A DNA stretch of 64,000 nucleotides. It comes from an uncultured delta proteobacterium. GTDB lineage: Bacteria > Desulfobacterota > Desulfobacteria > Desulfobacterales > JAFDCJ01. The notes beneath the pieces are model-generated. The model saw only the letters and a program-made list of their open reading frames with translations. It ran no database searches and was not told the DNA's origin. The position numbers were made by a program, and so were the translations under genes. Shown one piece after another: positions 1-64,000 of the stretch (position 1 is its first letter; every line of letters begins with the position of its first letter). The stretch spans positions 1 through 64,000 of the forward strand of contig CAVYNY010000034.1 of the NCBI GenBank assembly GCA_963769935.1. Reading direction: 5' to 3'.

Positions 1-169
1 GTTAAGCTCGTAAGCACTTAATTTCGTGAGCATCAAAAGCTAATAAGCATTCAGGGGACCCATCTGTCCGACAATCCAATCACCCAATCAACTATCAGCC
101 GGCCTTGCAGGCCCTGTCGCCAACCTTGAACCCTGCACCCTGTCTAATACATTTTATCCTTAGCCTTCA

Positions 170-352
170 ACCTCCGACTCTATGCCGTGCGCCTTGCGCC
201 GTAAGTCGTGCGTTCTCCTCTCTGATTCCTTTATCCTTTGTCCTATTACCTATCAACTATGAGCTGTGAGCTATGAGCTGGCGCGCCAGCGCCCCCCCGC
301 ACCTCGCAACGCGCAACTCGCATCCGCATCCGGCATCCGGCATCCGGCACGC
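170..352. repeat. Low-complexity 6-7 nt tandem repeats
   Basis: Runs such as CCTTTAT/CCTTTGT, ACTATGAGCTGTGAGCTATGAGCT, CGCAACGCGCAACTCGCATC and (GCATCCG)n upstream of the ABC operon. Confidence 0.6.
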
Positions 353-371
353 GGTTCAGCTCGACTCGCTG

Positions 372-400
372 TTGACATCGTTTGCAGCGCAGTGTTATGT
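372..400 (+). promoter_or_regulatory. Possible sigma70 promoter of the ABC operon
   Basis: TTGACA at 372-377 and a weak -10 (TTATGT) after a 17-nt spacer, about 105 nt upstream of the start codon. Confidence 0.35.
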
Positions 401-505
401 ACTTGGAGTTCCAATTCGTGGTCGATCTGGTAAGTTTTTTCCTAAAAAGTCATTACATCAAACGGAGTACATTGTTAACCGTTAAATCAAAAGGGGAGGT
501 GGCTT

Positions 506-2050
506 ATGAAATTGTGGAATCATCGATTGGGGGCATTGGGCTTGATCTTACTGATGGCCGTTGCTTTTCTATGTTCACCGGCCATGGCCGGAAAAAAGGA
601 CGACACGCTCTACATTGCGCTTGAAAAAGAGCTCGAGAATGTCGATCGCTATTTCAACACGGCCCGCGAGGGAATTATTTTCGCCCGGCACGTTTATGAC
701 AACCTGCTGTGGCGCGATCCTGAGACTTATGAGTATAAAGGGCTTCTGGCCAAGACATTCAAATGGGTCAATGACACCACACTTGAAATAGAGCTCAGGC
801 AGGGCGTCAAATTCCACAACGGCCAGGAAATGACCGCCGATGATGTGGTGTATACCCTCAACTGGGTGATCGATCCCAAAAACGGTGCACTGCAGCGCAA
901 CTACGTGGACTGGATGAAAAACGTCGAAAAGCTGGGGCCTTATAAGGTTCGCATCAACCTCGAAAAACCTTTTCCGGCGGCCTTCGAGTTTTTATCCGGG
1001 GCTAATCCCATCTACCCCAAAGACTATTACGCCAAAGTCGGCCCGAAAGGCTTTGGCCTGAAACCTATCGGCACCGGCCCCTACAAGTGCGTCGAGCTGG
1101 AGCCCGGCAAGCGCTACGTGCTGGTCAAAAATGAAGATTACTTCAAGGACAGTCCCAAGGGCCGGCCCACCATCGGCAAAATCGTCTGGCGCACCATCCC
1201 CGAAGTCAACACCAAAGTGGCCGAGCTGATGACCGGCGGACTGGACTGGATCTGGCTGGTTCCGCCGGATCAGGCTGCGAATCTGGCCAAGATGCCCAAT
1301 TTGACGGTAGTGGCGGCTGAAACCATGCGGGTTGGGTTCTTGTATATGGATGCCGCCAATCGCTCGGAAGAACTGCTTGGTGTCGACAATCCTTACAAGC
1401 ACCTTAAGGTCCGACAGGCAGTCAATCATGCCATCGACCGTGAGGCCATCAGCAAAAACCTGGTGGGGGGTCAGTCACGGGTAATCAACTCGGCCTGTTT
1501 TCCGAGCCAGTTCGGCTGCACCCAGGATGTCGTGGCCTATGACTATAACCCGGAAAAGGCCAAGCAGCTGTTGGCCGAAGCCGGCTACCCCGACGGCTTT
1601 GAAACCACCCTGTACGGTTACCGCGACCGGCCCTATGCCGAGGCCATGGTCGGCTATCTGAGAGAGGTGGGCATCAAGGCCAAACTGGAGATGCTTCAAT
1701 ATTCGGCCCTGAGGGAAAGAAGCCGGGCCGGCAAGGTGCAGCTTAATTTTCAGACCTGGGGGTCGTATTCCATCAACGATGTTTCGGCCATCACCAGCTA
1801 CTGGTTCAAATTTTCACCGGATGACACGGCCCGTGATCCTCAGGTGCGCGACTGGCTCGAGCAAGGTGACACCACGGTTGATCCTGAAGCCCGCAAGGCT
1901 GTTTACAAGAAGGCCCTGCAACGCATTGCCGAGCAGGCTTACTGGGCGCCTCTGTTCACCTATGTTTCCAACAACTGCTTTAACAAAGATTTGGAGTTTA
2001 CTCCCTATCCCGACGCGGTACCGCGTTTTTACCGCGCCAGGTGGAAATAA
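506..2050 (+). CDS. Peptide/nickel ABC transporter substrate-binding protein (family 5, DppA/OppA-like)
   Basis: Signal peptide; motifs LRQGVKFHNG, PIGTGPY and VRQAVNHAIDR; GGAGG RBS. Confidence 0.93.
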   Translation: MKLWNHRLGALGLILLMAVAFLCSPAMAGKKDDTLYIALEKELENVDRYFNTAREGIIFARHVYDNLLWRDPETYEYKGLLAKTFKWVNDTTLEIELRQGVKFHNGQEMTADDVVYTLNWVIDPKNGALQRNYVDWMKNVEKLGPYKVRINLEKPFPAAFEFLSGANPIYPKDYYAKVGPKGFGLKPIGTGPYKCVELEPGKRYVLVKNEDYFKDSPKGRPTIGKIVWRTIPEVNTKVAELMTGGLDWIWLVPPDQAANLAKMPNLTVVAAETMRVGFLYMDAANRSEELLGVDNPYKHLKVRQAVNHAIDREAISKNLVGGQSRVINSACFPSQFGCTQDVVAYDYNPEKAKQLLAEAGYPDGFETTLYGYRDRPYAEAMVGYLREVGIKAKLEMLQYSALRERSRAGKVQLNFQTWGSYSINDVSAITSYWFKFSPDDTARDPQVRDWLEQGDTTVDPEARKAVYKKALQRIAEQAYWAPLFTYVSNNCFNKDLEFTPYPDAVPRFYRARWK

Positions 2051-2138
2051 AATCAGGCCCGGTAAATGTGAACTTATTTGTTCATTATCCCGTGCTGTCG
2101 ATAACCGTCGTTTAACGGAGTGATAGTCTGCCCAATTG

Positions 2139-2200
2139 ATTGGAGTGTTGGACCGATGTATTTCCCAACACTCCAATACTCTATCACTCCAACATTCCAA
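2139..2200. repeat. Inverted 8-mer tandem repeat (TTGGAGTG / CACTCCAA family)
   Basis: TTGGAGTGTTGGA ... CCCAACACTCCAATACTCTATCACTCCAACATTCCAA; same family at 55785-55872 and 56913-56988. Confidence 0.7.
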
Positions 2201-2275
2201 ACTCACTGAAAATCGCAGAAATTTCTGTTCCTGTCCCGGCACTGATTACCGGGTCATGTAAGAATAGATACGACT

Positions 2276-3193
2276 ATGCTGTTTTACACTATCCGCAGAC
2301 TCGGCCTGGCGGCGCTGGTGGCTATTGCCGTCTCCATGGTCAGCTTTATGCTGATCCGCATGTCCGGCGATCCGGCCATTGCCCTGGCCGGTGAGTCGGC
2401 TTCGGCCGCCGAGATCGCATACATCCGCAAGCATTATGGGTTTGACCGGCCGCTTGTCATTCAGTACCTGGATTGGGGATCGCGTGTGCTGCAAGGCGAT
2501 TTCGGGGAGTCCCCCTATTTCAATCAACCGGTAACCACCGTGATCGGTGATCGCATCGGGGTGACCATGACGCTGGGGTTGTGCGCCTTGACTTTTGCCG
2601 TGTTTTTGTCCATCCCCATGGGCGTTCTGGCGGCCACCCGGCCCAATACCTGGATCGACCGGCTGGCGCTGTCGCTTTCGGTCATGGGGCAGGCCATGCC
2701 CTCTTTTTGGTTCGGACTGATCATGATTATTTTTTTCGGAGTATACCTGCGCTGGCTGCCCATATCGGGCAGCGACACCTGGGCCCACTTCGTTATGCCG
2801 ACGATTGCGCTGGGCTACTATGCCACGCCGGCCTTCATGCGTCTGACGCGCTCGGGCATGCTGGAAGTTTTGGCCTCGGATCACATCCGAACGGCCCGGG
2901 CCAAGGGCCTGCGCTGGCCCAAAGTCCTTTTTAAGCATGCCCTGCGCAATGCGGTTATTCCTGTGGTGGCGCTGGCCGCCGTCCAGCTGGGTTTCATGCT
3001 GGGAGGCTCGATCGTGATCGAGTCGGTCTTTGCGCTGCACGGCATCGGCTACCTGGCCTGGCAGTCGATCGGGCGATCCGACCTGCCGGTGGTTCAGGCC
3101 ATCGTTTTGCTATTGTCGATGATCTATGTTTTTTTGACTTTCTTGAGTGATCTGCTGAACGCTTTTTTGGATCCACGCCTACGGGTGAAGTAA
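2276..3193 (+). CDS. ABC transporter permease (DppB/OppB-like)
   Basis: GDFGES motif and EAA-like motif IRTARAKGL; several transmembrane segments. Confidence 0.93.
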   Translation: MLFYTIRRLGLAALVAIAVSMVSFMLIRMSGDPAIALAGESASAAEIAYIRKHYGFDRPLVIQYLDWGSRVLQGDFGESPYFNQPVTTVIGDRIGVTMTLGLCALTFAVFLSIPMGVLAATRPNTWIDRLALSLSVMGQAMPSFWFGLIMIIFFGVYLRWLPISGSDTWAHFVMPTIALGYYATPAFMRLTRSGMLEVLASDHIRTARAKGLRWPKVLFKHALRNAVIPVVALAAVQLGFMLGGSIVIESVFALHGIGYLAWQSIGRSDLPVVQAIVLLLSMIYVFLTFLSDLLNAFLDPRLRVK

Positions 3194-3196
3194 GTC

Positions 3197-4126
3197 ATGC
3201 CGCTGACGAAATCCGCTGATTCTGTGACAAAAACCGACGATCCCGGCCTGGGCCAGGAAGTTGTATTTCCTTCCCCCGGCCAGATCATGCGGCGCCGGAT
3301 GTTCCGGCATAAAGGTCTTCTGTTCGGAAGTTGTGTGCTTTTGCTGGTCTTCTTAATGGCGCTTTTGGCTCCTGCTCTGGCCCCCCACGACCCTTTCCAT
3401 CAGGATCTCGTCCAAAGAATGATTCCGCCCATCTGGGACGAACACGGCACCTGGGAGCATCCCCTGGGCACGGACAATCTGGGCCGGGACTACCTCAGCC
3501 GCGTGATTTACGGTTGTCGCGTCTCCCTGTTGATCGGGTTTGCCTGTGTTTTGATCGCAGCAGTGATCGGTGCCGGTCTGGGGCTGGCGGCAGGCTACTT
3601 CGGCGGTCGGGTGGATATGGTCGTCAGTTTCATTATCACGGTGCGCCTGGCCCTGCCGGCGGTCCTGGTGGCCGTGGCAGTCGTCGCGCTCATCGGCGGC
3701 TCGATGCAAATTGTCATCATTACCTTGGGGTGCCTCATCTGGGATCGTTTTGCGGTGGTTCTCCGGGCCACCACTCAGCAGATTCGCTCCATGGACTACA
3801 TCCCCGCCGCCCGAGCGGCCGGCTGCTCAACTTTTTGGATCATGAGCCGGGAAATTTTGCCCAATCTGCTCAACAATCTGGTGGTGGTGGCCACGCTGGA
3901 GGTGGGGCGGGCCATCCTGCTGGAAGCCGCGCTGTCCTTTCTGGGAATGGGCGTGCAGCCGCCGACCCCTTCCTGGGGCCTGATGATTTCCGAAGGCAAG
4001 GAGTTCATGCTTTTTAATCCGTATCTCATTACCATTCCGGGCGTGGCATTGTTTATTCTGGTTTTGAGTATGAACCTTTTAGGCGACGGGCTGCGGGACG
4101 TCACTGCGCCGGAGGGCAAAGCATGA
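3197..4126 (+). CDS. ABC transporter permease (DppC/OppC-like)
   Basis: HPLGTDNLGRD, EAALSFLG and PSWG motifs. Confidence 0.93.
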   Translation: MPLTKSADSVTKTDDPGLGQEVVFPSPGQIMRRRMFRHKGLLFGSCVLLLVFLMALLAPALAPHDPFHQDLVQRMIPPIWDEHGTWEHPLGTDNLGRDYLSRVIYGCRVSLLIGFACVLIAAVIGAGLGLAAGYFGGRVDMVVSFIITVRLALPAVLVAVAVVALIGGSMQIVIITLGCLIWDRFAVVLRATTQQIRSMDYIPAARAAGCSTFWIMSREILPNLLNNLVVVATLEVGRAILLEAALSFLGMGVQPPTPSWGLMISEGKEFMLFNPYLITIPGVALFILVLSMNLLGDGLRDVTAPEGKA

Positions 4127-5121
4127 GCGCGCTGCTGGAAGTCAAAAGCCTTTATGTCGATCTGCTGCTGCCGGCCGGCAGGCTGCACGCCGTGCGGGAT
4201 GTCAGCTTTGCAGTAGCAAAAGGCGAGACCCTAAGCCTGGTGGGCGAGTCGGGCTGCGGCAAGTCCATGACCGCTCTGGCCATCATGAACTTGCTGCCCG
4301 CGGGAGCCATTCGACGGGCCGAGACCCTGCTTTTCGAGGGTCGGGATTTAACGTCCTCCAGTGAAGGCGACATGCTCGGCATCCGCGGAGCGCGTATGGC
4401 CATGATCTTTCAGGATCCGATGACATCGCTGGATCCCTGCTATACCATCGGCAACCAGCTCGAAGAGGCACTGCTGGAACACCGCAAAGTCTCTAAAAAG
4501 GAGGCGCGCGAACGGGCCGTTTATTTGCTGGAAAAAGTCGGTATCACCGCTGCCGCCTCACGTCTCAAGCAATACCCGCACCAGCTTTCCGGCGGGCTGC
4601 GTCAGCGGGTAATGATCGCTATGGGGCTGATGTGCGGACCGAGTCTGATCATTGCCGATGAACCCACGACCGCTCTGGACGTCACCATCCAGGCGCAAAT
4701 CCTGGCGCTGCTGGCCTCGCTTCAGAGTGAATTCGAAATGGGACTCATTCTGATTACCCACGACCTGGGGGTGGTCTCAAGGGTTGCCGATTACCTGGCA
4801 GTAATGTACTGCGGACAGGTCGTGGAGACCGGCCACGCCAAGGATATTTTTCAAAACCCGACCCACCCCTACACCCGGGGTCTGATCGACTGTATTCCGG
4901 CGCCGGGCAAGACCCAACCCGGCCAGGAGCTGGGGTCGATTCCCGGCATGGTGCCGACACCCATCGGCGACCTGCGCGGATGCTCCTTTCGCAACCGTTG
5001 TGCGCTGGCCCGTGGGGCTTGCCGGCTGGATGACATCGAACTGGTTGAATTCGCCCCCGGACGCCGTTACCGCTGCGTGCTGAGCCTGGATGAACTGGCG
5101 GCTGAGTACGGGAGGATGTGA
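4123..5121 (+). CDS. ABC transporter ATP-binding protein (DppD/OppD-like)
   Basis: Walker [13 protein letters not shown] signature, DEPT, C-terminal Cys-rich oligopeptide domain. Confidence 0.94.
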
Positions 5122-5122
5122 G

Positions 5123-6079
5123 ATGACGGAGCCGATTTTGCGCATTGAAGACGTCCGCAAGACCTACCTGGTCAGTGCCGGGGTTTTTAAGGGTCAGCAA
5201 GCGCTGAAAGCCGTAAACGGCGTCAGTTTGACAGTCCCGAAAGGTTCGGTTCTGGGCCTGGTGGGGGAATCCGGCTGCGGCAAAACCACGGTGGCCAAGT
5301 TGGTGTTGGGGCTGGAGAAGGCAACCAGCGGAAACATCTTCATTGCCGGCCAATCGTTGTCGTCGATCAGCCCCAAGGACATTGCCCGGCGGGTGCAGCC
5401 GGTTTTTCAGGATCCCTACTCTTCGCTGAACCCGCGCAAATCCATTGCCAAAATCATTTCGCTGCCGCTCAGGGCGTTGGGGTTGGCCGGTGCGCGGGCG
5501 CAGTGGGAGGCCAAGGTCGATGAAATTATGGAGATTGTGGGACTGCCGCCCCGTCTCAAGTACAACTATCCCAACCAGCTTTCCGGCGGCCAACGCCAGC
5601 GGGTGGCCGTGGCCCGGGCTTTGATCATGCGGCCGGAGGTGGTTCTTTGCGACGAACCCACCTCGGCCCTGGATGTTTCGGTTCAAGCTCAAATTTTGAA
5701 CCTGCTGCTAAAGCTCCGGCGGGAGCTGAACCTGACCTATGTGATTATCACCCACGATCTAGCGGTGGTTGAGCACATGGCTACCCGGGTGGCGGTGATG
5801 TACCTGGGCCGCATCGTCGAAGAGGCCGATACCCGGGCCATATTCGCGCATCCCCGGCATCCTTACACGCAAGCCCTGCTGGCTTCCGTCCTGACACCCG
5901 ATCCTGCCTTGGGGCTGCCGGAAACACATCTGGGCATCGCCTATCCCAATCCTATTGATCCGCCGCCGGGCTGCACCTTTCACCCGCGCTGCCCCAAGGC
6001 CGACGATCGATGTGCATCCGTTGTCCCTCAGCCCACAATCGAAAACGATCGACTGGTGGAGTGCCACTACCCTGACTAA
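5123..6079 (+). CDS. ABC transporter ATP-binding protein (DppF/OppF-like)
   Basis: [16 protein letters not shown] and GCTFHPRC motifs; start placed at MTEPIL after GGAGG. Confidence 0.93.
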
Positions 6080-6095
6080 AACTAAGGAGAATAAT

Positions 6096-7505
6096 ATGAG
6101 CCGAGAGCAAGCCATTGCCCGCGCCGCAAAACGATTTGACGATGGGGATTTTTTTAATCTGCTGGCCAAATGGGTACACTACCCGACGGAAAGTCAAAAT
6201 GAAGCCTGTAAAGAGGAACTTATAACCTACCTGACCGATGCCATAATCCCCTATCTGACAAGTATGGGCTTCACCTGCCGGCTGGCGGACAATCCGGTCA
6301 ACCCCAGACTGCCTTTTCTGATTGGTCAACGAATGGAGGCCGATAATTTGCCGACGGTATTGATATACGGGCACGGCGACACCGTGTTGGCCATGGACGG
6401 CCGCTGGCGCGAGGGGCTTGAGCCCTGGCGCATGAGCAAGGACGGCGATCGCTGGTACGGCCGCGGTGCGGCCGACAACAAGGGACAGCACGCCATTAAC
6501 CTGGCGGCCCTGGCCTGTGTGTTGGAGGAAAAGAAACAGCTGGGCTTCAATGTTAAAGTTCTGATCGAAATGGGTGAGGAGATGGGCTCGCCCGGTTTGC
6601 ACAAAATCTGCGCTATTGAAAAAGAGGCCCTGGCGGCCGATGTGCTCATCGCCTCGGACGGACCCCGCATCGACCCGCAGAAGCCGACGCTTTTCGGGGG
6701 CAGCCGGTCGGTCTTTAATTTCGACCTGCGTTTAAATCTCAGAGAAGGCGGCCACCACTCCGGCAACTGGGGCGGACTGCTGGCCAATCCGGGAATCATC
6801 CTGGCCCATGCCATTGCCTCCATGGTCGACGCCCGGGGCAAAATTCTGGTTGAGGGCTTGCGGCCCCAAGGTATGCCGGAGTCGGTGAAACGTGCCCTGG
6901 CCGAGCTCGAGGTGACCGGCCGGGAAGGGCCGGCGATCGACCCGGACTGGGGCGAACCCGGTCTTAGCCTGCCCGAGAAAGTCTATGGTTGGAACACATT
7001 GGAGGTGCTGGCCTTTGAATGCGGCAACCCGGCCGCCCCTGTGCATGCCATCCCGCCCGGGGCCTGGGCCCGTCTGCACCTGCGCTTTGTGGCCGGCTGC
7101 AACCCTGCCGACTTCATCCCGGCCGTCCGCCAACACCTGGATGAGCGCGGCTTCGGGATGGTTGAAATCAATCCACCCCGGGAGAGCTGGTATGCGGCTA
7201 CCCGCATGGACCCGGACAACCCCTGGGCCCGTTGGGCCATTTCATCGTTGCAGCGGACCTGCGGACAAAAGCCGGCCTTTTTACCCAATCTGGGCGGGAC
7301 CCTGCCCAATGATGCCTTCAGCCACGTTCTGGGCTTGCCCACCATCTGGGTACCCCACTCTTACGGCGGCTGCTCGCAGCACGCACCCAACGAGCATCTG
7401 CTGGCGCCCATCGTCCGGCAGGGGCTGTGTATAATGGCCGGGCTTTTCTGGGATTTGGCTGAAAACGCGCCCGAATCCTCCGGCCAGAAAAGGGGGGAAC
7501 GCTAA
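6096..7505 (+). CDS. M20 family metallopeptidase/amidohydrolase
   Basis: YGHGD, GRGAADNKG, GEEMGS and HAPNE motifs; start placed at MSREQ after AAGGAG. Confidence 0.9.
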   Translation: MSREQAIARAAKRFDDGDFFNLLAKWVHYPTESQNEACKEELITYLTDAIIPYLTSMGFTCRLADNPVNPRLPFLIGQRMEADNLPTVLIYGHGDTVLAMDGRWREGLEPWRMSKDGDRWYGRGAADNKGQHAINLAALACVLEEKKQLGFNVKVLIEMGEEMGSPGLHKICAIEKEALAADVLIASDGPRIDPQKPTLFGGSRSVFNFDLRLNLREGGHHSGNWGGLLANPGIILAHAIASMVDARGKILVEGLRPQGMPESVKRALAELEVTGREGPAIDPDWGEPGLSLPEKVYGWNTLEVLAFECGNPAAPVHAIPPGAWARLHLRFVAGCNPADFIPAVRQHLDERGFGMVEINPPRESWYAATRMDPDNPWARWAISSLQRTCGQKPAFLPNLGGTLPNDAFSHVLGLPTIWVPHSYGGCSQHAPNEHLLAPIVRQGLCIMAGLFWDLAENAPESSGQKRGER

Positions 7506-7534
7506 TTGGTAACTGAACAAAGTTTAAAGATGTT

Positions 7535-7672
7535 GTGGGAGCGGTTTTCCCTCCGGGGCGTAAGCCCTACCTTCCGGCCTGTAAGCCCTACGGGCTGGAA
7601 GCGGGGCTGGAGGCAACCGCGATTTGCTCGGCCGGGTCAAAATCTGTAATCGTGGTTAAAAACCACTCCCAC
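7535..7672. repeat. REP/REPIN-like palindromic element with nested insert
   Basis: GTGGGAGCGGTTTT ... AAAACCACTCCCAC arms; related copy at 41618-41722. Confidence 0.75.
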
Positions 7673-7736
7673 CAGGCACCAACCTCAGTCTAAAAATGAC
7701 GCCATGACTTCTGGAAGTTGAGAAAGCTGGTTTACC

Positions 7737-10622
7737 ATGAACCGGAAAAGTGTCGCCTCAAAATTCAATTGGCTGATCATTTTGTTTGCGGTTGTTTCGA
7801 TTACGATCTCCTCGGTAACGGTCACTCTTTTTTTACTTCACAGATATACTGAAGATGTGATCGAGAAGGACCAACTGCATATGAAAGGACTTGCCAGCAG
7901 CGTTAAGGGATTTATCGATCATGCCTTCAGTCTCAACTACATGCTCTCCATCAATCCCGAAATTGTCGAACACCTTTCGGCGGCTCCAAATGACTGGTCA
8001 CAGCGCGTTGCCGAGTACAACCGGCAATATGATACTTCCCTCCAACTCAAGGACCACAGCGGACTCTCACTGCTGGTGCATACGCAGAAGATCTATGATT
8101 TTGTAGAATTATTTTTTGTACAGGATGCAGCCGGTGATCAGACCAGCCGCAGCTTCGGCCCGTTGGGGCACCGGGGAGAGCGGTGGTGGTTTCGAAAAAT
8201 TACGGAAGACCAAAACTACCGGTCCTTCATGTCCAAATCGTATTACTCCATGACCGGCGATAAACCCGTCGCCTCGGCCTTTCATCCCGTCTATAAAGAC
8301 GACCGATTCATCGGCGTCATGGGTACGGACATCAATTTCGATAAGCTCCAGAGAATGGTGCAGAACTACCTGGACTCCAAAGACCTGTATGCCGTTGTCA
8401 TCGATACGGAAGGGGTTGTCATCGCACATCCGGATAAGAATAAATTGCGCGAGCTTTACAACCTGAATAGATTGACCAAAAATATTCTGGTGAGAGATCA
8501 GACCGGTGAATCCATTCAGGACAAATCCGGTCATCATCAAACCAAAGAAGTCAAATTGGATTGGGATACGAGCGTATCGCAGATTGTATCCGATGCACTG
8601 AGCGGCAACAGCGGCATGGCTGATCATGTCAGGCTGGAAGGCAAAAATTCCACGATATATTACGAGCCGATCCAACTGCCCGGTCATGATTCCAATTCCC
8701 ATTATTCACTTTTACTTATCAGGGACAATTCCTCCCTGATGAAAGCCAAACTTTCCATCAGCGCTTTTGTATTTATATTTACCGCCTTTGCCATTTTTAC
8801 TTTTATTTTCTTTTTCCGGCTCCAATTTCGCAAAATCATCCTTCAGCCCCTGGCAACACTGGTGGGTTCCATGCAGGATGCGGATATCGTCAAACACGAT
8901 GATGTCGTCTTGGGTACCAGTAATGAATTCCAGCTGCTGGGGGACACTTACAATAAGATGCGCAATAACCTGGCAAGAGCCAACGAAAAAATGTCCGAAA
9001 TCAATGAAAGGTTGGAATTGCTTGTCGAGGAACGCACAACAGAATTAAAAAACGTCAACCGGAAGCTTTTGGAAGACATTGCCGTGCGCGGGCAAATTGA
9101 AAAGGCCTTGCGTGAAAGTGAAGAACGGTATCGTTCCCTGGTGGAAAATACTCTGGACGGATATTTTATCTACCAGATGCCGTCCGGACGGTTTCTGTTT
9201 CTGAACCGAAGAATTTGCAGCCTATTCGGCTATACCATGGAAGAAGGACTGAAGCTTACCGTCTGGGATGTGATTGACAAGAAGGCACATGACTATGTCA
9301 AACAGCGCATGCAGGAGCGGCTGCAGGGCAAGTTTGTGATATTCGATCGTCAGGTCATGAAGGCGGTTCGGAAGGATGGTTTCACTTTTCGGGCCGAAGT
9401 GTCCACCTCCATGGTTACCTTTCGGGACCAGACCGCCATTCAGGGTGTGTTCAGGGACGTCACCGAGCAGGAAAATCTGCAGGAGCAGCTTCAAAAAGCC
9501 GAGCGAATGCAGGCTATCGGCCGGTTGGCCGGCGGCATCGCCCATGACTTCAACAACCTGCTGATGGGCATTCAGGGCCGAACATCCTTGATGTTGATGG
9601 ACCTTGATCCATCCCACCCGCACAGCGAGCAGCTCAGAGGCATTGAAGATCACGTGCAACGGGCCGTGGCGCTTACCAACCAGCTGCTGGGATTTGCACG
9701 GGGTGGAAAATACAAGGTGGCGCCGGTTGATTTAAACAAGTTAATCGAAGAAAATGTCGGTATGTTTGCCCGTACCAAGAAGGAGTTGTCCATCGACATC
9801 AAATACCAGGAAAATATCTGGTCGGCGGAGGTTGATAGAAACCAGATCGATCAAGTCTTGCTGAATCTATATGTAAACGCCTGGCAGGCCATGCCCGGCG
9901 GCGGTCTCCTCTTCATCCAGACCAGAAACAGCCGGCTTGATGATAAATTTGTCAAACCTTATGATGCAGCACCCGGCAGATATGTCGAGATATCGGTTAC
10001 GGACACCGGTGTCGGGATGGACAATGAAACCCGCAAACGAATTTTTGATCCCTTCTTTACCACCAAGGAAAGGGGCAGGGGAACCGGGTTGGGTTTGGCC
10101 TCCGCCTATGGCATCATTAAAAATCATGAAGGCATTATTACGGCCCAGAGCGAAAAGGGCAGGGGCACAACCTTTACCATTTACCTGCCGGCCTCGGACA
10201 AACCGGTCAGTGAAGTTAAAAGCGCATCGGAGAAGCCCGCTGCCGGGGTGGGGACCATTCTGCTGATTGATGACGAGGAATTGATTCTGGAAGTTGGAAA
10301 ATCAATGCTGGAAAAGCTGGGGTATCAGGTGCTTATTGCCGGCAGCGGAAGTGAAGCCCTTGAGATATACTGCCGGCAGCCGGATGAGATTGATCTGGTC
10401 ATCCTTGACCTGATCATGCCTGAAATGAATGGTAGTGAAACTTATGATCGGTTAAAGGCGATGGATCCCCGGATCAGGGTACTTTTTTCCAGCGGATACA
10501 GTATGGATGGGGTGGCAAATGACATTTTAAAAATCGATTCCGTTGGTTTTATTCAAAAGCCGTTTGATATTGAGAAGCTGTCCCGCAATGTCCGCCAGGT
10601 AATGAAGTGTCTGGAAAAATAG
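7737..10622 (+). CDS. Hybrid sensor histidine kinase (Cache-HAMP-PAS-HisKA-HATPase-REC)
   Basis: Two TM helices around a Cache-like domain, PAS, H-box IAHDFNN, GTGLGL, C-terminal receiver (ILDLIMP). Confidence 0.93.
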
Positions 10623-10692
10623 TATTCGCCGGGTATCCGGTTATTTCATTGGCTATCCGACAGCCAAAACAACCCCTCTATGATGAAGTCAA

Positions 10693-10710
10693 ACCCCGCC
10701 GTCGGCGGGG
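10693..10710. terminator. GC hairpin between convergent genes
   Basis: CCCCGCCGTCGGCGGGG. Confidence 0.4.
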
Positions 10711-10728
10711 CCTGTGGACCAGGATTCT

Positions 10729-12210
10729 TTACTGCTCATTACTGCAATGGACGGGCGGTATTTTGTCAGCCCATGGCCTTGCTTGTTCCAATTGAGCTGC
10801 CAACCTGAAAAGTGTGGCTTCATCGCCAAAGCGCCCTGCAAATTGAACACCTATCGGTATGTTATCCTCATTCCAGTATAAAGGAACCGACATGGCGGGT
10901 TGTCCGGTAATATTCTGGGTCCGGGTGAAGGCTACCATGGAAAGTGCTACCTGCAGCCACGCGCGCGGGTCGTCAGGAGTCGCTTTGAAGGCGCCGAGTT
11001 TTGGCGGTGGAATCCTCATGGTCGGAGACAGCAGTAGATCATAATGGCCTTCATGATACCAATGTGCTATTTTGCGAGAGAACCTTTGGATCTCTTCCAC
11101 CGCTGTCAGATAGTCCGCGCCGGTTCTTTTTAAACCCGCTTGATAGCTATCCCATGTAATCGTTTCCAGTTCATTTTGGCCGATTTCTTTTCCCAGCTCT
11201 CGTTCCCAATAGGCGACCATATGGCCGACAAAACATGAAAAGATAGTTCCGAAATTTTCCGGAATTTTTGGATGACTCAATTTAGCCGGAACAATCTCCT
11301 CAACGTCATGCCCCAAAGCTTCGCAGAGTCGGGCGGCATCCTGGACGGCCCTGACACAATCCGGGTGCAGCTCGGTATTTTCATTCCAGCCGGCAGGGAT
11401 GCTGCTCAAAAAACCGATTCCAAGCCGGCCCGCATCCCTGCCGACTTCCTCCCGGAAAGGACGTTCCGGTGGTGGAGCATAATAAGGGGCTCCAAGGTCG
11501 GGGCCTGACGTTTCATCCAACAACGTCGCCGAATCCCTGACAGTACGAGTCAACGCATGTTCGTGAACGATCCCGCCGCCGATATCACCAAATAGAGGCC
11601 CTAAGGGATTTCGGCCGCGGGTAGGCTTTAAACCGAATAATCCGCAGCATGAGGCCGGAATGCGGATGGATCCGCCGCCGTCATTGCCGTGGGCCATGGG
11701 CACGATGCCGGCTGCCACTGCTGCTGCAGAGCCTCCGCTGGAGCCGCCGGGCGTCAAGCTGGGGTCCCAGGGGTTAAAAGTCGGTCCATGCAGGGAGGGC
11801 TCGGTTGTGGTCAATATTCCAAACTCAGGTGTGTTCGTCTTTCCAACTATGATCAATCCACTGGCTTTGTGACGCTTTACTAACTCACTATCCAGTTTGG
11901 AGATATAGCCTTGAACTGCCGCCGACCCTTCGTTAAAAGGTGTCCCTTTGCATTCGGCGACAAGGTCCTTCAATAGAAATGGAGTGCCGCCAAACGCAGA
12001 ATCTTTTGTTTGCGTGCCTTTGGCTCCTGAACTTAAGTTGGTGACAGCCGTGCGGGCCTGGTCATACAGTTTATGTATAATCGCATTGAGTTTGGGATTT
12101 ATTTTTTCAATCCGTTGAATCGTAGTTTCAAGCAATTCAGCCGGTGTGATTTCGCCTTTGCGGATCAACGCGCTCAAACCAACGGCATCATACCCGACCA
12201 ATTCATCCAT
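10729..12210 (-). CDS. Amidase signature family protein
   Basis: [18 protein letters not shown] and GKTNTPEFG motifs; start placed at MDELV. Confidence 0.92.
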
Positions 12211-12321
12211 TTTTTTAGTCTCCAATCTCCAAAATGATCTTCCCGAATTTACTGATGACAACACGCCTGTAAGTCATTTGAAACCCCCATTATTGGACAA
12301 TAGGATGCAGCAGGTAATAGG

Positions 12322-13464
12322 CTATTTTTTCTGTTCCAGCAACGCATGGGCCTTTTTGAGCTGCTCGGATATTGGAATTCCCTGAGGGCATTTTTCTTCA
12401 CATTCAAAGCACTCGACACAGTTGTCGGCCCGTTTATCCTTCGGGAGATTGCCATACAGGAAGCGGGGGGCACGGGGGTTTTCGTAGATAAGTGCATCGT
12501 TATAATATTTCAGTATATCGGCAATCTCGACGCCATTGGGGCAGGGCATACAATATTTGCAATTCGTGCAGGGGACCGGCGCCAAACGGCGGTATTCTTC
12601 CCGGACTTTGTCAACGAGAATCAGCTCGGCCTCCGAGAGCATGCCGGCATCCGCACGACCAGCGCTGTCGAGATTTTCATTAACCTGCTGCATGGTGGAC
12701 ATACCGCTGAGCACCACGGAAACCTCCGGATGATTCCAAATCCATTGCAAGGCCCAATCGGCAGGTGTACGCCGCACATCAGCCCTTTGCCATATTGCCT
12801 GAATGGATTTCGGAACTTTCAGGGTCAATTGGCCGCCGCGCAAAGGCTCCATTATGACGACAGCCAGCCCCTTAGCGGCAGCATATTCAAGTCCTTGGGT
12901 ACCGGCCTGATATTCGATGTCCATGAAGTTGTATTGAATCTGGCAGAAAGTCCAGCCGTCGTAGGCATCGACGATATCTTTGAATGTTTCGAATTCGTCG
13001 TGAAACGAAAAGCCCAAATAGCGAATCCTTCCGTCGGCGATAGCGTGCTCGGCCCAATTAAGAATTTTCCAGTCCCTGAGCTTTGGCCAGTAGGTTGAGT
13101 TCAGCGCATGCAAAAGGTAAAAATCGATGTAATCGGTCTGAAGTTTAGCGAGCTGCTCGTCCAGGAAGCGGTCGAAATCATCCGGTTTTTCGACAAGCCA
13201 GGAAGGAAGTTTGGTGGCCAACCTGACCTTTTTGCGGTAGCCGTTCAGCAGGGCTTTTCCCACAACCTCTTCGCTATGCTTTTCATGATAGGTGTAGGCC
13301 GTATCAACATAATTGACACCCTGATCGACAGCCTGCCGGATCATCTTAATTGCTTCGGCTTCATCGACATCGGAAGCGTTTTTGCCGATAACAGGCAGCC
13401 GCATGGCGCCGAACCCCAAAGCAGAAACGTCCCAGTCTAAACTTCCAAATTTTCTGAATTTCAT
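12322..13464 (-). CDS. Aldo/keto reductase with C-terminal 4Fe-4S domain
   Basis: GFGAMRLP and DTAYTY motifs; two CxxCxxCxxC(P)-type motifs. Confidence 0.92.
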   Translation of the reverse strand: MKFRKFGSLDWDVSALGFGAMRLPVIGKNASDVDEAEAIKMIRQAVDQGVNYVDTAYTYHEKHSEEVVGKALLNGYRKKVRLATKLPSWLVEKPDDFDRFLDEQLAKLQTDYIDFYLLHALNSTYWPKLRDWKILNWAEHAIADGRIRYLGFSFHDEFETFKDIVDAYDGWTFCQIQYNFMDIEYQAGTQGLEYAAAKGLAVVIMEPLRGGQLTLKVPKSIQAIWQRADVRRTPADWALQWIWNHPEVSVVLSGMSTMQQVNENLDSAGRADAGMLSEAELILVDKVREEYRRLAPVPCTNCKYCMPCPNGVEIADILKYYNDALIYENPRAPRFLYGNLPKDKRADNCVECFECEEKCPQGIPISEQLKKAHALLEQKK

Positions 13465-13503
13465 TTGAATTCCTTCTCAGATAAGCATACCAACTTTTGA
13501 TGC

Positions 13504-14181
13504 CTAATCAAGGTTTGACAACCGTTCTTTCCTGCGGCGCTCAAAACTTTTTCCGACCACTGCTCCGATCAGCGAACCGATGATGGCGCCGGCAACGAAT
13601 TCCGAAAACCAGTGGATTCTTATCGAGACGCCAATGCCCACATAGAATGCGTAAAAAATAGCCGCGTACCGCAGAAGTTTGTTCTCAGGATATAATTTCC
13701 AAAGCACGACGGCCATGGCAAACGCGACGGTTGTGTGTGAAGAAGGCCAGCCCCAAAACATTCCGCCGCGCAAAAAACCGAGCCGGAATCCGTGGCTGGT
13801 GTCGACCAGTGCACCGTGGCCAAAGAAATACGGGGGCGGGATTCTGCCGGTAAATGCTTTGTAAAAGGAAGAAACAGCCAGACCCAACATGGCGGCTTGT
13901 CCCAAGGCAAAGGCCGTCGTTTTGATTTTGAAATCTTTTCTCAGTACACCGGTTGCCAACAGGATCAGTGGAACAACTATCGGCAAAATCATACCGAGCC
14001 TGACCGCTGGGCGAAAAAGTACGTGCAGGATCGGTTTTTGGCTGGAGATAAAATAGTACCAATCAAAATCGGAAGCTACGATGATGAAGGTAAGAACTAT
14101 GGCCAAAAAGTGCCAGAGCAAATTATAGCCCTTAAAACACCGGACGATGTTTTTAGGCAACTGGTATAGAAATCCCGGCAT
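13504..14181 (-). CDS. PAP2 family phosphatase (membrane)
   Basis: K..TGR.PP, PSSH and IHWFSE motifs; hydrophobic helices. Confidence 0.85.
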   Translation of the reverse strand: MPGFLYQLPKNIVRCFKGYNLLWHFLAIVLTFIIVASDFDWYYFISSQKPILHVLFRPAVRLGMILPIVVPLILLATGVLRKDFKIKTTAFALGQAAMLGLAVSSFYKAFTGRIPPPYFFGHGALVDTSHGFRLGFLRGGMFWGWPSSHTTVAFAMAVVLWKLYPENKLLRYAAIFYAFYVGIGVSIRIHWFSEFVAGAIIGSLIGAVVGKSFERRRKERLSNLD

Positions 14182-14331
14182 ACAATCAAGAAATCTTCAC
14201 AAGGTTCAAGACATGGCCATCCCCAAACTCCCGGTTCCCGGCACCGACTTCTTTTCCGCAACTCCGGGCGGTTTTTCCCAATCGGCTGTTATCGCCGCGT
14301 CAACGTGTGACATCGAAAATGGGCACGTGCC

Positions 14332-15069
14332 TTAAAATGCAAGATAGACGGCGACATAATAGGAGAACTTGTTGCTGGAGGTATTTGTTATTCCACGACC
14401 GGCCGAGTACAAAAGCTGGAAACTGTCAAACAGCGGAACGCCGCCTCCGACATTAAAGCCGCTGCTGTCCTTGCCATCTTCCGTGTCGGCCGTCTGGTGG
14501 AAAATCTCCCCGCCCAGGTAAAAGGTGTCGGAAAAAGAGTATTGCAACAGGATGCCGGAGAACCAATAGTCCTTGTTCTCCGAACCCGGATTGATCCAAT
14601 AGCCTCCACCGCCATAGGTGGTCCAGTTGCCGAAGCTTTTCTGCAGCCAGAGCGGGAGGAAATACTGGGCCTGCCCATTGCCTAAACCTTTGTCCTCGTC
14701 CCCTGTAGGAATCTCGACCAACGGGAACATTCCAATCGCCGGCAGCACATCGGTTTCATGGACAAGGCGGTATTTTATCCCGATCTCCGTGTCACCATAG
14801 CCGAAATGCGAAGCTTCATCCTGCGGCGCGTCGTAGGCCATGGGGGTAATGGCGTGAAACTGCGTATCGGGCAGAATGCCATAGTTAAATTCCGCTGCAG
14901 GACCCACTCCGCTCGTTCCCCCCGAATCGTGGGTGCCGGTGGAAAAAAGATAAATTTCACCGTGATGATAGTCGACAGGGATGGGATCATCCGTGCGAAA
15001 AGGCGGCCCGGCAAAGCTGCTTACGGCCGGAATCAGCCACAGTATCGATATCAGGATGATCTTTTTCAA
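14332..15069 (-). CDS. Secreted/outer-membrane beta-barrel-like hypothetical protein
   Basis: Signal peptide, GPPFRTDDP N-terminus, alternating aromatic strands, C-terminal Phe; TTG start. Confidence 0.7.
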   Translation of the reverse strand: MKKIILISILWLIPAVSSFAGPPFRTDDPIPVDYHHGEIYLFSTGTHDSGGTSGVGPAAEFNYGILPDTQFHAITPMAYDAPQDEASHFGYGDTEIGIKYRLVHETDVLPAIGMFPLVEIPTGDEDKGLGNGQAQYFLPLWLQKSFGNWTTYGGGGYWINPGSENKDYWFSGILLQYSFSDTFYLGGEIFHQTADTEDGKDSSGFNVGGGVPLFDSFQLLYSAGRGITNTSSNKFSYYVAVYLAF

Positions 15070-15308
15070 AATTTCCTCCGCGATTTCAGAATCCGTGGAA
15101 AGGATGCATTCAGCTTAGTGGGAGAGTCAGGATTGGGTCAGCTTTTTTGGTTGCAGCATTGAGGAATTTTCTATTCAGTCTGTCGGATATTGTCAAGGAA
15201 ATTATTGCAGCCGGGTGAACCCGATGTGCAATTTACTAGGAGCGATGCTTGAGAAAGATATAGTCTGAATGGCTTTTTCAGTCAGCCTTAATCCGATTGT
15301 TGGCCTTC

Positions 15309-15641
15309 CTATTCACCGTTTAGTTGCAGCGCAATTTTCAGTGCTCTTTCAAGCAGGCGTATCTTCGCGGGAGGGAGCTTGCCGACGTAGTTTGTCAACA
15401 TGGACTTCGGAAGACTGATAAGTTCGTCGCAATGAATGCCGCTATCATGCTCCAGACCTTCGTCGATTCCAACCGGAACTTGGGTTGAGAGGCCTTCGTA
15501 GGCCGTGCAAACCGGGGCACAAATAACTGTTGAAAATCGGGAATCGATTAGAATTTGGCGACTTACGATGACGAACACACGAAACTTTTTCGGATCACGC
15601 GACGAGGGGCGCATGACCCTGTATAACTCGCCACGTCTCAC
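15309..15641 (-). CDS. mazF: MazF/PemK family toxin
   Basis: MRRGELY...R.FVIVSRQ...TVICAPV...CDEL.SLPK; GTG start overlaps the antitoxin stop. Confidence 0.88.
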
Positions 15642-15868
15642 AGCGGCACCTGATAAGTGAGTACATCTTCTGCCTCAGCGTTGAGCGAATCCGCACAGCG
15701 ATTGATGATCTCAAGATCACGCTGCTCAGCTTCTTTTCGTGCCAATTGAACGATGAATTTTCGTGCCGCCGTCTCCAGGAACTCCGAACGGCTTTTGTAC
15801 TCTGCCATATGCAGATCGATAGCCTTAAGTACCTCGTCCGATAGTGTGATTGATGTCTTGATTTTCAT
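15638..15868 (-). CDS. Ribbon-helix-helix antitoxin
   Basis: [18 protein letters not shown]...SRSEFLE.A; own GGAGG RBS; coupled to the toxin. Confidence 0.85.
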
Positions 15869-15924
15869 ACTACTAAAATGCCACCTCCGATGGATTATGT
15901 CAAGCCCTATTCTCCGGACCGAAC

Positions 15925-16153
15925 TTCCGGTAATCCGGTCTTTGGCCTCCCGCACTGCTTTGGCCGCCACCCAACCGCCAAGGCTGCAAATTAGGCCTCC
16001 TCCAACCAATTCAGGTCTTTTACCGTCTCTAATGCCTTTCCCTACAAAGGAATCACGATCTTCATTGTCCCAGAAAATTTTCCGGCGTTCGATTCCGCGG
16101 ATTATAATATGGTGCAGCGCACCCGCAGCATCAATTCTGGCTTTTCGTGGCAT
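15925..16153 (-). pseudogene. Internally deleted N-terminal remnant of a RAYT/Y1 (IS200-like) transposase
   Basis: MPRKARIDAAGALHHIIIRGIERRKIF..D.DR..FV joined directly to the later motif GKRPELVGGGLI.SLGGW; the HUH/Tyr core is missing. Confidence 0.8.
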
Positions 16154-16190
16154 GTCTGTTCAAATAGCCGCTAAACTCCCGCCTATCAAT

Positions 16191-16213
16191 CAATATATCA
16201 ATACCCGTCCCTA
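16191..16213. repeat. 23-bp end motif of the RAYT-like element (inverted copy at 16832-16854)
   Basis: CAATATATCAATACCCGTCCCTA, exact reverse complement of 16832-16854. Confidence 0.85.
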
Positions 16214-16295
16214 ATATCCTCCTATGCATTAGCCAGGGTGTCAGGGGAGTGCAGATACATTGAGAATACATGCAAAATCTGAAAAATCTAGATTT

Positions 16296-16355
16296 GTTTA
16301 CAGTATCTGCAAATTCGAGAGCCTCAATTTTTTACAGATGCCCAGTTATCTGCAA
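16296..16355 (+). other. Putative recombination site, class A
   Basis: GTTTACA-GTATCTGCAA-N19-TTACAGATGC...TATCTGCAA; preceded by a partial class C site at 16250-16269. Confidence 0.65.
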
Positions 16356-16392
16356 TTGAGGCTTTTTAGCGATTCGTTGGAGATAGAAGGGA

Positions 16393-16686
16393 TTAGGCAA
16401 TAGTTTTTATCACTTCTTTTATCTGATCAATTGAAGCAAGTGGGATAACCTTGAAACGAAAGAAAGGCATAAACTTAATCGTCATGTTTATAATTTCGTC
16501 CCGTGTCCCGTCAGCAATTATGAAGCCGTTGGGTTGACCTACAAATGCTCCATAGTCTTTAACGAGACCGTCTTTCATGTGTTGTTCTACCATCTCAGTT
16601 GCCATTTGCCATCCAATCTTCCTCTCCTCAGGGGCAATTGGTATTTTGCTCTCATCAGCTTCCCAAAGTACTAAATATCTTCCCAT
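16393..16686 (-). CDS. Small hypothetical protein (DUF3303/dimeric alpha-beta barrel-like)
   Basis: MGRYLVLWE...G.VKDYGAFVG...G; GGAGG RBS. Confidence 0.7.
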   Translation of the reverse strand: MGRYLVLWEADESKIPIAPEERKIGWQMATEMVEQHMKDGLVKDYGAFVGQPNGFIIADGTRDEIINMTIKFMPFFRFKVIPLASIDQIKEVIKTIA

Positions 16687-16831
16687 TTTTTGACCTCCTT
16701 TTCGGTATTCCTTAATTACCATGCATTTTGTGAAAGTCTTAGATGTTATTTAAGTAAATATCGGAACGGTATTGCTCTTTGTTTTACTTTACTTGTGAGA
16801 ACGGGTAGACTCCATAGCCTGGGGGAATAAA

Positions 16832-16854
16832 TAGGGACGGGTATTGATATATTG
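16832..16854. repeat. 23-bp end motif of the RAYT-like element
   Basis: TAGGGACGGGTATTGATATATTG. Confidence 0.85.
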
Positions 16855-16861
16855 GAATAAA

Positions 16862-17017
16862 TTACCCGATCAGCTTAAGTCCCTTTTCTTTTACAATCTT
16901 TTCGCCCTGTTTTACCGACTGACTGGCCGTAGGTTGCGAAATGCCAAGCTCCCGGGCTGCCCAGTAGCATAATACGCCGCGGGCCTCCACCGTATCCGGG
17001 TACCTGCCCTGGCGCAT
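16862..17017 (-). pseudogene. C-terminal remnant of a RAYT-like transposase (HTH-like tail)
   Basis: A frame absent from the ORF track reads MRQGRYPDTVEARGVLCYWAARELGISQPTASQSVKQGEKIVKEKGLKLIG*, typical of the C-terminus of this transposase family. Confidence 0.75.
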
Positions 17018-17287
17018 TATTGATTTGGAGAAAATATAGAAGAATCGGTAGGGAATTAAGATAAGAATTAGCTGTCAGAAAATTTTCTCGGCATAAAGTA
17101 CCACTATGTGCCAAGCATGTCAAGAGAAACATTTTGGAGGCCGCTTGGCAGTGTTACAATTTTATAAATAATTCATATAGGTTAAGCGTATCTCAATAAA
17201 ATTAGGCCTTTCGAAAATTGACGTAGCAGGTAGATCAATTTGAATTTTGGTAAATTTTGGAGTGCAGAGGCAGGGCGTCGGCAAGCT

Positions 17288-18124
17288 TCATTTTTGGCCG
17301 ACATAAGCTACTTCGCCGTTAGGATTGAAGTTCAGGCGCGGCGGGTTCTTATCCAACTCCAGCAAGAGCAATGAATGGCCGCCAGTGCTTTGGATCGAGT
17401 TTCCCACCCGGTTGAGCTCGATTTCAACAACGCCCAATCTTTGATAATCGGAGGCAACCCTGACTTTCCTTTGGCTCAGCTTGGTGATGGTTACCGTGAC
17501 ATCCGACATGGAACTGCCTTTGGAATCTGAGATCACACGTCCATGGTAAACGCCCGCTACCAGATCGGCCAGATCAACAGTAGGAGATTTATCTCCGCTG
17601 CCGACCAAAACCCAATAAACAACCAGGCCCAAGAAAACGGCAATTGCCGGCACCGAAGCCCACTTCCAGCGAAATCGCTGACGGAACTCATGAACCGGAG
17701 AGGCAGCCGGCGGGCACAATGCCGTAGCCTTGCCTGGCGCAACCTTGGCCGCGACGCCGTTGAACAGCGCTTGAAATCCCTCCTGGCTGGTATCCCCATC
17801 CCAGCCTACCAGGTCAGCGGTCTGCCTGCGTCTGAATTCAAGCGGCAGCTTCACGCGGTCGATCAAGGCCGGCACCAGCACGCCGCGCTCCGTTGCGACG
17901 GCCGCCTCGTTTTTCACCCACTCCGAGTCGATAGATTCCTTGGACCACAGCACGATGACACATTTGGCAGCCTCGAGTTCGCTCTCGATGGTCTTATCAA
18001 AGGCCTGGCCCACCACGATTTTGCGATCCCACCACACGGACCATCCGCAGGATTCCAGCACGCCTGCGATCCTGCCGGCCCGCTCCCGGTCCTCGCTGGC
18101 ATAGCTGATGAAAATATCAGCCAT
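17288..18124 (-). CDS. TIR domain protein with a TM helix and C-terminal domain
   Basis: DIFISYASED...VWWD...VIVLWSKESIDSEWVKNEA (conserved Glu); one hydrophobic helix; AAGGAGG RBS. Confidence 0.88.
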   Translation of the reverse strand: MADIFISYASEDRERAGRIAGVLESCGWSVWWDRKIVVGQAFDKTIESELEAAKCVIVLWSKESIDSEWVKNEAAVATERGVLVPALIDRVKLPLEFRRRQTADLVGWDGDTSQEGFQALFNGVAAKVAPGKATALCPPAASPVHEFRQRFRWKWASVPAIAVFLGLVVYWVLVGSGDKSPTVDLADLVAGVYHGRVISDSKGSSMSDVTVTITKLSQRKVRVASDYQRLGVVEIELNRVGNSIQSTGGHSLLLLELDKNPPRLNFNPNGEVAYVGQK

Positions 18125-18336
18125 ATTCTATCCTCCTTAAGTTTTTAAAAAATGGTTTCAAAATAATTAACTTCCTCAACTTAGTGCATGAAGTTTTGTC
18201 CACCGAATCTATCTCCCAAATCAGTAGTAATACAGTTCGGTTTATCAAGTAAATTCTAATGTTATGCAAAAGGCTGTAAATGCGATCTCTTCATCTGTAA
18301 AATATTAGAACGCTAGATAGTTGTTTCTTGTTGGAG

Positions 18337-18387
18337 GTATCTGCAAATTTTGAGTTTTGTGAATATCGAAGATTACCAGAGGATATA
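18337..18387 (+). other. Putative recombination site, class A (degenerate right arm)
   Basis: GTATCTGCAA-N19-TCGAAGATTA-CCAGAGGATAT. Confidence 0.45.
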
Positions 18388-18412
18388 CGTCTTGTAATTC
18401 TATCTGTCCGAC

Positions 18413-20419
18413 CTATGAATCCTCTCCACGTTTTTGCGATGGCGGTTTGCGATCGCTCTCCTCTTCGTCGTCCGGCTCAGCGGAGAGCCGCTCGGACGTT
18501 TCCCACACCTGCGACTCGAAAGTGCCGGCCTCGACCGAGCCCCGCGGCGGATAGTCGAGAGTACCTTTGAGCTGCTCAATTCTGTCGGCCGCAAGTCTTG
18601 GAAACGGCAGCTTGCCGGCTTTGCGCCAAGATTCAACTTCTTTCGCAGCCGTCTCACCACGCTCACCGTCGAGTCCGTCGTCGCGACCCATGTAGAGGGT
18701 CTGTGAAGGAAAGGCAAAGCTGCTTCCCGACTTTTTAACTATATCGCTCATTCGCAGCAAGACGTCTTCGCGTATGGCGTGGAATTCGTTGAAGTCCTGG
18801 GTCAGCGCATATATCCGGACGCCAATGTCGAGGGAGGATTGACCGAAGTTTGCAAAGCGCACGCGCACCGTGTCGGAGTGGATCTTGGGATGGGCATGGA
18901 GCATCTCGCGAAACTTCACCAGCACATGGCGCAATTGATCATTTTCGGTCTCGTAGCGGAGACCGATGGTCGCGTTGATCAGCATCCGATCGCATTTTGC
19001 CCAATTGATCAGCTGCATGTCTGCGAGGGCGGCGTTGGGAACCGTGATCAGAGTGCGATCGAGTGCCCGGAGCTTGGTCGAGCGCACGCCGATGGATTCG
19101 ACGGTGCCGGTTTTGTCTCCAAAATTGCAGAAATCGCCGACCCGCACGGGATGGTCCAGATAGAGCATAACGCCACCGATCAGGTTTTCGAGGGTCGGGC
19201 GAATCGCAAGCGCGACAGCCAAACCGCCAATTCCCAGGCCGGCTACCACGCTATAGAGGGGCAGCCCCAGTTTCTGTGCTGCTGTACCGATGATCACCAC
19301 GCTGACCGCAGTCCCGATGGCGCGGGCACCAAGGCGCCAGAGATGCGCGTCGAAACTTTCTTCTGGGATATTCCTTGCCTGGACGATTCGCTCGAAGATG
19401 GCGAGCACGGCCATCCATAACAGCCAGACAGCGGCGGCATGGATCAAAATGGTTGCCATAACGTCAACCACGGCCGAGAATGCGCCTGAAACATTGATTT
19501 GGTATGCAATGAAATTCTTGAGGCTCCAGACCACCACAAGGATTGCGATTGGCGTAAGAGCACGACGCAGCAGGAAGCCAACACGATTGTCGATTTCGCG
19601 GCGGCTGATCGCACGGTGAAAGACGAACAGCAGGAGTGTTGCGAGGACACTAACGAGGGCGACCGCGATGACTTTCCATTTTGGTGTATCCAGCCAGAAG
19701 TCGCGCAGACTTTGCGGTACGATTCTGAGCACCGCCGCCGGGATCATCGGTCCGGTAATCTGGCGCATAGCGCGATGCCAGCTAATGATGGGCAAAGACG
19801 TTTGCAGAGGCAGATCTTTAATACCTTGGTAGAAACGCGGCGCAGCCTTAACCGTGCGTTCGCTGAACAGAAACTCCCCCTCTCGCGGTCCCTTATCGGC
19901 GCGGACAATCCGGATTGGGGTGCCGGGGATGCGCCATTTCGCGAGTGACACATCATCGTCGAAGGCCCTTTCGTCAGGAACACTTTCTAGGTTAGGCAAT
20001 TCGACACGCCCAAGGATGTCGAGCAAATATGCAGTTGTTTCGGTTCCGATCTCAAAGCGAAGCGATGGCGGGACAGAGGACAGGTCTATCAGCGCGTGGA
20101 ACTGAGAGTTAATCACGTGCACCTTCTCGGCAAGCTTACGGGATTTGTCCAACCTATAGGAGCGCAAGGTCTGTTCCAGCTCGTCCCTTAGGCGGAGAAA
20201 CGATTTGAGCGTGGCACGCGGGCTGTCCGTTAGGATGGGTCTGATCGTGGGCTTACCGCTGGCAGTCTGCTGCGTCCCCGTGAGCGTGATCTCCCCGACT
20301 GATTTGGTTTCTGTTGTTTGCTGGGCGTGAATGGAAGTGGCGGCGCAGCAAATCAGGACGAGGGCAAGCCACCACCGTAAGGCAGTGGGATATTCGAATT
20401 TCGAAGACAAAATAAACAA
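18413..20419 (-). CDS. mscS: MscS family mechanosensitive channel with large periplasmic N-terminus
   Basis: DSPRATL, GLGIGGLAVALA, RVGDFC, GTVESIGVRSTKLR and FAFPSQT motifs. Confidence 0.9.
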   Translation of the reverse strand: MFILSSKFEYPTALRWWLALVLICCAATSIHAQQTTETKSVGEITLTGTQQTASGKPTIRPILTDSPRATLKSFLRLRDELEQTLRSYRLDKSRKLAEKVHVINSQFHALIDLSSVPPSLRFEIGTETTAYLLDILGRVELPNLESVPDERAFDDDVSLAKWRIPGTPIRIVRADKGPREGEFLFSERTVKAAPRFYQGIKDLPLQTSLPIISWHRAMRQITGPMIPAAVLRIVPQSLRDFWLDTPKWKVIAVALVSVLATLLLFVFHRAISRREIDNRVGFLLRRALTPIAILVVVWSLKNFIAYQINVSGAFSAVVDVMATILIHAAAVWLLWMAVLAIFERIVQARNIPEESFDAHLWRLGARAIGTAVSVVIIGTAAQKLGLPLYSVVAGLGIGGLAVALAIRPTLENLIGGVMLYLDHPVRVGDFCNFGDKTGTVESIGVRSTKLRALDRTLITVPNAALADMQLINWAKCDRMLINATIGLRYETENDQLRHVLVKFREMLHAHPKIHSDTVRVRFANFGQSSLDIGVRIYALTQDFNEFHAIREDVLLRMSDIVKKSGSSFAFPSQTLYMGRDDGLDGERGETAAKEVESWRKAGKLPFPRLAADRIEQLKGTLDYPPRGSVEAGTFESQVWETSERLSAEPDDEEESDRKPPSQKRGEDS

Positions 20420-20481
20420 CGTGACCTCCTCTGTGGACCATTAAAATCAGGTTGTTAATATTATGAATGTGTTGATAGACA

Positions 20482-20612
20482 ATACATTCAATATCGCCAA
20501 ACTACAGATATGTAGATGATCTACAAAAAGTTAAAGTTCACTTAATTATGAATTTTTGGCGGATGACCAAGTATCAAACTGACCAAAATTATTGCAGATA
20601 CGAAATGGATAA
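20482..20612 (+). other. Putative recombination sites B and C upstream of the deleted integrase copy
   Basis: CTACAGATATGTAGATGATC (B); CAAGTATC-N21-GATAC-N6-GATAA (C). Confidence 0.65.
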
Positions 20613-20671
20613 ATATGTTTACCTCAGGCGGTTTATGAAAGTCAAACCCAAATACCGAAAGGAGGTAAACC

Positions 20672-21183
20672 ATGAAAATCTCTCAAGCCGCAAAAATGAT
20701 GAAATTATTTTCCAAACCACCAAGGTCCGGAACCGCTTGATGCTTGAATTGATGGCTCGCGGGGGAATGCGTATCGGTGAGGTGTTAAAGCTTCGATTCA
20801 TAGATATTCAGGGTCGCAAATTGATCTTAAAGGATCCCAAAAGCGGAAAAGAACAGGAGGTTGTATTTATTCCCCAAAAAGTGGCCGATCGACTGCGGGA
20901 ATACGCCAGGCAAAAATGCAATAACCCGAACGATCGTATCTTTCCAATTTCGTATGAAGCTGCCAGGATAATGGTGCTAAGAGCCGGAAATATGGTTGGC
21001 ATCCATTTACACCCACATGATCTGCGCAGGCATGCAGCGACGTATGCATCCAGATCCGGTGTTCCTATTGAAATTATTAGCAAAATAATCCTCAGGCACG
21101 CGAATTTGTCAACCACTCAGTTGTATCTTGGAAAGATCAGTGATACCGAAGCCATGCGGTGGATTGAAAATCTTTACGCATAA
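20672..21183 (+). pseudogene. Tyrosine recombinase, internally deleted copy
   Basis: MKISQAAK start joined out of frame to DEIIF...; lacks the 326 bp equivalent to 28984-29309; 3' part nearly identical to 29310-29795. Confidence 0.88.
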
Positions 21184-21191
21184 AATCCTTC

Positions 21192-21224
21192 AGGGTGATC
21201 CTTTTCCACAGATCACCCTTTTTT
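21192..21224 (+). terminator. Intrinsic terminator after the integrase copy
   Basis: AGGGTGATC-loop-GATCACCCT followed by a T run; related copy at 29804-29836. Confidence 0.7.
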
Positions 21225-21444
21225 CTAAGGGATATTATTTGAGTATCTTACGATTTTCAGCCGGTTGATATGTTGGTCATCATAGCAGATATCGCAACCA
21301 GCGCCTTTCTTGAGATTGGTAGGAGATAGCAACACCTGCAATTTTAAGACTTATACCAGAAATCATGTCTTTGATGTATTCCAGGTCCTTCCCGGTAGCG
21401 GACTTGCTGATCCATCTTCAACCGCTTGTTTGACGAAGCCCTAT

Positions 21445-22383
21445 TCAATCGCTCTGACTTATTTGACCGAGGAGCAGCTTGATAACATGCTCGGCGAGTT
21501 GCAGGGGAGCTCTCGTCTCTTCAGCAGTCTTCCAACACCAGCCAAGTCCCTGCACACGTTCAGGCAAGAACCTATACTCACCATACATCTTGGGATCCTC
21601 GATATAGTATCGATTCTCTCCAGGGAGAATGATCTTGCACCGATATAACGCAACAATTAGTTCTGACTTTTCAAGCACATTTGTATATCGGTTGCGCCAG
21701 ACTATGGAGATGGAGGCGCTTGGACTGCGAATTCCGATCGATCTTTTGTCCTTGGCGACTTCAAGATGCAGACCAGGTGCCGCGTTCGACGCTTCATTCG
21801 TCAGTCGTTCTATCTCGTTGAACACGGACATCGCCGATTCCGTCGCCTGTCTAACGCCTTCGTCAGACCTCACCAGCTTGCTCGTCTCGAGATTGAACGC
21901 GGCTTTCTCTTCGACCCTGATGGCGCTCTCCGTGACAGACTCTTTTCGGAAATGTCCTCCGAGTTCCCGCACCCGCAACTTGATCGCACCAATGGCCTGC
22001 TCAATGCCGAAATCTTCCAAGCTGAACCGGATCCTCTGTTCTGGAAGCCAAGGTGGCGGATCGCTCTTGCTGTCCACCATAAGAAAGAAAAGAAAGTCTG
22101 GTCCCTCCTTGAGAAAGCGATCGGATATTGCCTGCTGCTCGACCCTTGTCCAAGGCGTCTTTCCCCAGCCGGTACGAAACAGAACGACAACAAGCCGTGA
22201 ATCGTGTCGGAAGACCTTACGGAAAGTCTCAAGACCGTCAGTTCCAGCGAGTTCTTCTTGCCGGTCCACGTACACGAAAACTCTAAGTTGCGATGAAAGA
22301 CCGTCACGCAATCGCTGCGCGAGAGCGAGATCATCGTTTAGAAAGGATATTGCCACATCATAGCCAAGGGTAGCATCGGTCAT
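21445..22383 (-). CDS. TIR-like domain protein (possible defence protein)
   Basis: YDVAISF...D...A..L...L...LRVFVY..RQEELAG.DG...F...SRLVVVLF..GWG.TPWTRVE. Confidence 0.8.
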   Translation of the reverse strand: MTDATLGYDVAISFLNDDLALAQRLRDGLSSQLRVFVYVDRQEELAGTDGLETFRKVFRHDSRLVVVLFRTGWGKTPWTRVEQQAISDRFLKEGPDFLFFLMVDSKSDPPPWLPEQRIRFSLEDFGIEQAIGAIKLRVRELGGHFRKESVTESAIRVEEKAAFNLETSKLVRSDEGVRQATESAMSVFNEIERLTNEASNAAPGLHLEVAKDKRSIGIRSPSASISIVWRNRYTNVLEKSELIVALYRCKIILPGENRYYIEDPKMYGEYRFLPERVQGLGWCWKTAEETRAPLQLAEHVIKLLLGQISQSD

Positions 22384-22455
22384 CGTGTTCTTTGGTTCTT
22401 AACCAGTGATTATACGTTTCTGTTTAAAACGGAATTTGTCAAGTTATATAGATAA

Positions 22456-22718
22456 CTTGCCAGAAGTCCAACTATCAAATTTTATACGATTTATGCAGAT
22501 ACTTTATGGATACACGTACCCTATCGTATCTGGGAATCTGGTGTCAAATTGAAATCAAAAAAATGGGATTTTGACTGGCAAAAATGTAAAATCCAGATTG
22601 CCAAACTAACCTTTTTTGTTGGGATATAATTTGCGAATCTCACCGCTTTTAAGCGCTTGCCATTTTGTTTTCATCGCATCAGATGTGATTTATTGCTTGA
22701 GAAAATACGTTTACAGTA
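22456..22718 (+). repeat. 263-bp non-coding direct repeat, copy 1 (class C site up to the left arm of a class A site)
   Basis: Identical by eye to 31798-32060. Confidence 0.92.
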
Positions 22719-22773
22719 CCTGCAATTTTGGTGGTTCAAATTTATTGCAGATACGATAGCATGATATCTGCAA
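22709..22773 (+). other. Putative recombination site, class A
   Basis: GTTTACA-GTACCTGCAA-N19-TTGCAGATAC-GATAGCATGATATCTGCAA. Confidence 0.7.
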
Positions 22774-22814
22774 GTGAATCTCATCTACGATGAGTTGGAG
22801 GTACCAATAATCTG

Positions 22815-24434
22815 CTATTCAAATGTCAGGCTCTCAACAATCGATGCAATTTTTTCTGGGTTTCGTCCGGTATTGATAACAAGATAAACACACTTTTTAT
22901 CTCTGTATGAAGATACGACCAGCGATGTCAATTTAATATAATCGTAATATGTCCATTTGATATCTGTCCTGTATGCGCGTGAGCCACAATTCAAAGTTAT
23001 TTCCTTATTGGATATAACCTCAGCATCAGAACCTATGCCTTGAAGATATTCCATATACCATTTTGGTCCAAAATCCTCTAATTTGATCTTATCCGGAATG
23101 TCAATTATAGATGCTTCAAAATTTGCCTCGTTCGGTGTTTTCATTCTCATGATCTGCCATTTTGACGTGGTACTAAGTTTTTTACTTCCAACAGGATACT
23201 CAAACTTAAATTTTGGAGATTTAGCTCGCCGGAAAATACCGTCCTTTGCTATACCCTCTTCTCTGGAGACCCAGATAAAACTATCTGAAAAAGAAGTGGA
23301 CACGCTTTTTATCAATTGATCAAGTCTTTCGGCTTCTCTCGTATTTGCTGGCAACGACGCAGAAGATACAACCGCAGGAAATATATATTTCATCGTTAAT
23401 TCAAGCGGAAGAGAAGTTTTCCCGACGGGTAAGTCACCGGTAAACACCACAACCATATTCATCTCCGTTGCCACCATAATATACTGACCTCTAGAGCCGA
23501 TAGCAGAATAATTGCCGTCATCATCCACCCACCATTGATACCCGTATTGCTGAGCTGGTTTAGCTTCAATATGTCCACGCGTTGATTTTTCTACCCAAGA
23601 ACTCGACACAAGTTGCTTCTTCTCCCACCTTCCCTTATTGAGGTAAAGCCATCCAATTTTGGCCATGTCATGGGGTTTTAACCACATCCGACCATATCCA
23701 ACATCAATACCCTGCGGGCTTTTTTCCCAATCAATTTCTGAAATACCAAGGGGAGTGAATAGATTCTTTTCAGCAAATTCTCTGGTTTTCATTTTCGTTG
23801 TAGTGTTGATGATTACCGATAAAAGATGTGATAAGCCGTTGCAGTACTCGTATTTACTACCTGGAGGACGGACCATCGGTAGATTAAGGACATGTTGCCC
23901 CCAATCACCGCTGCGCCTCATTTCGAATAATCCTTTCCAATTGTAATGATGAGAGTCCCTGCAATCTAAACCAGAGGCCATAATCAACAAGTGCTCAAGT
24001 GTAATTGACCTTTTATTGTCACCTAAGCTATCAATTATATTATGCGGTAATAATTCAACAATAGGTTGATCGACACTTTTTATATACCCTCTATCAATCG
24101 CTATGCCTATCAGGATCGACATAATACTCTTTGTACAGGAACGAATGATGTGTCTCTGGCCTTTTGAAAATGGGTAAAAGTAGGCATCAAGAACCATGTA
24201 ACCATTGCGGATTATTGATATGCTATCTATGTTGTAACCTTTAATTTTTATCTCTTCAATCATATTGGCAAGAACTTGAGATTGTATGCCCTGTTCCTCA
24301 GGAGTGGAGGTCTGCCACCCATTTGCGGGGTAACTGTTAACGGCTGCGGGCGAGAGTGAGTAGGAAAATGTAGTAATCAAAAAAGCAAGAAGGGTGTAAA
24401 ATAAAATGTACCATTTATCTTGAATCAAATTCAT
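22815..24434 (-). CDS. Serine hydrolase (class C beta-lactamase/6-aminohexanoate-dimer hydrolase-like) with C-terminal extension
   Basis: SxxK (SCTKS), YxN (YCN), YGYQWW; N-terminal signal/TM; start placed at MNLIQ. Confidence 0.87.
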   Translation of the reverse strand: MNLIQDKWYILFYTLLAFLITTFSYSLSPAAVNSYPANGWQTSTPEEQGIQSQVLANMIEEIKIKGYNIDSISIIRNGYMVLDAYFYPFSKGQRHIIRSCTKSIMSILIGIAIDRGYIKSVDQPIVELLPHNIIDSLGDNKRSITLEHLLIMASGLDCRDSHHYNWKGLFEMRRSGDWGQHVLNLPMVRPPGSKYEYCNGLSHLLSVIINTTTKMKTREFAEKNLFTPLGISEIDWEKSPQGIDVGYGRMWLKPHDMAKIGWLYLNKGRWEKKQLVSSSWVEKSTRGHIEAKPAQQYGYQWWVDDDGNYSAIGSRGQYIMVATEMNMVVVFTGDLPVGKTSLPLELTMKYIFPAVVSSASLPANTREAERLDQLIKSVSTSFSDSFIWVSREEGIAKDGIFRRAKSPKFKFEYPVGSKKLSTTSKWQIMRMKTPNEANFEASIIDIPDKIKLEDFGPKWYMEYLQGIGSDAEVISNKEITLNCGSRAYRTDIKWTYYDYIKLTSLVVSSYRDKKCVYLVINTGRNPEKIASIVESLTFE

Positions 24435-24524
24435 GGTTCCCCCTTGGGAAAATATTAGACGATTGCAGATACATGGAGATAATCGGCAGAAAACCAACTC
24501 TTTGAAAACCTGTGATTTCATAAA

Positions 24525-24564
24525 ATATCACAGATTTCCCGAAAACACAGGTATGTAGATGATT
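24525..24564 (+). other. Putative recombination site, class B
   Basis: ATATCACAGA-N10-ACACAGGTATGTAGATGATT. Confidence 0.6.
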
Positions 24565-24753
24565 CTCCGCTTTCGCAACTTCACGGATTTAAAAGCTATA
24601 TCACAATCATTGGCGGCCGGTTAGATCTTAATAAATTTGGAAATATTTTGATCACTATGGAGGTGATCTGCAAACCAAAGGATTCGTGTCCATGCGCTAT
24701 CTTTAGCGGCAAATCCACAAAATTCCTTCCGAAAGCTCCACTGGTTCGCTCTG

Positions 24754-25179
24754 CTAAATCTTTTTAGCATTACTCAGAATCAGTTCACCGACTCCCAAGC
24801 TTAATGATGCCTTTACCGATATAGCAGTCGACAACGGAATCTCCGTTAAATATAAAGATCTCGCCTCTTTCTCGTCTATTGGAAAAAAAGGGGCGCCGGG
24901 TTCCGAATGGAGAAAAAATTCTCCAGATAAAACGCCACACTTTGGGCAAGTGTTACCAAAATATTTCTGTCCCGCCATTTTTGAAAACCTGAGTCGAAAA
25001 GTTGGTACTCTGTTTTGGATGTATGCAAGTATATCCTTGGGCAGTTCAACTATATCAGATAACAAACAAATTTGATTGTCTGTATCTTCGACGTGAGGTG
25101 CTAAGAGTGAAACTACTGGCATTTTAGATTCACACTGCCAACAATGAATTTTTTTGCCTATCAAATATAATGGTGGCAT
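24754..25179 (-). CDS. Hypothetical Zn-binding protein (resembles the C-terminal domain of DUF5710 proteins)
   Basis: CWQC ... CPKCG..SGEFFLHSEPGAPFFP. Confidence 0.65.
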   Translation of the reverse strand: MPPLYLIGKKIHCWQCESKMPVVSLLAPHVEDTDNQICLLSDIVELPKDILAYIQNRVPTFRLRFSKMAGQKYFGNTCPKCGVLSGEFFLHSEPGAPFFPIDEKEARSLYLTEIPLSTAISVKASLSLGVGELILSNAKKI

Positions 25180-25484
25180 TATTTTTCTGCATTTGTTGAA
25201 CATATTTGATTGCAGTAGGATATTAACATCAGGTAGAAAACTTTCCACCGATTCATATATCGCGTCAAAAAAAAATGTTTATCCTGAGCTAATAAACCTG
25301 ATGAGACGTCAATTATTGTTTGAAACTACATGAAAACCACAAAATTTAATTTGTGTAGATAGTATCTCAACGAAATTGAGACATGCTCGGCCTGATGTTT
25401 GTCAGACGATACCACAATTTTTTCGAATTTCCAGATTTAAAAACAATATCACAATTGATAATAATAACAGTGGGATACCGATTG

Positions 25485-25501
25485 GTTTACAGTATCTGAA
25501 A
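25485..25501 (+). other. Class A half-site
   Basis: GTTTACAGTATCTGAAA. Confidence 0.5.
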
Positions 25502-25621
25502 AAAATCAATTCATAAAATAGCGGGTTTTATAACGTTCTTTACAGATTTGAATCGCTGATATTTAATGCTTAATAAAAGCAGTCAATTTTTAATCTTAAA
25601 ACACTAAAAAGCCACACAATT

Positions 25622-26032
25622 CTAAAGAATACCCAGTTGGCGTGCTATCTCAAGTCGATTCGTTACGCTCCATCGTTCCAAAGCCTTACCATTATCGAAG
25701 CGGAGAATGCTGATAATAGTAGTATCTACCTGCTTTTTGGTGGGCGGAATACCCATATAATCACCTGTGTGAACACCTCTAAACCTCATCCTGACCGCTC
25801 CTTTATCTTTCTCTGCAATCCCGTCTTCTATTGTCAGACTGAAATCGGAGAAGGCAGTATGCATCATCGAGATGTATTGTTTGAAACCTTCAAGATCGGA
25901 GGATACTCCTTCTACTGGGCTATGGTTGACGAAATTTGGAGAAAAAAGCTCGTCAGCGATATCCATTCTGGCATTATTTATAAACTCGTTTACAATCCGG
26001 TAACCAATTGCTCTCACTTCATCTGTATTCAT
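25622..26032 (-). CDS. SnoaL-like ester cyclase
   Basis: AFSDF...IAEKDK...R..FRGVHTGDYMGIPPT motif; AAGGAGG RBS. Confidence 0.88.
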   Translation of the reverse strand: MNTDEVRAIGYRIVNEFINNARMDIADELFSPNFVNHSPVEGVSSDLEGFKQYISMMHTAFSDFSLTIEDGIAEKDKGAVRMRFRGVHTGDYMGIPPTKKQVDTTIISILRFDNGKALERWSVTNRLEIARQLGIL

Positions 26033-26242
26033 TATTTATCCCTCCTTGAATGTTAAACTAACGAGCAAGGAAATAAGAAATAAGCCGGTTTAAAGAAACT
26101 GTTGATTTTTGCCATTATCCTCATCCAACCGAAATCAGTGATACGTAGATGGAATTCCAACCTTGCCCAAAGTTGTGATATCATAAAAACCGGCTGCCAA
26201 GTCCAGATAATCCTAAATATAATTTTCGGAAAATTATTTGAG

Positions 26243-28552
26243 TCATTTCAAACCAGCTATTCTAAGCGCATCGATAAACCGGTCCTTGTCTGCGGTCTGT
26301 AAACTAAAAAAGCCGTCCTTTGCGATATCGGCCAAAGAGATTTGGGGATTTATCTTGAGGATCTCTTGGACCTCAGCACGGGCTTCTTCCATCTGCCCTG
26401 CCAAGCTGCAAATTGCTGCCAGGCCAATATGGCCATATACAAAGTCGGGCCAGAGTTTGATCGCTTCCTTTAATCGAAGGATTGCCTGATCGTATTGACC
26501 GAGAAAACCGTATGAGAGACCAGAGAACAGTTTGATCCAAGGTTCAATATACGGTCCAATTTGCAAAGTTGCTGTCTTCTGGGCCACCTCAAGGGCTTCT
26601 TCATGCCTCCCTAAAAGACACAGAACAATTATAAGACATTCGTAGCCGTCAGCATCGTCAGGGCGGCTGCTGACCAGATCCTTCACTGAAGCGACCGCCT
26701 CTTCAATCTTCCCGGTATTGACTAAGGCAATGGCTCGGTTCCCGATATACCGACTGGGGTTCTGACTTAGACTCACTGCCTTGTCGAGCTCCGTTAAGGC
26801 CTCCCCGGACTTGCCGGCTGCTATGAGGGTAATGCCTAAAAAGAAATGATACTCGGCAACACCGGGGTCAAGATTGACAGCCTTGTTAGCCGCCTCGATG
26901 GCCTCATCTGTCCTTCCTGTAAAAAAGCAGGCCGCCCCTAACTTCAAAAAGAAATTAGCTGCCGGAAAAGGGTCAAGACGAAGCGCGGTTCTTAATGACT
27001 CGATAGTTTCCCTAAACCTCCCCATTGGATTGAGCAGGTCCCCCATGCTGGCAAGAGTATATGGACAATTGGGGCAGACAGCGATTGCCCGCTCGTATTC
27101 GGCCATAGCTTTATCAGGCTGCCTTGTCATCAGGTAGACATTTCCCAGCAATCGGTGAGCATTCTCCTGGCCATCATCCAGAGAGATGGCCTTTTGTGCC
27201 AAATCAAAAGCCTTTTCCAAAGCCTTCTTGGGAGATTCGCTCCAGCCGAACATCACAGCCAGATAATAGGTCCACCCCAGGATGGAGTGACCGTACGAAT
27301 AATTGGGATCAAGGGCTATGGCTTCTTCAAAGAGCTGTCTAGCCTTAAGATTGGCCGCTTTACTGAAGCGAAATACATACTCCATGCCCTCGGATACCTT
27401 CAAAAAGGCCTCCAGGTTATTAGTACGTCGCGCTCTCACTCGGGCAATCTCGCCTTTTGTCAATTTTACTTGAAGCTCAGTAATGACTTTCAGCGTGATC
27501 TCATCTTGTATTGCAAAGACATCCTTTAAGCTTCGATCGTATTGTTCACCCCACAGGTGGTTTCCCGTTGTCGCATCAATGAGCTGGGCTGTGATCCGTA
27601 ACTGGTCCTCGGACCTTCGAACACTGCCCTCCAGTACATAGCGAACTCCCAATTCACGGCCCACCTGTTGAACCTTCACCGGTTTCCCTTTATAGGTGAA
27701 GGTTGAGTTGCGGGCAATAACCAACATCTTTGGGGTCTTCGAGAGTGCCGTGATGATTCCTTCGGTGAGACCGTCACTGAAGTACTCCTGCTTGGGGTCG
27801 TCGCTCATATTGGTGAAGGGAAGCACGGCAATGGAGGGGGTGTCAGGCAGCGGAAACGTCATTTTTTCCTCGGATGCAGGCTCTACTGATGGGCGACGCA
27901 CGTAAAACTGCCAAATCCCCACGGCAATCACCAACACAAGAACCGCAACTGCTCCAATAAGAATTGGCATGCGCCTCGATACCGCTGGTTTTTCTCTTTC
28001 CGGCTCCCCTGCAACCGTCACCCTTGGCTGCAACATCACCCGATAAGCACCCACTGGCTTGGAGATGTTTTTTACCGTCTGATCGCCTATAAACTCATAT
28101 CCATATGGAAGTTTCCTTTCAATTTGATCAAAGGCAGTTTTAGAGATGCAAATACCACCTGGGTCAGCTAAACCCTCCAACCTGGCTGCGATGTTGACCC
28201 CATCGCCATAAATTCGCTCGCCTTCTTGAATAACATCTCCAAGGTTGATACCTATACGAAACTGCATTTTACGATTTTCCGATAAGTCTTGGTTGCGAGC
28301 AGTGATTTCGTTTTGAACCGACACAGCACACTGAACCGCATCGACCACGCTGAGAAACTCAGCCAGTAAGTTGTCACCTGGAGAATCCACCACCATGCCG
28401 TTGTGTTGTTTGATAAGCGTAGCTATCACTTCACGGTAGGATGTCAGCGTGCGTACAGTAGCCTCTTCATCATCTTCCATCAAACGGCTATAACCAACAG
28501 CATCGGCACTGAGGATAGAGGTTAGTTTGCGTTTAAAACCTTGTTCTGCCAT
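26243..28552 (-). CDS. Class III adenylate/guanylate cyclase - TM - TolB-like - TPR protein
   Basis: KRKLTSILSADAVGYSRLM, FRIGINLGD, YGDGVNIAARLE and PSIAVLPFTNMS motifs; many TPR repeats. Confidence 0.92.
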   Translation of the reverse strand: MAEQGFKRKLTSILSADAVGYSRLMEDDEEATVRTLTSYREVIATLIKQHNGMVVDSPGDNLLAEFLSVVDAVQCAVSVQNEITARNQDLSENRKMQFRIGINLGDVIQEGERIYGDGVNIAARLEGLADPGGICISKTAFDQIERKLPYGYEFIGDQTVKNISKPVGAYRVMLQPRVTVAGEPEREKPAVSRRMPILIGAVAVLVLVIAVGIWQFYVRRPSVEPASEEKMTFPLPDTPSIAVLPFTNMSDDPKQEYFSDGLTEGIITALSKTPKMLVIARNSTFTYKGKPVKVQQVGRELGVRYVLEGSVRRSEDQLRITAQLIDATTGNHLWGEQYDRSLKDVFAIQDEITLKVITELQVKLTKGEIARVRARRTNNLEAFLKVSEGMEYVFRFSKAANLKARQLFEEAIALDPNYSYGHSILGWTYYLAVMFGWSESPKKALEKAFDLAQKAISLDDGQENAHRLLGNVYLMTRQPDKAMAEYERAIAVCPNCPYTLASMGDLLNPMGRFRETIESLRTALRLDPFPAANFFLKLGAACFFTGRTDEAIEAANKAVNLDPGVAEYHFFLGITLIAAGKSGEALTELDKAVSLSQNPSRYIGNRAIALVNTGKIEEAVASVKDLVSSRPDDADGYECLIIVLCLLGRHEEALEVAQKTATLQIGPYIEPWIKLFSGLSYGFLGQYDQAILRLKEAIKLWPDFVYGHIGLAAICSLAGQMEEARAEVQEILKINPQISLADIAKDGFFSLQTADKDRFIDALRIAGLK

Positions 28553-28765
28553 TATGGCACCCCCTTTTTTAAGGTTTCAAACAGTGGAAACTCAGGTTGT
28601 GGGATATTCGAAGGAGCTCAGAAATCAGATTAGGTTCCGAAATAGAAAACCGCCTCAGATCAGCTGGAATGGAGGCATCAGAAATCGCTTATGTAGATTT
28701 ATAACCAAATGGATGGGATTTAGTCAATCAAATTCAGGATACAGGCCGGTGGTGATACCGTGATA

Positions 28766-28897
28766 GTATCTGCAAAAGTGAAAGAATTCAGATACGTAGA
28801 TGATCTACAAAAAGTTAAAGTTCACAGAATTATGAATTTCTTGGCGGATGCCCAACTATCAAACTGGCCAAAATTATTGCAGATACAAAATGGATAC
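28766..28897 (+). other. Putative recombination sites B and C upstream of the integrase
   Basis: GTATCTGCAA-N10-ATTCAGATACGTAGATGATC (B); CAACTATC-N21-GATAC-N6-GATAC (C). Confidence 0.7.
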
Positions 28898-28957
28898 ATT
28901 ATGCTTACCTCAGGCGGTTTATGAATGTCAAACCCAAAAACCAAAAGGAGGTACACC

Positions 28958-29795
28958 ATGAAAATTTCTCAAGCTGCAAAAATTTGGATCGATTACCATG
29001 TGACCAATTCGAAAAAAAAATACAGTCCGTGCTTACGGGTGGATTATCAACAAATTTTGCGCAGATTTTGGAGGAGAACAGTTAACCGAGTTATCATCAG
29101 AAAAGGTTTTGCAATTTTTTAACACTGTCACCGACGGTTGTAAACCCCAAACTAAACGTGTTCGATTTTCCCACCTGTCATCGTTTTTCAATTTCATGAA
29201 AAACAACCTTGATTTAAATTTTCAAAATCCCTGCGAATTGCCAATGCTGCGCAAATTATTCCGGCCGACAGTGGCCATCAGTTGGACTATTCTTGAAAAA
29301 GAGACGGTGGATGAAATTATTTTCCGAACCACAAAGGTCCGGAACCGCTTGATGCTTGAATTGATGGCTCGCGGGGGGATGCGTATCGGTGAGGTGTTAA
29401 AGCTTCGATTCATCGATATTCAGGGTCGCAAATTGATCTTAAAGGATCCCAAAAGCGGAAAAGAACAGGAGGTTGTATTTATTCCCCAAAAAGTGGCCGA
29501 TCGACTGCGGGAATACGCCAGGCAAAAATGCAATAACCCGAACGATCGTATCTTTCCAATTTCATATGAAGCTGCCAGGATAATGGTGCTAAGAGCAGGA
29601 AATATGGTTGGCATCCATTTACGCCCACATGATCTGCGCAGGCATGCAGCGACGTATGCATCCAGATCCGGTGTTCCTATTGAAATTATTAGCAAAATAA
29701 TCCTCAGGCACGCGAATTTATCAACCACTCAGTTGTATCTTGGAAAGATCAGTGATACCGAGGCCATGCGGTGGATTGAAAATCTTTACGCATAA
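28958..29795 (+). CDS. Tyrosine recombinase/site-specific integrase (about 278 aa; needs a +1 frameshift at the A9 run 29012-29020)
   Basis: GGAGG RBS then MKISQAAKIWIDYH..SKK|NTVRAY; SAM-like N-domain; catalytic R (GMRIGE), K, HDLRRH, LRH and Y (TQLYL) all present. Confidence 0.9.
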
Positions 29796-29854
29796 AATCC
29801 TTCAGGGTGATCCATTTCCACTGATCACCCTATTTTCTAAGGGATATAATTTGA

Positions 29855-29905
29855 GTATCTTACGATTTTCAGCCGGTTGATATGTTGGTCATCATAGCAG
29901 CTATC
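29855..29905 (+). other. Class A-like site downstream of the integrase (copy at 21243-21293)
   Basis: GTATC...CATAGCAG(C/A)TATC with almost the same spacing as 32058-32110; homology between the two integrase copies ends here. Confidence 0.55.
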
Positions 29906-30056
29906 TTTAACGGAGATGTTAGGGGTAACCAGAGTGACAGGTCCTCCGGCAAATGCCAGGAAAAAGAAAAAGCTCGAATAAGACAAAAGTCGATAGACCC
30001 TTGGGGTCGAATGGTTTGGCAGATAAGATCAGAAGAAATTATTAGAATACTTCCAC

Positions 30057-30497
30057 TCACCTGATTGTTCGCCGTTCACACTCCTTGATCTTTTCTAGAA
30101 AGATATCAATTCCATCTACAAATGTCTTTGTTTTGTGATACAACTTTTTAAAATCGGCCAGTTCATATTCCAATCTTATCGGATCAGCAACAGAAAGGAG
30201 TCTATCATATTTTTTATACGTTGTCTCTAACCGTTCTATTGTTTTATCATAATCAGAACAAACTTTATCGCTTCTACTCGCCGGGCATTTTTTGCAAATG
30301 TCCTTAACTAATAGCAGCTGTTCTCTTTTTGATTTCATAACTGACATTGTCTGCAATAAAGTCATTAATAGTTCAGTTCGTTTTTTTACAGCTTCAAACC
30401 GCTTGTTAAATCGAAAATTTACCAAACTCAATAAAATGCTTATCACTGCAATTATGAAGGCTCCTATAGGTAACCAATTTATTATGAAATCACTCAT
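30057..30497 (-). CDS. Hypothetical membrane-anchored protein
   Basis: AT-rich ORF with an N-terminal TM helix; no recognisable motif. Confidence 0.55.
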   Translation of the reverse strand: MSDFIINWLPIGAFIIAVISILLSLVNFRFNKRFEAVKKRTELLMTLLQTMSVMKSKREQLLLVKDICKKCPASRSDKVCSDYDKTIERLETTYKKYDRLLSVADPIRLEYELADFKKLYHKTKTFVDGIDIFLEKIKECERRTIR

Positions 30498-30597
30498 ATC
30501 TCTTCTTTTACCGTGGTGCTCAATGTTAAGGATAGACAACGGGCTTGATGATTATCAATCTGAATTAAATTTGATTCGTTTTACCTTGGACATGTAG

Positions 30598-30827
30598 CTT
30601 GCCAATAGCCCAAGTATCAATTTTTATTCGATTAATACAGATACGATTGGGATACATTCACCCTATAGTATAACCTCAATTGTGTGAAAAAAGAGAGTAT
30701 AATCCGTTGCAATAAGACTTCAATCAAGGCTTTCAGCCCAAAAAAGAAAAATTCTGAATCTCACCAATATGCAGATTATAAAAATTGTTCCATCTTCAGA
30801 TAAAGCCTTGATTGGATATAGTTTACA
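30598..30827 (+). repeat. Diverged third copy of the C-to-A spacer module
   Basis: CTTGCC, CAAGTATC-N21-GATAC-N6-GATAC, ACCCTAT.GTAT, GAATCTCACC and GTTTACA in the same order as in the 263-bp repeat. Confidence 0.7.
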
Positions 30828-31019
30828 AGGAAATATCTCCTTTTTTTAGCTCATTTGAGGTATAAGAGAATCTGGCGTCAGATCGAAATCAAAAATAAGG
30901 GCAGCTGAGATCATAAAAAGGCGAATATAGATTGCCGACGTAAGGGGGTTAGACGACATTTCAATTCGCTGTCATCAACTCGCCTGAAGACAGCCCTGCT
31001 TTCCCCCGTAATCATACAC

Positions 31020-31580
31020 TTATGCCGAGGTTGGTTTTGTCTCCAGCCATTTTCCCAGAAGATTCAATGCCGGCAGCTTTGCCTCCAGGTTCTGGCGTCT
31101 GATCGGGACCATATCAACCACGTCAAAGCCGATTCTGAACAGAATCTTGTAAAGGCTGGCACAGCAATCCGGCGCTCCGTTACCTGAGCCACCGGCGCAA
31201 CAAATACCGACAACCGGTTTTTTTGCAATGCGTTTTTGAGCCTCCGGGTTTATGCTGATTCTTCGAATTTTGCCAAGAAATGTAAACAGGCTTTCGCTGA
31301 GGTCGGAAAAATAGACCGGTGAAGCAAAAACGGACACATCCGCGTTCAGGATTTTTTCTAACAGTGGGTTAAAATCATCTTCTGCGATGCAACGGCCTTT
31401 GGTTTTGCAAATCCCCCAGCCGTTTTGATCACATTGCCGGCACCGTTCCAAATTCAATGCCGGCAGAAAAACGAGCTCGACATCGCTTCCGGCTTCTTTG
31501 GCGCCTTCTAAGATCGCGTTCACAGCGCGAGCGGTTTGTCCTTCAGGGTTCCTGCTTCCGGATACAATCTGAATATTCAT
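31020..31580 (-). CDS. Iron-sulfur flavoprotein / flavodoxin-like FMN reductase
   Basis: GSRNPEGQT, four-Cys cluster motif, ASPVYF. Confidence 0.88.
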   Translation of the reverse strand: MNIQIVSGSRNPEGQTARAVNAILEGAKEAGSDVELVFLPALNLERCRQCDQNGWGICKTKGRCIAEDDFNPLLEKILNADVSVFASPVYFSDLSESLFTFLGKIRRISINPEAQKRIAKKPVVGICCAGGSGNGAPDCCASLYKILFRIGFDVVDMVPIRRQNLEAKLPALNLLGKWLETKPTSA

Positions 31581-31720
31581 TCGTCAGCTCCTTTCCAGTT
31601 AGATTGCACAATCATTTTATGGGGTACAATTAAATAATCTTTATCATGGAGTAGCTACAACCACAATATATGGATATATGACGAATTTTAGAAGTGTTGG
31701 TCTTCCTTGGCTATCATGAA

Positions 31721-31760
31721 ATATCACAAATTTTCCCAAACTGCAGATACGTAGAGGTAA
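31721..31760 (+). other. Putative recombination site, class B
   Basis: ATATCACAAA-N10-CTGCAGATACGTAGAGGTAA. Confidence 0.65.
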
Positions 31761-31797
31761 TCACCCGATTTTGATGGATCGAAGTTTCGGGAAATAT

Positions 31798-32060
31798 CTT
31801 GCCAGAAGTCCAACTATCAAATTTTATACGATTTATGCAGATACTTTATGGATACACGTACCCTATCGTATCTGGGAATCTGGTGTCAAATTGAAATCAA
31901 AAAAATGGGATTTTGACTGGCAAAAATGTAAAATCCAGATTGCCAAACTAACCTTTTTTGTTGGGATATAATTTGCGAATCTCACCGCTTTTAAGCGCTT
32001 GCCATTTTGTTTTCATCGCATCAGATGTGATTTATTGCTTGAGAAAATACGTTTACAGTA
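31798..32060 (+). repeat. 263-bp non-coding direct repeat, copy 2
   Basis: Identical by eye to 22456-22718. Confidence 0.92.
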
Positions 32061-32110
32061 TCGGTACTTTTGGGATGTCGATTTTTGTACAGATACCATA
32101 GCAGGATATC
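32051..32110 (+). other. Putative recombination site, class A
   Basis: GTTTACA-GTATCGGTAC-N19-GTACAGATAC-CATAGCAGGATATC. Confidence 0.7.
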
Positions 32111-32148
32111 ACAGGGGTCACCCAGCTTTTGAATAGTTTTGATAAAAT

Positions 32149-32190
32149 CAAATAAGAGGGCAGTGCCAAATAACACTGCCCTCTTATTTG
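32149..32190 (-). terminator. 17-bp stem hairpin downstream of the sulfurtransferase
   Basis: CAAATAAGAGGGCAGTG-N8-CACTGCCCTCTTATTTG. Confidence 0.75.
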
Positions 32191-32199
32191 TTGAAATAT

Positions 32200-33138
32200 C
32201 TACTCAGTTGCTATTGGCCTTGTTTTGTCTGATATCCATTCTATCCAAGAACCGTCATAAAGGCTGACTCGGTTATATCCAAGCTGATAGAGAGCAAATA
32301 AATCGAAAGCCCCACCATAGCCTGCACCGCAGTAAGTGATCACTTTGTCCTGCGGATTAGCTTTTAGTTTGCTCCAATGTTCTTTAAGCTCAACCGGAGC
32401 GAGAAGAAGTCCGTTTTCTGTGTTTATATTGGACGGTCCGGGAATGTTTATCGCCGACGGAATGTGGCCAGGCGGCGCTGTACTGGGACTAAACGGCTTT
32501 CTGCCAAAATGATGATCGGCGTTCAAAGCATCTACGAGATAAATGTTATCCTGCTCTATCGCTTGTTTAACATCTTCTATGTCTGCTATTAAGCTTGCCT
32601 GAGTTTTTGCTTTATAGACTGTTGGTGTCGCTACGGACGCTGCAGTTTCTATTTCTCTGCCCTCCGTCTTCCATTTCCCCAAGCCGCCGTTTAAAATTTT
32701 CACATTGTCATGCCCATAGTACATCAATGCCCACCACAGTTTTGCAGCCCAAGATCCACCAAATTCATCGTAAACAACAACCGTTGTATCATTGCCGATG
32801 CCTAACTCTCCCATCAAATTCTCAAATTGACTCTCCGGCAAAATTAGCAAGGGAACCCGGCCCTTTGGGTCTGAGAGCTGACCGATAACATCCAGTGAAA
32901 CAGCACCTGGTATATGCCCTTTATTGTATGAATCTGGATTGATGAACGATACAGTGCAATCTACAATTCGGATATCATTATCCATGAGATGCGTTTGCAG
33001 CCAATCAGTCGATGCAAGAGCTTCAGGATGGGCGTATTGCGGTTTGCCATTGTCAGCATGCATTTCACCTGTAGATAAAAAACCTATCAGAACCGCCGAA
33101 AGTATGATCCCTAATAAAACGGCTGGCAGCTTTTTCAT
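32200..33138 (-). CDS. Tandem-rhodanese sulfurtransferase, probably exported
   Basis: GHIPGA, LNGG, active-site YCGAG and LYDGSWIEW motifs; signal peptide. Confidence 0.9.
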   Translation of the reverse strand: MKKLPAVLLGIILSAVLIGFLSTGEMHADNGKPQYAHPEALASTDWLQTHLMDNDIRIVDCTVSFINPDSYNKGHIPGAVSLDVIGQLSDPKGRVPLLILPESQFENLMGELGIGNDTTVVVYDEFGGSWAAKLWWALMYYGHDNVKILNGGLGKWKTEGREIETAASVATPTVYKAKTQASLIADIEDVKQAIEQDNIYLVDALNADHHFGRKPFSPSTAPPGHIPSAINIPGPSNINTENGLLLAPVELKEHWSKLKANPQDKVITYCGAGYGGAFDLFALYQLGYNRVSLYDGSWIEWISDKTRPIATE

Positions 33139-33205
33139 AATTGCCTCCTTTCTTTTAAATGAATTGCACCAGAAATGGTTTCAAAGCTTTCGATAAGGTT
33201 CAAGG

Positions 33206-33358
33206 TCAGGGCGGCCGGATGCGTTCAACCGCCCCGCAGTGATAGGATTTTAAGGTTCTTACAGTGGCTTCTTCACGATCGCCCATGAGACGACTGTAGC
33301 CTTCGACGTCTGCGCTGAGAATTGCGGTGAACTTTAGCTTAAAACCTTCATCTGCCAT
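33206..33358 (-). pseudogene. Truncated 5' remnant of an adenylate/guanylate cyclase paralogue
   Basis: MADEGFKLKFTAILSADVEGYSRLMGDREEATVRTLKSYH then unrelated sequence and a stop; homologous to the start of 26243-28552. Confidence 0.85.
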
Positions 33359-33579
33359 AACAGCATCCCCATTATTAAGGTTTCAAACTTAGGAACTCAG
33401 AATGTAGATTTTTCGAAGAAACGCAGTATCAGATGAGCAGCAGAAGTTGATGCAGCAATTGGAGAACCGCTTCAAGTCAGATGGAATAGGAGGATCTGAA
33501 ATAGTTTATATGTGCCGATACCAAAATCGAAGGGTTTAGTCAACAGAATTAAAATTCAAGTTAATAGTGATATATTAGA

Positions 33580-33694
33580 ATATCACAAATCCACCCGAAG
33601 TGCAGATTTGTAAGATGAAAGCTCAAAAATATCGTACATTCAAATTGTAAATATTTCTTGCCACTATCCCCAGTTAACAGCTTTTATGGATACT
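33580..33694 (+). other. Class B site and partial class C site (right edge of the array)
   Basis: ATATCACAAA-N10-GTGCAGATTTGTAAGATGA; CTTGCC 77 nt downstream, as for 31721/31798; TTTATGGATAC. Confidence 0.55.
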
Positions 33695-33722
33695 TTTCAA
33701 ATACCTCACGTTTTTCCGGAAA

Positions 33723-34721
33723 TCACAGATCAGTCCAATTAAGGATTCCGGAATTCAAGTCGAAAATTCCGTCACCCTGTGTATCGGCTTCAATTCTGTA
33801 ATGCAATTGATCCATGGCAATTAATTGGGCTTTGGTAGCGCTATCTCCCTGGATGACCAGTTGACCCGAGGCGGGCCAGTCGTCTTCTTCAAAAACGACA
33901 AAGGGTGCCGTTGTCGTCAACGTCACGAATCCACTATCAGGGTTGTAGAAAGTGCCGAAGATTTCTATTTCAACACGATCGGCAAACTCGTAAAGATTGA
34001 TACTATAGTCTTTCAGCCAGTAAACCTGACCGGATTGTTTATCCTTGCTATAGGCGGTAAACGTTGCAACGATGGGTGTTGCGGTAAAGTCCAATGAAAT
34101 TTCGCCGTCCAAGGTGTGCGATTCATCGGAAAGATCAGTAAATGAGAAGGTAGCTGTATCGAAAACTCCGGAACTTACTTCAAAGGTTCCATCAACATCG
34201 GTTTCGCCGGATACCGTAATCTCGTCATCGCAATAATCGGTCAATACAAGGTCTCCGCTGAATGTTCCGGAAATCCTGTCAAAGGTCAATGTGTAGGAAA
34301 GCTCACCTCCGCAACCGCCTCTCAAATTATTGCTTTCGGTGATGACGTTTGAACGGCTTGAAATATTCAATTCCGTATCCAACTCAATCCTGCGAAGACT
34401 ATCCGCCAGCAGCAGGGGGAATCTCAAGGGACGAAAAACATCTATTTGATCAGGATCGGTGCGTTGGCTCAATTTTAAGCTTTTGGGTGCAGCGCTTGAC
34501 TGGCCGCCGGCAAACGCACCCGCGGCAAGAGATTCAGCATTCGACGGCGTAATTGCCGCCTGTAGGGTAGTGCCGCTAAATCCGATTGTAGTTTGATCGT
34601 CTGTTTGATTTTTATCGTTGTTGACGTCACCGCTGCTGTAGATGACGACGCATCCCCCATATATGTAGGGCAGGGCGGAGGCCAAAAGAATAATAATGAT
34701 AATAAATTTAAGATTCTTCAT
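33723..34721 (-). CDS. Hypothetical exported protein or lipoprotein, acidic and beta-rich
   Basis: Hydrophobic N-terminus followed by GGC; no family recognised. Confidence 0.7.
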   Translation of the reverse strand: MKNLKFIIIIILLASALPYIYGGCVVIYSSGDVNNDKNQTDDQTTIGFSGTTLQAAITPSNAESLAAGAFAGGQSSAAPKSLKLSQRTDPDQIDVFRPLRFPLLLADSLRRIELDTELNISSRSNVITESNNLRGGCGGELSYTLTFDRISGTFSGDLVLTDYCDDEITVSGETDVDGTFEVSSGVFDTATFSFTDLSDESHTLDGEISLDFTATPIVATFTAYSKDKQSGQVYWLKDYSINLYEFADRVEIEIFGTFYNPDSGFVTLTTTAPFVVFEEDDWPASGQLVIQGDSATKAQLIAMDQLHYRIEADTQGDGIFDLNSGILNWTDL

Positions 34722-35072
34722 GTGATATCCCCTGGGTTTCATTGCTTTTTGACTCAGGATCCAATATTTTAGCTATTTTCTCTTTTCTTTGCCGCTGTGT
34801 GAGGTAAGGCGTCATATACACTTCAAGAATTAACTTTTCGCGGTCCCGTTTTATGCCGGCGGCTTCCTCGATTTTGGAAACCAGTTTTTCTATTTCGATG
34901 ACTTTGCATAAAAAAAACCTCAGCTCGTCAGATTACAGCCAAGGTCTTTTCAAAATAAATCATGATTTTCATTGCTCCGGATCTAATTTTGCCGATTATT
35001 TTTCCAAACCAATGTCCGCAAAACTACCACGCCGGCAAATTCAGATCAAGATAAACCTGTATCGCGTTCTTT

Positions 35073-36654
35073 TTACTCCAGTTTTGCGATTCGCTCCTTG
35101 GCACCCGTGTATATTTGCCTCAGTTTGGGCTTTTCGATTTTACCCGTGGGACTGCGCGGAACTTCCCCGAAAATGATTTTGCGGGGCCGTTTGTATCTGG
35201 GCAGCTGTTCACAGAACGTTGCTATTTCCGCTTCGGTCAGGGTCTGGTTGGGTTTGGCCTTGATAATGGCGGCAGCGATTTCGCCCAGACGCTCGTCGGG
35301 CATGCCGATGACGCCGACATCCTGTACCTTGGGATGACCCATGATATGGCTTTCAATCTCCACCGGAAAGATGTTCTCGCCGCCGGTGATAATGACGTCC
35401 TTGGCGCGGTCAACCAGCCAGATAAAGCCGTCTTCATCCATGCGGGCGATGTCGCCGGTATGCAGCCAGCCGTCTCTGAGGGTGGCAGCGGTGGCCTCGG
35501 GATTTTTGTAATATTCCCGCATAACGCCGGGCCCTCTGACCAGCAGTTCACCGGGTTCACCTGGGGCCGCCGGCCGGGATTCAAAATCAACGATCCGGCA
35601 TTCCCAGTCAAATCCGGGAACGCCGATGGCCCCGACTTTGTGGGTGTTTTCAAGGCCCAGATGCACGCAGCCCGGGCCGGTAGATTCGGTCAGGCCATAG
35701 TTGGTATCGTAGTCATGGCGGGGGAAAGCCTTTTTCCATTTTTTTATCAGGCTTGGCGGAATCGGTTGGGCACCGATGTGCATCAGCCGCCATTGGTCCA
35801 GTTGATAGTCGTCAAGATTTACATCTCCGTTTTCAATGGCTATCAGGATATCGTGGGCCCAGGGGACCAGCAGGAAGATATTGGTGACATGTTCTTCGGA
35901 AATAGCCTCCAATATCCACTTCGGGTTTAACCCTTTCAGCAGAACACCTCTCGCCCCGACCATAAAATTGCCGAACCAGTGCATTGTGGCGCCCGTGTGA
36001 TAGAGGGGGGGAATACACAGGAAGGTATCTGCGTGGGTCTGATAATGATGACGGTTTTCCACATAACAGGAATGTTCCAGATTGCGGTGGGTCAAATGCA
36101 CCGCTTTGGGGGTGCCCGTGGTTCCCGAGGTAAAATACAGCGCGGCACTGTCAAGTAAATCGAATACGACCGGCGGGGCCTCCGATGACGCGGAAGCCAA
36201 CAAATCCGTGTATTGCTCGGCAAACGCGGGACGTTTTTCTTCGGGGCCTACAAATACGTAGATTGCCACCGTTTTATCCAGGTCAGCTTTAATCTGTTTC
36301 AACCCGACCGATAAACTCCTCGCCGAATACCAAGGCCTTGGCCTCTGCAATTTCATTGCACAACTTGATATCATCGGCGGCAAACCTGAAATTGAGCGGC
36401 ACCACCCAGGCGCCGGTGCGCAGGATGCCGAAATAAGCAGGGAGCCATTCGATGCAATTCATCATCAGGTGAATGACTTTATCGCCTTTTTGAATTCCCC
36501 TGGCAATCAGGGCGTTGGCCACCCGGTCGGCTGCGGTGTCGAATTCCTGCCAGGTGATTTCCCGCCGGCTGTTATTGGCAGGGTCCCGTTCGATCAGGGC
36601 AGCTTCCGGGCCGTAGACGCGGGCATTGCGGGCTAAAATTTCAGTTATCAGCAA
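35073..36654 (-). CDS. Acyl-CoA synthetase (AMP-forming), frameshifted near 36298
   Basis: N-part 36289-36654 and C-part (FTSGTTGTPK, YGLTE, GWLHTGD, PRSPTGK) join if one A is removed from GAAACAG. Confidence 0.85.
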
Positions 36655-36842
36655 AGCGTGCTCCTCTCTGTCCAGTGTCGAGTTGTTGTTAAACCAGATG
36701 TGGCCGTTGACCAGTTTTCCCCATCTTCATCTGGGAGTTATGCGTTATTTGTTGTGGTTAATAGTTTGAGAGAAACAACATTTTTTTTTGCGATTTGTTG
36801 GGTTTCGCCCTCTGATCCGCATTTCATAAATGGCTGATATTC

Positions 36843-36899
36843 GTAGGTTGGGTTAAAGTATAAAACGCAACATGATTCGTCCGGCTCAACCCAACCTAC
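36843..36899. repeat. GTAG-family REP doublet
   Basis: GTAGGTTGGGTT ... AACCCAACCTAC. Confidence 0.7.
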
Positions 36900-36965
36900 G
36901 GACTCGATCTGGGTAGTTGTAATTGGAACCTTCACCAATAACTAATAACCGGTAACTAATAACTT

Positions 36966-38546
36966 TTAATCTAGCTTTTTAAAGGCCTCCTTGCGGCCGG
37001 TGTATTTCTCCCGCATTTTGGGCTTCATGAGTTTGCCGGTCGGATTGCGCATGACCGGATCGAAGATTATCTTGCGCGGCACCTTGTATGTGGCCATTTT
37101 GGTTTTGGCGTATTCAACCAGCTCCTCTTCCGTCATCGATTCCCCCTGCTTCAGCTGAACGATGGCCAGCACAATTTCAACCAGCCGTTCGTCGGGATAT
37201 CCGATGCAGGCCACATCGTCGATCTTGGGATGGTCCATCAGGGCATCTTCAATCTCTACGGGGAATATATTTTCCCCGCCGCTGGTGACCATGTCCTTGG
37301 CCCTGTCGACGATATAGTAATAGCCCTGCTCGTCGGCTTTTACCAGATCGCCGGTATGCAGCCAGCCGTCTTTAAGGGTTCTTTTGGTCATATCCGGATT
37401 CTGAAAATAGCCCTTCATCATGCGGTTGGTCTTAAGCAAAAGCTCGCCGACTTCTCCGGGCGTTACATCGTTGCCTTCAAAATCAACAATCCTGGCATCC
37501 ATGCCGAAAGTGGGTTTGCCGATGGAGCCGGGTCTCTCAAGCACCTCCTCCGGATAGAGATTAAACAGACCGCCGCCGCCGCCCTCGGTGATTCCGTAGA
37601 TATTGGAGCAGCCGCAGGGCAGGGTATCCACCAGCCGCTTCATGACATCGAAGGGTACCGGCTGGGCCCCGATCTCCATGTAACGCCAGCGGGTCAGGTC
37701 ATAGTCGGCCAGTTTAATCTCGCCTTTTTTGATGGCGTTCAATATGGCAATGGCGATGGGTACGACAAAAAGAACATCAGTGGCCTTTTCTTCGGCCATC
37801 GCTTCAATGATCCATTTGGGGTCGCTGAACTCTCTGAGTATTGTTCCGGTGGCGCCGGTGGCGTAAAAGGGCGCCCACAAAAACATGGTGCCGCTGTGAT
37901 ACAGCGGCAGGAAGAAAACATAGTTGTCATTTTTCTCGATAAAATAGCTCATGCCGTTGCCGATGGCCGTATTGTTCAGGGAATAATGGGTATGCAGAAC
38001 CGGCTTCGGGTCGCCCGTTGTACCGGAGGTAAACATCATGGCCAGGTCATGCTGATCATCCACATCAACCATCGCTTCAGAGATGTCTTCATAGGCGGCC
38101 ATAGTTTGATAGTCGATCATGTCATCCGGTACTTCGGCGCCCACGCAGATATAATTTTCTACCGTTTTCAAGTCCTTTTGGATCGGCTGAACCACCGGCA
38201 GAAATTCCGAGCCCAACAGAAAGGCTTTGGGTTGGCAAATATTGGCGGCGTACTGGATATCCCTGCCCACAAATCGAAAATTAAGGGGCACAACGATCGC
38301 ACCGAGCTTGATAATGGCATAATAGGTGATAAGCCATTCCAGGGAATTGTTCTGCAAATGCATTACAAAGTCGCCGTCTTTTACTCCCAGTTCCTTGGAT
38401 AAATAATTGGCCGATTTATTTATCTCATCATTAAACTGGTGCCAGGTGAGGGTGCGTCTTAAGTTTTTTGAGGGGGTTCTTTCGATGAGGCATACTTTAT
38501 CAGACAAATGGCGGGCGTGGATTGCGGCATAACTGGCGTAGTTCAT
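36966..38546 (-). CDS. Acyl-CoA synthetase (AMP-forming)
   Basis: FTSGTTGDPK, YGITE, GWLHTGD and RNPTGK motifs. Confidence 0.93.
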   Translation of the reverse strand: MNYASYAAIHARHLSDKVCLIERTPSKNLRRTLTWHQFNDEINKSANYLSKELGVKDGDFVMHLQNNSLEWLITYYAIIKLGAIVVPLNFRFVGRDIQYAANICQPKAFLLGSEFLPVVQPIQKDLKTVENYICVGAEVPDDMIDYQTMAAYEDISEAMVDVDDQHDLAMMFTSGTTGDPKPVLHTHYSLNNTAIGNGMSYFIEKNDNYVFFLPLYHSGTMFLWAPFYATGATGTILREFSDPKWIIEAMAEEKATDVLFVVPIAIAILNAIKKGEIKLADYDLTRWRYMEIGAQPVPFDVMKRLVDTLPCGCSNIYGITEGGGGGLFNLYPEEVLERPGSIGKPTFGMDARIVDFEGNDVTPGEVGELLLKTNRMMKGYFQNPDMTKRTLKDGWLHTGDLVKADEQGYYYIVDRAKDMVTSGGENIFPVEIEDALMDHPKIDDVACIGYPDERLVEIVLAIVQLKQGESMTEEELVEYAKTKMATYKVPRKIIFDPVMRNPTGKLMKPKMREKYTGRKEAFKKLD

Positions 38547-38564
38547 TTCGATCCTCCTGATTCT

Positions 38565-40122
38565 TTACTTACTGAATTTTTCTCTAAGTTTGCGGTGAAG
38601 TATCTTGCCGGTCGGCGTGCGCGGCATCTCGTCCGGTTCAATAAATATCACTTCCTTGGGCGTCTTGTAACCGGCTATCTGGCCCCGGCAGCATTCTCTG
38701 ATCATCTCCTCGGTGATGTCTTCCGGCCGGATGCCGTTTTTTTTAACCACAACGGCCGTCACTTTTTCACCCCACTTATCATCAGGCAGTCCGATCACCG
38801 CACAATCCAGAACGCACTCGTGACTGCCGACGATTTCCTCCACTTCGCTGGGATAGACATTTTCACCACCGGTTATGATCATATTTTTTTTGCGGTCCAC
38901 CAGGTGGTAAAAACCATCTTCGTCCCGCCGGGCCATGTCGCCGGCCGAAAAAAAGCCGTCTTTAAACGATTCCGCAGTCAGGTCAGGCAGTTTATAGTAC
39001 TCGTCAAAGAGCATGGGCCCGCGGGAGTACAATTCGCCGATCTCACCATCGGGAACTTCACGGCCGTTGTCATCCAGGATCCGAATAATATCGGAACCGA
39101 GCGCTTCAAAGCCGATGGAGCCGAGCTTTGTCATCTGGTATTCGGGCTTTAAAATGGTTACAATGCCGCCTTCAGTTGAGCCATACGCTTCGTAGAGCTC
39201 CACCCCGGAGAAAAATTCCATGACCGCCTGCTTCATACTCTTGCGTCCGGGCGCGGAGGAGCAGAGCAGCTTGCGAATACTGCTGACATCGCGTTTTTTG
39301 GCATCCTCAGGTGCGTTTAAAATCAGGGTGTAATGGGTTGGAATCAGCGATATGAAAGTAATTTTATGCCTTTCGATGATTTCCAGAATTTCTTCCGGCT
39401 TAAAACCGATGGCCGGATGAATGATAGGCGGAGCCGCCGATGTAGAGAAAGGTGAAGGTAAAATATATGGAGTTGATGTGGCACAAAGGCATCACATTCA
39501 GGCAAACGTCCTTTTCGCTGAACCCGAAATCAACGGCATTGTGCAGATAATAGGCCACGTGGGATTCATGGGAGCGGATAACCCCTTTCGGTTTGCCGGT
39601 GGTACCGGAGGTGTAGATGAGGATCCAGGTGTCCCGGATATCCAGCGCCACATCGGGTTCATCATCGACGGCGTCTTTGATGAATTCTTCATACTCGCGG
39701 TAGCCCGATTCCGGTTTGCCGACCATTACGAAATTTTTCGAAGAAATATTTTGCAGTTTGTCTTTTATGGGCCGCACCGCAGCGGCAAACAGGTCGTGGA
39801 CGACAAAGGCTTTGGCATCCGAATTGTTGACAATGTACTCGACCTCGGGGCCGGCCAGCCGAAAATTTATCGGCACCATAATGATGCCGGTTTTGGCGGT
39901 GGCTAAAAACAGTTCGACAATTTCGATACTGTTTTCGAGCAAGACGGCCAGTTTGTCTCCTTTCTGAAGCCCCAGTGACATCAGACTGTGGGCAAGCCGG
40001 TTCACCCGCTTGTTCAATGCCGGATAGGTAAATGACCGGTCCTTGTCCATTAGTGCAACCGTATCCGGAAACTTTTTAGCGTTTAATTTTTGCATTTGAC
40101 CTAAGTTCAGCCAAAAGGACAT
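38565..40122 (-). CDS. Acyl-CoA synthetase (AMP-forming), frameshifted near 39424
   Basis: YTSGTTGKPK in 39400-40122; after one extra base it continues IHPAIGFKPEEILEIIERHKITF into 38565-39236 (YGSTE, PRTPTGK). Confidence 0.85.
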
Positions 40123-40317
40123 TGGGGGTACCTCCCTGCGCGTATGAGATTATTTCGAATTAACAGGCTGCTATTGTTTGCCATCTCTGGTTATGAAAGT
40201 GAGCTAAAATTGTAAATGATCTAAAATGATCTAAAATTAAGGAATCCTATCATTAAAAAAAAGATAAGATACATGAATTTTAGGCATTTTAAATTTTAGG
40301 CAATTTAGGCATTTTTT

Positions 40318-41565
40318 TTACCTTCTCTCCTCCAGCTGTTCGATAAACGCCTCTACATTGGTCTTGGTCTGCTCGTCGGAGAGCAGGCGCAGGTCGTTCA
40401 AATCCCCCTGAATCGTCAGACTGGGGACGCCCGTTTCCTGCTCAAGTCTTTGCGGCATGCCATAGCGGCAGTTGGAGTTGTTGGGACAGGTTTTGGCGTC
40501 ATGGTAGATAATACCGTCAATTTTGTAGAAATCCAGCATGTCCCGGATATATTTTTCCTTGGCCGCATCGGATCGCACGATAAATAATTCCGTGTAGGCC
40601 TCCGCCATGCTGTTGAACGGATCTTCGGGATTCAACCTGGAGAAAATCCAGCTGTTGCAGTAGGTCGATGCGAGAACGCTGGCCTTGAGTCCGGCAAATA
40701 ACTCGGAATGGGCCCGCAGCCTGCCCCAAACCGGCATACCCTCCCAGTAGATCCTGAAACGCTCGTCGTCGATTGCGCCTTCACCGTCTTTTATTCGTTC
40801 TATCAATTCGGCGAGCAGCATCTTGTAGACGTCCACGGCCGCTTGCGTGCCCCGGCCGACCACGGCCGGCCCCATGAGAGTGGCGGCATCAAAAAAGGTT
40901 AAGGGTGTTGGTTGAGTAGCTGCCGTTTCCAGCACTTTTCGCCAGAGTTCGGAACATTCCCGCGACAGTGCGACGACCCGCTTCAATTCATCCAGCTTAA
41001 AGGATTGGCCGGCGATTTTTTCCAGCTGTCCGGCAAGCTCCTCCATTTGTCTGGCAATGGAACCGACCAGGGCATTGGTAACATCGCCCACGTTGCGGTG
41101 GGTGTAGACGCCCAACACCGGTGCGTTGAATTTTTCCCCGTACCAGGAAAACCAGTCCTGAACATCCCGGCACTGGTTCGTATTAAACACCAGGACATCC
41201 GGCTGCGGGATGCCGGTGATGCCTTCATAGGCCTTGGCCAGCGGGGTCACGCCTTTCAAAAAAGCGCCGATGTCGGCGGTCAGGTAGGAACATATATCCG
41301 GCGAGTAGCCCAGCGCATTGGCCTCCGGGATGAGATCCGATGCCATGCGGGTGGCACCCAGCATGGCGGAATGCGTTTCCGGAAAGTAAACCAGAAACCC
41401 CAGGGCTCTTAATATTTCCGCCGGACCGACACTGGTGCACCAGGCGATTTTGGGGTCACCGGCCTTGGCGGCATCGTTCAGTTCGTAATAATAATCCGCC
41501 ATGTATTTGCTGACGGCAGCGGCGGATTTTAGTTTCTTTCTGCTTATTTTTTTTTCTGAAGGCAT
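40318..41565 (-). CDS. 2-hydroxyacyl-CoA dehydratase / class I benzoyl-CoA reductase B-subunit family protein
   Basis: YFPE, GYSPDICSY, NQC, IDGIIYH...C and IQGDLND..EQ.KT.VEAF motifs. Confidence 0.85.
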   Translation of the reverse strand: MPSEKKISRKKLKSAAAVSKYMADYYYELNDAAKAGDPKIAWCTSVGPAEILRALGFLVYFPETHSAMLGATRMASDLIPEANALGYSPDICSYLTADIGAFLKGVTPLAKAYEGITGIPQPDVLVFNTNQCRDVQDWFSWYGEKFNAPVLGVYTHRNVGDVTNALVGSIARQMEELAGQLEKIAGQSFKLDELKRVVALSRECSELWRKVLETAATQPTPLTFFDAATLMGPAVVGRGTQAAVDVYKMLLAELIERIKDGEGAIDDERFRIYWEGMPVWGRLRAHSELFAGLKASVLASTYCNSWIFSRLNPEDPFNSMAEAYTELFIVRSDAAKEKYIRDMLDFYKIDGIIYHDAKTCPNNSNCRYGMPQRLEQETGVPSLTIQGDLNDLRLLSDEQTKTNVEAFIEQLEERR

Positions 41566-41617
41566 GTGTTCGCACTGAATAAATCTATATGGCTATTTAG
41601 GTTGAAATTTATGCCCG

Positions 41618-41722
41618 GTGGGAGTGGTTTTCCCTCCGGGGCGTAAGCCCTGCGGGCTGGAGGCAACCACGCTTTTAGATGGTGTCCCGACCGAGTTCAT
41701 CGCGGTTGAAAACCGCTCCCAC
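41618..41722. repeat. REP/REPIN-like element with nested insert
   Basis: GTGGGAGTGGTTTT ... AAAACCGCTCCCAC; shares the CCTCCGGGGCGTAAGCCCT..GGGCTGGAGG insert with 7535-7672. Confidence 0.75.
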
Positions 41723-41858
41723 AACACCTTTAACATAGGTTTAGGTACCAAAAAAAGTTTCGTCTTAGATCAAACTGGCCGCTTCGGCGGAAACGCTGAA
41801 CCTTAAATCCTTTGCCCTAAACCTTTTTACCTTTGGCCTTTTACCTTTAACCTTTTTC

Positions 41859-42635
41859 TCAGCTTCCCATCGCATACAGAGCCGCCCCGATCGCGCCGGT
41901 CAGCTGGGGATAGTCCGGCACCAGTATTTTGCGGCCGATAATTTCTTCGGTCATTTTTACCAGGTACGGATTGTGCGCCACGACGCCTCCTGTCATAACT
42001 ACCTTTTCGGTCAACGCATCCATTTCCAGCACACGTTTAACCATGGAATAAAATACCCCTTTTACAATATCCGGCAGTTTTTTGCCCTGTCGGATATTTT
42101 CCAATACCTCGGTGGCGGAAAAAACGGTGCAAAAGCTGCCCAGTTTAACCATGTCTTCGGAACGGCGCGCCAGGGCGTCCATTTCTTCTATGGATACATC
42201 CAGCCGCATGGCCATTTCTTCTAAAAAGGCCCCGGTCCCGGCCGCACACTTGCGATTCATTTTAAAATTGATGCGCAGGCCTCTGTCGTCCAATTTAATA
42301 ATTTTGTTGTCCTGGCCACCAATGTCGATAATGGTTGTCGAAAACGGAAAATATAAAAAGCAGCCTTTGGCATGACAGCCGATTTCCGTTTTAGAGTCAC
42401 CGGCATAGGATACATTTTTGCGTCCATATCCGGTGGAAACCGCCTTGGCAATATCCGATATTTCGGCACCGGCCTTTTTTAACGAGAGTTCCAAGCAAGT
42501 TTGAGCTGTCGCGGAAAAATCCGTACCGGATCGTTGCACGGCCCATCCCAGAAGTGCCCTTTCGCTATCCAGCACGGCCACCTTGGTCCGCGAGGCCCCC
42601 ACATCGGCGCCGACATAGATGGGTCTATAACTCAT
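41859..42635 (-). CDS. ATP-dependent CoA-enzyme activase (HgdC/BcrA/BcrD/BadFG ASKHA family)
   Basis: GADVGASRTK, TGYGR, DIGGQD.K, KCAAGTG.FLE and CTVF motifs. Confidence 0.92.
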   Translation of the reverse strand: MSYRPIYVGADVGASRTKVAVLDSERALLGWAVQRSGTDFSATAQTCLELSLKKAGAEISDIAKAVSTGYGRKNVSYAGDSKTEIGCHAKGCFLYFPFSTTIIDIGGQDNKIIKLDDRGLRINFKMNRKCAAGTGAFLEEMAMRLDVSIEEMDALARRSEDMVKLGSFCTVFSATEVLENIRQGKKLPDIVKGVFYSMVKRVLEMDALTEKVVMTGGVVAHNPYLVKMTEEIIGRKILVPDYPQLTGAIGAALYAMGS

Positions 42636-42710
42636 TGCACAATTTTTTTAAGGTTGGATTCATAACGCTTAATTACCTCGGCTATTTGTTATTGCGAACT
42701 CTCACTAAGG

Positions 42711-43146
42711 GTTTCAGGTGTCAGGTGTCAGGGCCCGGATGGCAAATAGTATAAAATTGATCGCTCATCGAGGGTGACAACTTTCAAGTTCCCCTGTCCA
42801 TTGAATAAAACAAGCCTGGAATTTCGGTCGATTTGACTTATTCGATACTTGATATTCGATATTTATCCGCCTCCGGTGGATTCGCTTTTTTTAGAGTTCC
42901 CTTTTCGATCAGACTGGTCGCTCCGCCACCACCGGCGGGGCTGACACCTGACACCTCATATGAAACTTCCTTAAATTTGATGCCATTTTTACGAAGTGTC
43001 TCACCGCTGAGAGGCGAGAGCGCAGAGATTAATTTAACTTTTCTTTCTCGGCGTTCTCGGCGGGCTCTGCGGTGAACTATTCTGTTTCTTTTTCGATCAG
43101 ACCGGCTGTTGTTCTGGCCGGCGGCTGGGCTGACACCTGAAACCTT
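42711..43146. repeat. Composite intergenic repeat region
   Basis: (CAGGTGT)n/(CTGACAC)n heptamers, TTCGATA heptamers, GATCAGACTGG..GGCGG.GGGCTGA units and a CACCGC.GAG...CTCTGCGGTGA inverted unit. Confidence 0.65.
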
Positions 43147-44089
43147 ACTTCGATTCCAGTCCCTTTACCAGCGTCCACAGGGTGTGGTTAAACGGCGTCG
43201 GAATTCCCGCCCGTTCACCGTATTTCACAAACTTTCCATTCATAAAGTCGATTTCAGTGCGGCGCTTGGCCTCGATGTCCATGAGCATGGACGGCTTATG
43301 ATCCCCCGCACTGCCCATGTATTCCATGGCGTGCGGGTAAAAATCCCACCCCAGATTTATTTCATTGGCCCGGGCCACTTTCAAACATTCTTTTACCAGG
43401 TTATCGACCGTCTGGTAAACAATGGGATCATTCATCGCCCGGAACATGGTAAGGCCGGTTATGGCGCATACCGGATTCATGCACGAGTTCAGGACCGCTT
43501 TGCGCCAGACCATGGAGATAATCTGATCGGTGTGTTCAGTTTCCAGTCCGCAGATGCTGAAAGTCTCGGCAATCACGCCGGCTGCGTGGTGTGATATGGG
43601 GTCAAGCTCCTGAATATAATGGGGGGGATGATGAAACGGGATGTGCACATGGCCCGGCGCTACGAGTCCGCAGCCATAGTTCACCACGGCCCGCATCACG
43701 GGAATTTTGCCCAGGATTTTAGAGAGCTCCAACTCCGTGTCAATCCCGTTTTGCCAACTGACGACATACATTCCCTCGCGGTAAAATCCCTCAATGGCGG
43801 AAGCGATCAACGGCAGCACATGGGCTTTGACCGTAATGACGATGACATCGGGATCATGATGGGCGAGTTCATCGATGTTCGTGATGGTCTTTGAGACTTT
43901 TTGCTGGAGGTTTTCTGCGCCTTCGATAATGATTCCGGGGTTAAGGGCCGGTGCCAGTAAGTCTGGAACGACGTCGCAAAGGATAACTTCATTACCGCCT
44001 TTGGCCAGAAAAGCGGCGACGATGCATCCGACCGGTCCGGCGCCGACCACTGCAAACGTCCGGGGATTGAACTTGGATTTTTGGTTCAT
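43145..44089 (-). CDS. panE: Ketopantoate reductase family protein
   Basis: GAGPVG, ITVKA, QNG, W.K...N and SMLMD...RRTEIDFMNG motifs. Confidence 0.9.
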   Translation of the reverse strand: MNQKSKFNPRTFAVVGAGPVGCIVAAFLAKGGNEVILCDVVPDLLAPALNPGIIIEGAENLQQKVSKTITNIDELAHHDPDVIVITVKAHVLPLIASAIEGFYREGMYVVSWQNGIDTELELSKILGKIPVMRAVVNYGCGLVAPGHVHIPFHHPPHYIQELDPISHHAAGVIAETFSICGLETEHTDQIISMVWRKAVLNSCMNPVCAITGLTMFRAMNDPIVYQTVDNLVKECLKVARANEINLGWDFYPHAMEYMGSAGDHKPSMLMDIEAKRRTEIDFMNGKFVKYGERAGIPTPFNHTLWTLVKGLESK

Positions 44090-44392
44090 ATATTGCCCCC
44101 CTAGTAGAATTGAATATTTTAAATTGAAGATTGAATATTGGTGGATTCGCTTTGCTCAGTCGAGTTTAAAATAGACAGAAGACCTGCCTTCGACATTCGA
44201 CCTGCCCGCAATGCCTTGAGAGCTGTCCAACGCGAACTTAATCATTTGATCCATAGCTCATGGATTGCTCTCAGTCATCGCTCTAAGCATGGCAGGCGGG
44301 TATTTGTTTTTTTAGAGTTTCTTTTCCAGTCAAACTGGCCGTCTTACAGTCAGCGGCCGGGCTGGACACGTAAACGATTGTGCTCAAAACAC

Positions 44393-44986
44393 CTACGAGG
44401 CGCCCGCCGCCGTATACCCCAGATCAAATGCCTTGAGATTTGATTCCAGGAACGCCTTTTTGGTCTTGGCTTGCATGGCCTCTTTGACCATTTCAACCGA
44501 AACCGGCAGAACGCCGGTCTGAGTTAAAGCGCCCAGCAAAACCATGTTGACCGACAGGGGGTTTCCGGCTTCCTTCGCCAGTGCGGCTGCGTTAAACGCG
44601 ATCAGTTTGGCTGTTTTGCGGCGAATGAGCTCCTGCAGCTGTTTTAGATCGGGATAAACCCCCTGGCCGATATTTACGGTAAAGGGCATCAGCGGGGCAA
44701 GATTGGTAATCACGACGGTGTTGGCGTTGCATTTGCCTATGGCCCTTAATGTTTCGGCGGGTTCAAAACCAACCAGAACGTCGGCTTCGCCGTCTGATAT
44801 AATGGTGCTCCTGGCCTCCCCGAATACAAGTGAAGATTCCACGACGCCACCCCTTTGGGCCATACCGTGGATTTCACTCATTTGCAGCGGTATTCCGGAA
44901 CGCATCGCCGCCTCACCCAGCACGCTGGAAGCCAGCAGGTTTCCCTGTCCCCCCACAGCTACAATGACTAGTCTTTTTGTTTCCAT
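44393..44986 (-). CDS. iorB: Indolepyruvate:ferredoxin oxidoreductase beta subunit
   Basis: VGGQG, SEIHGMAQRGGVV and NMVLLG motifs. Confidence 0.93.
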   Translation of the reverse strand: METKRLVIVAVGGQGNLLASSVLGEAAMRSGIPLQMSEIHGMAQRGGVVESSLVFGEARSTIISDGEADVLVGFEPAETLRAIGKCNANTVVITNLAPLMPFTVNIGQGVYPDLKQLQELIRRKTAKLIAFNAAALAKEAGNPLSVNMVLLGALTQTGVLPVSVEMVKEAMQAKTKKAFLESNLKAFDLGYTAAGAS

Positions 44987-45276
44987 GAATAGTTTCCTGT
45001 CGTTCGGTGTGTTCGTCCCGATGAAATTCGCTTCGCTGATACTGCGTATATTTCATGGGATAAATTTGGATCGTTAGGATCGTTTAGTTCGTTGAGTACG
45101 TTTTGATCGTTTAATATCAGCCAATTGGTTAAAATTTTTTGAAAATAAAGTGTCTAAGATGTCTAAAATTAAGGATTTATCATTCTTTTTAACTATGAGC
45201 CATGAGCTATTTTACCGCCAACCTCGAACTCGATGCATTTTGTCCACGGTCAACTCCATCAACTCAATAAACCAAA

Positions 45277-47148
45277 TCAGTGCCCCTGGGCATCGGCGGT
45301 TGATTTTACGGGGCGGATCGCGTTTTCCGGGCAAATCTGGGCACAGACTGCACAACCTGTACACAGATTGGCATCTATTTTAACCCGGTCGTTCCAGATA
45401 TAAAACGCGGGGCAGGCCAGCGATTCGATGCAGTCTTTGTGATTTTGGCATTTCTCGCTCACGTAAAACGGCTTGTGCCGCGGCATCTTCAGTGCGTTGG
45501 CATACAGGGCACAGGTTTCTTCCGATATGATTACCGAAACCCCTTTGTAACTGACGGCCTCCTTGATGGCTTCGATGCTTTTCTTTACTTTATAAGGTTT
45601 AACAACGGTTACATGTTGAACCCCGATCGCTTTTACCACCGCTTCGATGGATACTTTGCCGTATCCTTCCATGTGCAACCGGGTCATGTCTACTCCGGGG
45701 TTCGGCTGGTGGCCGGTCATGGCCGTGGTGCCGTTGTCCAGGATGACCAGGGTGAAGTTGTGATTGTTGTAAACGGCGTTGATCAGACCGGGAATCCCGG
45801 AATGGAAAAAGGTCGAATCGCCGATAAATGCAATGACCTTTTGGGTGTTGACTTTGGAAAATCCACCGGCGGTGCCCACCGAGGATCCCATGCATATCAG
45901 AAAATCAGCGGCCGACAGCGGCGGCAGCAGCCCGAGGGTGTAGCAGCCGATGTCGGATGGAAAAATGGTGTCCATCCCCTCGGTGGCTTTTTTCACCTCG
46001 TAATACGTGGCCCGGTGCGAACAGCCCGCGCACAAAGTAGGGGGGCGCTGGGGGACCGGCGGTACGTCCGAAAGGTCGAGCGGCGCGGGCGGCGTGTAGG
46101 GCAGATCGAAGTATTTGGCCATACATAGCTTCACCTGGGCCGGGTCGTATTCATACAACCGCGTAAACAGCCCCTCGGTTTTGCCGTTTATGGGCAGCGT
46201 CAACCCTTCTTCCTGGGCAAAGGCTTTGATCGCTTCCTCCATGTATGGTTCACCTTCTTCCACGATCAGTACCTTTTCACAGCCTTTCAGGAAGTCTTTT
46301 ATGAGGGCCGGCGGCAGCGGGTGCGAAAATCCGATTCGCAGCACCTTGACCTCATCTTCAATATTCAAATCCCGGATGCCGTCCCTGACATAATTATAGC
46401 CGACGCCATTGCAGATGATGCCCCACTTGCCGGTGCCGCCGGTAAAATTGTACGGGGATTTTTCGGCAAGCTCCCGGGCGCTGTCATAGTTTTTAAGCAG
46501 TTTGACATGCAGCTTGCGGGCGACTGCCGGCACCACCACCAGGTTCAGAGGATCCTTGGTAAAATCACCTGAAGTTTTCGGTTTTCTGATTTGGCCCAGG
46601 GTTATGACACCGGAGGAGTGGTTGATGCGGGTGGTGGTGCGGAATAATACCGGCTCCTGAAGCTTCTCCGAAAGATCAAACGCATAGGGCAGCATTTCTT
46701 TTGCTTCTTCGACCGATGACGGCTCGAGCATGGGCAGTCCCGCCATCTTGGCATAGTAGCGGTTGTCCTGCTCGTTCTGGCTGGAAAACATGAAGGGGTC
46801 ATCGGCGGAAAGGATCACCATCCCGGCTTTTACGCCGACGTACGCCAAGGTCATGAGCGCATCGGCCGCCACATTCACGCCGACGTGTTTCATCACGCAC
46901 ATGCTGCGGACCCCTGAATTCGCAGCCGCGGCCGCCACTTCCATGGCAATCTTTTCGTTGGTGCAGTATTCGAAATACAGATCGCTTTCGCGGGCCATCT
47001 GGAAAAAGCTGGTTGAGATTTCCGAAGAGGGTGTTCCCGGATAAGTGCTTGTAAACGCAACACCCGCTTCGATGGCGCCCCGGGCAATGGCCTCATTGCC
47101 CAGCAGCAGCATTTTTTCGCCTGGATTGTCGGTTAGTAGTTTGTGCAT
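45277..47148 (-). CDS. iorA: Indolepyruvate:ferredoxin oxidoreductase alpha subunit
   Basis: LGNEAIARGA, YPGTPSSE, SQNEQD, DIGCY, GDSTFFH and TAMTGHQP motifs; C-terminal ferredoxin. Confidence 0.94.
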   Translation of the reverse strand: MHKLLTDNPGEKMLLLGNEAIARGAIEAGVAFTSTYPGTPSSEISTSFFQMARESDLYFEYCTNEKIAMEVAAAAANSGVRSMCVMKHVGVNVAADALMTLAYVGVKAGMVILSADDPFMFSSQNEQDNRYYAKMAGLPMLEPSSVEEAKEMLPYAFDLSEKLQEPVLFRTTTRINHSSGVITLGQIRKPKTSGDFTKDPLNLVVVPAVARKLHVKLLKNYDSARELAEKSPYNFTGGTGKWGIICNGVGYNYVRDGIRDLNIEDEVKVLRIGFSHPLPPALIKDFLKGCEKVLIVEEGEPYMEEAIKAFAQEEGLTLPINGKTEGLFTRLYEYDPAQVKLCMAKYFDLPYTPPAPLDLSDVPPVPQRPPTLCAGCSHRATYYEVKKATEGMDTIFPSDIGCYTLGLLPPLSAADFLICMGSSVGTAGGFSKVNTQKVIAFIGDSTFFHSGIPGLINAVYNNHNFTLVILDNGTTAMTGHQPNPGVDMTRLHMEGYGKVSIEAVVKAIGVQHVTVVKPYKVKKSIEAIKEAVSYKGVSVIISEETCALYANALKMPRHKPFYVSEKCQNHKDCIESLACPAFYIWNDRVKIDANLCTGCAVCAQICPENAIRPVKSTADAQGH

Positions 47149-47187
47149 AATTTTCTTCCTTGAAAAAATTTTATTTGGTGTATGTAT

Positions 47188-47421
47188 TTATTCTGCATTT
47201 TCCTTAGATTTCTGCCGGGTATAAATCGTCTTAAACTGTTCGGGGAACATCTGCATGCAGCCGGTGCAGGCCTTTTCATTTTCGGCATTAAACGGCTCCA
47301 AATGAACTTCGAGTCCGATTTCTGCATACATCGCCGCCATTTCCGACAGGCGGGGATCATCGTAGGTGGCCCTTTTTTCCCAGCCGTCATCGATCAGTTT
47401 TTGTTCTGGAGACTTGGGCAT
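47188..47421 (-). CDS. Small hypothetical protein with CxxC
   Basis: GWEKR...DPRLSE....Y.EIG.EV.LEP...CTGC....KTIYTR; co-oriented in the cluster. Confidence 0.7.
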   Translation of the reverse strand: MPKSPEQKLIDDGWEKRATYDDPRLSEMAAMYAEIGLEVHLEPFNAENEKACTGCMQMFPEQFKTIYTRQKSKENAE

Positions 47422-47506
47422 AGGATTCTCAATTTTCAATTTAGCCCTGCCGCCGGCGTCAAGGCGGCCAGTTTGATCATTAAAGATACTATTGTCATTC
47501 GCTATC

Positions 47507-47560
47507 GTAGGGCCGGCCTCTGCGCCGACCCATCCCGGCGGGCACGGAGGCCCGCCCTAC
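47507..47560. repeat. GTAG-family REP doublet
   Basis: GTAGGGCCGGCCTC ... GAGGCCCGCCCTAC. Confidence 0.7.
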
Positions 47561-47612
47561 ATCAGCTGTCGCAATAAAAGAAGCTTCATACGTGATCCAT
47601 CCGGGTTAGGCG

Positions 47613-49649
47613 CTATTTTCCTTTAAATTCAACTCTGCGCCCGACGTTTGTCAGACCTGCCAATGCATCCCCCGTTGAGAAGATATCGTGTAAACGCCCA
47701 AGTTCGATTCCAACGGCGTCTTCAATCGATTTTCCTTCCTGCCGGTTGATAATTTCATTGCTCAATTTAAGTGCAAGGGGGGCCTTAAAACCAACAGTCT
47801 TGCGAACTTTTTCCGCCAGCGCCTGGGAAACTCCTTGCGGCGGATCTCCGGCAAGCAACCTGGCAACATTTGCAGGACTGCATACCTGAGCGAAAGGCTT
47901 CAGGTTGTCCGGCACTTCCCGCCGGCGGTATTTATCGGGTCTATCCTCAGACATAAGTTTTTGGATGGCGGAATCAACCTCGGCCGGCTGCACCAGTTTT
48001 GTGAAGATCCCGAGCGCGTGAGCATCCTGGGCGGTTATTGCTGCACCGGTAAACACAAAATACTTGGCCAGCTCCGAACCGACCATGCGGGCTGTGCGAA
48101 GCATCCCCCCCAGACCCGGGAAAATGCCGATTCCGGTTTCCGGAAATCCCAGGGAGCCCGCCGGGGTTGCAATAATCGCCTGACAGGCCAAGGCCAGTTC
48201 GCTGCCCCCTCCCAGTGACAGGCCATCGACAATAGCAATGGTCAGTTTTTCAGAATTTTCGATTCTGAGAAAAAGCGCATGACCTTTACGGGTAAATTCG
48301 TAGATATCAGAAATTTTATCGGCCCTTATTTTTTGGACAAAGTAGCGAATATCCGCACCGGCCACGAAGGATTTGCCGGCTCCCTGAAACACAATCGCCT
48401 TGACCGCCGGGTCTTTCTCAGCCTCTGTAAAGCGCTGATCGAGTTGGGCGACGACCTTTTCATTCAAAGCATTCATTGCCTCCGGCCGATTGATAGTGAT
48501 GAAGGCAATTTGATCCTTGATTTGCAGGTCTACGAACCGGAAGTCAAAGGGTTTACCGAGTTCATTCTGGCGCGCCAGAATCCTGGGCATCTTAAAATCG
48601 GCATATTTTCGGCTGACGGCTTCAACGGCGGCGTAAGTCTTGTCGATGCCGATCTTGTTCATGATCTCAAATGGTCCCATGACCCAGCGCAATCCGATTT
48701 TAGCGCCCCGATCGGTGTCTTCGATGGAGGCAACCCCCTCATCCACCAGGGCGGCCGCAACGCCTAAGCAGACCCCGTAAAACCGGTCGATGACGGCCGG
48801 CAGTTTGGACTCGTCTACACCGCCCGCCAGATCCCAGTTCTCTTTTTTATCCATTTGGGCCTTGAGGATGACGGCCGTGGCATAAAACGGCCCCAGCTCA
48901 TTGCCCAGGGTGGTTGAGGCATGCACGGCAATCGGAATGCCGGTAACGTTCATCAGTTCGAACGGCCCCATGCCGATTTTAAAGGCCCGCTTGGCGGCTT
49001 CTTCAATGGTCGGGATATCGGCCATGTTTTCTTCCAGCATGCGGGCCGCCTCGTTGAGAAACGGGACAAAGAAGCGATTGACGGCAAAGCCCGGAGCATC
49101 CTTGACGACAATTGCGGTTTTGCCGTGCAGTTTGGCCGCCAGAAGCGATTTCTCAATCGTCTCGGCGCTGGTTGAATCGTGGGGAATGACTTCCAACAGC
49201 CGGTTTTTAGCCGGATGATAGAAGTAATGCAGGCCGATGAAACGATCCGGACGCGATGTTTGTTCGGCAAACTCATGTACATAAAAACTGGATGTGTTGG
49301 TGGCCAGAATCGTTTTGGCCGAACAAATCTGATCAAGCTTTTTAAACAGGTCTGCTTTTACCTGTTTGTCCTCGAAGACCGCTTCGATGACCAGGTCCGC
49401 ATCCGCCACCGCACTGAAGTCGGTCGTACCCGTGATGCGGGAGAGAGTGGCTTCGACCTGTTCGGGCTTGAAAATCCTGCGTTCCACGCCTTGTTGCAGT
49501 GTTTTTTTGATAATGCCGAGGCCCCGATCGACAAATTCTTCCCGCATGTCGACCACCACCACGTTCAGTCCTTCCTGCGCAATTTTCTGGGCGATCCCGC
49601 TGCCCATATTCCCGGCGCCGATGACGGCGATTTTATTTATTTGCTGCAT
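47613..49649 (-). CDS. 3-hydroxyacyl-CoA dehydrogenase / enoyl-CoA hydratase fusion
   Basis: GAGNMGSGIA, TNTSS and GLHYFYHP, followed by a crotonase domain (NRPEAMNAL, AGAD, GGGSE); start placed at MQQIN. Confidence 0.92.
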   Translation of the reverse strand: MQQINKIAVIGAGNMGSGIAQKIAQEGLNVVVVDMREEFVDRGLGIIKKTLQQGVERRIFKPEQVEATLSRITGTTDFSAVADADLVIEAVFEDKQVKADLFKKLDQICSAKTILATNTSSFYVHEFAEQTSRPDRFIGLHYFYHPAKNRLLEVIPHDSTSAETIEKSLLAAKLHGKTAIVVKDAPGFAVNRFFVPFLNEAARMLEENMADIPTIEEAAKRAFKIGMGPFELMNVTGIPIAVHASTTLGNELGPFYATAVILKAQMDKKENWDLAGGVDESKLPAVIDRFYGVCLGVAAALVDEGVASIEDTDRGAKIGLRWVMGPFEIMNKIGIDKTYAAVEAVSRKYADFKMPRILARQNELGKPFDFRFVDLQIKDQIAFITINRPEAMNALNEKVVAQLDQRFTEAEKDPAVKAIVFQGAGKSFVAGADIRYFVQKIRADKISDIYEFTRKGHALFLRIENSEKLTIAIVDGLSLGGGSELALACQAIIATPAGSLGFPETGIGIFPGLGGMLRTARMVGSELAKYFVFTGAAITAQDAHALGIFTKLVQPAEVDSAIQKLMSEDRPDKYRRREVPDNLKPFAQVCSPANVARLLAGDPPQGVSQALAEKVRKTVGFKAPLALKLSNEIINRQEGKSIEDAVGIELGRLHDIFSTGDALAGLTNVGRRVEFKGK

Positions 49650-49792
49650 AGCGACTCCCGTCCTAATTATTGAAGATTGAAAATTGAAGATTGAATATTT
49701 GTGGTATTCTATCGATTTTATCTTGCTTCTGACAACATGTTTTCCGAACACATCAGGTAATGACCTATGATAACTTTTTTTGATATCGAAAA

Positions 49793-49948
49793 TTGATGAA
49801 ATCGTAAAAAGTAGAATTTACCGATTTTCTGGATTCCCGCCTGCGCGGGAATGACAATAATAGATTTAATATCGGTTACTTAAAACAGTCGTCATACCCG
49901 CGTAGGCGGGTATCCAGTCCTTGGAATGACTATTTACGATAGCTTCAA
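49793..49948. mobile_element. MITE-like element with internal ATTCCCGCCTGCGCGGGAAT palindromes
   Basis: Imperfect TIRs TTGATGAAATCGTAAAAAGT / ACTATTTACGATAGCTTCAA around two inverted palindromic units. Confidence 0.6.
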
Positions 49949-50029
49949 AATTGAATACTGAAGCCCAAACCGGAAATCAAAACGATAGAATACCTCAAAT
50001 ATTCAATTGACAATCTTCAATATTCATTC

Positions 50030-50800
50030 CTACCTGTTCTTCCATTCCGGCTTGCGCTTTTCTTCGTAACTGGCGATGCCCTCCAGGGTGTCTGCGGTTT
50101 TCATCAGGGTGTTGAGGAAAAGATCGCTGACACCTGCTAGGGCCGGCTTGAAATCCAGGCCCAGATGTTGTTTGACCGCTCTTTTGTTCAATCGAATAAT
50201 CAGCGGACTGTTGTACTGAATATCCTTTATAATTTTCGCGGCCGCCTCACCCAGTTGATCGTCTTCGACGACGTGACCGACCATTCCCATGATGTGTGCT
50301 TCTTCGGCACTGTAAAATTTGCCTGTTGTGCAGATTTCAACCGCCCGGGCCGGCCCCACCAGCGGCGGCAGACGCATGGCGGCATACGGCGGGAAAAAAC
50401 CGACCTTGATTTCGGGTTGGCCGAATTGAGCACTTTTACCGGCCACAATGACATCGCAGGCAATCGCCAGTTCCATGCCGCCGCCCAGACAGTATCCCTG
50501 CACGACGGCGATGATCGGCACTTCGAGCTGTTCGCTAAGCTCAAATATGCGGTTGAAAACGGCGATCATGTCCTTGACTTTGCCGGGCTTGTGATCGGCC
50601 ACTTCCACTCCGGTACAAAAGTGTTTGCCCTCAGCGAAGAAGGCCACACATTTGAGGTCCTTGTCCTTGAGCAGGTCTTCCAACCGGCCGTTGAGTTCAT
50701 TCATCATTTCGATATTCATCATATTGAACTTCGGTCGATTGAGGGTAATGCGCGCGACGCCGTCGGCCTTTTCGAATTTGAGATGCTTGAGTTCGGTCAT
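50030..50800 (-). CDS. Enoyl-CoA hydratase, likely cyclohexadienoyl-CoA hydratase (Dch/BamR-like)
   Basis: HFCTGVEVADH, CLGGGMEL, GQPEIKVGFFPP and D..EGI motifs; same cluster as oah. Confidence 0.8.
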   Translation of the reverse strand: MTELKHLKFEKADGVARITLNRPKFNMMNIEMMNELNGRLEDLLKDKDLKCVAFFAEGKHFCTGVEVADHKPGKVKDMIAVFNRIFELSEQLEVPIIAVVQGYCLGGGMELAIACDVIVAGKSAQFGQPEIKVGFFPPYAAMRLPPLVGPARAVEICTTGKFYSAEEAHIMGMVGHVVEDDQLGEAAAKIIKDIQYNSPLIIRLNKRAVKQHLGLDFKPALAGVSDLFLNTLMKTADTLEGIASYEEKRKPEWKNR

Positions 50801-50937
50801 GTTCTAATATCCTTTTCAATCGGTTTACCGCGGAGATCGCAGAGATCGCTGAGAGAAAACATGAAGTCGGTCAGTATGGCAAAGCAAACTCCCTCATTTA
50901 GACTCTGCGGCCTCGGCGTGCTCTGCGGTGACGGATT

Positions 50938-51371
50938 TTAAACTTTCTGGAATACATAATTCAACTGCCCATTGGGCAGGGTGTTGGCGACCGTCTTCAT
51001 CACCATACCCACTTTTATTTCGTCTTCCGGCAGATTCCGGTCGATGCGGCCGAAAACCTTGTAATCGCCATAATCCAGCAGTGCGATGGAATAGGGCACA
51101 TCCTCCTGAAAGCCGATCGGGGCATATTCCAACTTGCTGAAGGTAACCAGTTTGCCCGTGCCGCTCACCTCGAACCATTCCATGTTGCTGGACAGACACT
51201 GATAGCAATCCGATCGGGGGGGAAGAAGACCAGACCGCAAACTTTGCAGCGAGTGCCGGCGACCGTCCCTTTCTCGAGGTAATCGATGAAGTCGTTGGTC
51301 TTGGTAATGGCGGTAAAGCTGACCGTCCCGAATTTTTTGAACCTGTCATCCACTTCTTTCGTTAAGCTCAT
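50938..51371 (-). CDS. Zn-ribbon/OB-fold (DUF35) thiolase partner, frameshifted in the G7 run 51216-51222
   Basis: GTRCKVCG..FFPP|RSDCYQC...SGTGKLVTF; one extra C restores the frame. Confidence 0.85.
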
Positions 51372-51568
51372 ACCATAGCTCCTTAAGATGAATGGATTCT
51401 GTTTTAATTTTTTTAGACAGGATTTACAGGATTAATTGGATTTTTTTGTTCCTCATTTTCCGGAAGAAAATGAGGAAAACCAAACCAAAAATAAATCCTG
51501 AAAATCCTGTCAACTGCTAATAACAAGAAAGAATCCATATATTACTTTTTAAGATTTGAATACCGAAA

Positions 51569-52735
51569 TCACCTTCCCAATATTGTCACATTGCCGTAAA
51601 GCCCCACCCCGCCGATGTTGTGTACCAGGCCGAACTGGGGGGCGTCCACCTGAATATCGCCGGCTTCGTCTCTTAATTGCAGTACGATTGTTCTGATCTG
51701 GGAGCCGCCCGTAGCGCCGATGGGGTGGCCCTTGGACAGCAGACCGCCGTCCACATTCACCGGGATACTGCCCTCGCGGTAGGTTTCTTTGGCCTTAATG
51801 AGATCTTTGCCTTCACCCGGTGCGGCAAAACCGAGATCTTCATAGGCCATCATTTCCGCGATGGTGAAACAGTCATGCACTTCGGCGACATCGATATCCC
51901 TGGCTGAGATGCCCGCCATTTGATAGGCCTGCTGCGCGGCCTGCTGAGCCACGGTCAGGCCGGTGAACAGATCCCGGCCGGCCAGATTGACGCTGGTTGA
52001 CGCAGCCCCCAGACCGAAAATCCAGACCGGTTTCCTGCACAAGGCCTTGGCCCTTTCTTCAGCGGCGACAATGATACAGGAACTGCCGTCCGCATTGGCA
52101 CAGCAATCACCCACCCGCAAAGGGCTTGCCACCGGACCTGCCATGCGGTTCGCCGGATCCTGAAACATCTCGAAGGTAACCGGCTTGCGGTAGACGGCTT
52201 TTTCATTCAGCTGGCCGTAGGTTGCGGCCTTGACACGGATCAGGGCCAGATCGTCCGGTCGGGTGCCGTATTTTGCCATGTGAGCACGGGCATACATGGC
52301 ATAGTAAGCCGGCATCATGGTACCGAACGGGCTCTCCCACTGGATGTCGGCACCGCGGCCCATCCGCTCCTGGGATTCGGAAGATGAGATTTCCGACATC
52401 TTCTGAAATCCGACAACCGCCACCACATCGTGAAGTCCTGATTTTACAAGCGAATATGCCAGTCTCACCCCCATACTGCTCGATGAGCAGAGACTTTCCA
52501 CATAAAACGTGGGTTGCGGGTTGAGGCCGAGGTATTCGGCAAAAACGCCGGCCGGTGAACGTTGTTTGTCATACTCGGGAGCCGAACAAATAATGGAGGC
52601 GCCGATATCCCGGGTTGTGATTTGGGCATCCGCCAAAGCTTCCTTGAAACCCTCGAAAGCAAGCTCCCGGATGGATCCCGGATACGACCGCACAAAGGCA
52701 CTCTGTCCGACACCGATGATTGCTACTTTACTCAT
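51569..52735 (-). CDS. Thiolase (SCP2-thiolase-like, DUF35-associated)
   Basis: CSSSS, AEVHDCF, GGLLSKGHPIGATG and HNIGG motifs. Confidence 0.92.
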   Translation of the reverse strand: MSKVAIIGVGQSAFVRSYPGSIRELAFEGFKEALADAQITTRDIGASIICSAPEYDKQRSPAGVFAEYLGLNPQPTFYVESLCSSSSMGVRLAYSLVKSGLHDVVAVVGFQKMSEISSSESQERMGRGADIQWESPFGTMMPAYYAMYARAHMAKYGTRPDDLALIRVKAATYGQLNEKAVYRKPVTFEMFQDPANRMAGPVASPLRVGDCCANADGSSCIIVAAEERAKALCRKPVWIFGLGAASTSVNLAGRDLFTGLTVAQQAAQQAYQMAGISARDIDVAEVHDCFTIAEMMAYEDLGFAAPGEGKDLIKAKETYREGSIPVNVDGGLLSKGHPIGATGGSQIRTIVLQLRDEAGDIQVDAPQFGLVHNIGGVGLYGNVTILGR

Positions 52736-52796
52736 AAGCTATCCTTTCAATTGAAAATTTTCGATTGAATCTTAATCTTCAATCTTCAATCTTCAA

Positions 52797-53546
52797 TTAT
52801 ATGTATTGTCCGCCGTCGATTTTTATCACTTCACCCGTAATGTGTTTGGCTTTATCCGATGCCAGAAACGCAACCAGGTAGGCCAGATCTTCGGGCTGGC
52901 CCACTCTTTTGAGGGCACTTTCTCCCATGGCCAGATCGATGATCTTGTCCCGGGCCTCGGATTCTTTCAGCATGGCGGTTTCAATCAGTCCGGGGGCGAC
53001 GGCATTGACGTTCACGCCGAAAGCACCCAGTTCCTTGGCCAGGGCTTTGGTAAAGCCGATAATTCCGGCCTTGGACGCCGAGTAGTTGGTTTGCCCGAAT
53101 TTGCCGCGCAGGCCGTTAATCGAAGTGATATTGATGATTTTGCCGTATTTGCGTTCTTTGAAAATAGGCGCCACGTGGCGGGTAAAATTGAAATACCCCT
53201 TGAGATTGACCTCCAGGACCCGGTCCCACTGCTCTTCGGTCATTTTCCAGGACACCCCGTCCCAGTTCATGCCGGCATTGTTGACCAGGATTTCAAGGCT
53301 GCCGAATTCATCAATTGCGGCCCGGACGACACGCTCGGCATCGGCAAAAGAGGCGATATCACATTGAACCGCCAGGGCTTTGCGGCCCATTTGCCGAATT
53401 TCTTCGGCGTACTTTTTGGCTTCAGCTTCATGCTTGCGGTAGGTGAGGCAAATATTGGCGCCTTCGCGCGCCAGTTCAAAGGATGCTGCGGCCCCGATCC
53501 CCTGGGAGCCGCCGGTCACCAACGCATTTTTTCCTTCTAACAGCAT
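52797..53546 (-). CDS. Short-chain dehydrogenase/reductase (FabG-like)
   Basis: TGGSQGIG, NNAG, YSASK and VNAVAPG motifs. Confidence 0.92.
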   Translation of the reverse strand: MLLEGKNALVTGGSQGIGAAASFELAREGANICLTYRKHEAEAKKYAEEIRQMGRKALAVQCDIASFADAERVVRAAIDEFGSLEILVNNAGMNWDGVSWKMTEEQWDRVLEVNLKGYFNFTRHVAPIFKERKYGKIINITSINGLRGKFGQTNYSASKAGIIGFTKALAKELGAFGVNVNAVAPGLIETAMLKESEARDKIIDLAMGESALKRVGQPEDLAYLVAFLASDKAKHITGEVIKIDGGQYI

Positions 53547-53624
53547 ATATCCTCCATTCAGGATGTGGTTGATACGTTGATAGTTATTTAATTTGACGAC
53601 CTTATTATTTCAATTAACTAATAA

Positions 53625-54758
53625 CTAATCCTTGGGCTTGCCAAGCACGGCTGCCATAAATTCGATATCAAAGGCTGCACCCTGGGCCTGGCGCCTGCGA
53701 AACTCGATGAAATCGATCACATCCTGACCGGTCATCTTTTTGGTATTAAAGGCATTGAAGCCAAGATAGGCTTCGGCGTTCATATTTACGGCCAACCAGT
53801 GGCGGTTGATGGTCTTGGCCTGATCCCAGAAAAATTTCTTTTTCAAGCGGATGCCTTCCACGCTTTTAATGAGACACCCCGGAAAGAGGTTGGTGAACGT
53901 CCACAGAATTTTGTTGACTTCGGCATCCAGAAGCTCGAAATCCGTCCCGGCATTTTTAATATACTCCCGCGCCTTTTTGGCGCCTTCACCGCTTTTAAAT
54001 TCGCCGTAGACGATTTCGCCGTCATCGATGTATTTATCGGTGATGACGGCGGGATTGCGCACCCATTTGCCGTTGTCTTTGATTACCGGCACACATTTGG
54101 ATATCAGCCCCAGCTGTTTCATTTTGTAGGCGCTCCACATCTCGCAGGAGATGCAGTTCCACATGGCCAGTTCTATCGGCAGCATCCAGGGTAGAAAATC
54201 CGAACTGCCGCCGTCAGGCGCCGATCCGTGCCGTGGACCTGCCTGCCCGAATATGGCCAGGTCGCTGGCGATCGCGGTATCACAGGCCATCCCGATCTCC
54301 TGTCCTCCGGCTACCCGCATGCCGTTGACCCGACAGATCGTGGGCTTCTTACAAGTCATTATGCTGTCCACCATGCCGTTAAACAGGTCCATGTAAGCGC
54401 CGTATTCCTGCGGCCGGCCGGAATAGTATTCGGCATATTCTTTGGTATTGCCGCCGGTGCAAAAAGCTTTGTCTCCCGTGGCGGTAAATACGGCTGCGAC
54501 CACAGAGGGATCGGCCGAAGCGCGCTGAAAACCCGCGATCACACCCTTGACCATTTCGGTGGTGTAAGAATTGTATTGTTGGGGATTGTTTAACGTGATC
54601 CAGGCGGAATAGAGATCGTCGATTGGGTGTCCTTGAGGGTCGAGGATGGGTTTTTTTTCGAAGATTACCCCGGGTGCTTTAGCGGAGAAGTGCTCTTCTC
54701 CCCACAAATAATGGTCCTTGATGCCTGACTCTCTTGGCAACCAGTTAATATCGGCCAT
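53625..54758 (-). CDS. oah: 6-oxocyclohex-1-ene-1-carbonyl-CoA hydrolase (Oah/BamA/BzdY)
   Basis: WITLNNPQQYNSYTTEMVKGVI, FCTGGNTKEYAEYY, RVNGMRVAGGQEIGMACD and FGQAGPRHGSAPDGG motifs. Confidence 0.93.
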   Translation of the reverse strand: MADINWLPRESGIKDHYLWGEEHFSAKAPGVIFEKKPILDPQGHPIDDLYSAWITLNNPQQYNSYTTEMVKGVIAGFQRASADPSVVAAVFTATGDKAFCTGGNTKEYAEYYSGRPQEYGAYMDLFNGMVDSIMTCKKPTICRVNGMRVAGGQEIGMACDTAIASDLAIFGQAGPRHGSAPDGGSSDFLPWMLPIELAMWNCISCEMWSAYKMKQLGLISKCVPVIKDNGKWVRNPAVITDKYIDDGEIVYGEFKSGEGAKKAREYIKNAGTDFELLDAEVNKILWTFTNLFPGCLIKSVEGIRLKKKFFWDQAKTINRHWLAVNMNAEAYLGFNAFNTKKMTGQDVIDFIEFRRRQAQGAAFDIEFMAAVLGKPKD

Positions 54759-54998
54759 TGGTACTCTCCTTTTCTTAACAAGTTTTTATAGATTTTTTAT
54801 AATCTTATAACTGCCTTTGTATTATTTCAGCGACAAGCGGGAAGATTTATTTTATAGCTATATATTAGCTACATCGATGTTTAGTCAAGAAAAAAAATGG
54901 CAATTAATGCGCCGGTTCATGGATCTCCCGACTTTCTTCGATTATAAAAGGACATTTCACAATCTTCAATGTACCATTTTCCAAGGCGATTAATTAGC

Positions 54999-55026
54999 TT
55001 GACAGCATCTTTCTTGTTGATATCTT
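54999..55026 (+). promoter_or_regulatory. Probable sigma70 promoter of the AcuA-like gene
   Basis: TTGACA-N16-TATCTT with TG just upstream of the -10. Confidence 0.5.
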
Positions 55027-55070
55027 GGACCATTCATCAATGATCAGGATCAGGCTTCGTCCGGGATCTC

Positions 55071-55715
55071 ATGAGGCAAAACTCCAGCAAAGCAACCGTG
55101 CGGGTGACTCGATTCGGCAGCATACAAATACGCTCTTTTTGTACACCCGCGGATTTAGATAGGCTTGAATTTGATGCCGGTTTCTCCACCGGCACCGGGA
55201 ATAAATCGCTTTATACCGGCAATGAGAGCATCAAGCGGCAGGCCAAACAGCCCGATACCAACCTTGTGCTTGCCGTATCCGGCGACAACCATGTCATTGG
55301 ATTTGCAATTCTGGCCTATCCCGACCCCGGTGAAAGGTGGGCCGGCCTGGGACCCGGGATCATGATGGAAGTAAAAGCCATTGAGGTGGTGCGGCGCTGT
55401 CGATCGGCCGGTATTGCCGACGGCATGCTGAAGATGCTGCTGGACCATCCCCGGATCGAGGATAGGATCATTTACATGGTCGGTTATTCATGGACCTGGG
55501 ACCTTAGCGGTGCCCGGATGACGGCCGCGCAATATCGCCAAATGCTGTTAAAACTTTTTAAACCGCACCGTTTTGAGCCGTATCAGACAAATGAGCCGAA
55601 TATATGTTTAAAGCCTGAGAATTTGTTCATGTGCCGAATCGGTCAAACGATTACTGGCGCCGTCTTCGATCGGTTCAAATGGCTGCGGTTCGGTCTTTTT
55701 CCCTGGAGGCGCTGA
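55071..55715 (+). CDS. acuA: AcuA-like GNAT protein acetyltransferase
   Basis: AYPDPGERW, AIEV....R..GIA, YSWTWDL and TNEPNI..PEN..M.RIG match the AcuA pattern. Confidence 0.75.
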   Translation: MRQNSSKATVRVTRFGSIQIRSFCTPADLDRLEFDAGFSTGTGNKSLYTGNESIKRQAKQPDTNLVLAVSGDNHVIGFAILAYPDPGERWAGLGPGIMMEVKAIEVVRRCRSAGIADGMLKMLLDHPRIEDRIIYMVGYSWTWDLSGARMTAAQYRQMLLKLFKPHRFEPYQTNEPNICLKPENLFMCRIGQTITGAVFDRFKWLRFGLFPWRR

Positions 55716-55900
55716 TAAGTTGCCGAACAGTTGCCAAAAAGAGGCAGGCTATAGGCTGCCAAAATTTCTTGAAAATCCTGGTCCTGGAGTACTGGAGGAA
55801 TGGAGTGTTGGAATGTTGAAAACAGGCAGCAATCCATTAGCCGCCACTCCAATCCTCCATTACTCCAACACTTCGAAATTATTCGGGAGGAGGTAAAATA

Positions 55901-56857
55901 TTGGTGCAAAAAGATGTGTGCCAAAGGATCATTGACGGAGATCAGCTGGCGGGGGCCCGGTTGATTCGTCTGCTGGAGGAGCAAGATCCGCAGGGAACCC
56001 AGGTCCTTAAACAGCTGTATCCTCACACCGGTCGGGCATTTGTGATAGGAGTTACCGGGCCGCCCGGATCCGGGAAATCAACCCTGGTGAACTGTCTTAT
56101 CAGTGAATTTCGCAGCAGGGATATGAAAGTCGCCGTTGTGGCAATAGATCCTTCCAGCCCGATTTCAGGCGGCGCCTTGCTGGGCGACCGCATTCGGATG
56201 CGACGTCACATTGAAGACGACGGGGTCTTTATCCGATCCATGGCCACTCGCGGCCATCTCGGCGGATTGAGCAAGACTACCCGCGAAACGGTCCTGGTGT
56301 TTGATGCCATGGGCTACGACATCGTTATTATTGAAACCGTGGGCGTCGGACAGGATGAAGTGGAAATAGCACAGTTTGCCCATACCACGGCGGTCGTCAG
56401 TCTGCCGGGCATGGGGGATGACATCCAGGCCATGAAAGCCGGTCTGCTCGAAATCGGGGACGTGTTTATCGTCAACAAAGCCGATATCCCCGGCGCCGAT
56501 GATGTTGTCGAGCAATTGCGCGGCATGCTCGATCTGGGCCGCGCTTCCGAAAATGATTGGCGGCCGCCGGTGCTCAAAACCGTGGCCGTTAAAAGTGAGG
56601 GCATCACCCAACTCGCGGACGCTTTCCGGCGTCATCGTCAATATTTGATTGCCGGCGGCACCTTCGCTGAACACAACTTCAAATGGGAATTTCAGTTTTT
56701 CCGGCAGCTGGTGATGGAAATGGCCGCAGAGAAGATTTTTGAGGGCGTCAAAGACGCACCCGCCTACCAGGTGCTGCTCGAGGGTCTCAGAAACCGCAGA
56801 ACAGATCCCATTTCGGCAGCGGAAAAGATGATGGAGAAAGTGCTATTGAAGGATTAG
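55901..56857 (+). CDS. meaB: MeaB/ArgK family GTPase
   Basis: GPPGSGKS, DPSSP.SGGALLGDRIRM, ETVGVGQ and NKAD motifs. Confidence 0.93.
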   Translation: MVQKDVCQRIIDGDQLAGARLIRLLEEQDPQGTQVLKQLYPHTGRAFVIGVTGPPGSGKSTLVNCLISEFRSRDMKVAVVAIDPSSPISGGALLGDRIRMRRHIEDDGVFIRSMATRGHLGGLSKTTRETVLVFDAMGYDIVIIETVGVGQDEVEIAQFAHTTAVVSLPGMGDDIQAMKAGLLEIGDVFIVNKADIPGADDVVEQLRGMLDLGRASENDWRPPVLKTVAVKSEGITQLADAFRRHRQYLIAGGTFAEHNFKWEFQFFRQLVMEMAAEKIFEGVKDAPAYQVLLEGLRNRRTDPISAAEKMMEKVLLKD

Positions 56858-57091
56858 AACATTGGCGGTCAAATTAAAGGGGGCTCAGTTTGGAAAGCGT
56901 ATGAAAACTGGTCGGAGTAATGGAGTGTTTGAGTACTGGAGTATTGGATTTTTTCCATCACTCCATTACTCCAAAACTCCATCACCCCCAAAAATTTTCG
57001 GCAAAACGCCCGGCGGAAAGCCCATTTAAAACGCTCTTATAAAGACCCGGCCTTGGCGCCCGTATCTTTAAATTCAGGCTGGTTTCAACAA

Positions 57092-57625
57092 CTAATGCAG
57101 CCAGCTGCGGCGCAGGCCGATAGCCTCTTCCGGACCCAACTCATGACAGCAATAGCAGCGGATGCATTTGTCGTCATCGATATGCGCTTTTTCGTTGACA
57201 AAGCTGGCAGCTTCCATCGGGCAACCTTCTAGGCATGAACCGCAGGCGATACACCGCTCCCATATGACCCCGGGCCTGACGGAATACGCACTTTTGAAGA
57301 ACGGCCGCAAAATCTGCTAAGGGCTCACTCAAAAATAACTTCACATTTTATACGCCGATGCATCTCCTGCGGCTGCGTTGCGAAAGCTCGGAATATCCAG
57401 ATATTCCTGCGTTTTCACGCCTTGCCGCCAGAGCGCCTCAATGCCTAAAACTGTGAATTAATTTCTTCGTGAACCCTAATGCCATGGCATCGGGTCCAAA
57501 CCGAAATTGCCGGGTGCAACCTGGGGCAGCTTAAAATCCGGTATTTTCACTTCCGCCAGGTCCGCCCCGATAATTTCAATATCTTCCACACGGTTGGGTT
57601 GAGGGTTGCTTTGCTCAGCCTCCAT
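57092..57625 (-). pseudogene. C-terminal remnant of a DUF362/ferredoxin-domain protein, interrupted by a MITE
   Basis: IEIIGADL...PDFKLP...PWH | insertion | QILRPFF...CIACGSCLEGCP...CIRCYCCHEL; N-terminal part absent. Confidence 0.7.
57321..57476. mobile_element. 156-bp MITE with TAA target-site duplication
   Basis: Imperfect TIRs GGGCTCAC..AAATAACTTCACA / TGTGAATTAATTT..GTGAACCC; TAA at 57318-57320 and 57477-57479; internal hairpin. Confidence 0.8.
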
Positions 57626-57692
57626 GAGTATCAGAAACAATAAAAACGTCTGATCAAACCAATATAGACTTTAATTTAATGCCTCCCTTAGC

Positions 57693-59114
57693 CTATCCTG
57701 CTATCGTGGGAGGTTGCTTCCAGAATTCAGTGGCCTGTTCAAAGGCGTGAGCCAGCTGGAGCACGCTGAATTCGGCGTTGTGCCTTCCGACGATCTGCAT
57801 ACCCACCGGAAGTCCCTCCGGAGTAAACCCGCAGGGCACCGAAATGGCGGGCAGACCGGTAACGGTGATGTAATAGCAGCTTTTCATCCAGTCGATATAG
57901 CTTTCCATTTTGACACCGTCGATCTCTTCGATCCAGCGCCGGTTGATATCAAACGGTGGAACCTGGTTAACCGGACAAATCAAATATTCATAGGTTTCCA
58001 AAAATTGGCGCACCCGTTGGTAGAGTTCGGTGCGTTTGACCTCGGCTCTGCCGATCTGCGGACCGGTGAGTTTTTGGCCCTGTTCGACATTCCAGATCAC
58101 GGTGTCTTTAATCAGCTTCCGGTGATCTTTCAGCAAGGCGGAATATTGCAGTTCAAAATTCCAGGCTCGCCACACTTTGAATATTTCATCGGCATCGCTA
58201 AAATCCGGCTGGGCTTCGTCCACGATGCAGCCCAGGTTTGTGAATACCCGGCGTCCGCTTTCCAGCACCTGCGTCACCCGGGGATCCACCGGCAATTCCC
58301 CCAGGTCTTTGCTCCAGGCGATCCGCACGTTTTTAAAATTGCGTTCGAGCGGGCGTGTGAACAGGCTCCCGGGTTCGGCAATCGCAATGGGGCTGCGGGG
58401 GTCCGGACCGGCGATGGTGCTCAGCATCAAAGCCACGTCCTGCACGGTACGGGCCATTGGCCCTTCGACTGAAATTGGAAACCAGGCCACCATTTCCGGC
58501 CAGAGGGGGACCCTCCCCGGAGAAGTCCGGAATCCCACAATATTGCAGAAGTTGGCCGGATTGCGCAGGGAGCCTCCCATGTCACTGCCGTCGGCCAGCG
58601 GAAGCATGCCGCAGGCCAGGGATACGGCGGCTCCACCGCTGCTGCCGCCGCAGGTTTTGGTGGTGTCATAGGGATTCAGCGTTTCTCCGAAGACCGGATT
58701 GAACGTCTGGGAGCCGGCGCCGAATTCCGGTGTATTGGTCTTTCCGATGGTAATGGCGCCGGCTTTTTTAAGACGCTCTACAATTAAGCCGTCATGATCC
58801 GGCACAAAGTCCTTGTATATGGGCGAGCCCCAAGTAGTGCGCATATCCTTGGTCGGAACCAGATCCTTATGGGCCATGGGAAGACCATGCAGTGGTCCGA
58901 TTTCTTTACCCTGCGCCAGAGCCTCATCGGCAGCGTCGGCCCGGCCCAGCGCCTGTTCGGCCGGTATACGGGTGACGATGGCATTGACGATCGGGTTCAC
59001 GCGTTCGATTTGATTCAGGTGGGCTTCCATCACCTCGCGGCAGGACAATTCCTTTTTCCGGATTCGCCGGGCCATTTCCGTTGCCGTCATGAAACAGATT
59101 TCGGAATTTGACAT
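57693..59114 (-). CDS. Amidase signature family protein
   Basis: [15 protein letters not shown] and GSDMGGSLRNP motifs. Confidence 0.93.
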   Translation of the reverse strand: MSNSEICFMTATEMARRIRKKELSCREVMEAHLNQIERVNPIVNAIVTRIPAEQALGRADAADEALAQGKEIGPLHGLPMAHKDLVPTKDMRTTWGSPIYKDFVPDHDGLIVERLKKAGAITIGKTNTPEFGAGSQTFNPVFGETLNPYDTTKTCGGSSGGAAVSLACGMLPLADGSDMGGSLRNPANFCNIVGFRTSPGRVPLWPEMVAWFPISVEGPMARTVQDVALMLSTIAGPDPRSPIAIAEPGSLFTRPLERNFKNVRIAWSKDLGELPVDPRVTQVLESGRRVFTNLGCIVDEAQPDFSDADEIFKVWRAWNFELQYSALLKDHRKLIKDTVIWNVEQGQKLTGPQIGRAEVKRTELYQRVRQFLETYEYLICPVNQVPPFDINRRWIEEIDGVKMESYIDWMKSCYYITVTGLPAISVPCGFTPEGLPVGMQIVGRHNAEFSVLQLAHAFEQATEFWKQPPTIAG

Positions 59115-59184
59115 AGTTTCTCCTTACGCAGGCCATCCGTAGGCGGTAGGCCGATCGATAGTGACTAATCTTTAGTAAAGTAAA

Positions 59185-59439
59185 GGTGTCAGGTTTCAGG
59201 TGTCAGAGTCTGAATTATCACTGCTTACACTTCGTGCCAGATCACAGTGGGTCATAACATTATTCATAGAACTCCACATAGCATCAAACCACCAAATATC
59301 GAAAGGCTGTTTCGCTCCCGCAGCGCAGGCGCTTGTGCCGCGTGCTTGTTCAGTCTTATTAAAGATAGATATTATTTTGTCTCTATTACTGGCCCGGTTC
59401 ATGGGTCAAGAATTGCGCTGACACCCGACACCTGAAACC
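59185..59439. repeat. Element bounded by inverted heptamer repeats
   Basis: GGTGTCAGGTTTCAGGTGTCAG ... CTGACACCCGACACCTGAAACC. Confidence 0.6.
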
Positions 59440-59500
59440 AAGATATTTGAAAAATGAATTAACTTTTTATGCCTCCCAAGTACCCTGCTGAACACGACGA

Positions 59501-60589
59501 TCACCATTCGAGATCCAGCGTCTGAACCTCTCCCCGGCAGGGATTGCCTAACGTATAGTGGATTTGCCGCCGGCTGAGATTCATGACGATCGACAGACAG
59601 GTGCCGATCTGCAGCAGGGGCTCCACCGCCGGGTTTCGGTGGAGACAGACGGAAAATGGTTTGTCCATGTGATCTTTGAGAATACCCTGGATCGCCTGGA
59701 CATCGATGTCACCTTTTAATTCGGTCATTCTCTTTTGGGCCCGTCGGCAGCGAAGATAGGTCGACAGGAAAGGATCCCGCAGGGGTTTGAGGTCACGGAA
59801 ATTTCTGCCCGGCTTAAGATAATGATTGGTATGGACGCAGATTCCATTTTCAGGCCACAACAGGTGTTCTTCCACCGGTGAGGTTTCAAGATTGACGGCC
59901 TCACCGTCGGCGTATCCTATGAGGAAGTTTATGGAATGGGCTCTGCCGGTGTTCAAAACGTATCCCAGGGCCTGGGCCAGGTAGGAGGATTCCAGTATAC
60001 GCCGGGTGAGAAAGATCCAGGGCACGCCTGTGCAGGGGTGGTCGGATATCAAATTGTTGACCACCAGACCGATCCCGGCGGCGTTCATGCCGATTTTGGC
60101 AAGCTGTCCGGCCTCGGTAAAGGTTATCAGGGCAGGTTTTCCTTCGCGCGGACCGACTTTAAGGATTACCTGGCAGTCCAACATCTCGTTATACCAGTCC
60201 CAGTTCTGCGCCAGCAGCATGTCGCCGCTTTTGGTGGCTTCGGGCAGGGCGGCAATCGTGGTGCACTCCTGGGCCAGCACCTGCGGGTTAAAAAGGATCT
60301 CCGAACGGGCATTTAGTAGGAAGATATCCTCAAACGCCCGGTCGGCACCTTCGGCAATCCCCTGAATTTCTTCCAGGAGATCCGGTGCAAAGGCTTTTGC
60401 TTTGAGAATGAAGGGCGCGCCTCGATCGACGGTTCCCTCCCAGGTTTCGCCCGTAGTGCGATGGAAAAGCTCACGGTAGGCTGCAATATTTGTTTCAATC
60501 CTCCCTCGGGCAGCTTCACCATACGCCTGTCCTCGTTTTATCGGATTCGCCTCATTCAGTTCGATTACAGGAATGGATTCGAGGTCCAT
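59501..60589 (-). CDS. Peptidase C45 / acyl-CoA:6-APA acyltransferase family Ntn hydrolase
   Basis: LNARSE, ECTT nucleophile, AQNWDW, GMNAAG and HTNHY motifs. Confidence 0.9.
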   Translation of the reverse strand: MDLESIPVIELNEANPIKRGQAYGEAARGRIETNIAAYRELFHRTTGETWEGTVDRGAPFILKAKAFAPDLLEEIQGIAEGADRAFEDIFLLNARSEILFNPQVLAQECTTIAALPEATKSGDMLLAQNWDWYNEMLDCQVILKVGPREGKPALITFTEAGQLAKIGMNAAGIGLVVNNLISDHPCTGVPWIFLTRRILESSYLAQALGYVLNTGRAHSINFLIGYADGEAVNLETSPVEEHLLWPENGICVHTNHYLKPGRNFRDLKPLRDPFLSTYLRCRRAQKRMTELKGDIDVQAIQGILKDHMDKPFSVCLHRNPAVEPLLQIGTCLSIVMNLSRRQIHYTLGNPCRGEVQTLDLEW

Positions 60590-60699
60590 CTCGGAAATTC
60601 CTCCTTCACCCTATTGAGCCAAAATACGGAAATAATTTTTTGAATCATCTATAGGTGGTTTGCGATTGCATTTTGCAATCGGAAAAAAGATTTCAGGTT

Positions 60700-61254
60700 C
60701 TATTTTTCAACTCTTAGAAATGATTTTACACTACGTACGCCTTGCACATTTTCAGCATGCGAGACTGCTTTTTTTATTACCGCTTCCGAGCCAACCAGCC
60801 CTAAAAGTACTATGTTGCATTGTAGGGCTTTGACCTCGATCCGGGTTGAAGAAATATCCATATCCCCAATAAGGTCTGCATTCACTTTGCCTAACAATTC
60901 GAGGTTGGTTACCGTCCCGCATGTATCGTTATCTTTTTTTGGCAGGAAATAATCCGTTACGGATTTTACACCTTTAACCTCCTTGGCTAATTTCACGGCT
61001 TGGTTCTTTTGCACTGCAGTATCATATTCTCCGACCAGAAATACATGGCCATTATAGCAGTAGGTCGAAACGTCAAAGTATTTAACCTTTTCATCACCTA
61101 AAAATTTTTGCCTGATATCCATCGTAATCTTTTCATCATCATATTGTTCACCAACGCTGCGCTCATCGACCGCAGATTTATAGATGGTCGTGCAGCCCGT
61201 CATAAGGAATCCTAAAATTAGGATAAGGCAAAAACTCCAGTAGTATCTGCGCAT
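60700..61254 (-). CDS. Dual BON domain lipoprotein
   Basis: Lipobox MTGC; DERSVGEQYDD; two BON repeats. Confidence 0.88.
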   Translation of the reverse strand: MRRYYWSFCLILILGFLMTGCTTIYKSAVDERSVGEQYDDEKITMDIRQKFLGDEKVKYFDVSTYCYNGHVFLVGEYDTAVQKNQAVKLAKEVKGVKSVTDYFLPKKDNDTCGTVTNLELLGKVNADLIGDMDISSTRIEVKALQCNIVLLGLVGSEAVIKKAVSHAENVQGVRSVKSFLRVEK

Positions 61255-61843
61255 GCCAATTTGCTCCTTTCACATAACTTTATATTTACACGTTAAATTA
61301 AAAGATACACTGAAAGTTCCCTTTTCGGACACCCCTCATTATATGATTATATTTCCTGGTTTCAGTCCTGGATTTAAAAATCCGAAGCCGAGATGGATTT
61401 TGTCGATATCCATAAGCCTTTAATTACATTAAATATAATAAGGATCTAGCCGATACCAAAAAAAAATCCGAGAGTCAAGGGTAGTTTGGTTGAATGTTCG
61501 GAATAATGTTCGATTAGATAGTGACGCTTATCTGTCGTTTGTCCCCTGCAATACGGTTCAATCCCTCTTTTCTTTCATCCCTTGCGGTCGTGATCCGATA
61601 CTGTCAGACTATTTGAAGGTTATGCCAATGAATTCTTTCCTTTACTACTTGCGATTTTTGATATATGAAACCGCCGTCAAAGACTTCGTTGAATGGTTGA
61701 TTAAGCGTGGTGAATTGAACGATCAGGTAATTAAAAACTCGAACGATCAATTTTAATCCAACACAACAAGTCAACCGATAAAATATGTCTGGAAATACAC
61801 CAATCGAGAAGAAATTGGGAGCTCGCACTAAAAGGATTAAAAA

Positions 61844-62865
61844 ATGACAACATGCAGTCTATCGTTTCCGCCCCAGGTCAATCTGGCAAAATTGCCGACG
61901 CCGCTGCATCCGCTGCAACGCTTGAGTGAAAAGTACGGCGTCGAATTGTACGTTAAGCGCGACGATCTGACCGGAGTCGCCCTGTCGGGCAACAAAATTC
62001 GCAAACTGGAATTTGTCCTGGCCGATGCGCTTGCCCAAAAAGCCGATACGGTTATTACCTGCGGCGGCGCCCAATCAAACCATTGTCGCGCCACAGCCAT
62101 AGCGGCCGCCATGCTGGGCCTGAACTGCCGGCTGCTGCTGCGCACGCCGGATCCCTCAAACCCGCCGCCGCCGGAAGGCAACATTCTGCTGGATCGCATG
62201 GCGGGGGCGGAAATTGTATGGATTACCCCGGATGAATACAAACAGCGGGCTGAATTTATGGGCCGTGAAGCAGCCTCTCTTCGGGCATCCGGAAGAATCG
62301 TTTACACAATACCGGAGGGTGCCTCAAATGCGCTCGGCGCGCTGGGCTATATCCGGGCTATGGAAGAGCTGGTCAATGATATCTCCAACACACCGGGCGG
62401 CGGCATCAAACCTGCACCATTATCAATGCTGCCGGCTCCGGCGGAACCAGCGCCGGATTGATCCTGGGGTCTAAGATTTTCGATGTGAACGCCCGGCTTG
62501 CCGCCGTCAATGTGTGTGACGATAAAGATTATTTTGTGCGTGCCATCGGCAATATCTGCGAACAGGCAATCGCGGACTATCATCTTGATATTGATTTTGA
62601 CCGGCAGCGGGACGTTCACGTCATCGACGGTTATGTCGGCCGCGGTTATGCCCTGTCACGACCCGAAGAGCTGGCGCTGTTGTGCGAAGTAGCGCAAACA
62701 GAGGGAATTTTTCTCGATCCGGTTTATACCGGCAAAGCATTTTTCGGAATGGTTGAAGAGTTAAAGCGTGATCCCGGGTGTTTCGGCGAGCGCATTATCT
62801 TTATCCATACCGGCGGTCTGTTCGGGTTGTTTCCCAAAGCAAAAGAAATCAGCCCCTTGCTTTAA
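61844..62865 (+). CDS. dcyD: D-cysteine desulfhydrase/ACC deaminase family PLP enzyme, frameshifted near 62405
   Basis: VKRDD..G...SGNKIRKLEF and QSNHCR; after a -1 shift GSGGTSAGL, LDPVYTGKA and HTGG. Confidence 0.85.
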
Positions 62866-64000
62866 ATCCGATAGCCGATCTGTTGGCCAAGATCCTTGGC
62901 TCTGGCGGCATAGGTGCGCTCCCCGGCGTGATCGCCCTTGCGCTCCAGCAGTTCGGCATAGCGCTGGAGGCTGACAACCAATTCGGGCAGATTTTTATTG
63001 GCTTCGGCCAACTGGATGCTGCTTGTCATGTGACGATCGACTTCCGCCCAGTCCGGCGGCGATTTGGCCGCGGCGATAAAGGACCGGGCGCGATGCTGCA
63101 TAATTTCGCCCCACTTCTGACCCAATCGACTCGTAACCTGAAGCCCTTTCATCCATGATTTGCGCCTGCTCCCAGTCGCCGCTGATTGCAAGGTATTCGG
63201 CCAGCTTCCCGCACAAAAATCGCATGGCCAGCACCGAGTTCGTGGCGCTCAGAATGCGGATGGCTTCCTGCACGGCGCCAAGTCCAACCGCCGGTTTTCC
63301 CGAATTAAAGAGTGCCGCGCCCTTAAAGACGGTGGCCCAGGCCATCGGCAGCGGATTGCCGATTCTTTTGGAAATATCCAGGCAGTTGTCGCAGGCAGTT
63401 ATGGCCTCATCCCAATTGCCATACCAGAAGCGAACCGCTCCCAAATATCCGGAGACCATGGCTTCAAAGGTTAAGATGTCATATTCCTTGGCAATTTCGA
63501 TGGCATTTTGAATGGATGCGATACTCTGACTGAATTTTCCGGTTAAACCGAGCAATACGCCTTTGATACCGCCCGAATAAACAACATCATCCCACTTTCC
63601 AAATGGTCTGATCAATTCAAGGCCGCGGCTCAGAAAATTGAGCCCCCGCTCGTATTCACTCGTGTACAAACAGGATCGGCCCATCAGATTGTAGGAAAGC
63701 GCCAAAAGCTTCTGATTGTTCAGATTGCGGGCGCGTTCTATGCACTGGTCCACCTGGGGCAGAGCTGCTGAAAAATCTCCCTGCATGTAGGCGAATCTTC
63801 CCACCCAGTAGTAGACTTCAGCCAGGAGCTGTTCATCACCCAATCCCCGGGCATAGGCGAGTGAGCGCTTGAGCGCTTCCCAGACCTTGTTGGACGGTGA
63901 GTACTGGGAGACTTCGGCCCATTTCAAGGCCAGGTCGATATAGGTTTGACGCTGCGCTGAGGTTATCTCGTTGGAAGAAAACAAAGCCAAGGCTTCGCGA
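62862..64000 (-). CDS. C-terminal part of a large TPR-repeat protein (continues beyond the window; frameshift near 63147)
   Basis: TPR-like helical repeats in 62995-63990; TPR-like sequence continues in the frame of 62862-63191. Confidence 0.75.

Follow-up and report, generated by a model that had tools for sequence, protein, structure and literature searches.

Closest described systems

Integrons are the textbook site-specific gene-cassette arrays. In Cre-loxP, inverted arms enclose an asymmetric spacer, exchange occurs between like spacers (heterospecific spacers, recombinase-mediated cassette exchange), and the enzyme has two domains. The sites of pdif modules, used by XerC/D, have an 11-6-11 geometry, the translocatable units of IS26 are cargo and one copy of the boundary element that move together by the action of a DDE enzyme, Tn916 and CTnDOT have 6–7 base overlaps and integrases that tolerate unlike overlaps, and the Rci shufflon has several, inverted sites per locus. 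Published accounts state that IntI binds the folded bottom strand of attC (PMC8618304), that simple tyrosine recombinases, including archaeal XerA, consist only of a core-binding and a catalytic domain, and that the IntDes group has an arm-binding domain, an altered pentad with a shifted arginine, and a His-to-Tyr change (Smyshlyaev 2021, PMC8138268).

In the genome of the sediment bacterium analysed here, unrelated genes are separated by short DNA junctions, and the neighbours of near-identical copies of these genes differ in other genomes. The cargo is bounded by chained GATAY-N7-RTATC sites and, judging from sequence comparison, these are probably recombined as double-stranded DNA by a small tyrosine recombinase nested in the junctions.

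Core sites

The initial annotation listed three classes of composite motif, A, B and C, and on re-reading the letters of the window (the whole 64,000-nucleotide stretch analysed) all 19 of the listed positions were present with the sequences described. The classes are real but their geometry makes more sense reversed, GATAY-N7-RTATC with the 7-mer between the boxes being the probable functional site. A and B are better read as 39- and 30-base arms between these cores than as whole sites, and the C motif appears to be the upstream region of the recombinase rather than a crossover point. The cores are lox/dif-like; at least seven different 7-base spacers recur among them in a single orientation, and chained cores follow each other in steps of 37 or 46 bases. 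GATA-N9-TATC occurs 18 times in 137 pieces of flanking DNA from recombinase homologues, versus 0.8 in shuffles, and of 66 end motifs from 80 loci 63 share the orientation of the recombinase (shuffles yield 4–9 matches), the spacer list having been derived from the same loci as this count and the breakpoint counts given below. Co-oriented neighbouring cores (n=61) are 37 bases apart in 11 cases, 45–47 in 15 and 82–85 in 14, and arm offsets among 362 cores peak at 37 (41) and 46–48 (55) over a background of 0–4. Twelve opposed core pairs are exceptions to the single orientation, and most cores have only one well-matched arm.

The motifs are concentrated in the island. For GTTTACAGTAYC, the right half of B and GATAC-N6-GATA[CA], respectively, 4 of 6, 4 of 7 and 5 of 25 genome matches lie inside it, where 0.01–0.05 are expected by length, and of 47 12-mer end motifs genome-wide 14 fall there, all on the same strand. 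They also occur beyond it, where the initial annotation had noticed none: six ATTGAGA-GTAGATG modules are found on four other contigs, and 7 of the 11 intergenic core clusters in this genome are outside the island.

Organization of the island

At the left, a junction chain between 23-nt inverted repeats (16254..16382, + strand; cores ATTGAGA 16259, GTTTACA 16296 and GTTGGAG 16376) is followed by a 109 aa cargo ORF with no family match (16393..16722, − strand) and a TIR-domain protein of 278 aa (17288..18124, −; PF13676, ThsB/TIR-like PADLOC matches). The next junction (18330..18387, +) has cores GTTGGAG 18330 and CCAGAGG 18376, 46 bases apart, with breakpoints at both in other genomes, and precedes the MscS cassette (about 18369/18376..20477, −; gene 18413–20419). 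A B arm, core GTAGATG 20512, the C motif and a ribosome-binding site (20482..20671, +), all read from the sequence, lead into recombinase copy 1 (20672..21183, +), which by comparison with copy 2 has lost 326 nt of the core-binding part. Its 3' hairpin and right end, with core ATAGCAG 21282 (21192..21293, +), are conserved in homologues, and the identity of copies 1 and 2 stops immediately past this core.

A second TIR-domain protein, of 312 aa (21445..22383, −; PF13676), is followed by a 260-nt recombinase-less junction element running from CTTGCCA to GTTTACA (22456..22715, +) and by the serine-hydrolase cassette (22709..about 24562, −; gene 22815–24521; cores GTTTACA 22709, GTTGGAG 22794, ATGGAGA 24473 and GTAGATG 24555), which was delimited using the copy in another genome (G022) and the flank contexts, and has a minimal unit of 22794–24479. 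Beyond it are a 164 aa protein with two CxxC pairs and no family match (24754..25248, −), a GTTTACA core at 25485 identified by motif match (25480..25496, +) and a SnoaL-like protein (25622..26032, −; PF07366). The earlier list of B sites was incomplete, as a further one (26115–26151, core GTAGATG 26145) lies between this gene and the class III cyclase-TPR gene (26243..28552, −; PF00211, TPR families), which has GTAGATG cores on both sides. The junction concerned (26115..26240, +), whose next core is at 26182, 37 bases on, recurs behind different cargo at four further loci.

The left chain of the following junction (28754..28957, +; cores 28759, GTAGATG 28796 and a CTTGCCA variant at 28840, then the C motif and a ribosome-binding site) leads to recombinase copy 2 (28958..29795, +), with its hairpin and right end at 29804..29905 (+; core ATAGCAG 29894). 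The remainder consists of a hypothetical 160 aa ORF (30057..30539, −), a degenerate junction element from CTTGCCA 30598 to GTTTACA 30821 (30598..30827, +), a flavodoxin-like FMN reductase family protein (31020..31580, −; PF03358), a junction (31721..32104, +) made up of a B arm, core GTAGAGG 31751, the element from CTTGCCA 31798 to GTTTACA 32051, and ATAGCAG 32098, and the rhodanese cassette (32051..about 33668, −; gene 32200–33138), which includes a cyclase 5' stub, a B arm at 33580 and cores at 33610 and CTTGCCA 33657.

The 260-nt elements at 22456–22715 and 31798–32057 are identical, their left flanks are unrelated, and relatives sharing 71–86 % identity begin at the same core. A 266-nt contig of run X3 does not differ from this element. 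The recombinase unit and its 260-nt geneless derivative are bounded by the same cores.

One cargo gene had been labelled 'DUF3303-like', for which neither Pfam nor NCBIfam gave a match; the remaining cargo labels agree with Pfam wherever a family matched. The shared orientation of the cargo, offered earlier as evidence, is uninformative in the window because from 10.7 kb to the window end almost every long ORF is on the minus strand. Of the five cargo units originally proposed, that of the hydrolase is correct to the base and those of the rhodanese and MscS genes stand with slightly different ends, SnoaL and the cyclase form two units rather than one, and the ends of the flavoprotein unit were not confirmed.

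The recombinase

The two recombinase copies reported on the plus strand are both present (PF00589; 97.7 % identity over 596 nt), copy 1 being internally deleted and copy 2 frame-split. Read across the slip, the protein has 278 aa and is Xer-like, with a core-binding and a catalytic domain and no arm-binding domain, as in simple tyrosine recombinases. The residues R-K-HxxR-H-Y are invariant in 16 of 16 aligned rows, and the catalytic R is 82 residues from HxxR, with no room taken by an IntI insertion. The best profile is NF040815 (119–127 bits, below the cut-off of 220) and the best fold match is 5hxy.

Several identities were rejected. A chromosomal XerA/Xer does not fit with a score below cut-off, nor with an enzyme family found in only 60 of the 251 genomes of the order (about a quarter), with up to eight matches each. 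IntI (TIGR02249) gave 49.9 and 61.9 bits versus a cut-off of 265, and the insertion is lacking; RIT and other two- or three-recombinase elements differ in that each unit here has a single gene. When residues and domains were compared with the published description of the IntDes subgroup, neither the arm-binding domain nor the shifted arginine nor the His-to-Tyr change was found.

Copy 2 has 20 codons in the ATG frame and an A9 run at 29012–29020, after which the +1 frame encodes the catalytic body. Of 68 homologues (genes with a start), 52 likewise require a +1 slip at a run of 6–9 A, so the frame break is not that of a chance pseudogene. AAA is found at codon 20 in 54 of 54 and as the following triplet in 53 of 54 (56 % of body lysines are AAA), and in the ATG frame before the A run third codon positions vary most (0.32/0.23/0.51). 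A break conserved in place and direction, a slippery run and coding constraint on both sides are the sequence features of programmed frameshifting, and the recombinase is a predicted programmed-frameshift gene. Levels of the enzyme would stay low if its production depended on ribosomes shifting to +1 or on transcripts that had lost one A.

Movement of the cargo

The hydrolase cassette (22709–24562) is present with 99.1 % identity over 1854 nt in G022, which belongs to another species, and ends there exactly at cores; the gene pair flanking this insertion point is 58–285 nt apart in 13 of 19 genomes of the genus. At the 3' edge of the hydrolase, GTTGGAG is kept in 13 of 15 contexts with differing neighbours (a 7-nt extra follows it in three of the 15), and a core is recognizable at the 5' edge in all 19 contexts (12 exact, two one letter off and five with short indels, including losses of 1–2 nt). 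The rhodanese cassette (32051–33668) is found between other genes in G013 (96.2 % identity over 1618 nt, from GTTTACA to just past CTTGCCA), which also has the MscS cassette (18369–20477) at 91.5 % identity, and this genome has two further copies of the latter, as other genomes also have copies, at 89–94 % identity and with the same end positions. These units are tandem, co-oriented gene cassettes that move with fixed ends, and among sediment genomes cargo moves at 95–100 % identity.

Alignments end at cores in 76 of 542 cases versus a mean of 8.1 (maximum 20) after shifting, a count in which pairs are not independent events and to which the tendency of a conserved motif to attract alignment ends contributes a bias. 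Both partners have an identical spacer in 16 of 19 pairs conserved on the left and 32 of 57 conserved on the right, likewise not independent, with 13 more one letter off; in eight of the nine worst pairs the same 7-mer is shifted in register. Upstream of the recombinase, the first neighbour lies antisense to it in 43 of 57 cases, and downstream in 48 of 64. The cassette reading first proposed has held, in that recombinase homologues carry the sites when their flanks are compared, cargo neighbours change at the sites among genomes, profile, residue-spacing and site-pattern tests indicate neither an IntI/attC integron nor a XerC/D-dif pdif system, and no described family matching both protein and sites was found in the literature searched.

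Proposed mechanism and alternatives

The small tyrosine recombinase likely acts on the cores. The boxes would be its binding arms and the 7-mer the strand-exchange overlap, and only like spacers would recombine, as with heterospecific lox sites. Because the innermost hydrolase ends carry different spacers, like-with-like exchange cannot excise the hydrolase alone, and to explain this we infer that same-spacer cores of two junctions recombine to release a circle of cargo plus one junction. Any junction, at any of its spacer classes, or a chromosomal look-alike site could then take the circle back, and repeated rounds at different classes would leave genes with their innermost arms only, giving the mosaic junctions seen. 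None of the 19 hydrolase contexts contained a circle or head-to-tail junction; in run X1 one contig omits exactly 1859 nt between two CTTGCCA cores, a weak case with 22 letters on the short side.

It is unlikely that the cassette system is real but run by another enzyme (an XerC-like pair, host XerC/D or IntI), with the small recombinase a passenger in the junctions. The strict module pattern was found in 6 of the 251 genomes, of which only three belong to the 60 enzyme-bearing genomes, and an intact small enzyme was absent from site-bearing G020 (94 % complete; a deleted copy and a two-recombinase unit only), G013 (a fragment), and G022 and G175 (no match). In G194 and G020 the two-recombinase element, an XerC-like pair, occupies CTTGCCA and ATTGAGA cores, and one or other 7-mer is repeated directly on its two sides. 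Such repeats around an unrelated element are expected if the 7-mers are overlap sequences, and because this element uses the same spacers the small enzyme is the agent by inference. However, the pair has terminal inverted repeats of its own that differ from the GATAY/RTATC boxes and was not found in this genome, where IntI is present only as broken pieces on other contigs, whereas the unit of the small enzyme itself ends in cores and gave rise to the geneless junction.

We consider it distinctly unlikely that the junctions are copies of a small insertion element, with MITE-like derivatives, accumulating at its own ends, and that the cargo between copies is moved passively, by RecA exchange between them or in composite units like those of IS26. 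The recombinase unit and the 260-nt element do occur in many contexts with fixed ends, there are two identical 260-nt copies in the island, and solo sites are scattered across the genome, but the breakpoints are at 7-mers of every spacer class with only 7–17 shared bases, which is too short for RecA, and cargo in G022 and G013 keeps its inner arms with no recombinase unit nearby.

An enzyme that acts on the cores and tolerates unlike overlaps, as in Tn916/CTnDOT, or, like IntI, exchanges a single strand, would let a gene excise between unlike inner cores. The two inner cores of the hydrolase, though different, are similar, junctions show short indels and the 7-nt extra, and both strands of two of 12 junction pieces fold well; this reading is nevertheless improbable, as each end's spacer is kept across nearly all contexts, class switches are almost absent and 9 of the 12 pieces have no clear fold. 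That the boxes are transcription-factor sites or promoter parts travelling with acquired genes, though TTGCCA, TTGAGA and TTTACA look like a −35 box and the C motif is at the expected promoter position, deserves almost no credence and is largely refuted by the breakpoints, since homology breaks at cores, half of the cores follow stop codons, and a −10 box excess is absent behind six of the seven spacers (CTTGCCA 3.3 vs 2.9).

Comparison with known systems

Recombination of like-spacer cores by the small enzyme would raise the question of whether this is an independently evolved second gene-capture platform, widespread in relatives of sulfate reducers, with one recoded Xer-like enzyme, at least seven mutually exclusive lox-like spacers in modular junctions, fixed-orientation exchange by spacer address, and spacers hijacked by other elements, a proposition for and against which we find the case evenly balanced. 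If true, it would do the integron's job by a separate route, in which an Xer-like enzyme with a broken frame acts on lox-like, double-stranded sites that offer several spacer addresses. Such a system would be invisible to attC-based tools and easily dismissed as pseudogenes, and for assembling DNA in a set order an enzyme of 278 residues with several natural, orthogonal spacers could provide a compact tool.

The moving unit resembles that of IS26 in comprising cargo and one boundary element, but there is no DDE enzyme. Overlaps of 6–7 bases are shared with Tn916/CTnDOT, though no arm-binding domain or excisionase was seen and the spacers are fixed, and several sites per locus are shared with the Rci shufflon, in which they are inverted rather than direct. 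As in archaeal XerA and other simple recombinases, there are two domains only, but the enzyme is low-scoring, patchy, multicopy and recoded. Like pdif modules, genes lie between Xer-type double-stranded sites, but the spacing peak is GATA-N9-TATC (7 bases between 5-base boxes) instead of 11-6-11, the boxes are short and symmetric, orientation is direct, and the system has its own recombinase, the host XerC/D-like genes being separate, on contig C3; the dif pattern tried had no match in this genome. With Cre-loxP it shares inverted arms round an asymmetric spacer, exchange apparently limited to like spacers and a simple two-domain enzyme; unlike Cre-loxP, it is natural, with at least seven 7-base spacers chained at 37/46-base steps, degenerate 5-base arms and an enzyme nearer XerA. 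It differs from integrons in lacking the IntI insertion (with scores far under the IntI cut-off), attC boxes (RYYYAAC...GTTRRRY had one island match, inside a gene, and Rfam gave none) and a consistent hairpin, and in having several spacer classes per junction and a frame-broken, often multicopy recombinase inside junctions within the array. Like integrons, including CALINs and single cassettes, it combines a tyrosine recombinase with unrelated one-gene units, mostly on the strand opposite the recombinase, a cassette pool common to several taxa, and arrays and solo units without the enzyme.

Cores, spacers and junctions

The island at 16.2–33.7 kb of contig C34 (CAVYNY010000034.1), which has a higher AT content than its surroundings, is a real, mobile, non-integron cassette system with a putative enzyme and a presumed circular intermediate. 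For the motif classes A, B and C, each of the 19 positions in the initial annotation has the sequence given there. For three patterns, the island holds 4 of 6, 4 of 7 and 5 of 25 of the genome's hits, versus 0.01–0.05 expected. These composite motifs had not been noticed outside the island, but other contigs carry six modules and 7 of the 11 core clusters lie elsewhere.

Conservation around recombinase homologues stops at recurring 7-mers, namely ATTGAGA, GTAGATG and CTTGCCA 5′ of the gene and ATAGCAG, GTTTACA and GTTGGAG 3′ of it, and a seventh, CCAGAGG, was taken from the ends of the MscS unit. The 7-mers are framed by GATAY and RTATC boxes, and GATA-N9-TATC occurs 18 times in 137 flank pieces of the homologues, versus 0.8 in shuffles. 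The core of a tyrosine recombinase site consists of two inverted arms round an overlap and, judged by its layout, GATAY-N7-RTATC is a candidate core of this kind with the 7-mer as its spacer. In 80 loci, the same from which the motif list was derived, 63 of 66 cores are oriented as the recombinase. The 61 co-oriented neighbours include 11 spaced at 37, 15 at 45–47 and 14 at 82–85, and 12 pairs are opposed. Classes B and A correspond to the arms that separate the cores, of 30 and 39 bases respectively; the C motif lies between a CTTGCCA-type core and the start of the recombinase. The 260-nt stretch that had been read as a spacer is a recombinase unit without the gene, present in two copies that are identical from CTTGCCA to GTTTACA.

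Folding of the junctions in the manner of attC was not supported, as 9 of 12 junction pieces lack a clear single-strand fold, and no attC pattern was found within a junction. Nor was a promoter reading of the 7-mers supported. The promoter scan was at chance (4 vs 3.3), and no Rfam match was found. Closely opposed ATTGAGA cores were seen in this genome (C10, 761872–761962) and at loci L245 and L269, and suggest inversions or back-to-back insertions. A looser core, 'CAT....', is found at a distance of 37 bases from GTAGATG, with a TGTCAAG motif after it (26182, 24519 and 31715 in the window; also locus L267), and may represent the outermost end through which new sites in the chromosome are entered.

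At the left edge of the island, a MazF/PemK-like toxin gene lies beside an ORF, the two together occupying 15309–16230 and 16823–17019. The start of the ORF resembles a REP-associated or IS200-like transposase, and its end has a weak YlcI/YnfO match. Perfect 23-nt inverted repeats (16191–16213 and 16832–16854) bracket a 109-aa gene together with the first junction, and have relatives on contigs C7, C11, C15 and C33.

The shared minus-strand orientation of the cargo in the window was set aside as evidence. As the minus-strand run reaches far past the island, co-orientation was tested at other loci. Of the first neighbours of the recombinase at 79 distinct homologous loci, 43 of 57 on the upstream side and 48 of 64 on the downstream side lie antisense to it; beyond 2.5 kb the upstream bias is absent.

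Mobility of the cargo

The claim that cargo changes context at these sites holds, as copies of the MscS, hydrolase and rhodanese units in other genomes end at cores. The MscS unit (18376–20477) has two further copies in this genome and others elsewhere, at 89–94 % identity, and the left ends of the copies are CCAGAGG or GTTGGAG. The hydrolase unit, from GTTTACA at 22709 to GTAGATG at 24561, has a 99.1 % match in genome G022, where it sits alone between two genes that are 58–285 nt apart in 13 of 19 genomes of the genus, 811 nt apart in one and unresolved in five. The rhodanese unit, from GTTTACA at 32051 to just past CTTGCCA at 33657, was found among other genes in genome G013 (96.2 %). SnoaL and the cyclase had been assigned to a single unit, but a B site missed earlier (26115–26151) splits the two genes, and the ends of the proposed flavoprotein cassette were not confirmed.

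Hydrolase contexts were drawn from 80 metagenome and 5 genome loci and kept if at least 85 % identical with enough flank. The 5′ edge carries its core in all 19 distinct contexts (12 exact, 2 one letter off and 5 with short indels), and the 3′ edge is GTTGGAG in 13 of 15, three of these with 7 extra bases. Beyond the 5′ core the arms vary widely, one context running directly into a recombinase unit. Alignments of 150 sequences have 542 ends, of which 76 coincide with cores, versus a mean of 8.1 when shifted, and contigs in four public DNA runs start or stop at 18376, 22794 and 31797. One contig in a public run (X1) omits 1859 nt between two CTTGCCA cores, a weak case that depends on 22 letters; most joints in these runs link paralogous modules that have different sequence between them, and these were left out of the excision count. 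In six RNA runs the fraction of words present was 0.07–0.10, which is no evidence on expression of the locus.

The intergenic site of the G022 hydrolase is a possible hot spot; it has heptamer repeats, and in this genome, G008 and G020 (loci L281, L282 and L288) it holds other inserts with box-like sequences. The extra mscS copies in this genome (C34, 129407–143005, locus L140; C35, 1–5072, locus L141) accompany genes labelled by eye as CorA-like and ClC-like, and on C34 the copy is followed by minus-strand genes up to the contig end. The C35 copy was rejected as a donor operon, since it looks like a later deletion joining the end of the upstream gene to the mscS leader. The empty site for the second mscS copy was not recovered, the relatives being too diverged past the stop codon. 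Cyclase-TPR genes are frequent cargo, and a 5′ stub of the cyclase with a leader of ~300 nt (33243–33543; loci L208–L220) is seen again in many of the order's genomes, in which a junction chain often comes after it. Weak Thoeris- and Pycsar-type matches were seen among the two TIR proteins (17288–18124 and 21445–22383, the second without a match) and the cyclase (26243–28552), and some of the cargo may be anti-phage defence.

Probable exchange between like spacers

Spacers were compared in pairs that have one side of the core in common and the other side unrelated. Of the 19 left-conserved pairs, 16 have identical spacers, 2 differ by one letter and 1 by two; the corresponding counts for the 57 right-conserved pairs are 32, 13 and 3. 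Eight of the nine worst pairs are register shifts. The spacer is retained no matter which of the two sides differs, which suggests that like spacers exchange with one another. The inner ends of the hydrolase bear unlike spacers, hence the moving unit would be the cargo plus one junction. Excision of such a unit would take place between cores that share a spacer in consecutive junctions, reinsertion could be at any spacer class, and each gene would be left with its innermost arms only, as is observed. Head-to-tail circle junctions were found in none of the 19 hydrolase contexts.

The recombinase and its frame break

Both plus-strand recombinase ORFs recognized initially match PF00589, but copy 1 (20672–21183) is missing 326 nt. 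Thermodesulfobacteriota commonly carry homologues (145 stretches were confirmed and the best 80 kept), and within the order 60 of the 251 genomes were found to have the recombinase. It was unmatched in a plasmid collection (E 1e-20) and a phage collection (E 1e-15). Close homologues also occur in bins labelled Acidobacteriota, Chloroflexota, Nitrospirae and Draconibacterium (loci L002, L015, L058 and L078), reflecting transfer or mis-binning. The catalytic residues are invariant in all 16 aligned rows.

Copy 2 (28958–29795) starts with MKISQ at 28958, and its body, read in the +1 frame, follows a run of nine A. Among 74 distinct genes, 68 of which include the start, 52 of the 68 have exactly 61 nt from the ATG to a conserved Asn codon, with a run of 6–9 A. 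Eleven are in frame, nine of them without any run over 4 A and one misregistered, and the remaining five have another offset and may be errors. On a 57-row tree, which leaves out rows with stops or partial bodies, the in-frame state needs six changes, at least five of them forced by strong branches. All 54 genes have AAA as codon 20, and in 53 of the 54 the three bases that follow are AAA as well; lysines in the body are AAA in 543 of 974. Homopolymer error was rejected, as the same 61-nt spacing recurs with 6–9 A, including in contigs named as short-read assemblies. The sequence pattern of the A-run frame break is that of putative programmed recoding, ribosomal or transcriptional. AAA_AAA_T is among the frameshift heptamers given in PMC3711429, in whose main text the words 'integrase' and 'recombinase' do not appear.

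The acting enzyme

The main alternative is that the cores are acted on by a distinct pair of XerC-like recombinases (361 and 311 aa). Four genomes (G020, G013, G022 and G175) have the sites and no intact match to the small recombinase, which favours this alternative, and the pair is flanked by direct repeats of CTTGCCA in two copies in G194 (L274 on C17 and L262 on C5) and of the ATTGAGA 7-mer in G020 (L245 on C1). The pair element has its own short terminal inverted repeats, and the pair was not found in the genome studied here; the site pattern used to examine co-occurrence of sites and enzyme over the 251 genomes was too narrow. That an unrelated element is flanked by CTTGCCA or ATTGAGA repeats supports the 7-mers as overlaps. 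The position of the small recombinase suggests that it is the acting enzyme.

Comparison with known systems

In the open literature searched we found no published description of the system; the family might be present among the clusters tabulated in the supplements of PMC3711429 and PMC8138268. The recombinase is not of the IntDes group as presented in PMC8138268. It is also not XerA; the archaeal XerA profile is its best match, but the score is about half of the cut-off, and XerA is the closest structure (TM 0.30) to a moderate model (pLDDT 71.8, pTM 0.48) that was used for fold class only. The three-recombinase elements in rulB set out in PMC4542609 differ in layout from the cassette array. 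Four broken IntI-like genes lie elsewhere in this genome (C20, 456416–456848; C16, 348155–348523; C13, 559634–560334; C17, 217801–218256). PMC12772301 deals with true integrons. The IntI insertion is absent from the recombinase in the 16 aligned rows, and the initial view that the island is neither an integron nor a dif/pdif system was borne out, dif/pdif being ruled out as well. Though it fails the IntI and attC tests, the array works like an integron as outlined in PMC8618304.
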